Part shown: one piece after another, positions 1 to 64,000 of the stretch | Layout of the letters: each line of letters starts with the position of its first letter | Position numbering within the stretch: the stretch's first letter is position 1 | Assembly: GCA_965112735.1 (NCBI GenBank) | Contig: OZ218952.1 | Coordinates: 5,456,001-5,520,000, forward strand | Source of the DNA: Phaeosaccion multiseriatum | Lineage: Eukaryota > Protista > Ochrophyta, other classes | DNA length: 64,000 bases | Direction of reading: 5' to 3' | Notes under the pieces: generated by a model | What the model was told of the DNA's origin: nothing | Databases searched by the model: none | What the model saw: the letters and a program-made list of their open reading frames with translations, nothing else | Translations under genes and position numbers: made by a program

Positions 1-1003
1 ACGCATTTGTTGTGGGGAGGCAGCAGCCTCCCGCCCCTCCTCCCTCCCCTGCCTGCCTGCCTCTGCAGTCAGTAACCATCTCGCCCTCCGATGTCAGAGG
101 TGGCCTCTGCCGGTGTGCCACAGAGACGTGGCTCGCTCCACTCTGTGCCACTCTGTGGCACTCTGTGGGGTTGACTGGCATGGCCTCGACGAAAAGAAAC
201 AAGACATGCTTGAGTGCTTGGCGCCAACCCCTTTCTTCTTGACTTCGAGGGGTCGTCCCCGGCTCCACACTGGACGTGATGTTGATCTACTCTTTGCCAA
301 GTCGTCGGTATGCGGGGCGGGCTATACCGCGACACAATCGCTCTGCTCACAGCCCGGAGAGGGGGAGAGAGGGATGCATCCCTATCTACTGCAATGTGGC
401 CGATGTCAGCAGTAGACGGAGCCTAGACCTGGAGGGAGACATGCATAGATGTACGTACGATGGTGACCAGTGTGCGGGAGGGAAGTGTGCAGGGGAAAGG
501 AGTGAAAAAGGCCATGCGCAGAAACGCGAACGACTTCCCGGCCGCATGAAGCTGTGCGAAGTTTGAGGAGGGTGTGTTGGACCATGTGACACACACGTAG
601 GCGCGCTCCCAACCGGGAAGCGCCCCACATCTCCACGTGTAGGGCGTGCCTTGTGACCCCGAGTGCCCCTGCCTGCGTGCAGAGAGACAGGCGACAATGC
701 GCGAAAGGGTTCCCGGTGTTAAATTTTGGGGTCTACACATTTGGGTATGGGTGTATCAGAGCATGAGAAAGACACCTAGGCGCTCTCCTAAATGATTTTT
801 GCCCCCAGCGCTTTCTGAAGAGGAGGTATGCAGGTCTGCACACTTTGGAACACGGAAACCAACATGGCCAAACGGTTTCGTGCGACGGTGTTCCCGGTGT
901 TTGTAACGTCTGGGCATTGGACATTTGGGTGATTAGACCCTCGACCCCTGACACGCTATCGCCCACTTTCTTGATAGCGCGCTGGCTGGCGCCGGCTCAG
1001 GGG

Positions 1004-1990
1004 TCGGCTCCAGACTGGCCTAGAAGCCTAGGCCTAGAGACGAAATTCGGCCGGCCTAGGGGGGCCGCAGGTCCCCGGCCTAGGCCTAGAGGGGGCCGCA
1101 GGTCCCCGGCCTAGGCCTATTTTTGGCGCAGCCCCCCCGGCCTAGCTAGGCCTATCGACCCTGGACAAGATTACGGTGTGCGCCGGCCGTAACCAGTAAT
1201 CAGCCCCCGGCCGGCGCAAAATCAGTAATCAGGCCGGCTGGTCACCGGCTGTAAGCAACCAGACCGGCTGGCGCCGGTCATAATCAGTAATCAGGCCGGC
1301 TGCGCCGGCCGTAATCAGAATCAGATGATCTTGTCCAGGGTTGACTCCCTCCCTCCCTCCCTCCCTCCCTCCCTCCCTCCCTCCTTCCCTCCCTCCCTCC
1401 CTCCCTCCGTCCCTCCCTCCTTCCCTCCCTCCCTCCTTCCCTCCCTCCCTCCTTCCCTCCCTCCCTCCCTCCCTCCCTCCCTCCCTCCCTCCCTCCCTCC
1501 CTCCCTCCCTCCCTCCCTCCCTCCCTCCCTCCCTCCCTCCCTCCCTCCCTCCCTCCCTCCCTCCCTCCCTCCCTCCCTCCCTCCCTCCCTCCCTCCCTCC
1601 CTCCCTCCCTCCCTCCCTCCCTCCCTCCCTCCCTCCCTCCCTCGCTCCCTCCCTCCCTCCCTCGCTCCCTCCCTCCCTCCCTCCCTCCCTCCCTCCCTTC
1701 GACCCTGGACAAGATTACGGTGTACGCCGGCCGTAATCAGTAATCAGCCCCCGGCTGGCGCATAATCAGTACTCAGGCCGGCTGGCGCCGGTCATAATCA
1801 GTAATCAGGCCGGCTGCGCCGGCCGTAATTACTAATCAGATAGGTCGAGGCCTAGGCCTAGAACCGCCGGCCTAGGGAGAAAAAATGGCCGGCCTAGAGC
1901 GGCCAACGGCCGCCGGCCTAGGCCTAGAGCGGGCGTAGGCCGCTCGGCCTAGGGCCTAGAGCATAGGCTTGTAGGCCAGTCTGGAGCCGA
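1004..1990. mobile_element. Non-autonomous TIR DNA element (MITE-like, TCGG termini, 6-bp TSD) with a nested TIR module and a (CCCT)n tract
   Basis: Termini TCGGCTCCAGACTGGCCTA...TAGGCCAGTCTGGAGCCGA. CAGGGG is duplicated at 998-1003 and 1991-1996. Many AGGCCT/CCTAGG subterminal repeats. Inner inverted repeat TCGACCCTGGACAAGAT...ATCTTGTCCAGGGTTGA at 1155-1344. A second copy lies inverted at 20585-22029. Confidence 0.88.
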
Positions 1991-2139
1991 CAGGGGCACG
2001 CACACGCCTTGTTCCTCCTTGACTTACGCGGATTTATTGAATTATTGACTTACGATGTGGCGAGACATTTTTTTTCTCCTCCTCTTCTCAGCCCCCTCTC
2101 TCTCCGTGCAGCAGCAGCTTGCTCTCCTCTTTGTAGTGG

Positions 2140-4113
2140 ATGTACCTGTGCTTCTGGCTGTCTCCACTTCTTTTGCTTGCATTCACCATTAGCGCGTCTC
2201 GGAGCAGTGCTTTGGCATTTGGTCTCCTGCGATCAGCAATCGGCGTGAGGAGAAGCAGCAACGCCTTGACAGCAACAGCGGGAGGAGGAGGAGGAGGGAA
2301 AATGGCTGCGCCAAAGACTGTAACGTTTGTGACGGGCAACGAGAACAAGGCACGAGAGGTTGCACAAATCATGGCAGCAGAGAAAGACGTAAGTCCATGC
2401 GAGCCGCGAAGGCCAATGTCTCAGTAAACCCGCCCAATGGTCGCTCCTTCGTCCCTCACTCCGCGCCACTGCTACCTCATGCCAGGTCATCACCATAGAC
2501 AGAGTCGATCTCGACCTCAAGGAGCTGCAGGAGGCACCCGAGGTGATCGCCTCCGAGAAATGCCGCGAAGCCTTCTCGCATGTCAAGGCGCCCGTACTGG
2601 TGGAGGACACCTCGCTGCACTTCAACGGCCTGGGAGGTGTGTGTCTATGTGTGTATGTATGTGTGTATATGTGTGTTTGTGTGGTTGAAAAGATGCAAGC
2701 AAGTGCATTGCGAGGGTCGCAGAAGGGGCTTTGCGGCTTGGCCTTTGACCTGCGCTGCTGCTGTATCACCAACTGCTGCTGCTGCCGTGGTGCGGGATCT
2801 TGAAGCACAATAAAAGACTACTGGCGGGGTTGCGGGGGGCTCTCCGCCTGACACAGGGACACGGACTGAGTGAGTGAGACCCCACACGCTGCGTCCCCGT
2901 CGCCTCGGCTTCTCTTTACTCGAGAGTGAAAGCCCTACCTAACGCGACCCTGTGTTGTGTGTTGTGTGGGTAGATGGCACCACCCCACGTCCCCAATCCC
3001 CAGCTCAGTCAGTCACCTCCTCCTGCCCCCCCTGCAACAAACTAAACACCGTCCACTGCCGTCCCCCCCCCCTGCAACAACCACAACAGGCATGCCCGGC
3101 CCTTACGTCAAAGCCTTCATGAAGGGGGTGGGCGCAGCTGGGTTGGAGCAGATGCTGACAGGCTTTGAAGACAAGTCGGCATACGCTCAGACCACTCTGG
3201 CTTTCTGGGACGGACAAGGTAGGTGGGGCGGGCTGACTGACTGACTGACTGACTGACTGATTGAGTTGCCTGACTGACTGACTGATTAAGTTGACTGACT
3301 GACTGACTGACTGACTGACTAATTGCTTGAGTTGACTGACTGATTGACTGGCTAACTGAACGGTCACCTGACTCCCTCAATTTCCCCTTCGGCACGTCCC
3401 CCACCCTTGTTGGCCTTACCACAGTGACCATGCTCGCTGTGACCGCCTCTCTCTCCCTCTTACCCACCCCCGCACATCTGACCTCTGGACCCTTTCCCTC
3501 ACCACCTCACCCCACCCCATCCCGCTTGCTCTACTTCTCCTGCTTGTCTGCTGCGCTGCTCCCCCCCCCCCTTCCCTCCCTGGGCCTCAGGCGCCGAGCC
3601 CCATCTGTTTGTCGGGTAGGTGTCAGATGGCACTGGAAGAGAGCGTCCAACTGACTTACTTCCTTGCTTGCTCTCCGCTGCATTGTACGCACGCATGCAG
3701 CGCGCACGTCACTGCTCTATCTACCCATATACCCCTCTTGTCTGTACCCTCCCTTCTCTGTGAAGCCACACCCCCCCTGTCCGTCTCTCTCTCTCTGTCG
3801 GCTCGGGCATGCTTTGGCTGCCGATGTGCTGCTGCTGCTGCTGCTGCTGTATCACCACCTGCTCACTCCTCCTCTCTCCCTTGCTTGTGACACCCACCGA
3901 TGCCTCGAGCACAGGCAGACCAAAGGCACCATCGTCAAACCCCGAGGGACAAGCTTTGGGTGGGACCCCATCTTCCAACCTCTGGAGGGGGGCGGGCAAT
4001 TGACCTATGCGGAGATGTCGGCGGAGGAGAAGAATGGCCTGAGCCACAGATACAAGGCATTTAAGGCATTTAAAGACTTCGTCAGAGGGGGTGGTGCCCA
4101 AAACGAGACATAG
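2140..4113 (+). CDS. ITPA: Inosine triphosphate pyrophosphatase (HAM1/ITPase), 5 exons: ~2140-2388, 2486-2636, 3090-3218, ~3591-3615, ~3915-4113
   Basis: The spliced product contains [65 protein letters not shown] and [14 protein letters not shown]. Introns are GT-AG. The core starts at ATG 2302; an upstream in-frame ATG at 2140 adds a presequence. Confidence 0.93.
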
Positions 4114-4362
4114 CACATAGAGTTAAGAACAGTATTTATATATTTATACCTAGTGGTGTTACACCTCTGGGCGAGTTGGATGTGTGGATGGTCACAGGCA
4201 CATCCTTTCGAAGGGAACGGTCTTCCGTGTTTCACCCTTCACATTTCTTCTTTAGTAAGGGCAGGGCAAGAGAAGAAGAAGAGAAGAGGATATTGGGAGT
4301 ACACGGAGTGCCCATGCGCTCACTTTCCAAACCATCGGTCACTCTCCACCCTCCCATGCCGC

Positions 4363-4400
<38 letters not shown>

Positions 4401-4424
4401 TCTTTCCGTTCACCTTCCAGCTTG

Positions 4425-5229
4425 CTACTGGCCATCCTCTTTGCTCTTCTCCTCCTCCTCCTCCTCCTCCTCCTCCTCCACCACCACCTCCTCCTCCACC
4501 TCCTCCACCACCACCTCCTCTCCTCCTCCCTGTCCACTACCATCCTCACTGTTGTCGCCGCCCTCCGCATCAATCACCTCCTCCTCCTCCTCCTCATCTG
4601 CACAGCCATCGTCAGATTCTCCGCCTCTCCCCTCCACCTCCTCCTCCTCCTGGTGCTGCTGCTGTTCTCCCTCCTCCTCCTCCTCATCCTCCTCCTCCTC
4701 CTCCTCCTCCTCCTCCTCCTCCTCCTCCTCCTCCTCCTCCTCCTCCTCCTCCTCCTCACCATCATCATCCTCGTCCTCTTCCTCATCCTCATACACAACG
4801 TCCTCTGCCCGTGTGATGCCCGGCAAGTCTATGCCCTCCATGAGGTAAGTGGTGTCGTCGGACACAGGGTAACGGTCCAGAAGGCTCTCCGCCATACGGG
4901 CCCTGTGGGTGCGTGGTAGAGGTGTATGGGTAGGAGTATGGAGGCGCATGGACACAATGTAGGAGGAGAGAATATTTAAGAGGTGTATGGGTAGGAGTAT
5001 AGATGAGTGTGCGTGTGTGTGTGTGCGTGCGCATGTATGGATGCATGTGTGTGTGCGTGTGTGTCTTACTTGGTCTTGAGGGCCCCGTCCACTCCAGGCA
5101 GGGCGGGGATTTGTCTCAAAAGCTCCATGGAGCGGCGGATGAGGCGACAGATGTCTCCTGCAGAGAGGAGGTGGAGAGGGGAGGGGGGCATTAGAGAAGG
5201 GGGCACTCACAACCCACACCACACTACCA

Positions 5230-5264
<35 letters not shown>

Positions 5265-8200
5265 ATAATATGTATATGACACGTGTGCGTAACATTACGT
5301 ACCCTCATCCATAGAGGTGGAGGCCGTGAGCTCTTGCCAATCGCAGCCCTGTGCCCAGGACTCGACGATGCCGCTGAGAGTCGTGTCTTGTCGGATCGAC
5401 TGGTCCACGCCAGTTGTGAGCTGTGGAGGAGGGAGGGAGCGAGCGAGGGAGGGAGGGAGGGGAGGGAGGGAGGGAGGGGAGGGAGGGAGGGAGGGGAGGG
5501 GGTTGGGGGTGGAGACAAGTACGCGACTGAGAATGGCAGGCTCGCAGCAGCAGCAGCAGCAGCAGCAGTCGGTAGCAGTCGGTAGCATAGCAGCAACAGC
5601 GTCCACTTGGCCGCCGCACCACCGCCACCACCCACCAACTAACCACGCACCCCCAACCACACGTACCTGCTTCTCCAATAACTCTCCGGCCAAGTCGGCG
5701 AGCTCCAACGCGCAGTCCACCACCTCCTCCGAAGGGCCAAACTCCACAAACGTGTCCGAGCGCAGATATTCAAGCTGCAAGGCCGGGATAAAGGCCGCCA
5801 GCCCTACCGCCGTCATGCTCTTGAGGGTAGTGGATTGGGTGAGGAGGAGGGAGATCCAGAGCTCGTTGTCGTGGTTGACAGCACCCACGAGCTTGCCAAA
5901 GTCGGTGGGGGCGTTGTCCTCGTCCAGGGCGCCGTAGTGCCGGAGGACTCTGTGGTTGGGGTTGGTTGGTGGTGCGTGGTTGTTGTTTAGTTGTTTGGTT
6001 GTGGTTGTGGTTGTGGTTGTGGTTGATGTGGTTGGTTTTGACGCATTCATTGGGACGCTCACCCGGCGAAACCAGGCACTCACTCAATCACGCTCTCTCT
6101 AACTTCACTCACCCACTCACTCACTTACTCACTCACTCACTCACTCACTCACTCATTCCCTCACTCACTCACTCACTCACTCACGCCCTCACTCACTCAC
6201 TCACTCACTCACTCACTCTCTCACTCACTCCCTCACCCCCTCCCTCCCTCACTCACTCACTCACTCACTCACTCACTCACTCACTCACTCACTGACACCA
6301 GGCACTGACTCACTGACACTAGGCATTGACTGAAAGACCGACACGAGGCCATCCTCACTGACTTACTAACTCACTGACACCAGACACTCACTTGCACAGC
6401 GCGAGAAAGTCTTGCCACACCGGCTGCGCTCCGCTCCGTCCCCTCTCCGTCTTGCGCGCTTTGCGAACCTGATCCTCCAATTGCAGGACATCCTTAACGA
6501 GGGAGAGGGTGTCCGAGGCAGCGGCGGGGCTCGTGTGGAGGGGGTGCAGCTTCATTTGCTCCTGCACGCGGCCGATGACGGCGCGCTGTCGCATGATGTG
6601 GCCTTGATGTGGTTGGGTTGGGATGGTAGGATTGTTGGATGTTTTTGGGGTTGGTTGGGTTGGTTGGATGGTTGCTAGGTTGGTTGGATTGGTTGGATGG
6701 TTGGTTGTTTGTGCGCAACGGGGAGGGACTAGTACCTATCTCTTTATTGTACTGGGCAACCACGGTCTACTAATCTGAAACTCAAACCCAAACTCAGGAT
6801 CAAAACTCGAAGTCAAACTGCACACGTGCCCCTCACCTGGCGGCTCCAATGGTTCCATGAGCTTGATGTTGGCAGCAGCTTCTTCGAGGGGCACTGTGAC
6901 GGTGGAGCCCCACAGGGCCTTGTCGGCTTCAGTGGGGGCCAGCAGGGGGGTGCTCGTGCCGCGGGGCAGGGGGGTGTCTGCCTTAGGCCAAGGGGACTGG
7001 AGGGAGGAGGTGGAGGAGGAGGAGGAGGAGGAGGAGGCGGAGGAGGAGGAGGAGGAGGAGGAGGAGGAGGAAGAGGAGGAGGAGGAGGAGGAGGAGGAGG
7101 AGGAGGAGGAGGAGGAGGAGGAGGAGGAGGAGGAGGAGGAGGAGGAGGAGGAGGAGGAGGAGGAGGAGGAGGAGGAGGAGGAGGAGGAGGAGGGGGAGGA
7201 GGAGGAGATGAGCAGAAGCGCGTCTCATAACACACACACATCACTACCGAGGTGTGCGCCATTCCACTGCCATCCACGCCATGACCTACCGAGGGGTGGA
7301 CCATGGCGTTGAGCGCCACTGCAACCTCCGGGGACAGCCCTGCCGAGGGTTCTGTGTCTAGGCTTTCCACTTGCTCGGCACACACAGCAAGCACTTGGCC
7401 GCCGCTGGCGTTACAGAAGGATGTGGGTGGGGAATAGGGGGTGAAGGCGGGTTAGAGGGAGGGGGTTTGGGACAAGTGTGGGTTGGTGGGGGGGTAAGGC
7501 GGAGGAGAGGAGCGAGGGAGGGAGGGAGGGAGGAGGGAGAAGGAGAGAGGCAGCTAGAGACAAAGTGGAGAGGACGAGAGAGGGAGATGAACACAGAGGG
7601 AGGGAGAGAGCAAGCCACAGAGATAAGACAGACCACACAGAGACAGAGAGAGGACACAGACAGACAGAGAGAGACAGAGAGAGAGACAGACAAACAGATA
7701 AACAGATAAAAAAACAAGACAGACAGAGAGAGACACGAGTTGCCTGTACCTGGTGAGCACGATGACCCTCGCAGGCCCCCCGTCGAAGGCATCCTCATCC
7801 TCATCCTCCACATCGTAATCCCCGATCACAGCGCCGCTCTCTCCCGTGCGTAGCAGCACGCCTATACATGGCCCGACAGTGCAAGGGCAAAGGCGAGAGA
7901 AAGAGAGAGAGAGAGCAAAGGGGTGAGAAGGGACAAAGGACATCCGCTGCCCTCACTGAGAAGGGACAGAATGGAACGGGATGGGACAGGACATTTCGCT
8001 GTCCTCACCTGAGCCGAGTCGGCTCATGGGCAGCACTGTCTCGGTCACTTCAGTCTGCACTTCCGTATCCTGTGGGGGCATGAGGGAGGTATATGGGCAG
8101 ACAGACAGAGTGTGAGTGTGTGAGAGAGTGTGAGATGCGTCGACATGGCGAGTCGAGTACGTCGACATGTAGTGTCGAGGAAGTGCCGTACCTGGGCCAA

Positions 8201-11200
8201 GAGGAAGTCTTCGATGCGCTCCTCTGCCTGCAGGCGCTCGTGCAGCTTGAGGTACAGCTTGGCCTGTTGGTTGTTCGGGCAGTGGAGGTGAGATGGGGGT
8301 CAGGATTCAGGGCGTATGAAGTCAGTTGATAGGGATAGCTTCGTGAGAGAGAGAGAAGGAGAGAGAGTGCTCTGTCTCTGACTCTCCCCCTGCCCTCCCC
8401 TCCCTTCCCTCCCCTCGCCATCTGTGACTCACATCGTTGAGGCTGATCTCTCCAAGCTGCTCCTGAATGCTCTCCAATCGCTTCTCTGCTGCGAGGCCCA
8501 TCTCAGCCACCGGGCTGGACCTATCGCATCCATCCACAGCAGTTGGTGATACAGCAACACACAAGCACAGCAGTTGGTGATACAGCATCACACACAACGC
8601 AAGCACATCCAATGGGTGATACAGCACCAAACACACCCCCGAGTTGAGTCGAGTCATGCGAGAGAGGCAACCCACAAACAGAGACCACTTCAGCCCCGTA
8701 TTCCATTCACTTTTGACTCTCTGTAGATGGAGCTCTCACACACGTGAAACATTCCTACCCTCTTCATCACGTTTGACTCTGCAGTTAGAGCGTGACCACA
8801 CCCTCCCCTTCCCTCCCACTACTCACTTCTTGCTCTGTAGGTAGTTTCCAAAGGACTTCTCTACGAATTCCTTGGCCTCTGTGAGCGTGCGCGTGGCCAA
8901 CACATTGACTGCCATCCCGTAGGACGTCTTGAACTTGCTGCCGATGGAGTCCACAGGAGAGAGGAGGAGGCGATGCGCATCCACCACGTCCTCAAAGCGA
9001 CTTAGGACAAGAGCAAAGCACAAGCACAAGCAAAAGCACAAGCAAGAGAAACGCACAGCCCGGTAGGGTGCAGTGCGGTCAAATGGTGACATACACGTAA
9101 CACATGGATACATACAAAAGAGGGGTATATATATACACACACATGGTCGAAGGAAGATACACACACAGAGACAAACACACATGGAAACCCCCTCTCATCC
9201 ACTGCCATCTCCCCATCCCCCCTCCCTCCCTCCCTCCCGTACCTCCTCATAATGACGACGGAACCCTGAGTGTCCATGCCTCTTCTGCCCGCCCTGCCCG
9301 CCATCTGTAGCAGCTGCGACGGGGCCAGCTTCTGCACACCCTCTGTGTGGAGCATGCGGAGGCATATCAAGGCATACGGTATGCGCAAGAGAGAGAAAAG
9401 AGTAGAGGTACACGGAAGCATATGGGTATGGGCAAGAGAGAAAGCGTCAAGTAAGTCAAGAGAGTCAAGCGAAGGACGTGACCTCCCTCCCTAGCTATAC
9501 CCTAACTAACACGTGAAGAAGCTCGTTTAGTAAGCGTACTTAAGCCTAATTACGTACTATCACGTACCGGGGCCGGCCTTCTTGGAGAGGACGGAAATGA
9601 CGGTGGTCCTTGCAGGCATGTTAACCCCTGCTGCAAGCGTCTCTGTGGCGAACACCACCTTTGGCATTTGACGCGTAGATGGCAGCAGATGGGCAGCGAC
9701 GTACACACACACACAGCGCAGGGTAGGGCAGTGGGGGGTAGAGCGAAGGGGATGCCCGGGAGGAGGCCAGGGAGAATGCCACAAGGCAATGAGGGGGTGG
9801 GGGGGTGGGGGGGTGGAAGGTGGAGGGGGGAGGGGAGAGAGGAGAGGGGAGAGGGGAGGGGAGGGGAGAGGGGAGGGGAGAGGGGAGGGCAGAGGGGAGG
9901 GGAGCATACATAAAATTGATAGGGTGAGAGGAGGGGAAGAGACAAGAAAGGGTCATCGCTGTCAAACACACACACAAACTCTCTCTCTCACACACACAGA
10001 CACACATTCTTTATCTTTTCTCTCTCTCTTACACATTTCTTCTTCTACTTGCTCTCTCTCTCGCACACACTGACTCACTCACTCACTCACTCACTCTCTC
10101 ACTCACTCCCTCACTCCCTCACTCACTCACTCCCTCACTCACACACACTCACTCACTCACTCCCTCACTCACTCACTCACTCACACACTCACTCACCTTG
10201 CAGAGTCCGTCCACGAAGAGCTCCTCCACGAGCGTCTTGTACACAGGGAGCATGCCTAAGTCAGTATGTCAGTAAGTGAGAAGTTAGGAAGTCAGCAAGT
10301 CAATAAGTCAGTCAGTGAGTCAGTCAGTCAGCGAGTGAGTGCAGGGAGCATGCCCAAGTCGTGAGCCAGTAAGTCAGTGAGTGAGAGAGAGAGGGAGTGA
10401 AAAAGTTAATGAGTGAAGTGAGTTAGTGTGTGTGTAGTTGAGTGAGTGAGTGAGTGAGTGAGGGAGTGAGTGAGGGAGTGAGTGAATGACGGAGTGAGTG
10501 AGTGAGTGAGCATACCTGCGTGGTGCGTGGCGATGCCCATCAGCAGCTTGTCCATCCGGTCCTACGGCAACAGATGGATAAATCCGCAGATGGATGGCAG
10601 CAGATGGATGATGAAAGCAGGCGTTGCAGGGCGGGGTAGGGTAGGGCAGGGGTCAGAAGCGGTTGGTTGGCGGCGTCTCTCGCCCTTTCTCTCTCTCTCT
10701 CTCTCTCTCTCCCTCGTCTCTGGCTCTCCCTCACACACGCGCTCTCTCTCTGCTCTCTCTCGCGCGCTTTCTCCCTCTGCTCGCCCCCCTCATCCACACA
10801 CGTCCACCCCCCCTCCACATCCTGACCGACCCACACCCACAATCACACCCACACCCACACCCGCACCCACACCCCCCCTCACCTCATCCAATGTGATCTG
10901 CGGGTTTTCCTCTCGAAACACCTCTATTCTCCTATCCACTTCCTCCTCCTCCTCCGGTGTGAGTAGGTTGTTGCCCCCTCCATCGTCGGCAGTATCCTCT
11001 GCGGCTCGCTCACAGCCCACGCGGCTGAAGGGATGACAGCAGACGGCAGCACACCCGCGCAGAAGGGCAACACAGGAAGGGAGGAAGGGAGGAAGGGCTG
11101 GCTTACTGTGCCTGCCCATATGCTTCTACCTTGCCCTGCCCATACAACTCCATCCCCTTACCTGAAGATGAAAACGATGGCCGGAAGCATATCCTTCCTT

Positions 11201-14200
11201 GCCAAGTTACGCACAACGTACTGAAAGCTCGGCACATCCCTCTGCGCCACCATCCGAGTAGCCGACTCACTGTCACGGGGACCTCCACTCCTCCCCCTCC
11301 CATTCCTCCACCTCCCACCCCCACCCCCACCCCCACCACCACCACCACCCCAATCATCATAACGACCATTCCTGGAGTCACCTCTGTTGCGGTCTTTCCC
11401 TCCCCTATTTCGGCCCCTGTCCTTCCTCCCCCCTCCTCCTCCTCCTCCTCCTCCTCCCCCTCCTCTACCGTAGTTCCCAAGGCCGTTATTGCTGTTGCCG
11501 TTGAAGCGGTTTTGGTAGTCGAGACGGGCCTTCTCTTGCATAGCACGAGCTTTCGCTTGGAGGTCTTCGTGGTGAGCGAGCAGCTTTGGGTTGAGCTAAG
11601 AGAGAGGGGAAGGGGCGGGAGAGGAGGGGGTGATAGCAGCGATGAGACCACTTCCCTTTTGGACTATTGCACCACGGCATGCCTTACCCTGCCGCACGTG
11701 AAGCAGTGCCTCTCCCTCTGCCCCCATATGCCTGTGTTCCTGCCCATATGCCTGCCTAACGTACCCTGAGGCGATCTGGCAGCACCACCCTTCGCTTCCC
11801 CCTCTTCCTGCCCCTTCCCCTCTCTTTCTTCGTGTTCGCTCTCTCCTCCTGCACCACAGCGAGGTAGGCAAGGCACGGAAGAGCCAGAGGGAGTGAGTTG
11901 TGCGTATGTGTGTGTTGTGTGTGTATGTGTGTATGTGCATGTTGTGTGTGTATGTGTGTGTGTGCGTGTGTGTGTACGAGTGTGCATGTGTATTGTGAGC
12001 GTGTGTGTGTGTGTGTGCACACGTAACCCCTTACGTACCTTGGTTGGCCTGGCCCCGCGGAGCGCCCCTGGGCCTGAATCGGGGTCTTTAAAGAGATTAA
12101 ACAGGCCCCTGCTGTTGGCGTATAGGAAGCGCAGGGGCACGGGGCGGAAGTCCGACACAACAACCTCGCAGGGGCCGTGAGTGTGCTGGATCCAGCCCTG
12201 GGGGGGGGGAGAGGAAGGGAGGGAGGAAGGGAGGAATGGAGGAATGGAGGAGAGCAGGAGAGCGAGTGAGTAAGTGAGTGAGTGAGGGAGTGAGTGAGTG
12301 AGTGAGTGAGTGAGAGTGAGTGAGTTGAGTGGGTGAGTGAGTGAGTGAGTGAGTGAGTGAGTTGAGTGGGTGAGTGAGTGAGTGAGTGAGTGAGTAAGTG
12401 AGAGTGAGTGAGTTGAGTGGGTGAGTGAGTGAGTGAGCAAGCGACTCACTCCCCCCTCCTCCCCGACCGGAAAAGTGTGTCCGCATCCCCATGCGACTTG
12501 AATTTCTCACCCTTCACACCTCATCCTCTATCTACCCATCGACATTCTCAAGCCAAGCATCCCCTCCCACCCCACCCCATCCACTGCCATCCCCTTCTAT
12601 CCTATCCCGCCCCCTCCCATTCCATCCCATCCACTGCCATCCCTTCCCATCCACTGCCATCCCACCCACCCACTATCCCTCCCATACCCACACATCGACA
12701 CTCTTAAAGGCATCTCATTCCATCCCGTCTCATCTTACTCACTCCGATGTCCTTGGAGTTGGCCATGGTGGCGGACAGAGCGACCATCCCATCCACTGCC
12801 ATCCCACCCACCCACTATCCCTCCCATACCTACACATCCACACTCTTGAAAGCATCCCATTCCATCCCGTCTCATCTTACTCACTCCGATGTCCTTGGAG
12901 TTGGCCATGGTGGCGGACAGAGCGACCATCCCATCCACTGCCATCCCACCCACCCACTATCCCTCCCATACCTACACATCGACACTCTTAAAGGCATCTC
13001 ATTCCATCCCGTCTCATCATACTCACTCCGATGTCCTTGGAGTTGGCCATGGTGGCGGACAGAGCGACCATCCGCACGTGGTCAGGGCAGGAGATGACGG
13101 ACTCCTCCCACACGGTGCCTCTGTCTCTGTCGTTCATGTAGTGGAACTCGTCGAACACAACGGCAAACACGTCACGTAGCTCCTCCTCCCTGCAGGCATA
13201 TGGGCAGGGGTAGGCAGGTGTATGGGCAGGAATAAGGGTAGGCAGGTGTATGGGCAGGCATATAGGCAGGCATACGGGTAGGCAGGTGTATGGGCAGGTA
13301 TAAGGGCAGGCATATGGACAGGCATATGGGCAGGCATATGGGTAGGCATATGGGCAAGGCATATGGGCAAGGCATATGGGTAGGATGGTGTATGGGCAGG
13401 CAATTGTATGGGCAGAGGGGTATGGGCACAACCATATGAAGGTGTATGGGCAGGCATACTGGGCGGCGCATGGCAGGCAGGTGTATGGGACACAGGCAGA
13501 AGGAATGGACAGGCGTGTTTGGGTAGGTACAAAGGCAGGCGTATGAGGCACAGGCATACGGGCACAGACCCTGCCCCTTCCATCCACTGCCATCCCCCCC
13601 CTGACGTACCTTCCGTCATAGAGCATGTTCCGGAAGACCTCTGTGGTCATGACGCAAACATGGGCGTCCCTGTTGATGGTGAGGTCCCCTGTCAACAGCC
13701 CCACTCGATTTGGACCGAATTTGGCCTTGAAGTCAGCGAACTTTTGGTTGCTCAGCGCCTAAGAGAGAGGGAGAGAAGTGAGGGAGAGAGCAAGACGAGG
13801 GCGGGGGGGGGGGGGGGAGAGAGGGAGAGAGAGCAGTGAGTACGTACGCGAGTAGTGGGGATGGCTGCTTGGTTGCTTTTGTTTGTTCGCGGCGGCAGAC
13901 AATAGAAGCCCACGGCTAAAGAGATGCCCAAGGCTAGGAAGGTAAGGTCGCATGAAGCAAAGAAGACTCCACCCACCCACCCACGCACGCACGCACGCAA
14001 GGACAATCACGATACGTAACGCTATGGAAAAGGGACAATTCAATCAACGGGAAAGGGAAAGGTAAAAGGTTTCCAAGCTGGGGCTTCGCTTTACTTCGCT
14101 TGCCTTGAGCGGGGTGGTGTAGAACACACGCAGGCCCAGTGCGAGGGCGTAGTAAATAGCAAGCTCTCCTGCCACCGTCTTGCCGCTGCCCGTAGGGGCC

Positions 14201-15769
14201 GATACGAGGGCGTGCTTCTTCTGGGCAAGGGCACGGAGGGCCTGAAGGGGAGGGGGGGAGGTGAGTGCGTGGGTGGGTGGGTGGGTGGGTGGATGAGCAA
14301 GGAAGTGAGTGAGTTGAGTGAGTTGAGTAAGAAAGTAAGTGAGGCAGGACACCCCCACCCACAAACACACCTGCAGCTGGAAGTCGTCAAGAGGGAATTG
14401 AAAAAGCGATTGGAACAGCTCCGGCCTGAGCTCGCCCCCCGGCGCCATCTTTGCCACCTCTCTGAGCAGGTCCACAGCAGCAGGGGTGCCCACGGCCTCC
14501 CTCAGCTCCTGGAGCTTATCCTGCATGGCCTCAGGCAGATCTTTATCCCAGTCGTGCTTGAAAGAGCTGCTTGACGTTGCCCAGCCGTCGCCCTCGCCCC
14601 CCTCCTCCTCTTCCTCGTCCTCCTCCTCCTCGTCGTCATCCTCCTCCTCTTCCTCGCCACCCCTGATGGTTACGCCATCAATAATGTCCGAGATCCAATC
14701 ACTTTCCTCTCCTCCTCCTCCTCCTGTACTGCTGCTGCTACCCCCCTGCCGCCCCCCGCCCCCTGCCTTCCAGGTGTCCTTATCATCGGAGGAGAGGATG
14801 CGACTCAATATGTCATCTATGTCTTCCTCCTGCCCTCCTCCTTCTCCTCCTCCTCCTCCTACTCCTCCCCCTCCTTCGCCCCTCTTCCTTCGCGGTAGAG
14901 CACCGCTACCCTCATCCCCCCCCCCCCTCGCACCCCTCCCCGCCCCCGTCTGCTCGAGCAAGTCATCGCCCCGGAGGATGGCAGAGATGGCATCCTCGCT
15001 GTCATCGAGGTCCGTCAGGAAGCCGCTGCTGTCTCCGAAGATATCTCCGTCAGCAAGCAGCTCCGAGAGGGTGTCCTCCATGCTCTTGACGGGTTGGTTG
15101 TCTGAATCATCGACGTCGCTGTCGTCATTTTGACGACCCAGAAGAGGTCCTAGTGACTGTGTGGGTTTGGGTTTCGAACAACGAGGTGTATGGAAGAGGG
15201 GGGCAGCAGGAGGGGTGGGGCGGACAAGAGGTCTGAGAAAGGAGACACAGGGCTCGGTGATGGAAAACAAAATCTTCGCCTAGCCTTGCCCGCCCCCTTT
15301 CTCCTCCTCCGGCGTGTCTCCCCTCCGTCTCCCTCATTCCCATGAATACCGCAAATCTTCATACCAGCGCACACAGACTCACCCTCCCCCTTCCTTCCTT
15401 TCTATTTCTGTAGTTGTGGCTGCGGCATTCGATAGCACTCGCGCCCGTGCCGCACCCCACGCCGCCTGAATCTGCTCCACAGTTGGTCCAGCCTATCCGC
15501 GGGGCTTGGCTCTGCCGCTGCTGCCGTTGCTGCCGTTGCTGCTGCAGAGACTGGAATCCCTGCCTACTGCATGCAGAAAGTAACTGAAAGCCTGTCGTGA
15601 ACGCACAGCCTGTAAGGAACACCAATGCCGTCTGGCGTGGCGACGAAAAAGTAGGAGGGCCGCGGCAAGGCCCACCGGCTCGCCCGCTTCTCCCTTCCTC
15701 CCATGGACGCAGTACACGTTTCTGAGGCTTGCCTCCCTTCCCCCCTTCGCTGCTCCCCGCCTCTTTCAT
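4425..15769 (-). CDS. Ski2/Mtr4/HelY-family DExH-box RNA helicase with DSHCT domain (ISE2/DExH15-like, probably plastid-targeted), about 20-25 exons
   Basis: Motifs in order on the minus strand: APTGSGKT, YTTPLKALSNQKFADF, GLLTGD, MTTEVFRNMLY, DEFHYMND, ALSATMAN, RPVPL, PAIVFIFSR, GIATHHAG, FATETLAAGVNMPARTT, QMAGRAGRRGMD, then a DSHCT-like region ending LLDRYPV and an acidic tail to the stop at 4425. The start codon (15769) is uncertain. Confidence 0.9.
7002..7207. repeat. (GAG)n intronic microsatellite, one of many simple repeats in the window ((TCAC)n, (GACT)n, (CA)n, (CT)n)
   Basis: Directly visible inside a helicase intron. It explains the poly-E, poly-G and poly-P ORFs in the track. 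Confidence 0.95.
12646..13071. repeat. Three tandem ~142-bp copies of a helicase exon 3' end plus its donor site and flanking intron
   Basis: CACTCCGATGTCCTTGGAGTTGGCCATGGTGGCGGACAGAGCGACCATCC starts at 12740, 12882 and 13024. Only the last copy continues into the DEFH exon. Confidence 0.92.
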
Positions 15770-15914
15770 GCCCCGTTCCACCGTCTCTCTTCCTGGTCGT
15801 GGTGGCGCGAGGTAGACGTGTTGGACATACGATCTGCTCAGTCACAGATGGCTCTGCAGGCCGCATGCATCTCGATCGCATTTCACTCTCCGCGAACCAC
15901 AGGAGGAAACAAAT

Positions 15915-17538
15915 ATGATCAAGGGCGTACTCATAGTCAATAACCATGGCAAGCCGCGGCTCGTCAAGTTCTATCAAGGCGTGGTGAGTTGGATTATCTG
16001 TGTCCCCGACCTCACACCCTTCTTCCTTCTCCCGTCCGTTCCACCTCACGCCATCTCCCACCTCCGGTGGCCCCCCTCCCGCCTCTCTACCTGGCCCTAG
16101 CCCCCGAAAACTCTCCTATCTGACCTCCTCCTTCTCTCCCCCCCCCCCCCGCGCCCCCTCCTAGACCGGCGAGGACGAGCAGAAGGCCGTTGTCCGGCGG
16201 ATCTTCCAGCAGGTGGCCCAGCGGCCAGACTCCTTCTGCAATTACCTCGAGGGCAGCGTGCCCGAGTGGGGCGACCACGTGAAGCTGGTGTACCGCCACT
16301 ATGCCACACTCTACTTTGTGTTTGCGGTAGACTCGCAGGAGTCCGACTTGGGCATTCTGGATCTGATACAGGTGAGATGGCGGAGATGTGGTTTCCTGGT
16401 GGAGCGAGTGACTGAGTAGGGGAGTGACTGAAGACGAAGTCAGGAAGTGAGAGCAAAAATAAATAGAGTTAAAGCGGACCGTCCTCTGAATGAGGACTGT
16501 GTGGTCTCCTCTGCCGGGTCAAACTTTACACTCGCGCGGGGGTGTGAGAAAGAATGAAGGCGACCTCTGCTGCCACCCCTTGTCCTGCCCTGATGCACCA
16601 AAGAATGCCGGAACCAATGCCCTAACAAGTGCCCCAACGAATGGCCTGTAATGAATGCCCCATCCACTAAGGTGTTCGTGGAGGCACTGGACAAGTGCTT
16701 TCAGAACGTGTGTGAGCTCGACCTCATCTTCCACAGCGACAGGGTGAGTGAGTGAGGGAGTGAGGGAGGGAGGGAGTGAGTGTGGGAGGGGATGGGTGAG
16801 TGAGTGAGGGAGTGAGTGATGGCATGAGTGGGAGGGTGGGTGGGTGAGTTATGCTGTGGCTAGAGCTGCTCGTTGCGTCCAGAGTCGCAGTGTAGTCCGC
16901 TTCCGCTCCAATCTCCCCTTTTTCTGTGACGTATCTCTCTCACACCTCCTCCCCTCGTTTGCCTACCTCACCTCACCTCTTCCCCTTCACTCATTCGCCT
17001 CTCTCCCCCCTTGCCTCTCTCTCTCCCACCCTCCCTCCTCTCTCTCTCCCCTCGGCTTGTCAGGTGCACTTTGTACTCGATGAGATCATAATGGGCGGCA
17101 TGGTGCTGGAGACGAACATCAATCAAATCCTGCAAGTCGTCAGCGATCAGGTCAGTCACATTCTCTCCCTCTCTCTCTTCGTCTTTGTTGTGTCTCTCTC
17201 CATCTCTTTCTCTGTCTCTCCCTCTCTCCCCTTTCTCTCTCTCTCTTCGTCTTTGTTATCTCTCTCCCTCTCTCCCCTTTCTCTCTCTGTCTGTATTCTC
17301 TCCCTCTCTTTCTCTGTCTCTCCCTCTGCCCCCTTTCTTTCTCTCACCCCCCCCCTCTACCCTCCCGCCTCTTCGCTCTGTCACGTGTCCCTCCCTGTGG
17401 TCACGTCTTTTGGGTGGCCCTCCTCCCTCACGCACGCACTCACGCCCGCAGGACAAACTTCACACAGCGTCTCTAAAGGTGAACCTCAGCGTGCCTTCGT
17501 CGGCTTCACAGGGCCTCCCTCACATGCTGCGCAAATAA
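15915..17538 (+). CDS. AP3S: Adaptor protein complex AP-3 sigma subunit, 5 exons
   Basis: Exon peptides: MIKGVLIVNNHGKPRLVKFYQ; LVYRHYATLYFVFAVDSQESDLGILDLIQ; VFVEALDKCFQNVCELDLIFH; VHFVLDEIIMGGMVLETN. GT-AG introns. The NNHGKPRL and ESxLGILDLIQ signatures are typical of sigma-3. Confidence 0.93.
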
Positions 17539-17622
17539 GGACCAAGAGCCTAGAGACGGGAGGGGGGCGAGGCAGAGAGGGGCCCTGAAGCTGCGATGAG
17601 AGAGAGCGAGAGGGAGAGAGGC

Positions 17623-17654
<32 letters not shown>

Positions 17655-18832
17655 GCTTGTACCGCCTCGCATGAACCCGCCCACGGGGAAGGTAGGGCTG
17701 TGGGGAGCTCATCCATTTGCTGCCATCCCTTTGCACAGCAGAGCAACGGAGCCCAAGGCTGTCCAGCAAGCAAATCCTTATTCTACATAGGCAGGTCTTG
17801 TAGCAGGAGCAGCACAGCAGCACCACCACCACCACCACCACCACCAGCAGCAGGAGGAGGAGGTTGAGGAGGAGGAGGAGCAGTGGCAGCAAGGAGGGAC
17901 GGTGGTGCAGCAAAAGAGAAGCAGCGAAGGACGACGAAAGGTGTCAGGGCAGAGGCAAGATGAAGCTTTCCAGGTGTAGGAGCCGTAGAAGCTTGGTAGC
18001 TTGCTTGGTGAGACAAGCAGGAGCGGGATGGATGGAGCGGCGAGGGGCGACGGTGGGATTGGCTGCTGCTCGAAGGCTTCCACTCCAGACTGCAGAACAT
18101 CTCATTGCTGAGCCCTCGTCAGCCACGTCATAGTAGCACGTCACGGCCTTCTCCTTCGCCGACAAGGCGTACGCGTCCCTCCCGCCCTGCCGGCGTGCGA
18201 GTGGGCGGGGTGAGTGGTACGAACGTACGCTACCTCTGCTGTGTAACTGTGTAACTGTGGAAATCAAGCTGGTGGGCGCTCCGATCGCGGCGAGAGGGGA
18301 GGGGAAGAATGGCCCTGATGCTTGCTTTCCCCTGCTGCCTCGATTGGTCAGGACAGGAGAGGGGGGGAGTGGGGGATTGGGAATTGGTGAAGGGAGTAAG
18401 GTACCAGTCACGGCGAACGAAGGCGTTGCGTGTCAGCTTGGAGCGTGGAGTGGGTGAGTGAGTGAGTGGCGGTGTGTGAAGGGGAGACTGCTCTGCCCCC
18501 AGTTTGCCGACGCAGCCGTGTCTAGCCACGCCACTCCACGCCAGCACCTCAGGGGCCCACTACCCTTGACTTGACTGAGGCTGTGGTGACGGCACTGGGA
18601 ATCGCTGGAGCAGTGCTGCCTGCGCCGGAGGATGCTGCATCGATGGAGGTTGAGACTGTGGTGGCCGGTTGCCAACAGCATCAGTGTGCAAGAGACCCTC
18701 CAGGTGACTCACCCGAGCCTGCATCGCTCGTCCTGTCAATGGGGCCTACGCAGGCGCTGGTCGTCCCCCCGACCCACCACTAGTACTGCCACTGGCTGCA
18801 TCACCAAACAAGGCTTCCTCTGCAGTAGTACT

Positions 18833-19270
18833 CCATGGAGAGCGAGTATATGGCAGCAGCGGAAGCAGTGAAGGAGCTGCTCTTTCACAGAGGTTTAGCG
18901 CAACGACGGCGAGAACGGGAGCTACTCTTACGGAGTTGGTTTTGCACTGTGCTAAGCTAAGATAGTAGAAACGTTGCGGGGTTTGGACTAAGTATATGCT
19001 GATTTTTTCAGCATATACTTAGTCCAAACCCCGCAACGTTTCTACTATCTTAGCTTAGCACAGAACTAGTTCTGAGAGGATAACCAGGGGTGCAACCAGC
19101 TGGAACTAGGGGTGTATCCAGTGGGAAAGGAACGCAAGTTCGAAGCGAACACGCCACACCGACGTCCGTTATCATTTCTGCAGTACCACGTGCGCAAGAG
19201 GACGAAAAGAAGGGCTGTCACCTCAGCCCAGCCAGGTACACAGCGGTCTGGCATCTTCAAGGTCACATCC
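18833..19270 (+). mobile_element. Degenerate Ty1/copia RNase H fragment (unit 1; homologs at ~32717-33270, ~44050-44350, ~55069-55375)
   Basis: Frameshifted pieces SMESEYMAAAEAVKELLF, EDNQG and KRTRHTDVRYHF match the copia pattern STxEAEYxA, DNQ, KHIDxRYHF. Confidence 0.75.
18947..19063. mobile_element. Perfect foldback (hairpin) insertion, 117 bp
   Basis: CTGTGCTAAGCTAAGATAGTAGAAACG...CGTTTCTACTATCTTAGCTTAGCACAG. Absent at the homologous sites of units 3 and 4, which read TTTGCACGAGGATAACC. Confidence 0.8.
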
Positions 19271-19317
19271 ATTTGTGAATTTATGAATTCAAAGCTCGCT
19301 CAGCGTGTGTCTAAATA

Positions 19318-20330
19318 GGGGAGTTTTCGTACCCCGGTGGGAAAAAGTAGTTTTTCGAGCAGCACGAGTTTACGAGTCGATAGAGCGACAAACGTATTTT
19401 CAAGTAGGGGAGGACGGGCACTTAGAAAGATCGGAGGGAGGCAAGGATAGGCCGCACCGACTGACGCGAGGGCCCAATGGCCCGTACGGCCACGTAAGAA
19501 GCGCACCACACCGGGGGAGAGCAGCAATGGAGCGCTCACAACTGTAAAAGAAGAGGCGACGCGAGTTCAGCGTCGCAAGAGTTGCAGCAAGTGCCGAAGA
19601 GCTCAGCGCGGTGAGGAGGACAGCGAAAGGGGGCAGCCCAGCAGTTCACCGCGTAGAAGGAGACGGTAGCGACAGCATAGTTTCCCCACCCGCCCGGCCC
19701 GGGGGGGCGAGTGGGATTATCGGGAATCCAACGGGGTGGATGGGAGTTAGGGCGAAGCAGACGCGTCTGCCCGCCCTGCTTTGGCACCCCCTGGAAATTA
19801 CCATGTACCCCCCCTTACACAAAATAAACAAGTGTAAGTATTGAGCAATGAGTTTTGGCTGAGTGAGTGGGCACACGAGGCGAAGGCATATGGGTAGTAC
19901 CAGGTGTCAGGACGCAGTGGACTGAAAACGACTTTTCACGGACTGGCAAGGGAGGGGGAGGTTTAGAAACTTGAGGGTGTGGCATAAGAGGTCCGTGGTG
20001 TGGTGCGGTGGAGTGGAAGTGAGGATAGGAGTCGCTGCCCTGAAAGCAGCTAACGCGGTGAATCTTCTCCCACCCACCCGCCCCGGGGGACTGGTGGACT
20101 CAGTGGGGAGATATTCGAGGGGTACCCATTGGTATCTACCGCGGGGAGATAGAGAATCGGGTGGGTTGGAGTGTGCGCGGCACCGTCAGAGGGGCGGTGC
20201 CGGGTGCGCAAAGACTCGTCCTCCTCTCTAACTTCCGACTGGCAAGTACCCCCTTTTACATAATTGTAATACTATTGTGTGGGCATTTGTGAATGTGGGG
20301 AGGTACCCGACCGAGAAGGCCGTGAAAATG
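19318..20330. mobile_element. Unclassified ~1-kb insertion specific to unit 1
   Basis: It sits between GTGTCTAA and TAATGGTGAG, which are adjacent in units 2 and 4. Possible AAATA duplication at the ends. No TIR or recognisable ORF. Confidence 0.55.
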
Positions 20331-20490
20331 AAATAATGGTGAGACGTTACTTTTAGACAACCATAGATGGCACTAAAGGGTGTATATCTCATATCTCAGG
20401 CCCAGTCTTCCTTCCATAATGAGACTGGCCAGCGTCGATTTGGGAGTTGCAAATGGAGCAGTGCTTGACAGGGAAGGGGCGAGGGGAAGA

Positions 20491-22580
20491 TTATATATAT
20501 TACACCCTTAAGTGCCATCTATGGTTGTCTAAAAGTAATGTCTCACCGCCCCGGGGAACTTAGCCCTCGAGGTCGTGTCCCTCTTCGGCTCCAGACTGGC
20601 CTAGAAGCCTATGCTCTAGGCCCTAGGCCGAGCGGCCTACGCCCGCTCTAGGCCTAGGCCGGCGGCCGTTGGCCGCTCTAGGCCGGCCATTTTTTCTCCC
20701 TAGGCCGGCGGTTCTAGGCCTAGGCCTCGACCTATCTGATTAGTAATTACCGCCGGCGCAGCCGGCCTGATTACTGATTATGACCGGCGCCAGCCGGCCT
20801 GAGTACTGATTATGCGCCAGCCGGGGGCTGATTACTGATTACGGCCGGCGCACACCGTAATCTTGTCCAGGGTCGAAGGGAGGGAGGGAGGGAGGGAGGG
20901 AGGGAGGGAGGGAGGGAGGGAGGGAGGGAGGGAGGGAGGGAGGGAGGGAGGGAGGGAGGGAGGGAGGGAGGGAGGGAGGGAGGGAGGGAGGGAGGGAGGG
21001 AGGGAGGGAGGGAGGGAGGGAGGGAGGGAGGGAGGGAGGGAGGGAGGGAGGGAGGGAGGGAGGGAGGGAGGGAGGGAGGGAGGGAGGGAGGGAGGGAGGG
21101 AGGGAGGGAGGGAGGGAGGGAGGGAGGGAGGGAGGGAGGGAGGGAGGGAGGGAGGGAGGGAGGGAGGGAGGGAGGGAGGGAGGGAGGGAGGGAGGGAGGG
21201 AGGGAGGGAGGGAGGGAGGGAGGGAGGGAGGGAGGGAGGGAGGGAGGGAGGGAGGGAGGGAGGGAGGGAGGGAGGGAGGGAGGGAGGGAGGGAGGGAGGG
21301 AGGGAGGGAGGGAGGGAGGGAGGGAGGGAGGGAGGGAGGGAGGGAGGGAGGGAGGGAGGGAGGGAGGGAGGGAGGGAGGGAGGGAGGGAGGGAGGGAGGG
21401 AGGGAGGGAGGGAGGGAGGGAGGGAGGGAGGGAGGGAGGGAGGGAGGGAGGGAGGGAGGGAGGGAGGGAGGGAGGGAGGGAGGGAGGGAGGGAGGGAGGG
21501 AGGGAGGGAGGGAGGGAGGGAGGGAGGGAGGGAGGGAGGGAGGGAGGGAGGGAGGGAGGGAGGGAGGGAGGGAGGGAGGGAGGGAGGGAGGGAGGGAGGG
21601 AGGGAGGGAGGGAGGGAGGGAGGGAGGGAGGGAGGGAGGGAGGGAGGGAGGGAGGGAGGGAGGGAGGGAGGGAGGGAGGGAGGGAGAGAGGGAGGGAGGG
21701 AGGGAGGGAGGGAGGGAGGGAGGGAGGGAGGGAGGGAGGGAGCAGCCGGCCTGATTACTGATTAGGACCGGCGCCAGCCGGTCTGGTTGCTTACAGCCGG
21801 TGACCAGCCGGCCTGATTACTGATTTTGCGCCGGCCGGGGGCTGATTACCGGTTACGGCCGGCGCACACCGTAATCTTGTCCAGGTCCTAGGCCGGGAGG
21901 GCTGCGCCCAAAATAGGCCTAGGCCGGGGACCTGCGGCCCCCTCTAGGCCTAGGCCGGGGGCCTGCGGCCCCCCTAGGCCGGCCGAATTTCGTCTCTAGG
22001 CCTAGGCTTCTAGGCCAGTCTGGAGCCGACCCTCTGACTCATCAGTTCTCCCCATTGGAACAAAGTTGATACCAGCCAGGATCCTGTGTCGAACCGATCG
22101 TTCGTGTCGGGCCCGCTGGAGCGCTACGGCTAATCGTCGCCGAATGACGAAAACAGCTCTCGCATAAGCCCTCGTGTCCAGATGTTCGTGCCCCCCAGCC
22201 ATGTGGGTGGCGAGTGTTTTCATAAACATCTGAGCAGAAGGACCAAATGCGCCTTGCTGTTCCATTGCGAAAGGGACGAGGTGGTACCGCGTGGGGTCAT
22301 AGTGGATGTCCCCACCCTGGCCTTCCATGCCTACCTGTGGCACCCCATACCTGGTCCGCTTGGTGGCTTCAGCCTTCTTGGCTGCCGCGAGTGTCTCCTT
22401 CGATGCCTTGGCCCGGTTGGTGGTGTTGGTGGCATCTGTGAGCGTGACGTCGATCATGAGGGACTTGTGGCCGTCGCCATATTCATGATCGGACGGAAGC
22501 TCAAACATCCTGGGGGGAGTCACGATGTCCATCTCCATCTGCTTGGCCACGTGGGCGTCACTCCTCACGGCGTTGCTCCC
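20491..22580 (-). mobile_element. 5'-truncated CRE-like non-LTR retrotransposon (RLE region plus 3' UTR), interrupted by a MITE
   Basis: The ORF contains MDIV, LMIDVT, KKAEATKRTRY, LVPFAMEQQGAFG and RRRLAVALQR. The 3' tail is GGGTGTAATATATA. 11-bp TSD CGAGGGGAAGA at 20480-20490 and 22581-22591. Confidence 0.82.
20585..22029. mobile_element. Second copy of the TCGG-TIR element, with an ~860-bp (AGGG)n tract
   Basis: Same TIRs as 1004-1990. TSD CCCTCT at 20579-20584 and 22030-22035. The empty site GTGTCCCTCTGACTCATC is visible at ~55734. Confidence 0.92.
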
Positions 22581-22840
22581 CGAGGGGAAGATGTGTATAT
22601 TACAGGGGAAGATGTCCTCCGAGTCTTTCCACATCCTGCACTCGCCATTTGTGAGCCCCTCCTACTTTTGCTCCTCCTGCCTCGCCTCCCCCTTTCACAT
22701 TCCTCTCCTCCACTCTCCCTTCTCCCACTTCTTGCCAACTCCAACCCTCTTCTCTTCTCCTCCTCCACCCTGCCGAGGGCGCAGCCCGAAGCACCACCTT
22801 CTAAGGGTGTAATTTTTTTTTGCGTGTTCAAGGTTGCAGG

Positions 22841-25800
22841 ATGTCTAGCGTCCTCGACGAGCAGCGTAGAATACTCACAGCCATCTTTCATGCCACGAGC
22901 GGACCCGCTTGGTCTATCACTGCAGGATGGAACACGGAAGCACCATTGGAGACCTGGTTCAGAGTGAGCGTAGAGAAAGAGAATGGCTATGTGGTGAAGC
23001 TCGACCTGAAAAGGAACGGCCTCAAAGGTGAGAGAGGTGTGATTATGGTTGTTGCGCCTTAAGGTCCTGAAGAGTTTTCTAAAGTCTTGAAGGTTCGAAA
23101 AGGTCGCTCTTTGTTCATGCAACAACATGTGATGGGTCTAGAATATTCGGGAAGGACGAAGTAAAGGGGGGCAAGAATGAGGCAGCGGCATGACGTGGTA
23201 GTCCAGCGACCCGTTCGCGTCCCTTTCACTTGATATAAGTATGGCTGAAGAACTTTCCTCCGCTCCGCAGGGAGCATTCCGCCGCAACTTGGACAGCTTT
23301 CAAGCCTTCAAGAACTACGGCTCGACGAGAACAATCTAGGTAGGTGGTACGCACACCCGTTCGCGTCCTATTCGCTTGATAGTCGAATGACAAAGAACTT
23401 TCCTCCGCTCGGCAGGGAGCATTCCGCCCGAGCTTGGAAGTCTTGAGAACCTGACGGTGCTCAGCCTGTGGGGCAACAAGCTCACTGGTAAGTGGTACGC
23501 ACACCCGTTCGCGTCCCTTTGGCTTGATAGTCGTGTGACAAGGAAAATCCCTCCGCTCCGCAGGGAGCATTCCACCCGAGCTTGGAAGTCTGGAGAAGCT
23601 TGAGAAATTGAACCTCTTCAAGAACAAGCTCACTGGTAAGTGGTACGCACACCCGTTCGCGTCCCTTTCACTTGATTTTAGTATGGCTGAAGAACTTTCC
23701 TCCGCTCCGCAGGGAACATTCCGCCCGAGCTTGGAGGTCTGCAGAACCTTCAGGGTCTGGACCTCTCCAGCAACAAGCTCACTGGTGAGTGGTACGCACA
23801 CCCGTTCGCGTCCTCTTGACTTGATATTATGACAAAGAACTTCCCTCCGCTCCGCAGGGAGTATTCCAAGTGAGCTTGAAAGTCTGAAGGAGCTCAGCCG
23901 CTTCAGCTTCTCCAACAACAAGCTCACTGGTGAGTCATACGCGCGCGTCCCCTTGACTTGATATGAGTATGACCAAAGAACTCTCCTCCCATCCGCAGGG
24001 AGCATTCCAAGGGAACTTGGAGGTCTGGAGAAGCTTGAATATTTGAGCCTCTTCCACAACAAGCTCACTGGTAGGTGGTACGCGCACCCGTTCGCGTCCC
24101 TTTCACTTGATATGAGTATGACCAAAGAACCCCTTCCTCCCATCCACAGGGAGCATTCCACCAGAGCTTGGAGGTCTCGTCCAGCTCACCTCTCTGTTCC
24201 TCCACAACAACCAGCTCTCCGGTGAGTGGTACACACACCCGTTCGCGTCGCGTCCCTTTGACTTGATGTAAGTATGACCAAGACCATTCCTCCGCTCCGC
24301 AGGGAATATTCCGCCCGAGCTTGGAAGTCTTGAGAACCTTACGGGACTCAGACTGTGGGGAAACAAGCTCACTGGTAAGTGGTACGCACACCCGTTCGCG
24401 TCCCTTTCACTTGATATGAGTATGACCAAAAGAACTCTCCCCCATCCGCAGGGAGCATTCCGCCCGAGCTTGGAGGTCTGGAGAAGCTTGAGAATTTGGA
24501 CCTCAACGGCAATGAGCTCACTGGTGAGTGGTACGCACACCCGTTCGCGTCCTCTTGACTTGATATAAGTATGGCTGAAGAACTCTCCTCCGCTCCGCAG
24601 GGAACATTCCGCCCGAGCTTAGAAGTCTTGAGAACCTAACGGTACTCAGCCTCGGCAACAACCAGCTATCCGGTGAGTGGTACGCGCGCCCGTTCGCGTC
24701 CCTTTGACTTGATATGAGTATAACCAAAAACTTTCCTCTGCTCCGCAGGGAACATTCCGCCCGAGCTTGGAAGTCTCGGGAACCTGACGGCGCTCAACCT
24801 GCGGGACAACCAGCTCATCGGTAAGTGGTACGCGAACCCGTTCGCGTCCCTTTGACTTGATATAGGTATGGCTAAAGAACTTTCCCCTCATCTCTCAGGG
24901 ACTATTCCGCCGCAACTCGGAAAGCTTTCAAACCTTCGAGGACTTTATCTCCACAGGAACAATCTAGAAGGTAGGTGGTATGCACACCCGTTCGCGTCCC
25001 TTTCGCTTGATAGTCGTGTGACAAAGAACTTCCCTCCGCTCCGCAGGGAGCATTCCATGGGAGCTTGGAAGTCTGAAGAGGCTTCAGCATTTCGACCTCT
25101 CCAACAACAAGCTCACTGGTAAGTGGTACGCACACCCGTTCGCGTCCCCTTGACTTGATATTAGTATGGCTGAAGAACTTTCCCCACATCTCAGGGAGTA
25201 TTCCTTGGCAACTTGGACAGCTTTCGAACCTTCGAAAACTTTGGCTCAACCAGAACAATCTAGAAGGTATGTGGTACGCTTACCCATTCGCGTCCCTTCG
25301 ACTTGCTATGAGTATGACCAAAGAACTTTCCTCCCATCCGAAGGGAGCATTCCAAGGGAGCTTGGAAGTCTGGAGAGACTTGTGCATGTGGACCTCTCCT
25401 CCAACAAGCTCACTGGTAAGTGGGACGCGTACCCGTTCGTGTCCCTTTCACTTGATACTTGGGTAGGGAACATGGCGAGATTTTCGATGAGCCAAATTCT
25501 GAGTGGTCCGGCTCCATGGCGACGTTCAGCTTGACCCACTGCTGCATTTCAAGACTCGCCACGCATCCTCCGCCGTGCCGTTCTACCTTGTCGCATCCCT
25601 GCCTGCAGGCTTTGCAACGGGCACGAATGAAGATTGGATACTCAGATTTTGCGAGGGGATCAACTTTCAGGGGGAAGATAACCCGCCCCAGTACCACTTT
25701 CAGGTGCAAGATAACCCGCTGCAGTACCCGCCACTTGGGGTGCTGCTGCAAGGACGGCACATGACGCAAAAGTACTTCGATGACTTGCGGAAGTGTTCAA

Positions 25801-28800
25801 AAGAAGTAAGGAGCCTCAAGGTCATGCTCTTAGGACCCACAACTGTGGGCAAGACCAGGTACGATAATGCCCTCTTCATCACTTTGTCCTGTCTAGCTAA
25901 GTGCGATGGGCGACAGAGGAGTTCGAGGGCAGGAGAGAGGAGGGGAGAACTGCTAAGATACACACGTCTCGTTGTCCCCGCTGCTCTTGATTAGCTTCCA
26001 ACATGCCCCCCCCCCCCCCCCAACGTTTCGTCCTTGTGTAGTTTGATGCGTAGCATCAAGGTAGGGCGGCCCACAGCAACGGTGGAAGGGGAGAACCCGT
26101 CGACGGTCGGTGTTGACGTCGATGGCTGCGAGCTCAAGACGTCGGAGGGTTCGGTTGTGTCGTGTCGCTTCTTCGACTGTGGTGGTCAGCAAGACTATCA
26201 CGGCCTGAGCAGCATGTTTATGACAGAAGGAGCTGCCTACCTGCTGGTTTGGAGTCCGCCGGACGATCCAAATGGCGCTGAGCTTGAACCGTTCTTTCAA
26301 ATGCTCAAGCACGGCGCTTCGAAGTCCACTGCGCTCGGTGTAGCCAACAAATGCGACCAGTGGAAGGGGGCTCAGAGCGATTTGACGGCACGCTGTACGT
26401 CATTTCACAGTCTTGTGAAGAAGGAGCTGCGGGAGGGGCGCATAGCGTTGGGGGGGAAAATACACATGACGAGCTGCAAGGAGGAGGACGGAGGGCGGGA
26501 GGAGGAGCTAAGGGTGTTGATGGAGACGTTAACGGGCCTAGGCCAGACGTACGTAGTGGGTTCCTTGCTCAAGAAAGCAGTGGCCCTTCTGGACCGCATG
26601 GCGAAGGGGCACATCTTTCTGACAATGGGTGAAGTGGAAGAAGCGTGGAAGGTGGAGTTGCAGAAGGACGGAGACGAAGACGAGGACAAGGAGCTTGCGG
26701 ATGTGATGCTCCAGTGCGGAGTCAATATGCTGTAAGTACGGAGGGCCTTTGGGGCGAGTTTGTGCGGAATTGAGCGAGCCTATTAGCTGGGTATGGTCCA
26801 GATTCCCAAGGTTGTTGGCGTGGCTGAATACTGTGTCGGAACAGAAGGCCGTTTTGTATTGAGCCCGAGGCGAGAGGGAACGTAAGCACCTGTGGGGGGC
26901 AGGGGTAGCTAGATCACTTTCCCGCCGTGCCCCTCTCATTGCATCTCTCGGTGGGCGTGCAGGGACAGGAACGGAAGACTCGTGGTGGCTGGAGGCGTGG
27001 AGAAAGGTGCAGCCATTGTTCTTTCAGAGGCGGTCTTGTTTTCCAAGTTGATCAGTCCGCTCCTGACTCCGGCCGATGCCATCACTTCCGACGGTGAAGA
27101 AGTGCTTCTCGGTCGCAACGAGGTGTGTGTGAGATGGCAAAGAAAGATAGGAAGGGTTAGAACTTGGCCAGAGTGTACTGATGTTGTGTCGTCCGTCTGA
27201 TGCCCCCCCCCTTGTCCACACTTTTCTCTTCGCTTGCCTCCACCTGCCGTATCCTCGGTATTGGTTTTTGTGTGCCCCCCACGGAAGGGACCTTTCACGC
27301 CACCCGCACTGAAGCCACTGAAGCCGAAGCGACAAGTGGACGACGGCGACGATGGACTTAAACTTGACAGGTGTGGTGCCAACCAACTCAAGGATGGGGT
27401 GCTGACGGTTGGGTTTGCCAGATCGGTGTGGAACGCTGTTCTTCTTCGTGAGGGGGGGGACGGGGGAAGGACTTTCGACGAACAACAAGAAAAGGCTTTG
27501 CTGGGAAGGTTGGTGGACCTGGGCATCATTTTTGAGAAGGCTCAGCACGACAATGCCCCGGGAGGGGTCAATGGTGGTGGCAATCCTGCCGAGGGGCAAG
27601 AGCTCCAATTCGTGATCTCCCTCCGCATGCCAGATGCGATGGACAGCTCGAATGAGCGAGCGCAGGAATTGAGAGAAGCGGCAGATGATATCAGTTTGAA
27701 GATGAAGGATTGGGAATGCTTGAAGCAGGTCTACCTCCAGCTGGAGCGCCCCCCTTCCCCCGGGACCATTGCCAGGCTGGTGTCTACTCTCTCCACCAAG
27801 GGACTCGGTGAGGTGGCGGTTGGCTGGAGGCAAGGGGCGTTGTTCGTCGCCGCCCAAGAGGCGTACATGGCATTTGTCAGCTATGACTGGACGAAACAAC
27901 GCTTGTACCTGAAGGTGGCTGGTCTGTGGGAAGAAGGGGAGAAGCAGGTGAGGAAGAGGAAGGGGGGTCATATACGTGGCCTGATGTACTCACCACCGCG
28001 TCGCACTTACTCTGACTCTTGCAAGTTGTGTTTCTACACTTTTTTTTTTTGCGCTTCATCAACAATGCAACAAAGTGCGACTCTTTCCCGACCGTTGCGA
28101 TGGGCTTGTTGCTCCGACACACGGTCCACCACCTCTCCTCCTACAAGTGCCGGTGGAAGGCCGTGTACGTGGTCAAGGACATGAGCATGAAAGAAAAGTG
28201 GGAGCCACTCTGTGAGGTAAGAGAGAGTGTGTGCACTATGCTTGTGGTATGGTCGAGGCTTCTCTCGTGCCAGAGAAGTGTTGCTCTCAGCTTTGGTGCG
28301 GCTGACAGATATCATAACCTGTGTGCTTTGGACGGAAACAGGGAAACCTTCAGGAACTCGGATGTGTGCTGGATAGGTCGAGGGAAGCTGAGGCAGGCAC
28401 AAACGAGCAGCGCCGGCTGTCGGAACAGGATGTCGAGGGGCTGATCGCTACACCCGTCCCGAACCCCCGCTGGGCGCCGCCGGCCCTGGCCATGGGTCGC
28501 TTTGGAGACGAGTGGAAGACAGTGCGCGACAAGTTTGAAGGGGAGGCTTTCGGTACACTACGGACTTGTGTGAACACGTTCACGAAAAACCAGGTACAAG
28601 GCTGCTGCGAGCGAAGAGTAGGCCCAAGAGTAGGCCTGTGTTGACGACTTTGCTCTCCGAAACCTGTGTTCTGATGCTGATTTCCTTTTGTCCCTCTCTT
28701 CTCTCGAAGGGATACCTGCGGAAGGCGCGAGAGGAGCTTCTCAAAGACGGCGAAAGTCTTGTAATGAAGGACGATACGGATTACCAAGTCTTCCTGAGCC

Positions 28801-29501
28801 ACGCCGGGACGGAGAAGCGGGGCATTGTGTCTCTGCTGCACAGATGTCTGTGGCAGAGAGGAATTCCGACTTTCTTGGACGAGAAAAGCCTAAAGCCAGG
28901 AGACCGCGCCGAGCACAAGATGCTCCACGTTGCCCGCACCGCCCCGATTGGCGTGGTCGTGCTGAGTCCGTCTTTTGTGTGCCGAGAGTGGCCTCTTCAG
29001 GAGATGCAAATCTTCATGGACAGGGCGAGGAAGGGGGAAGCAACGCTGGTGCCGTTATTCTTCGGGCTGACGGTTGAGGAATGCTGGAACCCGCAGCTAC
29101 TACAAAAGAACCATCCTGACGTGAAGGATACGTGGGGCGAATGGAGCGAAGGGGAGGGAGGGGTTTGGCGTTGGCTGAAGGCGCAGAGATGGGCAGGATC
29201 GGTTTGGAGTTGGCTTACGGGGCAAAGAGGGGCAGGACCGGGTTGGAGTTGGCTTAAGGGGCAGAGACGGGACGAGCTTGCGAAAGACCTGCTGGGGAGT
29301 GTGGGTACGCACACGGGTCTCCGCGACGACCAGAAAGAAGATCTGTTTGCTTTCGCCAAAAGAGTGGCCAACAAGGTGGAAAGGGCATTGACGACGTTTC
29401 ATTCCAAGTCCGAGAAAAGAAAGTTCGAAGGGTTGGAGGGGGGTTCCACGCTGACATGCACGTGTGATGGGGGGGGGGGGGGGGCAGAAGCCCGGACGTG
29501 A
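22841..29501 (+). CDS. LRR-ROC-COR-TIR (ROCO family) protein, paralog 1; N-cap plus 15 LRR exons
   Basis: N-cap exon 22841-23027 and LRR exons 23271-25415. Roc motifs GPTTVGKTS, STVGV, FFDCGGQ, VANKCD and TSCK (exons 25609-25858, 26042-26731). COR-like exons to 28593. TIR exon from 28710 with VFLSHAG, TFLDEKSL, VVVLSPSF, WPLQE and LVPLFF. Confidence 0.88.
23271..25415 (+). repeat. LRR exon/intron cassette array 1 (15 exons; first 69 bp, others 72 bp; ~149-bp period)
   Basis: Exon starts: 23271, 23416, 23564, 23713, 23858, 23999, 24150, 24303, 24452, 24601, 24749, 24899, 25047, 25195, 25344. All are phase 1 and fit GxIPxxLGxLxxLxxLxLxxNxL. Confidence 0.95.
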
Positions 29502-30022
29502 CGGGTACCATAACACAAGAATGAAATTGTATATAAATGTATTGTGTAGTGGAAGGAAGGTCCAGAAACGTGACGTCCATCTCAGAACGCCAGCCAGAGC
29601 CGCCAGTCTTCGGGCCTACGTGCTTCCACGCCGGGCCTTCTCAGGCGGTGGTCTTGTTTTTGGACTCTGCTTGCCTCTTGTCTGTCTGTCTGTCTGTCTG
29701 TCTACCACTCAGTTCGCTCGTTCGCTCGCTTGCTCCTCCACGCTCTTTTGCTGCATTGGTGTAACTTTGGTGTGCGTTGGTGTGCCTCAAGCTTAACTTG
29801 TGTGGTGGGCCGTCAAGGACCATCCACTTCACATACACAGTACTAGGACGGAGGGGAGCGGCCGCTTTTCATGTGGAGCCCTTGTCATGTTGCAAGTTGC
29901 TGGGCGGTGAGTCAGGCAACGTCTTAGCACCGTAGGAATCACATTGCGGGGTCCGGCCTCTCTCTCCGCTCTCCTCTTTTAATCCATAAACTATAATTGA
30001 ATTGACAGATGGTATTAATTAA

Positions 30023-30600
30023 CACTCGATTTGCGTAAAAATCGCCCAAATCGCCCGATTTCTGGCCCAAAACGGTTTTAGCGCATTTGCAGGAAAATGA
30101 CGCTGGGAGGAGCGCTATAGCTCTTCGTGTAGCTCTTTGAGATCCCCACCGATCCATGGTCTTTCGGCTTTCATCGCCTCTTCCCTTCCGTAGTTGTCAG
30201 CATTTCCGCAGCAGCACCCCCTTCCCGGGGGGGGGGAGAAGGGGGATATGCACGCCACGGAAATCGCTCATGGGCAGCTTGCCCGCCCTTCTGCAAGAGA
30301 ACAGGCGCAGCGCTACGGCGGCTAGCCACAGTGGAGCAGCAGCAGGACCCTTGGCAAGCCTGGTGCGATTTCCGTGGCGTGCACATCCCCCGTCCCCCCC
30401 CCGCCGGGAAGGGGGTGCTGCTGCGGAAATGCTGATAACTACGGAAGGGAAGAGGCGATGAAAGCCGAAAGACCATGGATCGGTGGGGATCTCAAAAGAG
30501 CTACACGAAGAGCTATAGCGCTCCTCCCAGCGTCATTTTCCTGCAAATGCGCTAAAACCGTTTTGGTCGAAATTTGGGCGATTTTTACGCAAATCGAGTG
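30023..30600. mobile_element. Foldback MITE with long TIRs inserted at TTAA (piggyBac-like)
   Basis: TTAA-CACTCGATTTGCGTAAAAATCGCC...GGCGATTTTTACGCAAATCGAGTG-TTAA with ~245-bp arms. The empty site GGTATTAAAA is present in units 2-4. Confidence 0.85.
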
Positions 30601-30918
30601 TTAAAAAAGGGGGATAGAAAATAGGAGAGCTTGCTTGGGTTGTGCTCAAACACATAAGACCATGCAACAAGTAACCTTCCCCCTTACCCTACAACCCCCC
30701 CTGGCCCAGACAGTGTAACCGCCCCCCCCCTCCTCGGTCTTTCCCACTTGGGCCTCTAAGAACCCATTTTTTGCTTACATGGGGCTCTCAGGGTACCCAT
30801 TGTTTGCTTACCTGGGCCTCAGGGTATCTAGTGTTTGCCTACTTCGACCTCAGTTGGGCCCCAGGGTACCCATTACCCATTGTTCGCTAACTTGGGCCTG
30901 AGGGTGCCCATTATGTGC

Positions 30919-32384
30919 TTACTTGGGCCTCAGGGTGTTGATTATCTTGGCTCTATCGTCGTCATACACGTCTTCCCCGAGCCCAATCTTGGGGTTGCTC
31001 AGGAACTCGTTCTGAGGAGGAGGAGGAGGAGGAGCAGGAGGAGGAGGAGGACGAGCAGTAGCAGCAGCAGGAGGAGGAGGGTGAGGAGGAGCAGCAGGAG
31101 GAGGGTGAGGAGGACACACACACACACGGGCACACACACACGCCCAGACAACACGGGCAAACACAAACACACACATACACACACATACACACATACATAC
31201 ACACGCCGACACACATACACACACATACATACACACACCCACCTGCGCATCGTCGCTCTGATACACACACGAGAGCAGCGGGTTGTCGTCAAGATCGCCC
31301 ACAAAGGCCCATGTATTCATGCCGTTCTTACACGTGTTGACCTCCTTATCCGACAGCAAATGGCGACGCTGCAGCACCTCTACCACGTTAGCGGGCCTCA
31401 GCACACACGCCGGCTTGACGTCCGCTTGGCTCACATGGATGGAGAAGGGGTTGAAGGTGACAAACACGCGTTGGTCCAGAGCCATGGCGGAGGAACCGTA
31501 TATCTGCGGAGGATTGAGGATGGAGGAGGAGGAGGAGGAGGAGGAGGATGGAGGAGAAGGAGGAGGATGGAGGAGGAGGAGGAGGAGGAGGAGGAGGATG
31601 GAGGATGGAGGAGGAGGAGGAGGAGGAGGAGGAGGAGGAGGAGGAGGAGGAGGGGGAGGGGGAGGAGGAGGATGGAGGAGGAGGGGGATAAATAGCAGTG
31701 TATGAATGACAGTGGAGGAACGGGCCCGGGTGGGGTGGGGTGGGGGGTGGGGTGGCAGAACAGAGTAGAGAGGAGTAGAGGCATGAGACAGAGAGAGGAC
31801 AATGGTTCATCAGGACTGATCAGGACTGACACTCAAACAAAGTGTGGCGTGCTCTCTCCTCTTCCCTCTCCTCTGTTCGCCCCTCTCTGCCTCCTCTCCA
31901 GCTCGACAGACGGAATGACGGACGAACGGAAGTGGGGGTGGGCTTGCGCCCTCCTCTCTCCCCTCTCTCCTCTATTCTGTTCTCGCTCTCCTCTCTCCTC
32001 CGGCCTCTTTCTCCCCTCTCTCCTCCGGTCTGTTTCTCTCCTCTCCTCTTTCTCCTCTATTCTCTCCCTCCCCTCTCTCCTCTGTTCCCTCTCCTCTCTC
32101 CTCCTCCTCTCTGGTCTCTCTCTCCTCTCTCTTTCCTCCAATTTCTCTCTCTCCTCTCTCCTCCTCCTCTCTGGTCTCTGTTCTTTGTACTCTCTCCTCT
32201 CTTCCCTGTCCTCTCTCTTTCCTCCGGTCTCTCTCTCCTCTCTCCTCTGTTCTCCCCTGTACCTGGCAAATATTAGGCTTCGGCGCTTGGCGGTCGATGG
32301 CGTCTCGGCTGGCAAGGTCCTTCGGGTTGGTGTTGATGGCGGAGTCAAGCGTTACGCCCGTGCCTATACCGAGCACGAACATGC
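30919..32384 (-). pseudogene. DUF3172-like (cyanobacterial/plastid) gene, 3' three exons only (32384-32263, 31503-31243, 31011-30919)
   Basis: Peptides FVLGIGTGV, LASRDAIDRQAP, ICQIYGSSAMALDQRVFVTFNPF, ACVLRPAN, CKNGMNTWAFVGDL and CVYQS. The first visible exon begins at an acceptor whose upstream intron is cut by the unit junction. The family was recognised from memory, not by a search. Confidence 0.72.
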
Positions 32385-32830
32385 CTGCGACGACAGAGAG
32401 AGGAGGGGGGGGGAGGGGGAGGTAGAGACAAGAGAGCGAGGGCGCGCACACGCAGAGACGGGAGGCGTCAGTCGGAGAGGGGAAAAGAGAGCCCCTCTAT
32501 CGTCTACAGACGTCGGTGCATGAGCTGCTGCGGTTGAGACTGTGGTGGCCGGTTGCCAAAAGCATCAGTGTGCAAGACACCCTCCAGGTGACTCACCCGA
32601 GCCTGCATCGCTCGTCCTGTCAATGGGGCCTACGCAGGCGCTGGTCGTCCCCCCGACCCACCACTAGTACTGCCACTGGCTGCATCACCAAACAAGGCTT
32701 CCTCTGCACTAGTACTCCATGGAGAGCGAGTATATGGCAGCAGCGGAAGCAGTGAAGGAGCTGCTGTTTCACAGAGGTTTAGCGCAACGACGGCGAGAAC
32801 GGGAGCTACTCTTACGGAGTTGGTTTTGCA

Positions 32831-33061
32831 CTGTGCTAAGCTAAGATAGTAGAAACGTTGCGGGGTTTGGACTAAGTATATGCTGCAAAATCAGCATAGT
32901 CTTGGATGGTCTCAACGCCCATAGAACATGTTATCGGCCCCCCCCCCCCCCGGCCCGATAACATGTTCTATGGGCGTTGAGACCATCCAAGACTATGCTG
33001 ATTTTGCAGCATATACTTAGTCCAAACCCCGCAACGTTTCTACTATCTTAGCTTAGCACAG
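32831..33061. mobile_element. Longer (231-bp) version of the foldback insertion at the same site in unit 2
   Basis: Same outer arms as 18947-19063, plus additional inner arms around a poly-C loop. Confidence 0.82.
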
Positions 33062-33749
33062 AACTAGTTCTGAGAGGATAACCAGGGGTGCAACCAGCTG
33101 GAACTAGGGGTGTATCCAGTTGGAAAGCAACGCAAGTTCGAAGCGAACACGCCACACCGACGTCCGTTATCATTTCTGCAGTACCACGTGCGCAAGAGGA
33201 CGAAAAGAAGGGCGGTCACCTCAGCCCAGCCAGGTACACAGCGGTCTGGCATCTTCAAGGTCACATCCATTTGTGAATTTGATGGATTCAAAGCTCGTTC
33301 AGCGTGTGTCTAAGTAATGGTGAGACGTTACTTTTAGACAACCATAGATGGCACTTAAGGGTGTATATCTCAGGCCCAGTCTTCCTTCCGTAATGAGACT
33401 GGCCAGCGTCGATTTGGGAGTTGCAAATGGAGCAGTGCTTGACAGGGAAGGGGCGAGGGGAAGAGGAGCCCCCAGGACATTTTGGCCGCCGTGGCTGGAA
33501 GAGCCGCACCAGTCAAGAGAGCACGAGCATCGGATCATTTTTAAGTGAAGACTCCACGCCATATGCGTTGACACCAGTAAAACCAATTCATTGCGACGTT
33601 TTCTTATCCACGAGACTCCGTTATCTGAAGACGCATCGCAGCCCAGAACAACCTCATCCTCCTCCTCCTCCTCCTGCCGCCGCCGAGTCTTTCCACATCC
33701 TGCACTCGCCATTTGTGAGCCCCTCCTACTTTTGCTCCTCCTGCCTCGC

Positions 33750-34765
33750 AACGGGAGAAGTACCTGGCCAGAGCCCTCAGCCACAGCGTGAAAGGTGCTG
33801 GTGCGTGGCTCCACCTTCAGCCGACCAAGAAGGCAGGGGGAGCACCACTCCACCTCACAGACGCCGAGCACAAGAGTGCCATTCGGCGAAGACTTGGCTC
33901 TGACCCCACCTACAGCAAGGACTGTCATAAGTGCCCTGGCAAGGCGCTGACGGAGGGGCACATCGTCACCTGTACCAAGACGGGGCTCAGCACACCCCAA
34001 CACGACGCTGTGCAGAAGGCACTTGTCGCCCTGCTGAAGAGCGAGGGCCTGGGCAGAGGGATAGTCCAGAACACCGGCTTCCCCTTCTTCATGAGGGCAA
34101 GAACGATCACCCCGCGACGAGGGAGAGGAAGGAGCAACGCCGTGAGGAGTGACGCCCACGTGGCCAAGCAGATGGAGATGGACATCGTGACTCCCCCCAG
34201 GATGTTTGAGCTTCCGTCCGATCATGAATATGGCGACGGCCACAAGTCCCTCATGATCGACGTCACGCTCACAGATGCCACCAACACCACCAACCGGGCC
34301 AAGGCATCGAAGGAGGCACTCGCGGCAGCCAAGAAGGCTGAAGCTACCAAGCGGACCAGGTATGGGGTGCCACAGGTAGGCATGGAAGGCCAGGGTGGGG
34401 ACATCCACTATGACCCCACGCGATACCACCTCGTCCCTTTCGCAATAGAACAGCAAGGCGCATTTGGTCCTTCTGCTCAGACGTTTATGAAAACACTCGC
34501 CACCCACATGGCTGGTGGGGGGCACGAACATCTGGACACGAGGGCTTACGCGAGAGCTGTTTGCGTCATTCGGCGACGATTAGCCGTAGCGCTCCAGCGG
34601 GCCCGACACGAACGATCGGTTCGACACAGGATCCTGGCTGGTATCAACTTTGTTCCAATGGGGAGATGAGTCAGAGGGACACGACCTCGAGGGCTAAGTT
34701 CCCCGGGGCGGTGAGACATTACTTTTAGACAACCATAGATGGCACTTAAGGGTGTAATATATAAA
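33750..34765 (+). mobile_element. 5'-truncated CRE-like non-LTR retrotransposon (CCHC knuckle plus RLE)
   Basis: AGAWL, CHKC...HIVTC, QHDAV, MDIV, IDVT, K..RY, VPFAIEQQG and AVALQR. 14-bp TSD TCCTCCTGCCTCGC at 33736-33749 and 34766-34779. Confidence 0.88.
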
Positions 34766-34934
34766 TCCTCCTGCCTCGCCTCCCCCTTTCACATTCCTCT
34801 CCTCCACTCTCCCTTCTCCCACTTCTTGCCAACTCCAACCCTCTTCTCTTCTCCTCCTCCACCCTGCCGAGGGCGCAGCCCGAAGCACCACCTTGTAAGG
34901 GTGTAATTTTTTTTTGCGTGTTCAAGGTTGCAGG

Positions 34935-37900
34935 ATGTCTAGCGTCCTCGACGAGCAGCGTAGCATACTCACAACCATCTTTCACGCCACGAGCGGACCC
35001 GCTTGGTTTGACACTGCAGGATGGAACACGGAAGCACCATTGGAGACCTGGTTGGGAGTGGGCGTAGAGAATGGCTATGTGGTGAAGCTCAGCCTGTTTT
35101 TCAATGGCCTCAAAGGTGAGAGAGATGTGATTATGGTTGTTGCGCCTTGTGTCCTGAAGAGTTTTCTAAAGTCTTGAAGGTTCGAAAAGGTCGCTCTTTG
35201 TTCATGCAACAACATGTAATGGGTCTAGCATATTCGGGAAGGACGAAGTAAAGGGGGGCAAGAATGAGGCAGCGGCATGACCTGGTAGTCCAGCGATCTG
35301 TTCGCGTCCCCTTGACTTGACTTGATATTAGTATGGCGAACAACTTTCCCCACATCTCAGGGAGTATTCCGCCGCAATTTGGAGAGCTTTCGAACCTTCG
35401 AGAACTTTGGCTCCCCAAGAACAGTCTAGAAGGTAGGCGGTACGCACACCCGTTCGCGTCCCCTTGACTTGATATGAGTATGACCAAAGAACTTTCCACC
35501 CATCCGCAGGGAGTATTCCACCCGAGCTTGGATGTCTTGAGAAGCTTCAGTATTTGGTCCTCCAGAGCAACACTCTAGAAGGTAGGAGGTACGCGTACCC
35601 GTTCGCGTACCCGTTCGCGTCCCCTTGACTTGATATGAGTATGACCAAAGAACTTTCCTCCCATCCGCAGGGAGCATTCCACCCGTGCTTGGAGGTCTTC
35701 AGAACCTTGCGTTTCTGTCCCTCCGCGGCAACAAGCTCACCGGTGAGTGGTACACACACCCGTTCGCGTCCTCTTGACTTGATATTAGTATGACCAAAGA
35801 ACTTTCCCCCGCTCCATAGGGAGCATTCCAGCTGAGCTTGGAGGTCTGGAGAAGCTTCAGCAGCTGGTCCTCCACAACAACACTCTAGAAGGTAGGTGGC
35901 ACGCGAACCCGCTCGCGTCCCTTTCGCTTGAAAGTCGTATGACAAAGAACTTCCCTCCGCTCCGCAGGGAGCATTCCAAGGGAGCTTGGAAGTCTGGAGA
36001 AGCTTGAGTATTTGAACCTCTCCCGCAACGAGCTCACTGGTAAGTGGTACGCGTACCCGTTCGCGTCCCCTTGACTTGATATTTGTATGGCTGAAGAACT
36101 TTCCCCACATCTCAGGGAACATTCCGCCGCAACTAGGACAGCTTTCGAACCTTCGAGAACTTTGGCTCAACCGGAACCGTCTAGAAGGTAAGTGGTACGC
36201 ACACCCGTTCGCGTCCCTTTCGCTTGATATGAGTATAACCAAAGAACTTTCCTCCCATCCGAAGGGAGCATTCCAAGGGAGCTTGGAAGTCTGGAGAAGC
36301 TTGAGCAGTTGGACCTCTCCGACAACAAGCTCACTGGTAAGTGGCACGCACACCCGTTCGCGTCCCTTTCGCTTGATAGTAGCGTGACCAAAGAGCTCTC
36401 CTTCCATCCACAGGGAACCTTCCCAAGGAGTTGGGGAAGCTTTCAAACCTTCGAGAACTAGGGCTCTCGGGGAACAATCTAGAAGGTGAGTGGTACATTT
36501 TCCCCTTTCGCGTCCTCTTGACTTGATGTTTAGTATGGCTGAAGAACTTTCCTCCCATCCGCAGGGAGGATTCCGCCGCAACTTGGACAGCTTTCAAACC
36601 TTCAATACCTACGGCTCGATAAAAACAATCTAGAAGGTAGGTGGTACGCACACCCGTTCGCGTCCCTTTGACTTGATATCAGTATGACCAGAGAACCTTC
36701 CTCCGCTTCGCAGGGAACATTCCACCAGAGCTTGGGCGTCTGCAGAACCTGGCCGTGCTCAACCTTGGCAAAAACCAGCTCACTGGTAAGTGGTACGCAC
36801 ACCCGTTCGCGTCCCTTTGACTTGGTGTAAGTATGACCAAAGAACTTTCCTCCGCTCCGCAGGGAAGATTCCGCCCCAGCTTGGAAGTCTGGAGAAGCTT
36901 GAGGTTTTGAGCCTCTCTGGCAACAGGCTCACTGGTAGGTGGTACGCGAAACCGTTCGCGTCCCTTTGACTTGATATTAGTATGGCTGAAGAACTTTCCC
37001 CACATATCAGGGAGCATTCCGCCGCAGCTTTCGCAGCTTTCAAACCTTCGAGGACTTCGGCTCAACCGGAACAGTCTAGAAGGTAGGTACGCACACCCAT
37101 TCGCGTCCCTTCGACTTGCTATGAGTATGACCAAAGAATTTTCCTCCCATCCGAAGGGAGCATTCCAAGGGAGCTTGGACAGCTTTCGCACCTTCGAGAA
37201 CTTAAGCTCCACCAGAACAGTCTAGAAGGTAGGTGGTACGCACACCCATTCGCGTCCCTTCGACTTGCTATGAGTATGACCAAAGAATTTTCCTCCCATC
37301 CGAAGGGAGCATTCCAAGGGAGCTTGGAAGTCTGGAGAAGCTTAAGTCTGTGGACCTCTCCTCCAACAAGCTCGCTGGTAAGTGGGACGCGTACCCGTTC
37401 GCGTCCCTTTCATTTGATACTAGAGTAAGGAACATGGCGAGATTTTCGATGAGCCAAATTGTGAGTGGTCCGGCTCCATGGCGACGTACAGCTTGACCCA
37501 CTGCTGCCTTTCAAGACTCGCCACGCATCCTCCGCCGTGCCGTTCTACCTTGTCGCATCCCTGCCTGCAGGCTTTGCAACGGGCACGAATGAAGATTCGA
37601 TACTCAGATTTTGCAATGGGATCCTCTTTAGGGTGGAAGACAACCCGCTTCAGTACCCGCCAGTTGGGGTGCTGCTGCAAGGACGGCACATGACGCAAAA
37701 GTACTTCGATGACTTGCGGAAGTGTTCAAAAGAAGTAAGGAGCCTCAAGGCCATGCTCTTAGGGCCCACAACAGTAGGCAAGACCAGGTACGATATGCCC
37801 TCTTCGTCACTTTGTCCTGTCTAGCTATGTGCGATGGGCGACAGAGGAGTTCGAGGGCAGGAGAGAGGAGGGGAGAACTACTAAGATACACGCGTCTCGT

Positions 37901-40900
37901 TGTCCCCGCTGCTCTTGATTAGCTTCCGACATGCCTCCCCCCCCCCCGACGTTTCGTCCTTGTGTAGTTTGATGCGTAGCATCATAGCAAGGCGGCCCAC
38001 AGCAACGGTGGAAGGGGAGAACCCGTCGACGGTCGGTGTTCACGTCGAGGGCTGCGAGCTCAAGACGTCGGAGGGTTCGGTTGTATCGTGTCGCTTCTTC
38101 GACTGTGGTGGTCAGCAAGACTATCACGGCCTGAGCAGCATGTTTATGACAGAAGGAGCTGCCTACCTGCTGGTTTGGAGTCCGCCCGACGATCCAAATG
38201 GCGCTGAGCTTGAACCGTTCTTTGAAATGCTCAAGCACGGCGCTTCGAAGTCCACTGCGCTCGGTGTAGCCAATAAATGCGACCAGTGGAAGGGGGCTCA
38301 GAGCGATTTGACGGCACGCTGTACGTCATTTCACAGTGTTGTGAAGAAGGAGCTGCGGGAGGGGCGCATAGCGTTGGGGGAAAAAATACACATGACGAGC
38401 TGCAAGGAGGACGGAGGGCGGGAGGAGGAGCTAAGGGTGTTGATGGAGGCGCTAACGGACCTAGGCCAGACGTACGTAGTGGGTCCCTTGCTCGAGAAAG
38501 CAGTGGCCCTTCTGGACCGCATGGCGAAGGGGCACATCTTTCTGACAATGGGTGAAGTGGAAGAAGCGTGGAAGGTGGAGTTGCAGAAGGACGGAGACGA
38601 AGACGAGGACAAGGAGCTTGCGGATGTGATGCTCCAGTGCGGAGTCAATATGCTGTAAGTACGGAGGGCCTTTGGGGCGAGTTTGTGCGGAATTGAGCGA
38701 GCCTATTAGCTGGGTATGGTCCAGATTCCCAAGGTTGTTGGCGTGGCTGAATACGGTTCGGACCAGCAAGGGCCGTTTTGTATTGAGTCCGAGGCAAGAG
38801 GGAACGTAAGCACCCGTGGGGGGCGGGGGTAGCTAGATCACTTTCCCGCCGTGCCCCTCTCATTGCATCTCTCGGTGGGCGTGCAGGGACAGGAACGGAA
38901 GACTCGTGGTGGCTGGAGGCGTGGAGAAAGGTGCAGCCATTGTTCTTTCAGAGGCGGCTTTGTTTTCCAAGTTGATCAGTCCGCTCCTGACTCCGGCCGA
39001 TGCCATCACTTCCGACGGTGAAGAAGTGCTTCTCGGCCGCAACGAGGTGTGTGTGAGATGGCAAAGAAAGATAGGAAGGGTTAGAACTTGGCCAGAGTTT
39101 ACTGATGTTGTGTCGTCCGTCTGACATGCCTCCCCCCTTGTCCACACTTTTCTCTTTGCTTGCCTCCACCTGCCGTATCCTCGGTATTGCTTTTTGTGTG
39201 CCCCCCACGGAAGGGACCTTTCACACCATCCGAACTGAAGCCACTGAAGCCGAAGCGACAAGTGGACGACGACGATGGACTTAAACTTGACAGGTGTGGT
39301 GCCAACCAACTCAAAGATGAGGTGCTGACGGTTGGCTTTGCCAGATCGGTGTGGAACGCCGTTCTTCTTCGTGAGGGGGGGGGCGGGGGAAGGACTTTCG
39401 ACGAACAACAAGAAAAGGCTCTGCTGGGAAGGTTGGTGGACCTGGGCATCATTTTTGAGAAGGCTGAGCACGACAATGACTCGGGAGGGGTCATTGGTGG
39501 TGGCAATCCTACCAAGGGGCAAGAGCTCCAATTCGTGGTCTCCCTCCGCATGCCAGATGCGATGGACAGCTCGAACAAGCAAGCGCAGGCATTGAGAGAA
39601 GCGGCGGATGCGATCAGTGAGAAGATGAAGGAAGGGGAATACTTGAAGCAGGTGTACCTCCAGCTGGAGCGCCCCCCTTCCCCCGGGACCATTGCCAGGC
39701 TGGTGTCTACTCTTTCCACCAAGGGACTCGGTGAGGTGGCGGTGGGCTGGAGGCAAGGGGCGTTGTTCGTCGATGCACAACAGGCGTACATGGCCTTTGT
39801 CAGCTATGACTGGAAAAAAGAACGGTTGTACCTGAAGGTGGCTGGCCAATGGGAAGAAGGAGAGGCGCAGGTGAGGAAGAGGGAGGGGGGTCACATGCGG
39901 GGACTGATGTACTCACCACCGGGTCGCACTTATTCTGACTCTTGCAAGTTGTGTTTCTCCACTTTTTCTGTTTTGCGCTTCATCAACAATGCAACAAAGT
40001 GCGACTTTTTCCCGACCGTTGCGATGGGCTTGTTGCTCCGGCACACAGTCCACCATCTCTCCTCCTACAAGTGCCGGTGGAAGGCCGTGTACGTTGTGAA
40101 GGACATGAAAGAAGAGTGGGGGCCACTCTGTGAGGTAAGAGAGAGTGTGTGCGCTGTGCTTGTGGTATAGTCGAGGCTTCTCTCGTGCCAGAGAAGCGTT
40201 GCTATCAGCTTGCGTGTGGCTGACAGATATCATAACCTTTGTGTTGTGGGACGGAAACAGGGAGACCTTCAGGAACTCGGGTGTGTGCTGGATAGCAGGT
40301 CGAGGAAAGCTGAGGCAGGCACAAACGAGCAGCGCCGGCTGTCGGAACAGGATGTCGAGGGGCTGATCGCTACACCCGTCCCGAGCCCCCGCTGGGCGCC
40401 GCCGACCCTGGCCTTGGATCACTTTGGAGACAAGTGGAAGAGGGTCTGCGAGGATTTTAAAAAGGAGGCTTTCGGTACACTACGGACTTGCGTGGAAATG
40501 TTCACGAAAAACCAGGTACGAGGCTGCTGGGAGCTAAAAGTAGACCTGTGTGACGACTTGTGCTCTCCAAAACCTGTGTTCTGACGCCGAATTCCTTTTG
40601 TCCCTCTCTTCTCTCGAAGGGATACCTGCGGAAGGCGCGAGAGGAGCTTCTCAAAGACGGCGAAAGTCTTGTAATGAAGGACGACACGGAGTACCAAGTC
40701 TTCCTGAGCCACGCTGGGACGGAGAAGCGGGGCATTGTGTCTCTGCTGCACAGATGTCTGTGGCAGAGAGGAATTCCGACTTTCTTGGATGAGACAAGTT
40801 TGCGCGCAGGAGACCGCGCGGAGGACAAGATGCTCAAGGTGGCTGACACCGCCCCGATTGGCGTGGTCGTGCTGAGTCCGTCTTTTGTGCGCCGAGAGTG

Positions 40901-41270
40901 GCCTCTTCAGGAGATGCAAATCTTCATGGAAAGGGCGGAGAAGGAGAAAGCAGTGTTGGTGCCGTTATTCTTCGGACTGACGGTTGAGGAATGCTGGGAC
41001 ACGGGCAAATTAGAAGACAACCATCCTGACGTGAAGAAGACATGGGGAGACTGGAGCGAAGGGGAGGGAGGGGTTTGGGGTTGGCTTGAGCAGGGGAAGA
41101 CAGCAGACAAGCTTGCGAAAGACCTGCTGGGGGGTGTGGGTACGCACACGGGTCTCCGCGACGACCAGAAAGAAGATCTGTTTGCTTTCGCCAAAAGAGT
41201 GGCCAACAAGGTGGAAAGGGCATTGACGACGTTTCATTCCAAGTCCGAGAAAAGAAAGTTCGAAGGGTAG
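34935..41270 (+). CDS. LRR-ROC-COR-TIR protein, paralog 2; N-cap plus 14 LRR exons
   Basis: Same exon structure as paralog 1. Roc motifs and the TIR (WPLQE) are intact. Stop at 41270. Confidence 0.88.
35361..37377 (+). repeat. LRR cassette array 2 (14 x 72-bp exons)
   Basis: Exon starts: 35361, 35510, 35671, 35820, 35968, 36116, 36265, 36414, 36565, 36714, 36863, 37011, 37157, 37306. Confidence 0.95.
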
Positions 41271-42154
41271 GAGGGGGGTTCCACGCTGACATGCACGTGT
41301 GAGGGGGGGGGGGGGGGGGGCAGAAGCCCGGACGTGACGGATACCATAACACAAGAATGAGATTGTATATAAATGTAGTGGAAGGAAGGTCCAGAAACGT
41401 GACGTCCAGCTCAGAACGCCAGCCAGAGCCGCCAGCCTTCGGGCCTACGTGCTTCCACGCCGGGCCTTCTCAGGCGGTGGTCTTGTTTTTGGACTCTGCT
41501 TGCCTCTTGTCTATCTGTCTGTCTACCACTCTAGTTCGCTCGTTCGCTCGCTTGCTCCTCCACGCTCCTTTGATGCATTGGTGTAACTTTGGTGTGCGTT
41601 GGTGTGCCTCACGCTTAACTTGTGTGGTGGGCCGTCAAGGACCATCCACTTCACATACACAGTACTAGAACGGAGGGGAGCGGCCGCTTTTCATGTGGAG
41701 CCCTTGTCATGTTGCAAGTTGCTGGGCGATGAGTCAGGCAACGTCTTAGCACCGTAGGAATCACATTGCGGGGTCCGGCCTCTCTCTCCGCTCTAGTCGT
41801 ATAAATACATGTATGTGTAGTGGATGGAGAATTAAATTTAATCCATAAACTATAATTGAATTGACAGATGGTATTAAAAAAATGGTATTACACAATAGGA
41901 GAGCTTGCTTGGGTTGTGCTCAAACACATAAGACCATGCAACAAGTACCCCTCCCCTTACCCTACAAACCCTGGGCCAGACAGGTTAACCGCCCCCGCCC
42001 CCTCGGTCTTTCCCACTTGGGCCTCTAAGAACCCATTGTTTGCTTACCTGGGCCTCAGGGTATCTAGTGTTTGCCTACTTCGACCTCAGTTGGGCCCCAG
42101 GGTACCCATTACCCATTGTTCGCTTACTTGGGCCTGAGGGTGCCCATTATGTGC

Positions 42155-43720
42155 TTACTTGGGCCTCAGGGTGTTGATTATCTTGGCTCTATCGTCGTCA
42201 TACACGTCTTCCCCGAGCCCAATCTTGGGGTTGCTCAGGAACTCGTTCTGAGGAGGAGGAGGAAGAGGAGCAGGAGGAGGAGGAGGACGAGCAGCAGCAG
42301 CAGCAGGAGGAGGGTGAGGAGGAGCAGCAGGAGGAGGGTGAGGAGGACACACACACAGGCACACACACACGCCCAGACAACACGGGCAAACACAAACACA
42401 CACATACACGCACACCCACACATACACACATATATACACACGCCGACACACATACACACACATACATACACACACCCACCTGCGCATCGTCGCTCTGATA
42501 CACACACGAGAGCAGCGGGTTGTCGTCAAGATCGCCCACAAAGGCCCATGTATTCATGCCGTTCTTACACGTGTTGACCTCCTTATCCGACAGCAAATGG
42601 CGACGCTGCAGCACCTCTACCACGTTAGCGGGCCTCAGCACACACGCCGGCTTGACGTCCGCTTGGCTCACATGGATGGAGAAGGGGTTGAAGGTGACAA
42701 ACACGCGTTGGTCCAGAGCCATGGCGGAGGAACCGTATATCTGCGGAGGATTGAGGATGGAATAGGAGGAGGAGGCGGAGGAGGACGGAGGAGAAGGAGG
42801 AGGAGGAGGATGGACGAGGAGGAGGAGGAGGAGGATGGAGGATGGAGGATGAGGAGGAGGAGAAGGAGGAGGATAAATAGCAGTGTATGAATGGCAGTGG
42901 ATGGTGGAGGAGCGGGCCCGGGTGGGGTGGGGTGGGTGGTGGGGTGGCAGAACAGAGTAGAGAGGAGTAGAGGCATGAGACAGAGAGAGGACAATGGTGC
43001 ATCAGGACTGATCAGGACTGACACTCAAACAAAGTGTGGCATGCTCTCTCCTCTTCCCTCTCCTCTGTTCGCCCCTCTCTGCCTCCTCTCCAGCTAGACT
43101 GACGGAATGACGGACGAACGGAAGTGGGGGTGGGCTTGCGCCCTCCTCTCTCCCCTCTCTCCTCTATTCTTTTCTCGCTCTCCTCTCTCCTCCGGTCTCT
43201 TTCTCACCTCTCCTCTTTCTCCTCTATTCTCTCCCTCCCCTCTCTCCTCTGTTCCCTCTCCTCTTTCCTCCTCCTCTCTGGTCTCTCTCTCCTCCGTTCT
43301 CTGTCCTCTGTTCTTTGTACTCTCTCCTCTGCTCCCTGTCCTCTCTCCTCCGGTGTCTCTCTCTCCTCTCTCCTCTGTTCACTGTCTCTGTTCTTTGTAC
43401 TCTCTCCTCTGCTCCCTGTCCTCCCTCCTCCGGTCTCTCTCTCCTCCCTCCTCCGTTCTCTGTCCTCTGTTCTTTGTACTCTCTCCTCTCTTCCCTGTCC
43501 TCTCTCTTTCCTCCGGTCTCTCTCTGCTCTCCCCTCTGTTCTCACCTCTACCTGTACCTGGCAAATACTCTCTCCTCTGTTCTCCCCTGTACCTGTACCT
43601 GGCAAATATTAGGGTTCGGCGCTTGGCGGTCGATGGCGTCTCGGCTGGCAAGGTCCTTCGGGTTGGTGTTGATGGCGGAGTCAAGCGTTACGCCCGTGCC
43701 TATACCGAGCACGAACATGC
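42155..43720 (-). pseudogene. DUF3172-like gene fragment, copy 2
   Basis: Same three exons as 30919-32384, truncated at the same junction. Confidence 0.72.
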
Positions 43721-44462
43721 CTGCGACGACAGAGAGAGGAGGGGGAGGGGGAGGTAGAGACAAGAGAGCGAGGGCGCGCACACGCAGAGACGGGAGGCGT
43801 CAGTCGGAGAGGGGAAAAGAGAGCCCCTCTATCGTCTCCAGACGTCGGTGCATGAGCTGCTGCGGTTGAGACTGTGGTGGCCGGTTGCCAACAGCATCAG
43901 TGTGCAAGACACCCTCCAGGTGACTCACCCGAGCCTGCATCGCTCGTCCTGTCAATGGGGCCTACGCAGGCGCTGGTCGTCCCCCCGACCCACCACTAGT
44001 ACTGCCACTGGCTGCATCACCAAACAAGGCTTCCTCTGCAGTAGTGCTCCATGGAGAGCGAGTATATGGCAGCAGCGGAAGCAGTGAAGGAGCTACTGTT
44101 TCATAGAGGTTTGGCGCAACGACGGCGAGAACGGGAGCTACCCTTACGGAGTTGGCTTTGCACGAGGATAACCAGGAAAGGGGGAAGAAGGGGAAGTAGG
44201 GGGAAAGGAACGCAAGTTCGAAGCGAACACGCCACACCGACGTCCGTTATCATTTCTGCAGTACCACGTGCGCAAGAGGACGAAAAGAAGGGCTGGCACC
44301 TCAGCCCAGCCAGGTACACAGCGGTCTGGCATTTTCAAGGTCACATCCATTTGTGAATTTGATGGATTCAAAGCTCGTTCAGCGTGTGTCTAAGTAATGA
44401 AGTAATGGTGAGACGTTACTTTTAGACAACCATAGGATGGCACTTAAGGGTGTATATCTCAG

Positions 44463-44710
44463 TCGGCCCTGGAAGAGGTTATCAGATTACTGATTACGGC
44501 CGGCGCAGCCGGCCTGATTACTGATTACTGCCGGCGCCAGCCGGCCTGATTACTGATTATGGCGCCAGCCGGGTCTGATTACTGATTATGACCGGCGCCA
44601 GCCGGCCTGATTACTGATTATGACGGGCGCTAGCCGGCCTGATTACTGATTATTGGCGCCAGCCGGCCTGATTACTGACCGGCGCACACTGTAACCTCTT
44701 CCAGGGCCGA
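44463..44710. mobile_element. 248-bp MITE with TCGG termini and 6-bp TSD
   Basis: TCGGCCCTGGAAGAGGTTA...TAACCTCTTCCAGGGCCGA. TCTCAG is duplicated at 44457-44462 and 44711-44716. Internal GCCGGCCTGATTACTGATTA repeats are shared with the larger elements. Empty site in units 2 and 4. Confidence 0.92.
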
Positions 44711-45201
44711 TCTCAGGCCCAGTCTTCCTTCCGTAATGAGACTGGCCAGCGTCGATTGGGAGTTGCAAATGGAGCAGTGCTTGACAGGGAAGGGGCGAGG
44801 GGAATACGAGCCCTCAGGACATTTTGGCCGACGTCGCAGGAAGAGCCGCACCAGTCAAGAGAGCACGAGCATCGGACATCATTTTTAAGTGAAGACTCCA
44901 CGCCATATGCGATCGCACCAGTAGTACCATTGACACCATTTCAACCAATTCATTTACCTCCTCCTCCCACATCCTGTCGCTGGAAGAGCCGCACCAGTCA
45001 AGAGAGCACGAATGCACATCATTTTGAAGTGAAGACTCCACGCCATATGCGATCGCCCCAGTAGTACCATTGAACAAGACTCCGTCATCTGGAGACGCAT
45101 CGCAGCCAGACCAACCTCCTCCTCCTCCCCCGCCGAGTCTTTCCACATCCGGCACTCGCCATTTGAGTCCCTCGTCGACCCTCGTACTTTGCTCCTCCTG
45201 C

Positions 45202-45406
45202 ATACGACGGCGTTTAGCCGTTGCGCTCCAGCGAGCTCGCCACGAAAGATCGATTCGCCATAGGATCCTGGCTGGCATCAACTTTATGCCAATCGGGAGA
45301 ACTGACGCATCGGAGGAATACGACCTCGAGGGCTAAGTTCCCCGGGGGGCGGTGAGACATTACTTTTAGACAATCATAGATGGCACTTTAAGGGTGTAAT
45401 ATATAA
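45202..45406 (+). mobile_element. Short 3' fragment of a diverged CRE-like subfamily
   Basis: IRRRLAVALQRARHERSIRHRILAGINF with many synonymous differences from the other copies and the same 3' UTR. TSD CCTCCTGC at 45194-45201 and 45407-45414. Confidence 0.82.
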
Positions 45407-45549
45407 CCTCCTGCCTCGCCTCCCCCTTTCTTCCACTTCTTGCCAACTCCAACCCTCTTCTCTCCTCCTCCTCCCTGCCGAGGGCGCAGCCCGAAGCACC
45501 ACCTTGTATCTAAGTAAGCGATTTTTTTGGCGTGTTCGAAGGTTGCAGG

Positions 45550-48500
45550 ATGTCTAGCGTCCTCGACGAGCAGCGTAGGATACTCACGACCGTCTTTCAA
45601 GCCACGAGCGGACCCGCTTGGTCTAACTCTGCAGGATGGAACACGGAAGCACCATTGGAGACCTGGTTCAGAGTGAGCGTAGAGAAAGAGAATGGCTATG
45701 TGGTGACGCTCGCCCTGAATTACAACGGCCTCAGAGGTGAGAGAGGTGTGATTATTGTTGTTGCGCCTTGGGTCCTGAAGAGTTTTCTAAAGTCTTGAAG
45801 GTTCGAAAAGGTCGCTCTTTGTTCATGCAACAACATGTGATGGGTCTAGCATATTCGGGAAGGACGAAGTAAAAAAAAAAATGAGGCAGCGGCATGACGT
45901 GGTAGTCCAGCGACGCGTCCCCTTGACTTGACTTGATATTAGTATGGCTGAACAACGTTCTCCACATCTCAGGGAGCATTCCGCCGCAACTAGGACAGCT
46001 TTCGAACCTTCGAGAACTTTGGCTCAACGGGAACAGTCTAGAAGGTAGGTGGTACGCGTACCCGTTCGCGTCCCTTTCACTTGATGTAAGTATGACCAAG
46101 AACTTTCCTCCGCTCCGCAGGGAATATTCCGCCCGCGCTGGGAGATCTGAAGAACCTTCAGGTTCTGGCCCTCTACGAAAATGAGCTCACTGGTAAGTGG
46201 TACGCACACCCGTTCGCGTCCCTTTCACTTGATGTAAGTATGACTGAAGAACTTTCCTCCGCTCCGCAGGGAATATTCCGCCCGAGCTTGGAGATCTGCA
46301 GAACCTTCAGGGTCTGTACCTCAACGACAACAAGCTCACTGGTGAGTGGTACGCACACCCGTTCGCGTCCCTTTCGCTTGATGTTAGTGTGACCAAAGAA
46401 CTTTCCTTCGCTCCGCAGGGAGCATTCCACCCGAGCTTGGAAGTCTTCAGAACCTGAAGGTGCTCAACCTCTTTGTCAACAGGCTCACTGGTAGGTGGTA
46501 CGCGAACCCGTTCGCGTCCCTTCCACTGATTTATGTATAACCAAAGAGCTTCCATCCGATACAGGTCCTATTCCCGCTGCCCTCATTGAGCGTTTGGAAG
46601 TCCAGATCACCAGTTACAATTTCGAGGGCAATATGTTAAGCCTTCCAGAAGACATCGGCACCCAGACACATCTTACCAAGCTCGATTTGTCTCGCCAGGG
46701 CCTTGTAGGTAGGTGGTACGCGAACCCGTTCGCGTCCCTTTCACTTGATATGAGTATGACCACGGAACTTTCCCTCCATACTCAGGGAGCATTCCAACAG
46801 AGCTTGGAAGTCTACAGAACCTTGAGATGCTGAAACTCAGTGGCAATCAGCTCTCTGGTAAGTGGTACGCACACCCGTTCGCGTCCCTTCGACTTGATAT
46901 GAGTATGACCAAAGAACTCTCCCTCATCCGCAGGGAGCATTCCACGCGAGCTTGGAAGTCTGGAGGGGCTTGTGAGACTGGCCCTCGACAACAATCAGCT
47001 CACTGGTAAGTGGTACGCACACCCGTTCGCGTCCCTTTTACTTGATATGAGTATGACCAAAGAACTTTCCCCCCATCTCAGGGACTATTCCGCCGCAACT
47101 TGGAGAGCTTTCGCACCTTCGAGTACTTTGGCTCAGCGGGAACAATCTAGAAGGTATGTGGTACGCGAACCCGTTCGCGTCGCGTCCCTTTGATTTGATG
47201 TACGTATGACCAAGAACTTTCCTCCGCTCCGCAGGGAACATTCCGCCCGAGCTTGGAAGTCTTGAGAACCTGAAGCGGCTCGCCCTGCAGAGAAACAGGC
47301 TCACTGGTAAGTGTACGCACACCCGTTCGCGTCGCGTCCCTTTGACTTGATATAAGTATGACTGAAGAACTTTCCTCCGCTCCGCAGGGAACATTCCCAA
47401 GGAGTTGGGGGAGCTGACAGAGCTTCTAGAACTTAAGCTGGGATGGAACAAACTCGATGGTAGGTGGTACGCGAACCCGTTCGCGTCGCGCCCCTTTGAT
47501 TTGATGTACGTATGACCAAGAACTTTCCTCCGCTCCGCAGGGAGCATTCCGCCCGAGCTTGGAGGTCTGGAGAAGCTTGAGAATTTGGACCTCTTCAACA
47601 ATGAGCTCACTGGTGAGTGGTACGCACACCCGTTCGCGTCCCTTTGGCTTGATAGTCGTATGACAAGGAAAGTCCCTCCGCTCCGCAGGGAACATTCCGT
47701 TGGAGCTTGGAAGTCTGGAGAAGCTTGGGCGATTGTCTCTCGCTTCCAACAAGCTCACTGGTGAGTGGTACGCACACCCGTTCGCGTCCCTTTCGCTTGA
47801 TAGTAGCGTGACCAATGAGCTCTCCTTCCATCCACAGGGAACCTTCCCAAGGAGTTGGGAGATCTGACCCACTTGTCGTGGCTCTGGCTGCACTACAACA
47901 AGCTCACCGGTGAGTGGTACACACACCCGTTCGCGTCCCTTCCACTGATTTATGTATAACCAAAGAGCTTCCATCCGATACAGGTCCTATTCCCGCTGCC
48001 CTCATTGGGCGTTTGGAAGTCCAGATCACCAATTGCGTTTTCACGGGCAATGCGTTAAGCCTTCCAGACGACATCGGCACCCAGACACATCTTATCAAGC
48101 TCGATTTGTCTCACCAGGGCCTTGTGGGTAGGTGGTACGCACACCCGTTCGCGTCCTCTTGACTTGATATTGGTAGGGCTGAAGAACTTCCCCCCATCTC
48201 AGGGACTATTCCGCCGCAACTTGGAGAGCTTTCGCACCTTCGAGACCTTGATCTCAGCAGGAACAATCTAGAAGGTAGGCGGTACGCGCACCCGTTCGCG
48301 TCCCTTTGACTTGATATTAGTATGGCTGAAGAACTTTCCCCACATCTCAGGGAGCATTCCGCCGCAACTTGGGCAGCTTTCGCACCTTCGAGAACTTAAG
48401 CTCCACCAGAACAGTCTAGAAGGTAGGTGGTACGCACACCCATTCGCGTCCCTTTCGCTTGATACTTGGGTAGGGAACATGGCGAGATTTTCGATTAGCC

Positions 48501-51500
48501 GCTTCTGAGTGGTCCGGCTCCCTCGGCGACGTTCAGCTTGACCCACTACTGCATTTCAAGACTCGCCACGCATCCTCCGCCGTGCCGTTCTACCTTGTCG
48601 CATCCCTGCCTGCAGGCTTTGCAACGGGCACGAGTGAAGATTGGATACTCTTATTTTGCCCGGGCAAGAGTCACTACTTTCGCGTGCAAGATAACCCGCT
48701 TCAGTATCCGCCAGTTGGGGTGCTGCTGCAAGGACGGCACATGACGCAAAAGTACTTCGATGACTTGCGCAAGTGTTCAAAAGAAGTAAGGAGCCTCAAG
48801 GCCATGCTCTTAGGACCCACAACTGTGGGCAAGACCAGGTACGATAATGCCCTCTTCGTCACTTTGTCCTGTCTAGCTAAGTGCGATGGGCGACAGAGGA
48901 GTTCGAGGGCAGGAGAGAGGAGGGAAGAACTGCTAAGATACACACGTCTCGTTGTCCCCGCTGCTCTTGATTAGCTTCCAACATGCCCCCCCCCCCCCCC
49001 CCCGACGTTTCGTCCTTGTGTAGTTTGATGCGTAGCATCATAGAAGGGCGGCCCACAGCGGTGGAAGAGGAGAACCCGTCGACGGTCGGTGTTCACGTCG
49101 AGGGCTGCGAGCTCAAGACGTCGGAGGGTTCGGTTGTATCGTGTCGCTTCTTCGACTGCGGTGGTCAGCAAGACTATCACGGCCTGAGCAGCATGTTTAT
49201 GACAGAAGGAGCTGCCTACCTGCTGGTTTGGAGTCCGCCGGACGATCCAAATGGCGATAAGCTTGAACCGTTCTTTGAAATGCTCAAGCACGGCGCTTCG
49301 AAGTCCACTGCGCTCGGTGTAGCCAATAAATGCGACCAGTGGAAGGGGGCTCAGAGCGATTTGACAGCACGCTGTACGTCATTTCACAGTCTTGTGAAGG
49401 AGCAGCTCCGCAAGGGGCGCATAACGTTGGGGGAAGGAGTGCACATGACGAGCTGCGAGAAGGAGGGAGGGCGGGAGCAGGAGCTGAAGGTGTTGATAGA
49501 GAAGTTAACGGGCCTAGGCCAGACGTACGTAGTGGGTCCCTTGCTCGAGAAAGCAGTGGCCCTTCTGGACCGCATGGCGAAGGGGCACATCTTTCTGACA
49601 ATGGGTGAAGTGGAAGAAGCGTGGAAGGTGGAGTTGCAGAAGGACGGAAACGAAGACGAGGACAAGGAGCTTGCGGATGTGATGCTCCAGTGCGGAGTCA
49701 ATATGCTGTAAGTACGGGGGGCCTTTGGGGCGAGTTTGTGCGCAATTGAGCGCGCCTATTAGCTGGGTATGGTCCAGATTCCCAAGGTTGTTGGCGTGGC
49801 TGAATACGGTTCGGACCAGCAAGGGCCGTTTTGTATTGAGTCCGAGGCAAGAGGGAACGTAAGCACCCGTGGGGGGCGGGGGTAGCTAGATCACTTTCCC
49901 GCCGTGCCCCTCTCATTGCATCTCTCGGTGGGCGTGCAGGGACAGGAACGGAAGACTCGTGGTGGCTGGAGGCGTGGAGAAAGGTGCAGCCATTGTTCTT
50001 TCAGAGGCGGCCTTGTTTTCCAAGTTGATCAGTCCGCTCCTGACTCCGGCCGATGCCATCACTTCCGACGGTGAAGAAGTGCTTCTCGGTCGCAACGAGG
50101 TGTGTGTGAGATGGCAAAGAAAGATAGGAAGGGTTAGAACTTGGCCAGAGTTTACTGATGTTGTGTCGTCCGTCTGACATGCCTCCCCCCTTGTCCACAC
50201 TTTTCTCTTTGCTTGCCCCCATCTGCCATATCCTCGGTATTGCTTTTTTGTTGCCCCACGGAAGGGACCTTTCACACCACCCGCACTGAAGCCACTGAAG
50301 CCGAAGCGACAAGTGGACGACGACGATGGACTTAAACTTGACAGACGTGGTGCCAACCAACTCAAGGATGGGGTGCTGACGGTTGGTTTCGCCAGATCGG
50401 TGTGGAACGCTGTTCTTCTTCGTGAGGGGGGGGACGGGGGAAGGACTTTCGACGAACAACAAGAAAAGGCTTTGCTGGGAAGGTTGGTGAACCTGGGCAT
50501 CATTTTTGAGAAGGCTCAGCACGACAATGCGCCGGGAGGGGTCAATGGTGGTGGCAATCCTGCCGAGGGGCAAGAGCTCCAATTCGTGGTCTCCCTCCGC
50601 ATGCCAGATGCGATGGACAGCTCGAATGGGCGAGCGCAGGAATTGAGAAAAGCGGCGATTGCGATCAGTAAGACGATGAAGGAATGCGAATACTTGAAGC
50701 AGCTGTACCTTCAGCTGGAGCGCCCCCCTTCCCCCGGGACCATTGCCAGGCTGGTGTCTACTCTCTCCACCAAGGGACTCGGTGAGGTGGCGGTTGGCTG
50801 GAGGCAAGGGGCGTTGTTCGTCGCCGCCCAAGAGGCGTACATGGCATTTGTCAGCTATGACTGGACGAAACAACGCTTGTACCTGAAGGTGGCTGGTCTG
50901 TGGGAAGAAGGGGAGAAGCAGGTGAGGAAGAGGAAGGGGGGTCATATACGTGGCCTGATGTACTCACCACCGGGTCGCACTTACTCTGACTCTTGCAAGT
51001 TGTGTTTCTACACCTTTTTTTTTTTGCGCTTCATCAACAATGCAACAAAGTGCGACTCTTTCCCGACCGTTGCGATGGGCTTGTTGCTCCGGCACACGGT
51101 CCACCACCTCTCCTCCTACAAGTGCCGGTGGAAGGCCGTGTACGTGGTCAAGGACATGAAAGAAAAGTGGGAGCCACTCTGTGAGGTAAGAGAGAGTGTG
51201 TGCACTATGCTTGTGGTATGGTCGAGGCCTCACTCGTGCCGGATAAGTGGTGCTCTCAACTTTGGTGCGGCTGACAGATATCATAACCTGTGTGTTTTGG
51301 ACGGAAACAGGGAGACCTTCAGGAACTCGGGTGTGTGCTGGATAGGTCGAGGGAAGCTGAGGCAGGCACAAACGAGCCGGGCCCGCTGTCGGAACAGGAT
51401 GTCGAGGGGCTGATCGCTACACCCGTCCCGAGCCCCCGCTGGGCGCCGCCGACCCTGGCCACGGGTCACTTTGGAGAAGAGTGGAAGACAGTGCGCGACA

Positions 51501-52337
51501 AGTTTGAAGGGGAGGCTTTCGGTACACTACGGACTTGTGTGAACACGTTCACGAAAAACCAGGTACAAGGCTGCTGCGAGCGAAGAGTAGGCCCAAGAGT
51601 AGGCCTGTGTTGACGACTTTGCTCTCCGAAACCTGTGTTCTGACGCCGAATTCCTTTTGTTCCTCTCTTCTCTCGAAGGAATCCCTGCGGAAGGCGCGAG
51701 AGGAGCTTCTCAAAGACGGCGAAAGTCTTGTAATGAAGGACGATACGGATTACCAAGTCTTCCTGAGCCACGCTGGGACGGAGAAGCGGGGCATTGTGTC
51801 TCTGCTGCACAGATGTCTGTGGCAGAGAGGAATTCCGACTTTCTTGGATGAGAGAAGCCTGGAGGCAGGAGACCGCGCGGAGGACAAGATGCTCCAGGTG
51901 GCTGACACCGCCCCGATTGGCGTGGTCGTGCTGAGTCCGTCTTTTGTGCGCCGAGAGTGGCCTCTTCAGGAGATGAAAATCTTCATGGAGAGGGCGAAGA
52001 AGGGGGAAGCAACGCTGGTGCCGTTATTCTTCGGGCTGACGGTTGAGGAATGCTGGAACACGCAGCTACTACAAAAGAACCATATCCTGACGTGAGGGAT
52101 ACGTGGGGCGAATGGGGAGCAGGGGAAGGAGGGGATTGGGATTGGCTAGAGGAGGGAGAGACAGCGGTAGGGCTTGCTCAACGCCTGCTGGGGGGTGTGG
52201 GTACGCACACGGGTCTCCGCGACGACCAGAAAGAAGATCTGTTTGCTTTCGCCAAAAGAGTGGCCAACAAGGTGGAAAGGGCATTGACGACGTTTCATTC
52301 CAAGTCCAAGAAAAGAAAGGCAGAAGCCCTGACATGA
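45550..52337 (+). CDS. LRR-ROC-COR-TIR protein, paralog 3; 16 LRR exons (two are 144 bp); frameshift late in the TIR exon
   Basis: Same structure as the other paralogs. AACCATATCCTGAC at ~52078-52091 versus AACCATCCTGAC in paralogs 1 and 2 gives a stop at 52095; the ancestral frame would end at 52337. Confidence 0.82.
45973..48422 (+). repeat. LRR cassette array 3 (14 x 72 bp plus 2 x 144 bp)
   Basis: Exon starts: 45973, 46121, 46270, 46419, 46565 (144 bp), 46786, 46934, 47082, 47235, 47388, 47541, 47689, 47838, 47984 (144 bp), 48203, 48351. Confidence 0.95.
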
Positions 52338-53116
52338 CGGGTACCGTAGCACAAGAATGAACTTGTATATAAATGTATTGTGTAGTGGAAGGAAGATCCA
52401 GAAACGTGACGGCCAGCCAGAGCCGCCAGCCTTCGGGCCTACGTGCTTCCACGCCGGGCCTTCTCAGGTGGTGGCCTTGTTTTTGGACTCTGCTTGCCTC
52501 TTGTCTGTCTCTCTCGTTCGCTCGCTCGCTCGCTCCTCCACGCTCCTTTGGTGTAACTTTGGTGTGCGTTGGTGTGCCTCACGCTTGACTTGTGTGGTGA
52601 GCCGTCAAGGACCCTCCACTTCACATACACGTGTTGTACTAAAATAAAACGGAGGGGAGTCCTTGTCATGTTGCAAGTTGCTGGGATGTGAGTGAGGCAA
52701 CGTCTTAGCACCTTAGGAATCACATTGCGGGGTCCGGCCTCACTCTCCGCTCTAGTCGTACAAATTAATCCATAAACTATAATTGAATTGACAGATGGTA
52801 TTAAAAAAAAATGGTATTACACAAAAGGAGAGCTTGCTTGGGTTGTGCTCAAACACATAAGACCATGCAACAAGTATACCCCTCCCCCTTACCCTACAAA
52901 CCCTGGCCCAGACAGGGTAACCGCCCCCCCCCTCGGTCTTTCCCACTTGGGCCTCTAAGAACCCATTTTTTGCTTACATGGGGCTCTCAGGGTACCCATT
53001 GTTTGCTTACCTGGGCCTCAGGGTATCTAGTGTTTGCCTACTTCGACCTCATTTGGGCCCCAGGTACCCATTACCCATTGTTCGCTTACTTGGGCCTGAG
53101 GGTGCCCATTATGTGT

Positions 53117-54735
53117 TTACTTGGGCCTCAGGGTGTTGATTATTTTGGCTCTATCGTCGTCATACACGTCTTCCCCGAGCCCAATCTTGGGGTTGCTCAG
53201 GAACTCGTTCTGAGGAGGAGGAGGAGGAGGAGGAGGAGGAGGAGGAGGAGGAGGAGCAGGAGGAGGAGGAGGAGCAGCAGGAGGAGGAGGAGGGTGAGGA
53301 GGAGCAGCAGGAGGAGGAGGAGGAGGGTGAGGAGGACACACACACACACAGGCACACACACACGCCCAGGCAACACGGGCAAACACACACGCCCAGACAG
53401 CACGGGCAAACTCAAACACACACATACACGCACACCCACACATACACACACATGCACACATATATACACACGCCGACACACATACACACACACCCACACA
53501 CCCACCTGCGCATCGTCGCTCTGATACACACACGAGAGCAGCGGGTTGTCGTCAAGATCGCCCACAAAGGCCCATGTATTCATGCCGTTCTTACACGTGT
53601 TGACCTCCTTATCCGACAGCAAATGGCGACGCTGCAGCACCTCTACCACGTTAGCGGGCCTCAGCACACACGCCGGCTTGACGTCCGCTTGGCTCACATG
53701 GATGGAGAAGGGGTTGAAGGTGACAAACACGCGTTGGTCCAGAGCCATGGCGGAGGAACCGTATATCTGCGGAGGATTGAGGATGGAGGAGGAGGAGGAG
53801 GAGGATGGAGGAGAAGGAGGAGGATGGAGGAGGAGGAGGAGGAGGATGATGGAGGATGGAGGAGGAGGAGGAGGAGGAGGAGGAGGAGGAGGAGGAGGAG
53901 GAGGAGGAGGAGGAGGAGGAGGAGGAGGGGGAGCGGGCCCGGGTGGGGTGGGGTGGGTGGTGGGGTGGCAGAACAGAGTAGAGAGGAGTAGAGGCATGAG
54001 ACAGAGAGAGGACAATGGTTCATCAGGACTGATCAGGACTGACACTCAAACAAAGTAGAGGCATGAGACAGAGAGAGGACAATGGTTCATCAGGACTGAT
54101 CAGGACTGACACTCAAACAAAGTAGAGGCATGAGACAGAGAGAGGACAATGGTGCATCAGGACTGATCAGGACTGACACTCAAACAAAGTGTGGCGTGCT
54201 CTCTCCTCTTCCCTCTCCTCTGTTCGCCCCTCTCTACCTCCTCTCCAGCTGGACTGACGGAATGACGGACGAACGGAAGTGGGGGTGGGCTTGCGCCCTC
54301 CTCTCTCCCCTCTCTCCTCTATTCTGTTCTCGCTCTCCTCTCTCCTCCGGCCTCTTTCTCCCCTCTCTCCTCCGGTCTGTTTCTCTCCTCTCTCCTATCC
54401 TCTTTCTCCTCTATTCTCTCCCTCCCCTCTCTCCTCTGTTCCCTCTCCTCTCTCCTCCTCCTCTCTGGTCTCTCTCTCCTCTCTCTTTCCTCCGGCGTCT
54501 CTCTCTCCCCTCTCCTCCGTTCTCTGTCCTCCGTTCTTTTTACTCTCCTCTCTTCCCTGTCCTCTCTCTTTCCTCCGGTCTCTCTCTCCTCTCTCCTCTG
54601 TTCTCCCCTGTACCTGGCAAATATTAGGGTTCGGCGCTTGGCGGTCGATGGCGTCTCGGCTGGCAAGGTCCTTCGGGTTGGTGTTGATGGCGGAGTCAAG
54701 CGTTACGCCCGTGCCTATACCGAGCACGAACATGC
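53117..54735 (-). pseudogene. DUF3172-like gene fragment, copy 3
   Basis: Same three exons, truncated at the same junction. Confidence 0.72.
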
Positions 54736-55649
54736 CTGCGACGACAGAGAGAGGAGGGGGGGGGAGGGGGAGGTAGAGACAAGAGAGCGAGGGCGCGCAC
54801 ACGCAGAGACGGGAGGCGTCAGTCGGAGAGGGGAAAAGAGAGCCCCTCTATCGTCTCCAGACGTCGGTGCATGAGCTGCTGCGGTTGAGACTGTGGTGGC
54901 CGGTTGCCAACAGCATCAGTGTGCAAGACACCCTCCAGGTGACTCACCCGAGCCTGCATCGCTCGTCCTGTCAATGGGGCCTACGCAGGCGCTGGTCGTC
55001 CCCCCGACCCACCACTAGTACTGCCACTGGCTGCATCACCAAACAAGGCTTCCTCTGCAGTAGTGTTCCATGGAGAGCGAGTATATGGCAGCAGCGGAAG
55101 CAGTGAAGGAGCTACTGTTTCACAGAGGTTTGGCGCAACGACGGCGAGAACGGGAGCTACCCTTACGGAGTTGGCTTTGCACGAGGATAACCAGGGGTGA
55201 CAGGAGGAAAAAGGGGTGTATCCAGTGGGAAAGGAACGCAAGTTCGAAGCGAACACGCCACACCGACGTCCGTTATCATTTCTGCAGTACCACGTGCGCA
55301 AGAGGACGAAAAGAAGGGCTGGCACCTCAGCCCAGCCAGGTACACAGCGGTCTGGCATTTTCAAGGTCACATCCATTTGTGAATTTGATGGATTCAAAGC
55401 TCGTTCAGCGTGTGTCTAAGTAATGGTGAGACGTTACTTTTAGACAACCATAGGATGGCACTTAAGGGTGTATATCTCAGGCCCAGTCTTCCTTCCGTAA
55501 TGAGACTGGCCAGCGTCGATTTGGGAGTTGCAAATGGAGCAGTGCTTGACAGGGAAGGGGCGAGAATAGCCCTCAGGACATTTTGGCCGACGTCGCAGGA
55601 AGAGCCGCACCAGTCAAGAGAGCACGAGCATCGGACATCATTTTGAAGG

Positions 55650-57240
55650 TTTTATATATTACACCCTTAAGTGCCATCTATGGTTGTCTAAAAGTAATGT
55701 CTCACCGCCCCGGGGAACTTAGCCCTCGAGGGCGTGTCCCTCTGACTCATCAGTTCTCCCCATTGGAACAAAGTTGATACCAGCCAGGATCCTGTGTCGA
55801 ACCGATCGTTCGTGTCGGGCCCGCTGGAGCGCTACGGCTAATCGTCGCCGAATGACGCAAACAGCTCTCGCGTAAGCCCTCGTGTCCAGATGTTCGTGCC
55901 CCCCAGCCATGTGGGTGGCGAGTGTTTTCATCAACATCTGAGCAGAAGGACCAAATGCACCTTGCTGTTCTATTGCGAAAGGGACGAGGTGGTATCGCGT
56001 GGGGTCATAGTGGATGTCCCCACCCTGGCCTTCCATGCCTACCTGTGGCACCCCATACCTGGTCCGCTTGGTAGCTTCAGCCTTCTTGGCTGCCGCGAGT
56101 GCCTCCTTCGATGCCTTGGCCCGGTTGGTGGTGTTGGTGGCATCTGTGAGCGTGACGTCGATCATGAGGGACTTGTGGCCGTCGCCATATTCATGATCGG
56201 ACGGAAGCTCAAACATCCTGGGGGGAGTCACGATGTCCATCTCCATCTGCTTGGCCACGTGGGCGTCACTCCTCACGGCGTTGCTCCCCCCTCTCCCTCG
56301 TCGCGGGGTGATCGTTCTTGCCCTCATGAAGAAGGGGAAGCTGGTGTTCTGGACTATCCCTCTGCCCAGGCCCTCGCTCTTCAGCAGGGCGACAAGTGCC
56401 TTCTGCACAGCGTCGTGTTGGGGTGTGCTGAGCCCCGTCTTCGTGCAGGTAACGATGTGCCCCTCCGTCAGCGCCTTGCCAGGGCACTTATGACAGTCCT
56501 TGCTGTAGGTGGGGTCAAAGCCAAGTCTTCGCCGAATGGCACTCTTGTGCTCGGCGTCTGTGAGGTGGAGTGGTGCTCCCCCTGCCGTCTTGGTCGGCTG
56601 AAGGTGGAGCCACGCACCAGCACCTTTCACGCTGTGGCTGAGGGCTCTGGCCAGGTACTTCTCCCGTTGGTCCTGCTGTGGAATGGCTTTCAATCGTTCC
56701 AAGAAGTCCGCCCTCGCCTTCGACGTGAGGAGCTTGGTATAACGCTTCTGGGCGCCTCGCCGCTCTCCGTGTCGGCTGTGTGGAATGGAGGGTCCTCCCT
56801 CGTCCAACATCCTGGTTTCCTCTGTCCGCCAGCGTGGCCGGCCGCCCTCATCATCGTCATCATCACCGCCTGGTTCCACATCATGCTCATCCTCAGGGGC
56901 TGCGTCACTTCCACCATCTGGGTCGTCACTTTCACCCTGTGGGTCTTCATCACTCCCCCCCCCTGGGTCTGCCTCGCTATCAGAGGTTGGTCCATCTGCG
57001 GTCCCCTGCTGCCCTGCCGCCGCGTCGCACCCTTCCGCACCCACCCCAGGGTGTATCCCTGCGGCCCCAACATTATCCTCTTCGTCTAAGTCTGCTCCTT
57101 CACCCCCAGATTGTGTCTCATCCCCCCCGGGGGCATCACTCGCCGCCGGCTGGTCCCCTCTGCCACCGACAGGTGTGTACCCTTCATGCTCTGGGGTGTC
57201 GTCTCTCTCCGGGAAGAGCGTGGTGATCAGCCAGGCATCA
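55650..57240 (-). mobile_element. Longest 5'-truncated CRE-like fragment (acidic linker, CCHC, RLE, 3' UTR)
   Basis: ORF 55719-57044, open upstream to ~57240, with the same motifs as 33750-34765. No RT motifs. No clear TSD, and adjacent host sequence is deleted relative to unit 2. Confidence 0.82.
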
Positions 57241-57506
57241 GTCAGTCATCAGTCAGTCATCAGTCAGTCACATGGCTGAGGGCAAGGCACGGTCTTTCCA
57301 CATCCTGCACTCGCCATTTGTGAGTCCCTCGTACTTTGCTCCTCCTGCCTCGCCTCCCCCCTTCTCCCACTTCTTGCCAACTCCAACCCTCTTCTCTCCT
57401 CCTCCTCCTCCTCCTCCCTGCCGAGGGCGCAGCCCGAAGCACCACCTTGTAAGGGTGTAATTATATCTAAGTAAGCGATTTTTTTGGCGTGTTCGAAGGT
57501 TGCAGG

Positions 57507-60500
57507 ATGTCTAGCGTCCTCGACGAGCAGCGTAGGATACTCACAACCATCTTTCACGCCACGAGCGGACCCGCTTGGTCTAACACTGCAGGATGGAACA
57601 CGGAAGCACCATTGGAGACCTGGTTCGGAGTGGGCGTAGAGAATGGCTATGTGGTGAAGCTCGACCTGATAAGCAATGGCCTCAAAGGTGAGAGAGATGT
57701 GATTATGGTTGTTGCGCCTTGGGTCCTTAAGAGTTTTCTAAAGTCTTAAAGGTTCGAAAAGGTCGCTCTTTGTTCATGCAACAACATGTGATGGGTCTAG
57801 CATATTCGGGAAGGACGAAGTAAAGGGGGGCAAGAATGAGGCAGCGGCATGACGTGGTAGTCCAGCGATCCGTTCGCGTCCCCTTGACTTGACTTGATAT
57901 TAGTATGACTGAACAACTTTCCCCACATCTCAGGGAGTATTCCGCCGCAATTTGGAGAGCTTTCGCACCTTCGAGAACTTTCTCTCATCGCGAACAATCT
58001 AGAAGGTAGGTGGTACGCACACCCGTTCGCGTCCCTTTCGCTTGATTGTAGCGTGACCAAAGAGCTCTCCTTCCATCCACAGGGAACCTTCCCAAGGAGT
58101 TGGGAGATCTGACCAACTTGACGTGGCTCTCACTGGAAAACAACAAGCTCACCGGTGAGTGGTACACTTTCCCCTTTCGCGTCCTCTTGACTTGATATTT
58201 AGTATGGCTGAAGAACTTTCCTCCCATCCGCAGGGAGGATTCCGCCGCAACTTGGACAGCTTTCAAACCTTCAATACCTACGGCTCGATAATAACAATCT
58301 AGAAGGTAGGTGGCATATATATATATATATATATATACGCACACCCGTTCGCGTCCCTTTTACTTGATATGAGTATGACCAAAGAACTTTCCACCCATCC
58401 GCAGGGAGTATTCCACCCGAGCTTGGATGCCTTGAGAAGCTTCAGAATTTGGTCCTCCAGAACAACACTCTAGAAGGTAGGAGGTACGCGTACCCGTTCG
58501 CGTACCCGTTCGCGTCCCCTTGACTTGATATGAGTATGACCAAAGAACTTTCCTCCCATCCGCAGGGAGCATTCCACCCGTGCTTGGAGGTCTTCAGAAC
58601 CTTGTGTTTCTGTCCCTCAGCGGCAACAAGCTCACTGGTGAGTGGTACGCGCACCCGTTCGCGTCCCTTTCACTTGATATGAGTATGACCAAAGAACTTT
58701 CCTCCCATCCGAAGGGAGCATTCCAAGGGACCTTGGAAGTCTGGAGAGACTTGTGCGTTTGGACCTCTCCGACAACAAGCTCACTGGTAAGTGGGACGCG
58801 TACCCGTTCACGTCCCTTTCACTTGATACTTGGGTAGGGAACATGGCGAGATTTTCGATTAGCCCCTTCTGAGTGGTCCGGCTCCCTCGGCGACGTTCAG
58901 CTTGACCCACTGCTGCATTTCAAGACTCGCCACGCATCCTCCGCCGTGCCGTTCTATCTTGTCGCATCCCTGCCTGCAGGCTTTGCAACGGACACGAGTG
59001 AAGATTGGATACTCACATTTTGCAAGGGGATCCACTACTTTCAGGGGGAAGATAACTCGCCGCAGTACTTTCAGGTGCAAGATAATCCGCTTCAGTATCC
59101 GCCAGTTGGGGTGCTGCTGCAAGGACGGCACATGACGCAAAAGTACTTCGATGACTTGCGCAAGTGTTCAAAAGAAGTAAGGAGCCTCAAGGCCATGCTC
59201 TTAGGGCCCACAACAGTAGGCAAGACCAGGTACGATATGCCCTCTTCGTCACTTTGTCCTGTCTAGCTAAGTGCGATGGGCGACAGAGGAGTTCGAGGGC
59301 AGGAGAGAGGAGGGGAGAAATGCTAAGATACACACGTCTCGTTATTACCCACTGCTCTTGGTTAGCTTCCAACATGCCTTCCCCCCCCCCCGACGTTTCG
59401 TCCTTGTGTAGTTTGATGCGTAGCATCAGAGCAGGGCGGCCCAAAGCAACGGTGGAAGGGGAGAACCCGTCGACGGTCGGTGTTCACGTCGAGGGCTGCG
59501 AGCTCAAGACGTCGGAGGGTTCGGTTGTATCGTGTCGCTTCTTCGACTGTGGTGGTCAGCAAGACTATCACGGCCTGAGCAGCATGTTTATGACAGAAGG
59601 AGCTGCCTACCTGCTGGTGTGGAGTCCGCCCGACGATCCAAATGGCGCTGAGCTTGAACCGTTCTTTGAAATGCTCAAGCACGGCGCTTCGAAGTCCACT
59701 GCGCTCGGTGTAGCCAATAAATGCGACCAGTGGAAGGAGGCTCAGAGCGATTTGACGGCACGCTGTACGTCATTTCACAGTCTTGTGAAGGAGCAGCTCC
59801 GCGACGGGCGCATAACGTTGGGGGGGGAAATACACATGACGAGCTGCAAGGAGGACGGAGGGCGGGAGGAGGAGCTGAGGGTGTTGATGGAGGCGTTAAC
59901 GGACCTAGGCCAGACGTACGTAGTGGGTCCCTTGCTGGAGAAAGCAGTGGCCCTTCTGGACCGCATGGCGAAGGGGCACATCCTTCTGACAATGGGTGAA
60001 GTGGAAGAAGCGTGGAAGGTGGAGTTGCAGAAGGACGGAGACGAAGACGAGGACAAGGAGCTTGCGGATGTGATGCTCCAGTGCGGAGTCAATATGCTGT
60101 AAGTACGGAGGACCTTTGGGGCGAGTTTGTGCGGAATTGAGCGAGCCTATTAGCTGGGTATGGTCCAGATTCCCAAGGTTGTTGGCGTGGCTGAATACGG
60201 TTCGGACCAGCAAGGGCCGTTTTGTATTGAGTCCGAGGCAAGAGGGAACGTAAGCACCCGTGGGGGGCGGGGGTAGCTAGATCACTTTCCCGCCATGCCC
60301 CTCTCATTGCAACTCTCGGTGGGCGTGCAGGGACAGGAATGGAAGACTCGTGGTGGCTGGAGGCGTGGAGAAAGGTGCAGCCATTGTTCTTTCAGAGGCG
60401 GCCTTGTTTTCCAAGTTGATCAGTCCGCTCCTGACTCCGGCCGATGCCATCACTTCCGACGGTGAAGAAGTGCTTCTCGGTCGCAACGAGGTGTGTGTGA

Positions 60501-62724
60501 GATGGCAAAGAAAGATAGGAAGGGTTAGAACTTGGCCAGAGTTTACTGATGTTGTGTCGTCCGTCTGACATGCCTCCCCCCTTGTCCACACTTGTCTCTT
60601 TGCTTGCCTCCACCTGCCGTATCCTCGGTATTGCTTTTTTGTTGCCCCACGGAAGGGACCTTTCACACCACCCGCACTGAAGCCACTGAAGCCGAAGCGA
60701 CAAGTGGACGACGACGATGGACTTAAACTTGACAGACGTGGTGCCAACCAACTCAAGGATGGGGTGCTGACGGTTGGTTTCGCCAGATCGGTGTGGAACG
60801 CCGTTCTTCTTCGTGAGGGGGGGGACGGGGGAAGGACTTTCGACGAACAACAAGAAAAGGCTCTGCTGGGAAGGTTGGTGGACCTGGGCATCATTTTTGA
60901 GAAGGCTGAGTACGACAATGACCCGGGAGGGGTCATTGGTGGTGGCAATCCTGCCGAGGAGCAAGAGCTCCAATTCGTGGTCTCCCTCCGCATGCCAGAT
61001 GCGATGGACAGCTCGAACAAGCAAGCGCAGGCATTGAGAGAAGCGGCGGATGCGATCAGTGAGAAGATGAAGGAAGGGGAATACTTGAAGCAGGTGTACC
61101 TCCAGCTGGAGCGCCCCCCTTCCCCCGGGACCATTGCCAGGCTGGTGTCTACTCTTTCCACCAAGGGACTCGGTGAGGTGGCGGTTGGCTGGAGGCAAGG
61201 GGCGTTGTTCGTCGATGCACAACAGGCGTACATGGCATTTGTCAGCTATGACTGGACGAAACAACGCTTGTACCTGAAGGTGGCTGGTCTGTGGGAAGAA
61301 GGGGAGAAGCAGGTGAGGAAGAGGAAGGGGGGTCATATACGTGGCCTGATGTACTCACCACCGCGTCGCACTTACTCTGACTCTTGCAAGTTGTGTTTCT
61401 ACACTTTTTCGTTTTTGCGCTTCATCAACAATGCAACAAAGTGCGACTCTTTCCCGACCGTTGCGATGGGCTTGTTGCTCCGGCACACGGTCCGCCATCT
61501 CTCCTCCCACAAGTGCCGGTGGAAGGCCGTGTACGTGGTGAAGGACATGAAAGAAGAGTGGGGGCCACTCTGTGAGGTAAGAGAGAGTGTGTGGACTATG
61601 CTTGTGGTATAGTCGAGGCTTCTCTCGTGCCAGAGAAGCGTTGCTATCAGCTTGCGTGTGGCTGACAGATATCATAACTTTTGTGTTTTGGGGCGGAAAC
61701 AGGGAGACCTTCAGGAACTCGGGTGTGTGCTGGATAGCAGGTCGAGGAAAGCTGAGGCAGGCACAGACGAGCAGCGCCGGTTGTCTAAACATGATGTCGA
61801 GGGGCTGATCGCTACACCCGTCCCGAGCCCCCGCTGGGCGCCGCCGACCCTGGCCACGGATCACTTTGGAGACGAGTGGAAGAGGGTCTGCCACGACTTT
61901 AGAGAGGAGGCTTTCGGTACACTACGGACTTGTGTGAACACGTTCACGAAAAACCAGGTACAAGGCTGCTGCGAGCGAAGAGTAGGCCCAAGAGTAGGCC
62001 TGTGTTGACGACTTTGCTCCCCGAAACTTGCGTTCTGATGCGGATTTCCTTTTGTCCCTCTCTTCTATCAAAGGAACGCCTGCAAAAGGCGCGAGATGGG
62101 CTTCTCAACGACGGCGTAAGTCTTGTAATGAAGGACGATACGGAGTACCAAGTCTTCCTGAGCCACGCTGGGACGGAGAAGCGGGGCATTGTGTCTCTGC
62201 TGCACAGATGTCTGTGGCAGAGAGGAATTCCGACTTTCTTGGATGAGAGAAGCCTGGAGGCAGGAGACCGCGCGGAGGACAAGATGCTCGAGGTAGCCAA
62301 GGCCGCCCCGATTGGCGTGGTCGTGCTGAGTCCGTCTTTTGTGTGCCGAGAGTGGCCTCTTCAGGAGATGCAAATCTTCATGGACAGGGCGGAGAAGGGG
62401 GAAGCAACGCTGGTGCCGTTATTTTTCGGGCTGACGGTTGAGGAATGCTGGGACACGGGCAAATTAGAAGACGACCATCCCGGCGTGAAGAAGACATGGG
62501 GAAAGTGGAGCAAAGGGGAGGAAGGGGGTTGGGGTTGGCTTGAGCAGGGGAAGACAGCAGACGAGCTTGCGAAAGACCTGCTGTGGGGTGTGGGTATGCA
62601 CACGGGTCTCCGCGACGACCAGAAAGAAGATCTGTTTGCTCTCGCCAAAAGAGTGGCCAACAAGGTGGAAAGGGCATTGACGACGTTACATTCCAAGTCC
62701 AAGAAAAGAAAATTCGAAGGGTAG
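57507..62724 (+). CDS. LRR-ROC-COR-TIR protein, paralog 4; N-cap plus 6 LRR exons
   Basis: Same structure. Roc and TIR motifs are intact. Stop at 62724. Confidence 0.88.
57934..58786 (+). repeat. LRR cassette array 4 (6 x 72-bp exons)
   Basis: Exon starts: 57934, 58083, 58234, 58405, 58566, 58715. Confidence 0.95.
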
Positions 62725-63603
62725 GAGGGGGGTTCCACACTGACATGCACGTGTGATGGGGGGGGGCAGAAGCCCGGACGTGACGGGTACCATAACACAA
62801 GAATGAAATTGTATATAAACGTATTGTGTAGTGGAAGGAAGGTCCAGAAACGTGACGTCCATCTCAGAAGGCCAGCCAGAGCCGCCAGTCTTCGGGCCTA
62901 CGTGCTTCCACGCCGGGCCTTCTCAGGTGGTGGTCTTGTTTTTGGACTCTGCGTGCCTCTTGTCTGTCTGTCTGTCTACCACTCAGTTCGCTCGTTCGCT
63001 CGCTTGCTCCTCCACGCTCTTTTGCTGCATTGGTGTAACTTTGGTGTGCGTTGGTGTGCCTCACGCTTAACTTGTGTGGTGGGCCGTCAAGGACTATCCA
63101 CTTCACATACACAGTACTAGAACGGAGGGGAGCGGCCGCTTTTCATGTGGAGCCCTTGTCATGTTGTAAGTTGCTGGGCGATGAGTCAGGCAACGTCTTA
63201 GCACCGTAGGAATCACATTGCGGGGTCCGGCCTCTCTCTCCGCTCTAGTCGTATAAATTAATCCATAAACTATAATTGAATTGACAGATGGTATTAAAAC
63301 TTATAATAGGAGAGCTTGCTTGGGTTGTGCTCAAACACATGAAACCATGCAACAAGTAACCTTCCCCCTTACCCTACAACCCCCCCTGGCCCAGACAGTG
63401 TAACCGCCCCCCCCCTCCTCGGTCTTTCCCACTTGGGCCTCTAAGAACCCATTTTTTGCTTACTTGGGGCTCTCAGGGTACCCATTGTTTGCTTACCTGG
63501 GCCTCAGGGTATCTAGTGTTTGCCTACTTCGACCTCAGTTGGGCCCCAGGGTACCCATTACCCATTGTTCGCTTACTTGGGCCTGAGGGTGCCCATTATG
63601 TGC

Positions 63604-64000
63604 TTACTTGGGTCTCAGGGTGTTGATTATCTTGGCTCTATCGTCGTCATACACGTCTTCCCCGAGCCCAATCTTGGGGTTGCTCAGGAACTCGTTCTGA
63701 GGAGGAGGAGGAGGAGGAGGAGGACGAGCAGCAGCAGCAGGAGGAGGAGGGTGAGGAGGACACACACACACACACAGGCACACACACACGCCCAGACAAC
63801 ACGGGCAAACACAAACACACACATACACGCACACCCACACATACACACATATATACACACGCCGACACACATACATACACATACATACACACACCCACAC
63901 ACACACCTGCGCATCGTCGCTCTGATACACACACGAGAGCAGCGGGTTGTCGTCAAGATCGCCCACAAAGGCCCATGTATTCATGCCGTTCTTACACGTG
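63604..64000 (-). CDS. DUF3172-like gene 3' end, copy 4 (runs off the window; may be the intact parent)
   Basis: CKNGMNTWAFVGDLDDNPLLSCVYQSDDAQ followed by NEFLSNPKIGLGEDVYDDDRAKIINTLRPK*. Confidence 0.65.
   Translation of the reverse strand, partial: TCKNGMNTWAFVGDLDDNPLLSCVYQSDDAQVCVWVCVCMCMYVCRRVYICVYVWVCVYVCVCVCPCCLGVCVCLCVCVCPPHPPPPAAAARPPPPPPPPQNEFLSNPKIGLGEDVYDDDRAKIINTLRPK

Follow-up and report, generated by a model that had tools for sequence, protein, structure and literature searches.

A probable cluster of recently duplicated, brown-alga-type LRR-ROCO genes with a C-terminal TIR domain in Phaeosaccion multiseriatum

To our knowledge, the LRR-ROCO genes of brown algae have been regarded as candidate immune receptors from 2012 onward, and their output module has never been identified. 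The organization of one LRR per 72-nt exon, the shuffling and clustering of these genes and the immune hypothesis itself were published in 2012 and 2024 (PMC3341825, PMC11378527). The described C-termini comprise a conserved unnamed domain, transmembrane segments, a peptidase (group 3) and DUF900 (group 4), and neither paper reported a TIR for brown algae (PMC3341825, PMC11378527). Pseudogenes account for half of the ROCO loci in Ectocarpus (PMC3341825), Teng et al. (2024, PMC11378527) reported responses to abiotic stress for many ROCO genes of brown algae, and the COR of brown algae is divergent and missed by InterProScan (PMC11378527). In the red alga Chondrus crispus, a TPR-ROCO-TIR exists (PMC11378527).

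Here we analyzed a stretch of 64,000 nt (the window) from Phaeosaccion multiseriatum (GCA_965112735.1, contig OZ218952.1, positions 5,456,001-5,520,000 of the forward strand). Window positions are used throughout, position 1 being the first letter of the stretch. Hand-built models placed four adjacent genes on the plus strand, at 22841-29501, 34935-41270, 45550-52095 and 57507-62724, with GT-AG at every splice site and open reading frames in all four; 22841 marks the ATG of gene 1, and 62724 the stop codon of gene 4. The domain order is LRR cap, LRRs, linker, Roc, putative COR and TIR. The splice positions of seven downstream exons were identical in all four genes, and this fixed part was collinear, with 90-92% protein identity among the genes and introns about 5% diverged. 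Silent-site divergence among the four genes was approximately 5-10%. A preliminary description, made from the letters alone, had presented four near-identical genes with a downstream part of fixed structure. The gene number and the fixed structure agree with our models, whereas near-identity is too strong a term, as the LRR exons averaged only 65% pairwise identity, against 90-92% for the fixed protein part. We consider it rather likely that the cluster represents four recently duplicated tandem genes of the brown-alga-type LRR-ROCO family with a C-terminal TIR.

Gene 1 (22841-29501, 23 exons, 1402 aa) encodes the LRR cap, 15 LRR exons, linker, Roc, putative COR, TIR and a C-terminal extension. 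Its LRR array (23271-25415) consists of 15 single-LRR exons in phase 1 (the first of 69 bp, the others of 72 bp) separated by introns of 69-81 nt. The linker exon and the Roc exon follow (25609-26731), with the P-loop at 25833-25856 and the Roc exon at 26042-26731, the latter also containing the start of the putative COR-A. The putative COR region with its linker (26963-28593) is split into exons 26963-27122, 27288-27947, 28076-28216 and 28342-28593. The terminal exon (28710-29501) encodes the TIR, with the catalytic Glu codon at 29001-29003, and then a helical, Trp-rich extension, in which a 39-bp tandem repeat lies at 29162-29271. Gene 2 (34935-41270, 22 exons, 1316 aa) has 14 LRR exons (35361-37377), tail exons at 37571-37787, 37968-38654, 38887-39046, 39214-39870, 40000-40134, 40261-40515 and 40620-41270, and the catalytic Glu codon at 40911-40913. 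Gene 3 (45550-52095, 24 exons, 1336 aa) has 16 LRR exons (45973-48422), tail exons at 48616-48838, 49024-49707, 49940-50099, 50265-50921, 51051-51185, 51311-51562 and 51679-52095, and the catalytic Glu codon at 51970-51972. Gene 4 (57507-62724, 14 exons, 1135 aa) has six LRR exons (57934-58786), tail exons at 58980-59229, 59412-60098, 60331-60490, 60656-61312, 61442-61576, 61703-61957 and 62074-62724, and the catalytic Glu codon at 62365-62367. All of these features are on the plus strand. The spacer of the approximately 11-kb tandem unit (29502-34934) was found by self-blastn, TRF and ORF analysis to hold a 3' flank, (GAG)n, (AC)n and CT-rich simple repeats and one copy of a transposon-like ORF; spacers of the same kind follow genes 2 and 3.

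TRF detected arrays with a period of 148-149 bp at 23209-25457, 35317-37423, 46044-48464 and 58172-58820. Exon parsing gave 15, 14, 16 and 6 LRR exons in genes 1 to 4, 51 in total, none of which contains a stop codon; these counts and the clean reading had been given in the preliminary description. Every LRR exon lies between AG and GT and opens with the last two bases of a Gly codon (intron phase 1). Forty-eight of the 51 exons are 72 bp long and fit the pattern GxIPxxLxxLxxLxxLxLxxNxLx in one in-phase exon. The uniform 72-bp length described earlier thus fails for three exons, one of 69 bp (23271-23339) and two of 144 bp in gene 3 (46565-46708 and 47984-48127), while the phase and the period stand; the 144-bp exons hold two irregular repeats apiece, and all three odd-sized exons preserve phase. 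Each protein carries 6 to 18 plant-type LRRs of 24 residues, one per exon and twice two, in which G1, P4, L10, L13, N21 and L23 are invariant. LRR exons are separated by introns of 69-99 nt, with 30 of the 47 measuring 76 or 77 nt.

Unlike the collinear remainder of the genes, the LRR arrays are non-collinear mosaics, in which the best cassette matches occur out of order. One mosaic segment lies in gene 4 (58155-58637, plus strand), where intron 2 plus L3 corresponds to intron 8 plus L9 of gene 2 (exon identity 99%), and L4-L5 correspond to L2-L3 of gene 2 (96%). The junction maps within intron 3 (58306-58404), where a (TA)n insertion is also present. Array introns were more alike than the synonymous sites of the exons (p 0.22 vs pS 0.45; introns 78% alike). 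Shuffling of the arrays, as proposed earlier, is thus borne out, with at least one exchange point within an intron; for the further idea that homogenised introns serve as exchange joints, this intronic junction and the p and pS values speak in favor. We propose that the arrays diversify in the germline, where unequal crossing-over or gene conversion would take place between the conserved introns. Because every cassette is in phase 1-1, exchange between array introns stays in frame. For exon pairs at least 85% identical, dN/dS was 5.9 at LRR positions 14, 15, 17, 19, 20 and 22 and 0.29 in the framework, so that the canonical solvent-exposed positions evolve much more rapidly than silent sites; in this comparison the data themselves had partly guided the choice of hypervariable positions, and the exon pairs lack independence.

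The models were spliced and submitted to HMM searches and structure prediction, as the preliminary description had suggested, and both Roc and TIR were recovered. Roc of gene 1 matched Pfam PF08477 at 36.9 bits (cut-off 27), and its PDB sequence matches include CtRoco and the Roc of LRRK2. G1, G3, G4 and G5 were found in gene 1, and G1-G5 are intact across the genes: GPTTVGKT, DCGGQ and NKCD occur in all four, and TSCK in three, with TSCE in gene 3. For COR-A and COR-B there was no Pfam match at E up to 10 and none by PDB sequence or profile search, and the AF2 model of the main putative COR exon had a pLDDT of 37. The ESM Atlas neighbors of the segment after Roc were COR-A clusters (score 0.90-0.91), and those of a second putative COR segment were COR-A/COR-B clusters (0.84-0.87). 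By blastp, the putative COR matched an Ectocarpus sp. 6 ROCO in its COR region at E 0.002, and hhalign gave P 0.0025. The approximately 490 residues after Roc are probably a COR, an assignment that these similarities support weakly.

TIR was matched by Pfam TIR_2 (53.9 bits, 3e-14) and TIR (52.4 bits, 7e-14), and its PDB sequence matches include AtTIR (1e-13), AbTir and ROQ1. The AF2 model had a pLDDT of 80.8, with a core above 90; used as a Foldseek query, it returned plant TIRs for all of the top 34 matches (TM 0.8-0.85), with E 3e-8 to RPPT-TIR, AtTIR, L6, RUN1 and RPP1. The motif WPLQE (W-x-x-x-E, alpha-C region) occurs in all four genes; its Glu aligned with the catalytic Glu of AtTIR, BtTir and AbTir, and Glu98 was invariant in an alignment of 33 sequences. 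In PADLOC, TIR matched PDC-S66 (E 2e-17) and ThsB (2e-9), and it is 25-30% identical to AbTir/BtTir. Judged by the catalytic Glu and the predicted fold, TIR appears to be of the NAD-cleaving immune type. No signal peptide or convincing membrane segment was predicted in the encoded proteins, and no STAND domain (NB-ARC/NACHT) was found in any exon, the switch being a Roc small GTPase. As for the earlier description of sensor, switch and enzymatic effector in one chain, LRR, Roc and a TIR with the Glu are present, whereas COR stayed below all HMM thresholds.

Over LRR plus Roc, gene 1 is 37% identical to an Ectocarpus sp. 6 LRR-ROCO (E 5e-48). The cluster shares with brown-algal type-I LRR-ROCO genes the LRR cap, the 24-residue repeat GxIPxxL...LxLxxNxL encoded by in-phase 72-nt exons, shuffled arrays of variable length, positive selection at exposed positions, Roc followed by a putative, divergent COR, and tandem clusters with pseudogenisation. 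Shuffled arrays, tandem clustering and diversifying change at exposed residues are thus all present, and the parallel with one-LRR-per-exon shuffling in Ectocarpus, drawn in the preliminary description, matches the published Ectocarpus/Saccharina ROCO model (PMC3341825, PMC11378527). Unlike in those genes, the C-terminus is a TIR with a catalytic Glu, and no membrane segment is present. Inactivated and reverse-strand LRR exons, which occur in Ectocarpus arrays, were absent in and near the present arrays. Since the C-terminus is a TIR and belongs to no published group, the cluster is a variant and not a member of a published brown-algal ROCO group. A TIR at this position has not been described before for brown-algal ROCO genes; the cassette concept as such had already been published.

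Plant TIR-NB-LRR receptors (RPP1, ROQ1, RUN1, L6) likewise unite LRR sensing, a nucleotide switch and a TIR effector within a single chain; together with TIR-only proteins, they provide the best structural match of the TIR fold with the catalytic Glu aligned, and their genes form clusters under diversifying selection. Their switch is a STAND NB-ARC ATPase, however, instead of a Roc small GTPase with a putative COR, the domain order is reversed (here LRR is first and TIR last), and the beta-A motif FLSHAG..K is closer to bacterial TIR_2 than to the plant SFRG motif. The NLR analogy is reasonable from the domain order: these genes may work like NLRs and are not members of that family. The Chondrus crispus TPR-ROCO-TIR, compared by its description, has the ROCO core and TIR, but its sensor is TPR and not cassette LRR. 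Bacterial TIR defense proteins (AbTir, ThsB, PDC-S66, retron RT-TIR) have a similar TIR without Roc-COR and LRR.

TIR/NAD+ immune chemistry is common to plants, animals and bacteria, and the TIR links the algal LRR-ROCO family to it. By analogy with the families concerned, the proteins may have NADase activity and an immune role. A ligand on the LRRs would alter the nucleotide or dimer state of Roc-COR and bring TIR domains together; the assembled TIRs would then cleave NAD+ or make a nucleotide signal, with defense or cell death as the outcome, as happens with plant TNLs and the TIR systems of bacteria. As a concrete, assayable candidate effector, the C-terminal TIR with its catalytic Glu makes the immune hypothesis testable. 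If the scheme is true, a Roc-COR GTPase in place of the NLR STAND ATPase would represent a third design for receptors that join sensor, switch and TIR.

The differences in array length could stem from misassembly, with a repeat collapsed or expanded, given the 149-bp period, the similarity of the introns and short contigs unable to span an array. We regard this as extremely improbable: average similarity among cassettes is only 65%, the cassette order is particular to each array, as are several features (the exon of 69 bp, the pair of 144-bp exons, the intron with (TA)n and 89-nt introns), and contigs of the same sample matched at least 99% along the arrays. Lamprey VLR genes are incomplete in the germline and are assembled somatically from flanking cassettes; the LRR modules here resemble them as exchangeable cassettes. 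Programmed recombination of this kind, somatic or developmentally targeted, was raised as a hypothesis by Zambounis et al. (PMC3341825), and it would find a signal in the intron core, which in the window is at least 90% conserved at many positions and occurs only in arrays and on the coding strand, as well as in the intronic junction. Clonal lineages would then carry different LRR-ROCO-TIR repertoires, an adaptive-like system ending in a TIR NADase. The germline genes are already complete, however, and their cassettes are spliced exons; on neither strand of the 64 kb were LRR cassettes or intron-core motifs found outside the arrays, nor any orphan, inactivated or reverse-strand cassettes, and the array introns showed no significant RNA structure. 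Some joints in DNA contigs skip near-multiples of the cassette period, which would suit such a process, but they are expected as artefacts or paralogues because the shorter side is only 20-30 nt and the contigs are de Bruijn contigs of a repeat family. Ordinary meiotic unequal exchange accounts for all observations, and programmed recombination is very unlikely; somatic assembly as in VLRs, to which the preliminary description likened the genes in function, is not supported.

The freedom from stops and frameshifts noted before holds for all LRR exons but not for the 3' end of gene 3. Alignment of the four paralogues located a 2-bp insertion (AT in an ATAT context, 52082-52085, plus strand) in its last exon; therefore, the frame stops at 52095, right after the TIR core, and the extension of genes 1, 2 and 4 is lost. 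The genes might accordingly be decaying recent copies with little or no function, possibly transposon-mobilised, their frames open from youth or from conversion by a functional copy elsewhere. Transposon-like ORF copies in both orientations between the genes, a dN/dS of up to 0.85 and the many Ectocarpus ROCO pseudogenes (PMC3341825) fit this reading, which we nevertheless judge improbable. Approximately 15.5 kb of coding sequence is free of stops, whereas neutral drift at 2.5% change would give 3-4 stops per gene (P(no stop) approximately 0.02-0.03 per gene), and none of the 68 internal splice sites per set has been lost. Tail exons differ in length among the genes only by multiples of 3, in contrast to tail introns, for which the differences are 1, 2, 5 and similar values. 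Since the exon indels are in frame and the intron indels are not, and P(no stop) is low under neutrality, function seems to have been retained. Constraint on the fixed part is weak, as its dN/dS is 0.5-0.85, and this would also suit ordinary signaling ROCO paralogues, whose LRRs bind endogenous partners and whose TIR is an interaction scaffold or serves stress or developmental signaling; the abiotic-stress responses of many brown-algal ROCO genes (PMC11378527) and the lack of a known immune phenotype for any member point the same way. We hold this to be rather unlikely in view of the conserved catalytic Glu and TIR fold, the diversifying change at ligand-facing LRR positions, the tandem birth and death in the cluster and the best TIR scores against defense-type models. 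The only public runs holding the locus were DNA-like, with no splice joints seen.

The nearest TIR relatives among 1.84 billion representatives, at 44-50% identity, were CAM9660036.1, CAM9907097.1 and CAM9880587.1 of Chrysoparadoxa australica. These "unnamed protein products", of which we found no description among the papers found, have the Roc...TIR order and the extension after TIR, as in the present genes, in gene models truncated at contig ends. In contrast, Roc identity is only 32%, and the inter-domain region is not detectably similar (hhalign P 0.22). At the genomic locus of CAM9660036.1, 72-bp phase-1 LRR exons with introns of about 69 nt precede the Roc exon; this shared layout in Chrysoparadoxa suggests that more than one genome has the fusion.

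Gene models were built for the four tandem paralogues (genes 1 to 4) on the + strand. Tandem Repeats Finder (TRF) detected the LRR arrays with a period of 148-149 bp at 23209-25457 (gene 1), 35317-37423 (gene 2), 46044-48464 (gene 3) and 58172-58820 (gene 4), and on inspection the 72-nt blocks in these arrays were flanked by AG and GT. The LRR exons follow intron phase 1, where the two first bases finish a Gly codon opened by the last base of the preceding exon. Exon parsing gave 15, 14, 16 and 6 stop-free LRR exons in genes 1 to 4, in agreement with the counts and phase in the preliminary description. The uniform exon length of 72 bp proposed there held for most exons, but LRR exon 1 of gene 1 is 69 bp, and two gaps in the gene 3 array proved to be 144-bp exons, each containing two irregular repeats.

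We traced the rest of gene 1 through open frames and splice signals, and then mapped each exon to the other three units. Splice positions were conserved across the four units, with GT-AG at every site. The resulting models are gene 1 (22841-29501, 23 exons, 1402 aa), gene 2 (34935-41270, 22 exons, 1316 aa), gene 3 (45550-52095, 24 exons, 1336 aa) and gene 4 (57507-62724, 14 exons, 1135 aa), carried on a tandem unit of approximately 11 kb that also contains simple repeats and transposon-like sequence. We noticed a 33-bp in-frame tandem repeat in the linker between LRR and Roc (25663-25728 in gene 1), which is duplicated in genes 1 and 4 and single-copy in genes 2 and 3. After the TIR (29162-29271 in gene 1) lies another in-frame unit, Trp-rich and 39 bp long, which gene 1 repeats 2.8 times and genes 2 and 4 carry once. 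Public sequencing runs matching the locus came from one organism and two samples. The four runs examined were DNA-like, their contigs running across exon-intron borders without joints at the predicted introns; contig joints skipping near-multiples of 149 bp had sides of 20-30 nt and could not be used.

The fixed parts of the genes share 90-92% protein identity, with dS of 0.06-0.10, dN/dS of 0.5-0.85 and an intron divergence of about 0.05. Length differences among the exons downstream of the LRR arrays are all multiples of 3, while the introns there differ by 1, 2, 5 or 12 bases. Since a stop-free gene is expected in only 2-3% of cases under 2.5% random change, this indicates that the reading frames are being maintained. 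The exception is a 2-bp insertion in gene 3 (~52082-52085), by which the helical extension after the TIR is lost.

The Roc domain scored 36.9 bits against a Pfam cut-off of 27, and its motifs G1, G3 and G4 are intact in all four genes. The LRR region shows homology to LRRs that Pfam recognises in ROCO proteins from Chrysoparadoxa (E 1e-60) and Ectocarpus (E 5e-48). The last exon encodes a TIR domain (Pfam TIR_2, 3e-14; TIR, 7e-14), whose matches among PDB sequences include AtTIR (1e-13), BtTir, AbTir, BtpA, ROQ1, RPV1, RUN1 and L6. The Glu of its WPLQE motif, present in all four genes and invariant across a 33-sequence alignment, is aligned with the catalytic Glu of these PDB matches. The AlphaFold model of the TIR reached a pLDDT of 80.8, with a core above 90, and its best structural matches were plant TIR domains (target-normalised TM 0.8-0.85). 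In defence-system libraries, the TIR matched PDC-S66, ThsB, retron RT-TIR and SAVED-TIR. As neither a signal peptide nor a convincing membrane helix was predicted in the four proteins, they are probably cytosolic.

The LRR-Roc-COR-TIR architecture suggested at first sight was borne out for LRR, Roc and TIR, while COR stayed below all Pfam and PDB thresholds. Searching each exon, we obtained no Pfam COR match at E up to 10, and none among PDB sequences by phmmer or by profile; the AF2 model of exon 27288-27947 from a 7-row alignment had a pLDDT of only 37. On the other side, the candidate region directly follows Roc, and the ESM Atlas neighbours of its post-Roc segment are COR-A, those of the exon after it COR-A/COR-B. 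Blastp aligned the region collinearly with the COR part of an Ectocarpus ROCO (E 0.002), and hhalign, run locally on shallow profiles, pointed weakly in the same direction (P 0.0025). Brown-algal COR is known to escape InterProScan (Teng et al. 2024, PMC11378527). We consider it quite probable that the region after Roc is a COR.

The nearest TIR relatives among 1.84 billion representative proteins were three unnamed Chrysoparadoxa australica proteins (44-50% identity) with the domain order Roc...TIR, and the genomic locus of one of them has 72-bp phase-1 LRR exons upstream of Roc. With the TIR exon alone as query, a collection of 5.8 billion proteins yielded no closer relative and nothing among proteins of 145-460 aa. 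An alignment query with Chrysoparadoxa P0002 as the first row plus the window exons matched Chrysoparadoxa proteins only. The annotated start of CAM9660036.1 (C. australica contig CAXMZZ020000768.1, 1-3590) lies inside Roc; upstream of it, at the contig end, a P-loop exon and LRR exons of 72 bp are left unannotated, so the public model is truncated. P0155, a 1568-aa protein from a Logan assembly with LRR, Roc, sub-threshold COR-A (E 1e-6) and weak TIR_2 (E 0.07), may represent a further LRR-ROCO-TIR lineage.

In Ectocarpus, ROCO genes carry one LRR per 72-nt exon and show shuffling, clusters, pseudogenes and positive selection, for which an adaptive-immunity hypothesis was put forward (Zambounis et al. 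2012, PMC3341825); Teng et al. widened this description to four brown algae. The cassette mechanism is the one already published, to which a mapped intronic junction is added here. A TIR in brown-algal ROCOs is reported in neither study, nor did further full-text literature searches find one, and the TIR, a predicted effector, is the new element.

Mean identity among LRR exons is only 65%, and most of their best matches break collinearity. In gene 4, intron 2 with exon 3 corresponds to gene 2 intron 8 with exon 9 (99%), and exons 4-5 correspond to gene 2 exons 2-3 (96%). Between them, intron 3 of gene 4 resembles gene 2 intron 9 at its start and is identical to gene 2 intron 1 at its end. As this intron joins the ends of two gene 2 introns, sequence comparison makes gene 4 a clear mosaic with a crossover inside the intron, and the earlier idea of introns as exchange joints gains one mapped junction.

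Inter-LRR introns are 78% alike (p 0.22), more conserved than exon synonymous sites (pS 0.45). We noticed an intron core, CC[CA][GA]TTCGCGTCC, at 41 + strand sites within 23210-58654, in LRR introns only, including the half-introns preceding the first and following the last LRR exon; it was found neither on the minus strand nor elsewhere in the window. A structured-RNA reading of this core was rejected, as five introns gave z ~0 and no significant fold.

Within the repeat, variability is highest at positions 14, 15, 17, 19, 20 and 22. They correspond to the x residues of LxxLxLxxNxL, the ones turned towards the ligand in known LRR structures. In close pairs, dN/dS was 5.9 at these positions versus 0.29 in the framework, the pairs being non-independent and the sites chosen partly post hoc.

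Copies of a transposon-like ORF, which had no Pfam match, lie upstream of gene 1 (22002-22634), gene 2 (33749-34769, inverted relative to the other two) and gene 4 (55647-56669). Gene 3 has in its place a 32-bp tandem repeat (44485-44678), of a type that recurs at 1725-1839 and 20736-20851. Gene 1 alone is followed by an inserted palindrome, nearly perfect and ~586 bp long (30019-30604), with nested inverted arms 96-100% complementary and nearly alike 101-aa ORFs on both strands; it resembles a foldback or MITE-type element. Additionally, an inverted repeat pair (997-2000 and 20574-22037, 92-98% identical) with (CTCC)n and (AGGG)n microsatellites encloses ~19 kb, in which lie an ITPase-like exon (3664-4113) and, on the minus strand, a DExH helicase-like gene of several exons.

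Follow-up and report, generated by a model that had tools for sequence, protein, structure and literature searches.

A near-invariant motif at the start of LRR introns as a candidate homology core for cassette exchange in tandem LRR-Roc-TIR genes of Phaeosaccion multiseriatum

Evaluating a 64-kb window of the Phaeosaccion multiseriatum genome (the whole stretch of DNA analysed here), we found that four tandem paralogous LRR-Roc-TIR genes carry, just after the donor of nearly every LRR intron, a motif that is the best-conserved part of the repeated LRR unit, and our data support the interval it occupies as the place where LRR cassettes have exchanged. We interpret this motif, with a probability of roughly 0.55, as a homology core at which cassettes exchange and introns are homogenised while exons diversify.

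The four genes lie on the + strand at a spacing of about 11-12 kb, and each runs from an N-terminal exon through an array of one-LRR exons to a Roc GTPase exon. Pfam searches, for which exons were submitted one by one, placed Roc (PF08477) in all four genes and a C-terminal TIR exon in genes 1, 2 and 4. The exons after Roc gave no match to the Pfam COR domain, and brown-algal COR is reported to go undetected by InterProScan (Teng et al. 2024, PMC11378527). The other Pfam matches among the 27 large ORFs of the window were to a Ski2-type helicase (DEAD, DSHCT) and an adaptor small chain. The arrays and domain exons are as follows.

23209-25459, + strand: LRR array of gene 1, with 15 motif-type introns, bounded by the first intron's partial motif and by the canonical part of the last intron
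35300-37423, + strand: LRR array of gene 2
45912-48464, + strand: LRR array of gene 3, which contains two 144-base double-LRR exons (46565-46708 and 47984-48127)
57868-58830, + strand: LRR array of gene 4, short and mosaic, its segments being nearest to genes 2 and 3
26034-26735, + strand: Roc GTPase exon of gene 1 (Pfam PF08477, E about 5e-9)
37900-38658, 48983-49711 and 59164-60102: Roc matches in the other three genes (Pfam PF08477)
28566-29501, + strand: TIR exon of gene 1 (Pfam PF01582/PF13676, E 1e-13 to 6e-16)
40560-41270 and 61930-62724: further TIR matches (Pfam PF01582/PF13676)

The LRR arrays are built of tandem copies of a 148-149-base unit that combines a 72-base exon with a 76-77-base intron, and one such exon encodes one 24-residue LRR of the pattern GxxPxxLxxxxxLxxLxLxxNxLx (conserved residues P4, L7, G8, L10, L13, L18 and L23). 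All 49 canonical LRR exons are 72 bases long and open in frame. Intron phase is uniform across the cassettes, with each exon closing on the first base (G) of a Gly codon and its successor opening with GG, and because this phase is identical throughout the array, the gain or loss of any cassette stays in frame.

Searching the window with the 30-mer GTRRGTGGTACGCRNACCCGTTCGCGTCCC (donor plus motif) returned 45 matches at up to 3 mismatches, all on the + strand, against 0 in 100 shuffles. A looser search with a 23-base core found 50 + strand copies, all inside the four LRR arrays (about 23.2-25.5, 35.3-37.4, 45.9-48.5 and 57.9-58.8 kb), with the remainder of the 64 kb free of them; matches on the - strand are the same sites read as palindromes. 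The motif occupies intron positions +6 to +30, and 47 of the 51 LRR-intron donors carry it, the other four having broken versions, which bears out the first-pass annotation in its claim that the motif opens almost every inter-LRR intron. That annotation had also seen the motif bracket every cassette and had not seen it in the Roc, COR or TIR introns, and both observations hold: each of the four genes has a partial copy in its first intron and a full copy after its last LRR exon, while the window has no copies in the non-LRR introns of the same genes and none outside introns. Since all 51 copies come from four close paralogues, they are not independent of one another. The consensus motif contains 4 CpG and has a GC content of 71%, compared with about 41% for the remaining intron.

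24821-24850, + strand: motif copy that drew the first description, donor GTAAGT plus 24-base core; a perfect 8-2-8 palindrome folding at -11.5 kcal/mol
23209-23223, 35300-35311, 45912-45922 and 57868-57882: partial motif in the first intron of each of the four genes
25416, 37378, 48423 and 58787: full motif after the last LRR exon of each of the four genes

Conservation follows a gradient across the unit. Aligning 38 complete canonical units and computing mean pairwise identity, we obtained 0.923 for the 24-base core (median 0.974), 0.784 for the intron outside the motif, 0.611 for the LRR exon and 0.513 for third codon positions, with 0.583 at four-fold sites of conserved residues. Against the remaining intron the motif scores higher (Mann-Whitney p = 1.5e-4), and the top-conserved 24-base window of the whole 148-base unit is the motif itself. 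Being better kept than the adjacent coding positions, as first proposed (0.923 against 0.611 for the exon), the motif also exceeds both of the baselines that would have counted against it, so that uniformity rises from silent coding sites to the intron as a whole and again to the motif (0.58 for four-fold silent sites, 0.78 for the rest of the intron and 0.92 for the motif).

Linkage between variable positions revealed a break at the motif. Intron positions +3 and +4 show linkage to the exon upstream (z 3.4 and 6.5) and the intron from about +34 to the acceptor is linked to the downstream exon (z up to 9.8), with two variable sites inside the motif linked to neither flanking exon. Pairs of variable sites across the motif have a mean z of -0.3 to 0.1, as against 1.7-2.4 for equally spaced pairs elsewhere. 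Taking all pairs 25-48 bases apart, mean z is about -0.04 to -0.28 across the motif and about 2.3-2.4 otherwise, with 1.9 for pairs that span the acceptor. Breakpoints, which the first-pass annotation proposed to map relative to the motif, cluster there as well: 12 of the 21 ends of high-identity blocks (at least 93% identity, all arrays) fall at intron -1 to +32, an interval covering 23% of the unit (binomial p = 7e-4). About a third of the ends, six or seven of the 21, lie inside exons, and the motif is therefore not the sole exchange point. In each array the repetition sets in within the motif of the first intron and stops about 13 bases past the motif of the last. Together, linkage, block ends and array edges indicate that the re-assorting module consists of the 3' half of an intron, an exon and the next donor, and that modules meet in the motif.

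Gene 4 shows signs of cassettes shuffled between paralogues, combining gene-2-like and gene-3-like segments. Along its array the closest paralogue changes from gene 2 to gene 3 and back to gene 2, the next segment again being closest to gene 2; about 100 unassigned bases then lead into a segment closest to gene 3. Its first three switches, at 58010-58035, 58154-58167 and the (TA)11 site (58313/58336), all lie in the donor-plus-motif interval. A junction is mappable only to sequence common to both parents, and the breakpoint pattern cannot separate a signal from plain homology, because homology-driven exchange also resolves in the longest identical stretch.

As a working mechanism, we suggest that the motif forms an invariant core, rich in GC and CpG, within a 76-77-base intron that would have been duplicated together with each 72-base LRR exon. 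Modules of 3' half-intron, exon and next donor would join inside the motif interval (intron +6 to +30), where misaligned cassettes would resolve, by unequal crossing-over or gene conversion, in their longest shared stretch. Such exchange would keep the motif uniform by concerted evolution, perhaps aided by GC-biased conversion, as the exons diverge fast, so that the motif would be a homology anchor for evolutionary cassette shuffling and not the target of a dedicated enzyme. Exchange would then be the cause of the uniformity and no added function would be needed, although the motif may also be under splicing constraint. Passive homogenisation had been listed by the first-pass annotation as one alternative among several, and of the readings considered here it fits best. 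Besides the block ends inside exons and the non-independence of the 51 copies, further points stand against it. Homogenisation alone leaves the excess of the motif over the rest of the intron unexplained unless exchange concentrates there, and the argument is partly circular because exchange concentrated at the motif is the point at issue. An identical stretch of 15-24 bases is short for classical homologous recombination, and purifying selection on a splicing or binding element gives the same conservation pattern.

Several cassettes carry altered motifs, which we list here.

35582-35624, + strand: 12-base duplication within the motif, producing three tandem 12-mers; orthologous copy at 58477-58519
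24222-24256, + strand: 3' arm of the motif lengthened by a 5-base CGCGT duplication; likewise at 47154, 47307 and 47460
23930-23952, + strand: LRR intron in which the motif centre (the ACCCGTT part) is deleted
36486-36515, + strand: LRR intron whose motif centre has diverged, leaving GGTAC and TCGCGTCC alone intact; orthologue at 58155-58184
58316-58337, + strand: (TA)11 inserted inside the 5' arm of the motif, at the junction of two gene-2-like segments

These 5- and 12-base duplications, the deletion and the (TA)11 insertion indicate that motif spacing is not fixed and that cassettes with altered motifs are retained. The diverged-motif cassette (36486/58155) is common to two paralogues, in which the shared block is 98% identical. 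The most invariant part of the motif is its 3' core TCGCGTCC, which survives even in the diverged variants. An alternative parse reads the motif as two tandem 12-mers, GTACGCGTACCC followed by GTTCGCGTCCCY, each with a palindromic ACGCGT-like core; in the GT variant the two agree at 9-10 of 12 positions, and in the majority form at 7 of 12. A palindromic core present in two direct copies is bound to look like a dyad.

That dyad is weak and unprotected. The symmetry described in the first-pass annotation is perfect in 6 of the 51 copies (five of an 8-2-8 type and one of an 8-8-8 type) and imperfect in the remaining 45. The perfect arms it had placed at 37384-37407 are there, in the only copy of that kind, and the perfect palindromes it gave at 24830, 46500 and 46718 have two further companions.

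37384-37407, + strand: perfect 8-base arms around an 8-base spacer, sole copy, in the last intron of gene 2 (-16.7 kcal/mol, z = -3.6)
24830, 46500, 46718, 47163 and 47469: perfect 8-2-8 palindromes

When 40 copies are scored against an 11-pair dyad, 76.5% of cells are paired, and three of the pairs fail to form in the majority of copies (31, 20 and 29 of 34 distinct rows). What is conserved in the 5' arm is the mismatched GGTAC and not GGGAC. Compensatory changes, whose presence had been put forward as a check on the dyad, number zero across the 11 pairs: no pair changed on both sides, and shuffling gives equal figures. In its usual form the motif as RNA pairs as two 6-base helices with a mismatch and has a median segment energy of -6.3 kcal/mol, being stable only in the rare perfect copies (-11.5 and -16.7). 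RNAalifold returned a weak consensus of -7.4 kcal/mol that also pairs the donor with ACUUG at +35 to +39, without covariation, and the combination of stable fold and compensatory changes that would mark a structured cis-regulatory RNA is absent. We also considered a likeness to a tRNA or Pol III box and rejected it, judging by eye that the stems are unpaired and the boxes too close, with no tRNA reported by Rfam.

The best-surviving alternative to homology-driven exchange is that the motif is an intronic splicing element, which would bind a splicing factor or form a donor-adjacent hairpin, would be held by purifying selection, and would keep intron-definition splicing accurate in a row of near-identical 77-base introns; we consider this unlikely, although it deserves weight. 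The stretch between donor and branch site is the least constrained part of ordinary introns, whereas here the best-kept stretch lies between the donor and the likely branch site CTTGAT. This hexamer is itself near-invariant at about intron +36. In contigs of run X5 there are GT..AG joints, and exon passes directly into exon precisely at donors 23785, 24071 and 25267, indicating that introns of the motif type are spliced; taken by itself, the motif also has a better fold than most of its shuffles (5 of 200 do as well). However, at the scale of the whole intron folding is no better than in shuffles (z +0.2 and +0.9), the usual form reaches only the modest energy given above, no dyad pair shows compensatory change, and an Rfam scan of array 1 found no family at E <= 1. 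Moreover, other introns of the same genes are without the motif, cassettes with a broken motif persist in two paralogues (36486 and 58155), and related algae that share the exon design are spliced without it.

Returning to the exchange of cassettes, a second alternative would assign it to a dedicated recombination signal, at which a specific enzyme cuts or pairs to delete, duplicate or swap cassettes in the germline or the soma. We regard such a signal as very unlikely. The linkage break and the clustering of block ends at the motif would be expected of it, as would the bracketing of every cassette and of both array ends, the absence of the motif from the non-LRR introns of the window, and the (TA)11 filler that sits exactly at one junction inside the motif, but all of this evidence is explained equally well by plain homology. 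The inverted arms are the feature that had suggested a site-specific recombinase target to the first-pass annotation, and that likeness is not supported: such a target would have near-perfect inverted arms and a spacer of fixed length, whereas the dyad is imperfect in 45 of 51 copies with the mismatched state conserved, and spacer and arm lengths vary by indels. The third of block ends that lie in exons and the absence of the motif from two related algal loci with the same cassette design count further against it. The 27 large ORFs of the window have no recombinase or transposase domain in Pfam, and none of the four arrays contains CACAGTG or CACTGTG, the heptamer that a V(D)J-type signal would combine with an A-rich nonamer across a spacer of 12 or 23 bases. 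If a dedicated signal were nevertheless at work, it would imply a rearranging immune-receptor repertoire in an alga, perhaps in brown algae too by way of other signals, as was proposed in 2012.

Two further readings are more doubtful again. In one, the motif would be a self-complementary RNA tag whose copies pair between the introns of one pre-mRNA and loop out cassettes for regulated skipping, thereby diversifying receptors at the RNA level. Skipping a cassette would keep the frame, as all LRR introns share one phase, and Ectocarpus ROCO genes are reported to splice their LRR exons alternatively (PMC11378527). In one X5 contig a joint with GT..AG ends connects 24971 to 25194 and matches a single skipped cassette in size, but this joint may derive from a paralogue, because matching at 90% likeness admits many of them; thousands of short paralogue contigs match at this threshold, and apparent DNA joints in the X5 matching are for the same reason not readable as rearrangements of the locus. 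With only two 6-base helices and a mismatch to pair in the usual form, and with no covariation, we see little prospect for such a tag. The other reading, which we hold to be just as improbable, is a DNA site inside the gene for a dimeric sequence-specific protein, consisting of two tandem 12-mers with palindromic cores: the agreement of GTACGCGTACCC with GTTCGCGTCCCY in the GT variant, the three-copy versions at 35582 and 58477 and the persistence of TCGCGTCC in diverged variants speak for it, but the similarity of the 12-mers drops to 7 of 12 in the majority form, the window holds no copies outside introns, and we know of no such factor.

Looking to other genomes, we found the cassette design without the motif. 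A word-index protein search with the Roc exon gave no match, and an exhaustive search returned distant relatives only (best E 3e-9, 25-49% identity), the most LRR-rich of the matches being protein P0035 of Nemacystus decipiens. In the related algal loci L025/L026 and L027, Roc exons that are 42-49% identical to the one here lie downstream of 72-base LRR exons in the same phase as ours, with introns of about 0.6-1.3 kb, and those introns show no trace of the motif. Other loci were set aside, L024 being a Roc gene without an LRR array and L028-L030 having no LRR exons. At L025 the intron flanks of the cassettes are 87-88% alike as against 75-78% for the exons, in a mosaic pattern that reflects block duplications. 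Flanks that are more alike than exons, in a locus without the motif, point to the same process acting on a different sequence; introns more alike than exons would thus be a phenomenon common to the species, whereas the sequence itself is not. Scanning metagenomes with a core of 19 specified bases gave 17 loci, each a single isolated match with no tandem copies, and scanning viral contigs with the core gave 6 single matches; we read both sets as chance.

Brown-algal LRR-ROCO genes were proposed in 2012 as exon-shuffled receptors, with the exchange point so far undefined, and the linkage break narrows the boundary of the cassette to the 24-base invariant core within a 77-base intron. If the motif is only a homology anchor, it would be a neat case of an intron made more uniform than silent coding sites by concerted evolution. 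New here are the linkage break, the clustering of block ends, the indel variants and the absence of the motif from related algal loci.

Comparison with known systems sets the arrays apart from several that they resemble. In Dscam, one docking site is complementary to many selectors, a relation supported by covariation. The arrays here share with it the repetition of conserved intronic elements beside every alternative exon, but all copies of the motif are one same sequence, without covariation. Sites of the lox/FRT type share inverted arms around an asymmetric 8-base spacer, though only with the few perfect copies; the arms here are 8 and not 13 bases long, are mostly mismatched and are variably spaced, and the ORFs of the window include no recombinase gene. 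Lamprey VLR genes are assembled somatically, in a deaminase-dependent process that copies from flanking donor cassettes. There, too, LRR cassettes are joined via short common sequences at cassette ends, but the change is somatic in the lamprey and we see no sign of somatic change here.

A close likeness is to brown algae, where the 'type I LRR exon' design has been published for Ectocarpus ROCO genes (PMC3341825, PMC11378527); a term search of both texts found no mention of a conserved intron motif, palindrome or hairpin, and Zambounis et al. (2012) report no Ectocarpus LRR protein with a TIR (PMC3341825). Those cassettes and ours share a 24-residue LRR (GxIPxxL...LxLxxNxL) per 72-base exon, a uniform intron phase, tandem paralogues with recombined LRR arrays and a Roc GTPase downstream, whereas the introns here are far shorter (76-77 bases) and near-identical, and the genes here end in TIR. 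A comparable division of labour is seen in the repeats of fungal NLR genes, in which unequal crossing-over keeps a uniform framework and binding positions are hypervariable. Background on these highly conserved repeats (WD40/ANK/TPR) is available (PMC10197012, PMC13449251). Both systems would keep a uniform repeat framework by recombination while binding positions diversify, but the fungal framework is coding and lies within one exon, whereas the uniform part here is the intron between exons.

High-identity blocks, here segments at least 93% identical between receptor paralogues, do not all end in introns. In two block pairs (37069-37179 versus 37215-37328 and 36323-36435 versus 47747-47859), high identity breaks off midway through an LRR exon, at about -50 relative to the intron donor. 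Such mid-exon ends are consistent with chimeric exons and with a second exchange point in addition to the one proposed at the motif, the 24-base conserved core near the start of LRR introns.

Gene 3 departs from the regular 72-base, one-LRR exon at two places, with each exon encoding an irregular double LRR:

46565-46708, 144-base double-LRR exon
47984-48127, 144-base double-LRR exon

The intron 5' of each has a 3' half unlike that of the canonical intron, and the motif nonetheless flanks both exons. Among the ORFs tested in gene 3 (window 52811-53524 and nearby) there was no TIR match; genes 1, 2 and 4 each have a TIR, and the gene 3 TIR exon may be split or lost.

Two long ORFs run antisense to the cassette arrays, each spanning six to seven exon-intron units, and are probably a side effect of repeat composition:

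23226-24161, minus strand, 311 residues
35547-36581, minus strand, 344 residues

Upstream of the receptor cluster, the minus strand carries exons for an RNA helicase of the Ski2/Mtr4 type, with DEAD and DSHCT domains, and the window also contains long simple repeats:

5295-6083, 12988-13704 and 14044-15270, minus strand, helicase exons
1345-1698, (CTCC)n
7003-7207, (GGA)n

Just upstream of gene 1, positions 20877-21742 are an (AGGG)n microsatellite, 99% pure and about 216 copies long, and a run of about 16 C (26007-26022) falls in the intron immediately 5' of the gene 1 Roc exon.

In the ROCO-like locus of a related alga (L025), a Copia-type sequence lies between LRR exons:

L025 1820-2869, minus strand, Copia-type reverse transcriptase fragment (RVT_2)

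Follow-up and report, generated by a model that had tools for sequence, protein, structure and literature searches.

Reversed order of two LRR exon blocks in sister LRR-ROC-TIR genes of Phaeosaccion multiseriatum

How can two blocks of exons come to stand in opposite order in two neighbouring copies of a gene? The question is raised by the window (the whole 64-kb stretch of DNA that was analysed), which carries a tandem cluster of four LRR-ROC-TIR paralogs, P1 to P4, of about 11 kb each. In these genes, every LRR has its own 72-nt phase-2 exon, with an intron of about 77 nt behind it. A sequence-only reading had counted 51 such cassettes and reported that two two-exon blocks, X and Y, trade places between P2 and P4. 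The count (15 cassettes in P1, 14 in P2, 16 in P3 and 6 in P4) and the coordinates that it gave for the X and Y exons in both genes were all correct.

The gene cluster and its two blocks

The principal elements of the cluster are as follows.

23271-25415, + strand: LRR array of P1, 15 exons
35361-37377, + strand: LRR array of P2, 14 exons
45973-48422, + strand: LRR array of P3, 16 exons, including two 144-nt double exons
57507-57687, + strand: N-terminal exon of P4 (MSSVLDEQ...NGLK), with a phase-1 donor; found in 4/4 paralogs
59155-62721, + strand: downstream exons of P4, which encode the Roc GTPase domain and the TIR domain and continue the reading frame of the LRR array

Forty-nine of the LRR exons are of the standard 72-nt length, with AG/GT borders and an intact frame, and match GxxPxxLxxxxxLxxLxLxxNxLx. 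The introns between them carry a core that is near-invariant in 55 introns and lies on the + strand in 55/55. Upstream of the array, the first exon encodes 60 residues conserved across the four paralogs, for which Pfam LRRNT_2 gives no match. Downstream, the Roc domain exceeds the curated cut-off of Pfam PF08477 (E = 3e-08) with its P-loop exon in frame, and the TIR domain was confirmed by Atlas search. The large exons 3′ of Roc gave no Pfam COR match at E up to 5; COR was detected in only 18/111 brown-algal ROCOs (Teng et al. 2024, PMC11378527). Downstream similarity is highest for the pairs P1-P3 (95.2%) and P2-P4 (94.9%). P2 and P4 are sister copies inside the four-gene cluster and owe their X and Y cassette pairs to common inheritance. 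P4 retains the N-terminal exon, the splice sites and the reading frame into Roc.

The blocks and the exons that flank them in P4 are located at the following positions.

35510-35742, + strand: block X in P2, LRR exons 2-3 and an 89-nt intron with a duplicated 12-mer
36337-36636, + strand: block Y in P2, which runs from intron i7 through the chimeric exon 8 and the Y intron with TTTCCCCTTTCGCG to exon 9
57934-58005, + strand: LRR exon 1 of P4, collinear with P2 exon 1 (35361-35432)
58083-58305, + strand: block Y in P4, LRR exons 2-3 (58083, 58234) and the Y intron; exon 2 is the form common to P3 exon 13
58405-58637, + strand: block X in P4, LRR exons 4-5 (58405, 58566) and an X intron 100% identical to the P2 copy
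58715-58786, + strand: last LRR exon of P4, in which stretches of P2 exon 7 type and of P1/P2 last-exon type form a fine-scale mosaic

In P2, the two X exons, X1 and X2, start at 35510 and 35671 (translations beginning SIPPELGCLEKLQ and SIPPVLGGLQNL), and the two Y exons, Y1 and Y2, at 36414 and 36565 (beginning NLPKELG and RIPPQLGQLSNLQYLRLD). The full order in P2 is exon 1, X1, X2, four exons, Y1, Y2 and five exons, and that in P4 is exon 1, Y1, Y2, X1, X2 and the last exon. The order of X and Y is thus opposite in the two genes, as had been claimed, while the first and last exons are still collinear. Each of the private intron marks by which the blocks had been traced has just two copies, one in P2 and the other in P4: within the window, the duplicated 12-mer lies only at 35595-35618 and 58490-58513 (0 expected by chance), and TTTCCCCTTTCGCG only at 36499 and 58168 (0.03 expected).

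Kinship and age of X and Y

Between P2 and P4, exon identity is 0.958 for X1, 0.958 for X2 and 0.986 for Y2, with the next best match at 0.86 or less, and the Y introns are 97.5% identical. In a maximum-likelihood (ML) tree of 49 cassettes, the P2 and P4 copies pair with support of 99/92 for X1 and 99/91 for Y2 (99% bootstrap), and the two X2 copies fall within a single small clade with zero-length branches. The first exons pair as well (90/79), and the last exon of P4 joins the last exons of P1 and P2 (98/91). Cassettes do not cluster by gene. The orthology of X1, X2 and Y2 is supported by the unique common marks, the nearest-neighbour identities and the ML tree together, and a chance likeness of X and Y is ruled out by the marks and the tree. 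Among reciprocal-best cassettes of P2 and P4, 3/10 pair orders are discordant; the other paralog pairs have few reciprocal-best cassettes above 0.86 identity, and the sole further discordance is found in P1-P4.

The cassette tree had been proposed as the test of whether X and Y are closest relatives across paralogs, and three of the four exons, X1, X2 and Y2, are indeed cross-paralog sisters. The exception is Y1, whose P4 copy is sister to P3 exon 13 (100/100). The intron upstream of Y1 and the first 22 nt of the exon are identical in P2, P3 and P4, while over the last 50 nt P2 and P4 differ by 12 mismatches plus gaps. P2 exon 8 is a chimeric exon, in which only the first 22 nt are of Y type and the 3′ half has been overwritten. 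The window contains no donor for this 3′ half, the best match having 9/50 mismatches. In both P2 and P3, Y1 occupies a distal position behind the same i7-type intron, and its position right after exon 1 in P4 is therefore derived.

The blocks themselves are not young. P2 and P4 differ at 8/290 positions in X and at 7/250 in Y (2.8% each; Fisher p = 1), and their flanks diverge by 3.4% upstream and 2.7-5.8% downstream. Since X and Y have diverged alike and not below their flanks, they date from about the P2/P4 duplication. Judged by these rates, X and Y appear to be old orthologues and not recent conversions. An initial BLAST value of 98.1% across 160 nt had hinted that Y was recently converted. 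Such an ectopic conversion, with P2 as donor and P4 as recipient, is unsupported: with fixed borders, Y at 2.8% equals X at 2.8%, and the flank rate is not undercut (P = 0.16).

Junctions and candidate routes to the P4 order

The P4 order entails three novel junctions, each of which is a hybrid intron.

58006-58082, + strand: J1, between P4 exon 1 and Y1; 5′ end of exon-1 type, 3′ part of i7 type
58306-58404, + strand: J2, between Y2 and X1; 5′ end of i9 type, 3′ part of i1 type
58638-58714, + strand: J3, between X2 and the last LRR exon; first bases of i3 type, remainder of i6 type

The switch from one intron type to the other lies at about 58016 to 58036 in J1, within the conserved core, between 58311 and 58371 in J2, and between about 58640 and 58668 in J3. 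All three junctions are in register, with the change of type towards the 5′ side of the intron, in or beside the core. Across 903 cassette pairs, the longest exact match has a median of 19 nt; in about half of the pairs it spans +19 to +29 of the intron, and it almost never lies in the exon. Because the conserved core is the longest identity common to any two cassettes, plain homology suffices for the junctions, and no recombination signal separate from general homology emerges at a core that coincides with that identity. J2 additionally carries a (TA)11 run (about 58314-58337) that has no second example in the 64-kb window. Simple homologous exchange does not predict this insertion. Four runs with short unitigs yielded none that bridges J1, J2 or J3, because the unitigs end at each repeated intron core.

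We infer, with a probability of roughly 0.7, that the permutation arose by misaligned germline homologous recombination between 149-bp cassettes and that P4 is the rearranged copy. The route would be an unequal exchange between sisters or paralogs, or repair synthesis on a misaligned template. One exchange, between the intron that follows Y2 and the one that precedes X1, would set a copy of X downstream of Y. Another would join exon 1 to the intron ahead of Y1, and a third X2 to a distal exon, with loss of the rest of the array. Each exchange would have been resolved in register, in or adjoining the conserved 5′ intron core. Because every exon is 72 nt long and of phase 2, each recombination product stays in frame, and the receptor would end up shorter, its binding surface reordered. 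The reversal of X and Y is a cyclic permutation, best read as the product of a duplication followed by deletions. The sequence-only reading had held that a single deletion is incapable of reversing block order, and this is so. Among the causes that it listed instead, out-of-register exchange is the best supported; excision and re-integration of a circle is not needed, as one misaligned exchange plus deletions yields the reversal, and recent conversion finds no support in the divergence. Misaligned recombination assumes at least two to three events, whose order is irrecoverable, and an array of the intermediate kind (exon 1, X ... Y, X ...) did not turn up.

The use of the same short homologous core at all three junctions would also fit the construction of P4 in one complex replicative repair event, by serial template switching (of FoSTeS/MMBIR or break-induced type) with jumps between intron cores that led from exon 1 first to Y, then returned to X and went on to the last exon. 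One event is more parsimonious than three, and the (TA)11 insertion at one junction, unique in the 64 kb, looks untemplated; such insertions are typical of error-prone repair synthesis. However, one and three events are indistinguishable in sequence, the (TA)11 run may have arisen later, as a microsatellite, and the fine mosaic of the last P4 exon suggests repeated small exchanges over time. We regard a single event as unlikely. Tandem repeats are also known to shed circles, and a circle with the X ... Y segment, excised between two intron cores, re-integrated via a different intron and followed by a deletion, predicts exactly the hybrid introns J1 and J2. Misaligned exchange produces the same junctions, though, and P4 no longer has the region that discriminates between the two, in which the old exon 7 would or would not be followed by a second Y copy. 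The number of events equals that of duplication plus deletion but includes a rare re-integration. Moreover, no circle junction was found among the unitigs, in which go-back joints carry foreign letters and stem from other loci, and a circle seems to us very unlikely.

The near-invariance of the core, to which all junctions map, could instead reflect a dedicated, possibly somatic recombination system that uses the core as its signal for active cassette reshuffling, a hypothesis already published as an adaptive-immunity idea (Zambounis et al., PMC3341825). Yet the core is also simply the longest identity that the cassettes have in common, and X and Y have diverged as much as their flanks, which marks the rearrangement as an old, inherited one and not a process still under way; Teng et al. 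(PMC11378527) state that neither a recombinase nor somatic recombinants have been reported. Such a system is extremely unlikely. We give equally faint odds to the core being a true signal of cassette shuffling in somatic or germ cells, possibly via circles of n x 149 bp, with P4 as a fixed product that bears a (TA)11 scar at the Y-X joint; if this were true, these algae would possess a VLR-like diversification of LRR-ROC-TIR receptors. As for an assembly artefact of the repetitive array, the 149-bp repeats do have identical cores, J1, J2 and J3 are unbridged by independent contigs, and depth is low at the (TA)11 run. Nevertheless, unitigs with 0 mismatches carry P4-specific variants at 57937-58018, 58100-58228, 58398-58528, 58575-58650 and 58702-58788, the second of which links the P4-type Y1 to the Y intron. 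The differences between P2 and P4 are scattered throughout, so reads from P2 were not simply copied into P4. Nor would a misjoin yield a private (TA)11 run, and the array spans only about 0.9 kb between unique flanks, easy for long reads; an artefact is distinctly improbable.

Relation to known LRR shuffling

A scrambled order of LRR exons in recently duplicated ROCO genes of brown algae was described in 2012 (Zambounis et al., PMC3341825), and the P2/P4 permutation is a clean new example of that exon shuffling. As in the genes studied here, brown-algal ROCOs combine an LRR array with one LRR per 72-nt phase-2 exon and Roc (PMC3341825, PMC11378527). Brown-algal ROCOs also have an N-terminal LRR cap, and a conserved N-terminal region of some 45 residues precedes their LRRs; the 60-residue first exon here may be its counterpart. 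Recent duplicates are likewise near-identical except in the LRR array, which is heavily recombined; the order of exons is unconserved while locally rearranged fragments are traceable, and 4/5 X/Y replacements here fall at the published hypervariable sites 14, 18 or 19. Unlike in brown algae, the introns here are tiny (about 77 nt) and uniform, and reversed or inactivated cassettes are absent from the window. The genes also end in TIR, whereas Teng et al. describe plain LRR-ROCO (PMC11378527), and breakpoints are mapped to an intron core, a mapping that is absent from PMC3341825 and PMC11378527. The first description left the mechanism open and suggested a targeted somatic process (PMC3341825); Zambounis et al. 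argued that shuffling was "not simply driven" by recombination of homologous sequences because another exon type is unshuffled.

Tandem LRR exons of fixed length, with phase-2 introns and a variable exon number, are also known from Tetrahymena, for which unequal crossing-over within and between genes was proposed as the cause of shuffling (Xiong et al. 2019, PMC6564038). A LINE-like element was implicated there (PMC6564038), whereas none was seen in the arrays of the window. The Tetrahymena exons measure 90 nt as against 72 nt here, and the lineage is unrelated.

In the circular permutation model, a classic one for permuted proteins and repeat arrays, a segment A-B is duplicated to A-B-A-B, and loss of the outer parts leaves B-A. 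This outcome is the relation of X and Y between P2 and P4, with the difference that the units here are exon cassettes within a repeat array; the outermost repeats at both ends stay in place in P4, so that the permutation is confined to the interior. In lampreys, VLR assembly is somatic, draws on donor cassettes outside the gene and needs cytidine deaminases, and the LRRs of plant NLRs are not encoded as one repeat per exon. What lamprey VLRs (cited in PMC3341825) and unequal crossing-over in plant NLRs have in common with this locus is the recombination of LRR modules via short common homology to give new binding surfaces. Unlike in lampreys, nothing at the P1-P4 locus indicates somatic activity.

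The P2/P4 locus is a small, fully traceable case, with two orthologous pairs reversed, three in-register junctions at the core, and blocks as old as the gene duplication. It leaves the picture of what ROCO genes are unchanged. It supplies concrete junctions, and on our preferred reading it would mean that ordinary misaligned germline homologous recombination can permute a binding surface with the frame kept.

The LRR-ROC-TIR gene cluster

The DNA of the window is eukaryotic, rich in introns and ~55% G+C. Tandem-repeat and self-comparison analyses across it revealed a unit of ~11 kb in four direct copies, the paralogs P1 to P4, and inside each copy an array of 149-bp units:

23271-25415, P1 array, 15 LRR exons
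35361-37377, P2 array, 14 LRR exons
45973-48422, P3 array, 16 LRR exons
57934-58786, P4 array, 6 LRR exons

Each 149-bp unit, or cassette, combines a ~77-nt intron with the 72-nt exon before it; the exon is bordered by AG and GT and, translated from its third base, yields one leucine-rich repeat. In all four genes the array follows a first exon (MSSVLDEQ...NGLK) that is conserved among them and has a donor of phase 1. The exons 3′ of the array continue in frame and encode a P-loop together with domains recognised by Pfam as Roc and TIR; Pfam detected no COR domain. The TIR domain closes all four genes (61903-62721 and the matching exon of each paralog; Pfam E = 7e-16), so that the layout is LRR-ROC-TIR. 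In downstream sequence, P1-P3 (95.2%) and P2-P4 (94.9%) are the most alike, the remaining clean pairs lying at 91-93%, a pattern compatible with a duplicated two-gene unit. Between the gene units sits a ~550-bp repeat of 98% identity (22030-22581, 34131-34666 in inverted orientation, and 55738-56289), and at 997-2000 and 20574-22037 there are large microsatellites, (AGGG)n and (CTCC)n, whose flanks are inverted.

Two exon blocks in reversed order

The sequence-only reading had described two pairs of exons, each joined by a distinctive intron, that occur in opposite order in P2 and P4: block X (X1 and X2) as exons 2-3 of P2 and 4-5 of P4, and block Y (Y1 and Y2) as exons 8-9 of P2 and 2-3 of P4. 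Its coordinates and peptides are all correct, as is its count of 51 cassettes, and both intron marks are private to P2 and P4: the doubled 12-mer of X occurs at 35595 and 58490 and TTTCCCCTTTCGCG of Y at 36499 and 58168, and neither is found elsewhere. In an all-against-all comparison, the P2 and P4 copies of X1, X2 and Y2 are each other's best match (0.958, 0.958 and 0.986), with runners-up at ≤0.86; the X introns are identical and the Y introns 97.5% identical. A maximum-likelihood tree was built from 49 cassettes, the two double-length exons of P3 being excluded, each row comprising the exon flanked by 45 nt of the intron upstream and 12 nt of the intron that follows. It pairs X1 (99/92) and Y2 (99/91) across the two paralogs and joins the two X2 copies by zero-length branches; for X1, X2 and Y2, the blocks are thus each other's closest relatives across paralogs, the point on which the earlier claim had been staked. 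Exon 1 of P2 also pairs with exon 1 of P4 (90/79), and the last exon of P4 clusters with those of P1 and P2 (98/91). The array ends are collinear while the interior blocks are swapped in order, an observation that is real and far above chance.

The correspondence of block Y holds for Y2, the Y intron, the intron leading into Y1 and the 5′ 22 nt of Y1, but not for the last 50 nt of that exon, where P2 and P4 differ by 12 mismatches plus gaps. P3 shares that leading intron and those 22 nt with P2 and P4. In P2 LRR exon 8, the final 50 nt (36436-36485) are of another type with an NNLE end, and the tree places P4 Y1 beside P3 exon 13 as its sister (100/100), which makes the P2 exon a chimera with an exchange point within it. 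Both introns flanking the exon are still Y-type, and the replaced part is a short patch; no donor for it was found within the window.

The P4 gene keeps every splice site, and its frame is open from the first exon into Roc. Four public sequencing runs were compared with 57500-59300 (1801 letters). Three of them, from one sample, contain P4-specific stretches without mismatch, including 58398-58528 and 58100-58228, the latter tying Y1, in its P4 form, to the Y intron. No contig in these three runs bridges J1, J2 or J3, the junction introns of P4 (exon 1/Y1, Y2/X1 and X2/last exon): all are short unitigs ending at the core, a conserved, repeated 5′ stretch of the intron. The P4 order is therefore the order as assembled, the contigs supporting its pieces and not its joins. 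The fourth run (X5; another sample, another study) holds spliced contigs whose private letters match P2 uniquely (35091-35742); in them the first exon runs into LRR exon 1, LRR exon 1 into X1, and X1, across a GT..AG skip of 89 nt, into X2. P2 is therefore transcribed, its cassettes spliced as predicted and used as exons in RNA, and the run contains cDNA despite its label 'DNA?'. Spliced contigs of P4 were not seen in X5.

Hybrid introns and the origin of the P4 order

The P4 array reads exon 1, J1, Y1, Y intron, Y2, J2, X1, X intron, X2, J3, last exon. Alignment with the parental introns, here numbered as in P2 (i1, i3 and so on), revealed that each junction intron is a hybrid. J1 starts as exon-1 type and is i7 type from ~58036, the switch falling within an invariant stretch containing CCCGTTCGCGTCCC; J2 starts as i9 type and is i1 type by 58371 at the latest; J3 opens with i3-type bases and is of i6 type from ~58649-58668. 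In each case the exchange kept register and falls in the 5′ portion of its intron, in or adjoining the core. When standard cassettes were compared in 903 pairs, the longest exact match had a median length of 19 nt; about half of the pairs have it across intron positions +19 to +29, and exon positions fall within it in only 0-12%. This centring of the longest shared identity makes the core the likeliest place for homologous recombination between non-orthologous cassettes to resolve, and a special signal is unnecessary. P3 alone carries two 144-nt double-length exons (46565-46708 and 47984-48127; ~94% alike, ...SLPEDIGTQTHLTKLDLSRQGLV), whose introns differ in their first 15 nt and are near-identical from the core on; this duplicated unit, too, starts at the core. 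All 55 copies of the core lie on the + strand (23210-58816). J2 also holds a (TA)11 run (58314-58337), the sole such run in the 64 kb, where the consensus GGTACGC has a single TA; either a scar of repair or a microsatellite that arose later could account for it.

In P2 as in P3, the distal half of the array contains a Y1-type exon, preceded by the same i7-type intron, which indicates that the exon's placement right after exon 1 in P4 is derived. A lone deletion cannot yield the reversed order, as the sequence-only reading rightly held; a swap of two blocks amounts to a cyclic permutation. On the simplest path, the intron that follows Y2 would first undergo a misaligned exchange with the one that precedes X1, producing exon 1, X ... 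Y, X ...; one deletion would then join exon 1 to Y1, and another X2 to a distal exon. The same order could arise if repair synthesis copied Y ahead of X and one deletion came after, or through a single replicative repair event with multiple switches. Excision of a circle and its re-integration predicts the same hybrid introns as the exchange path, but its only distinguishing mark, a second Y copy kept or not behind the old exon 7, falls in a region deleted in P4, so that the sequence fits all of these variants alike. Serial homologous exchange, the out-of-register exchange already listed among the earlier candidates, is favoured because it requires only well-known processes, because the last exon of P4 is itself a fine mosaic, and because chimeric exons in the cluster record repeated small exchanges. 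The permutation is explicable without an unusual process.

Age of the blocks and relation to known ROCO arrays

With borders fixed, the P2-P4 differences number 8 in the 290 sites of X and 7 in the 250 of Y, the overwritten half of Y1 excluded (2.8% each; Fisher p = 1). The flanks diverge by 3.4% upstream and, downstream, by 2.7% in the first half and 5.8% in the second. This comparable divergence indicates that X and Y date back to about the gene duplication, and it speaks against a recent transfer between P2 and P4. X1, X2 and Y2 contain five amino-acid replacements, four of them at repeat positions 14, 18 or 19, which belong to the four sites described as positively selected in brown-algal ROCO repeats (Teng et al., PMC11378527).

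Ectocarpus ROCO genes share the same gene design, their recent duplicates being near-identical save for a highly recombined LRR array; the shuffling mechanism was left open, with targeted somatic recombination suggested (Zambounis et al., PMC3341825). The design was confirmed in four brown algae, with no known somatic recombinants or recombinase (Teng et al., PMC11378527). Analogous 90-bp LRR exon arrays in Tetrahymena were attributed to unequal crossing-over (PMC6564038). A TIR end and the LRR-ROC-TIR layout, as in the genes of the window, are not listed for brown-algal ROCOs in the 2024 survey (PMC11378527), and whereas the Ectocarpus loci described in 2012 contain reversed or intronic dead LRR exons (PMC3341825), the window has none of either. 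The P4 permutation is part of this published phenomenon; particular to the locus are a clean case, breakpoints mapped to the core, and a receptor with a TIR end.
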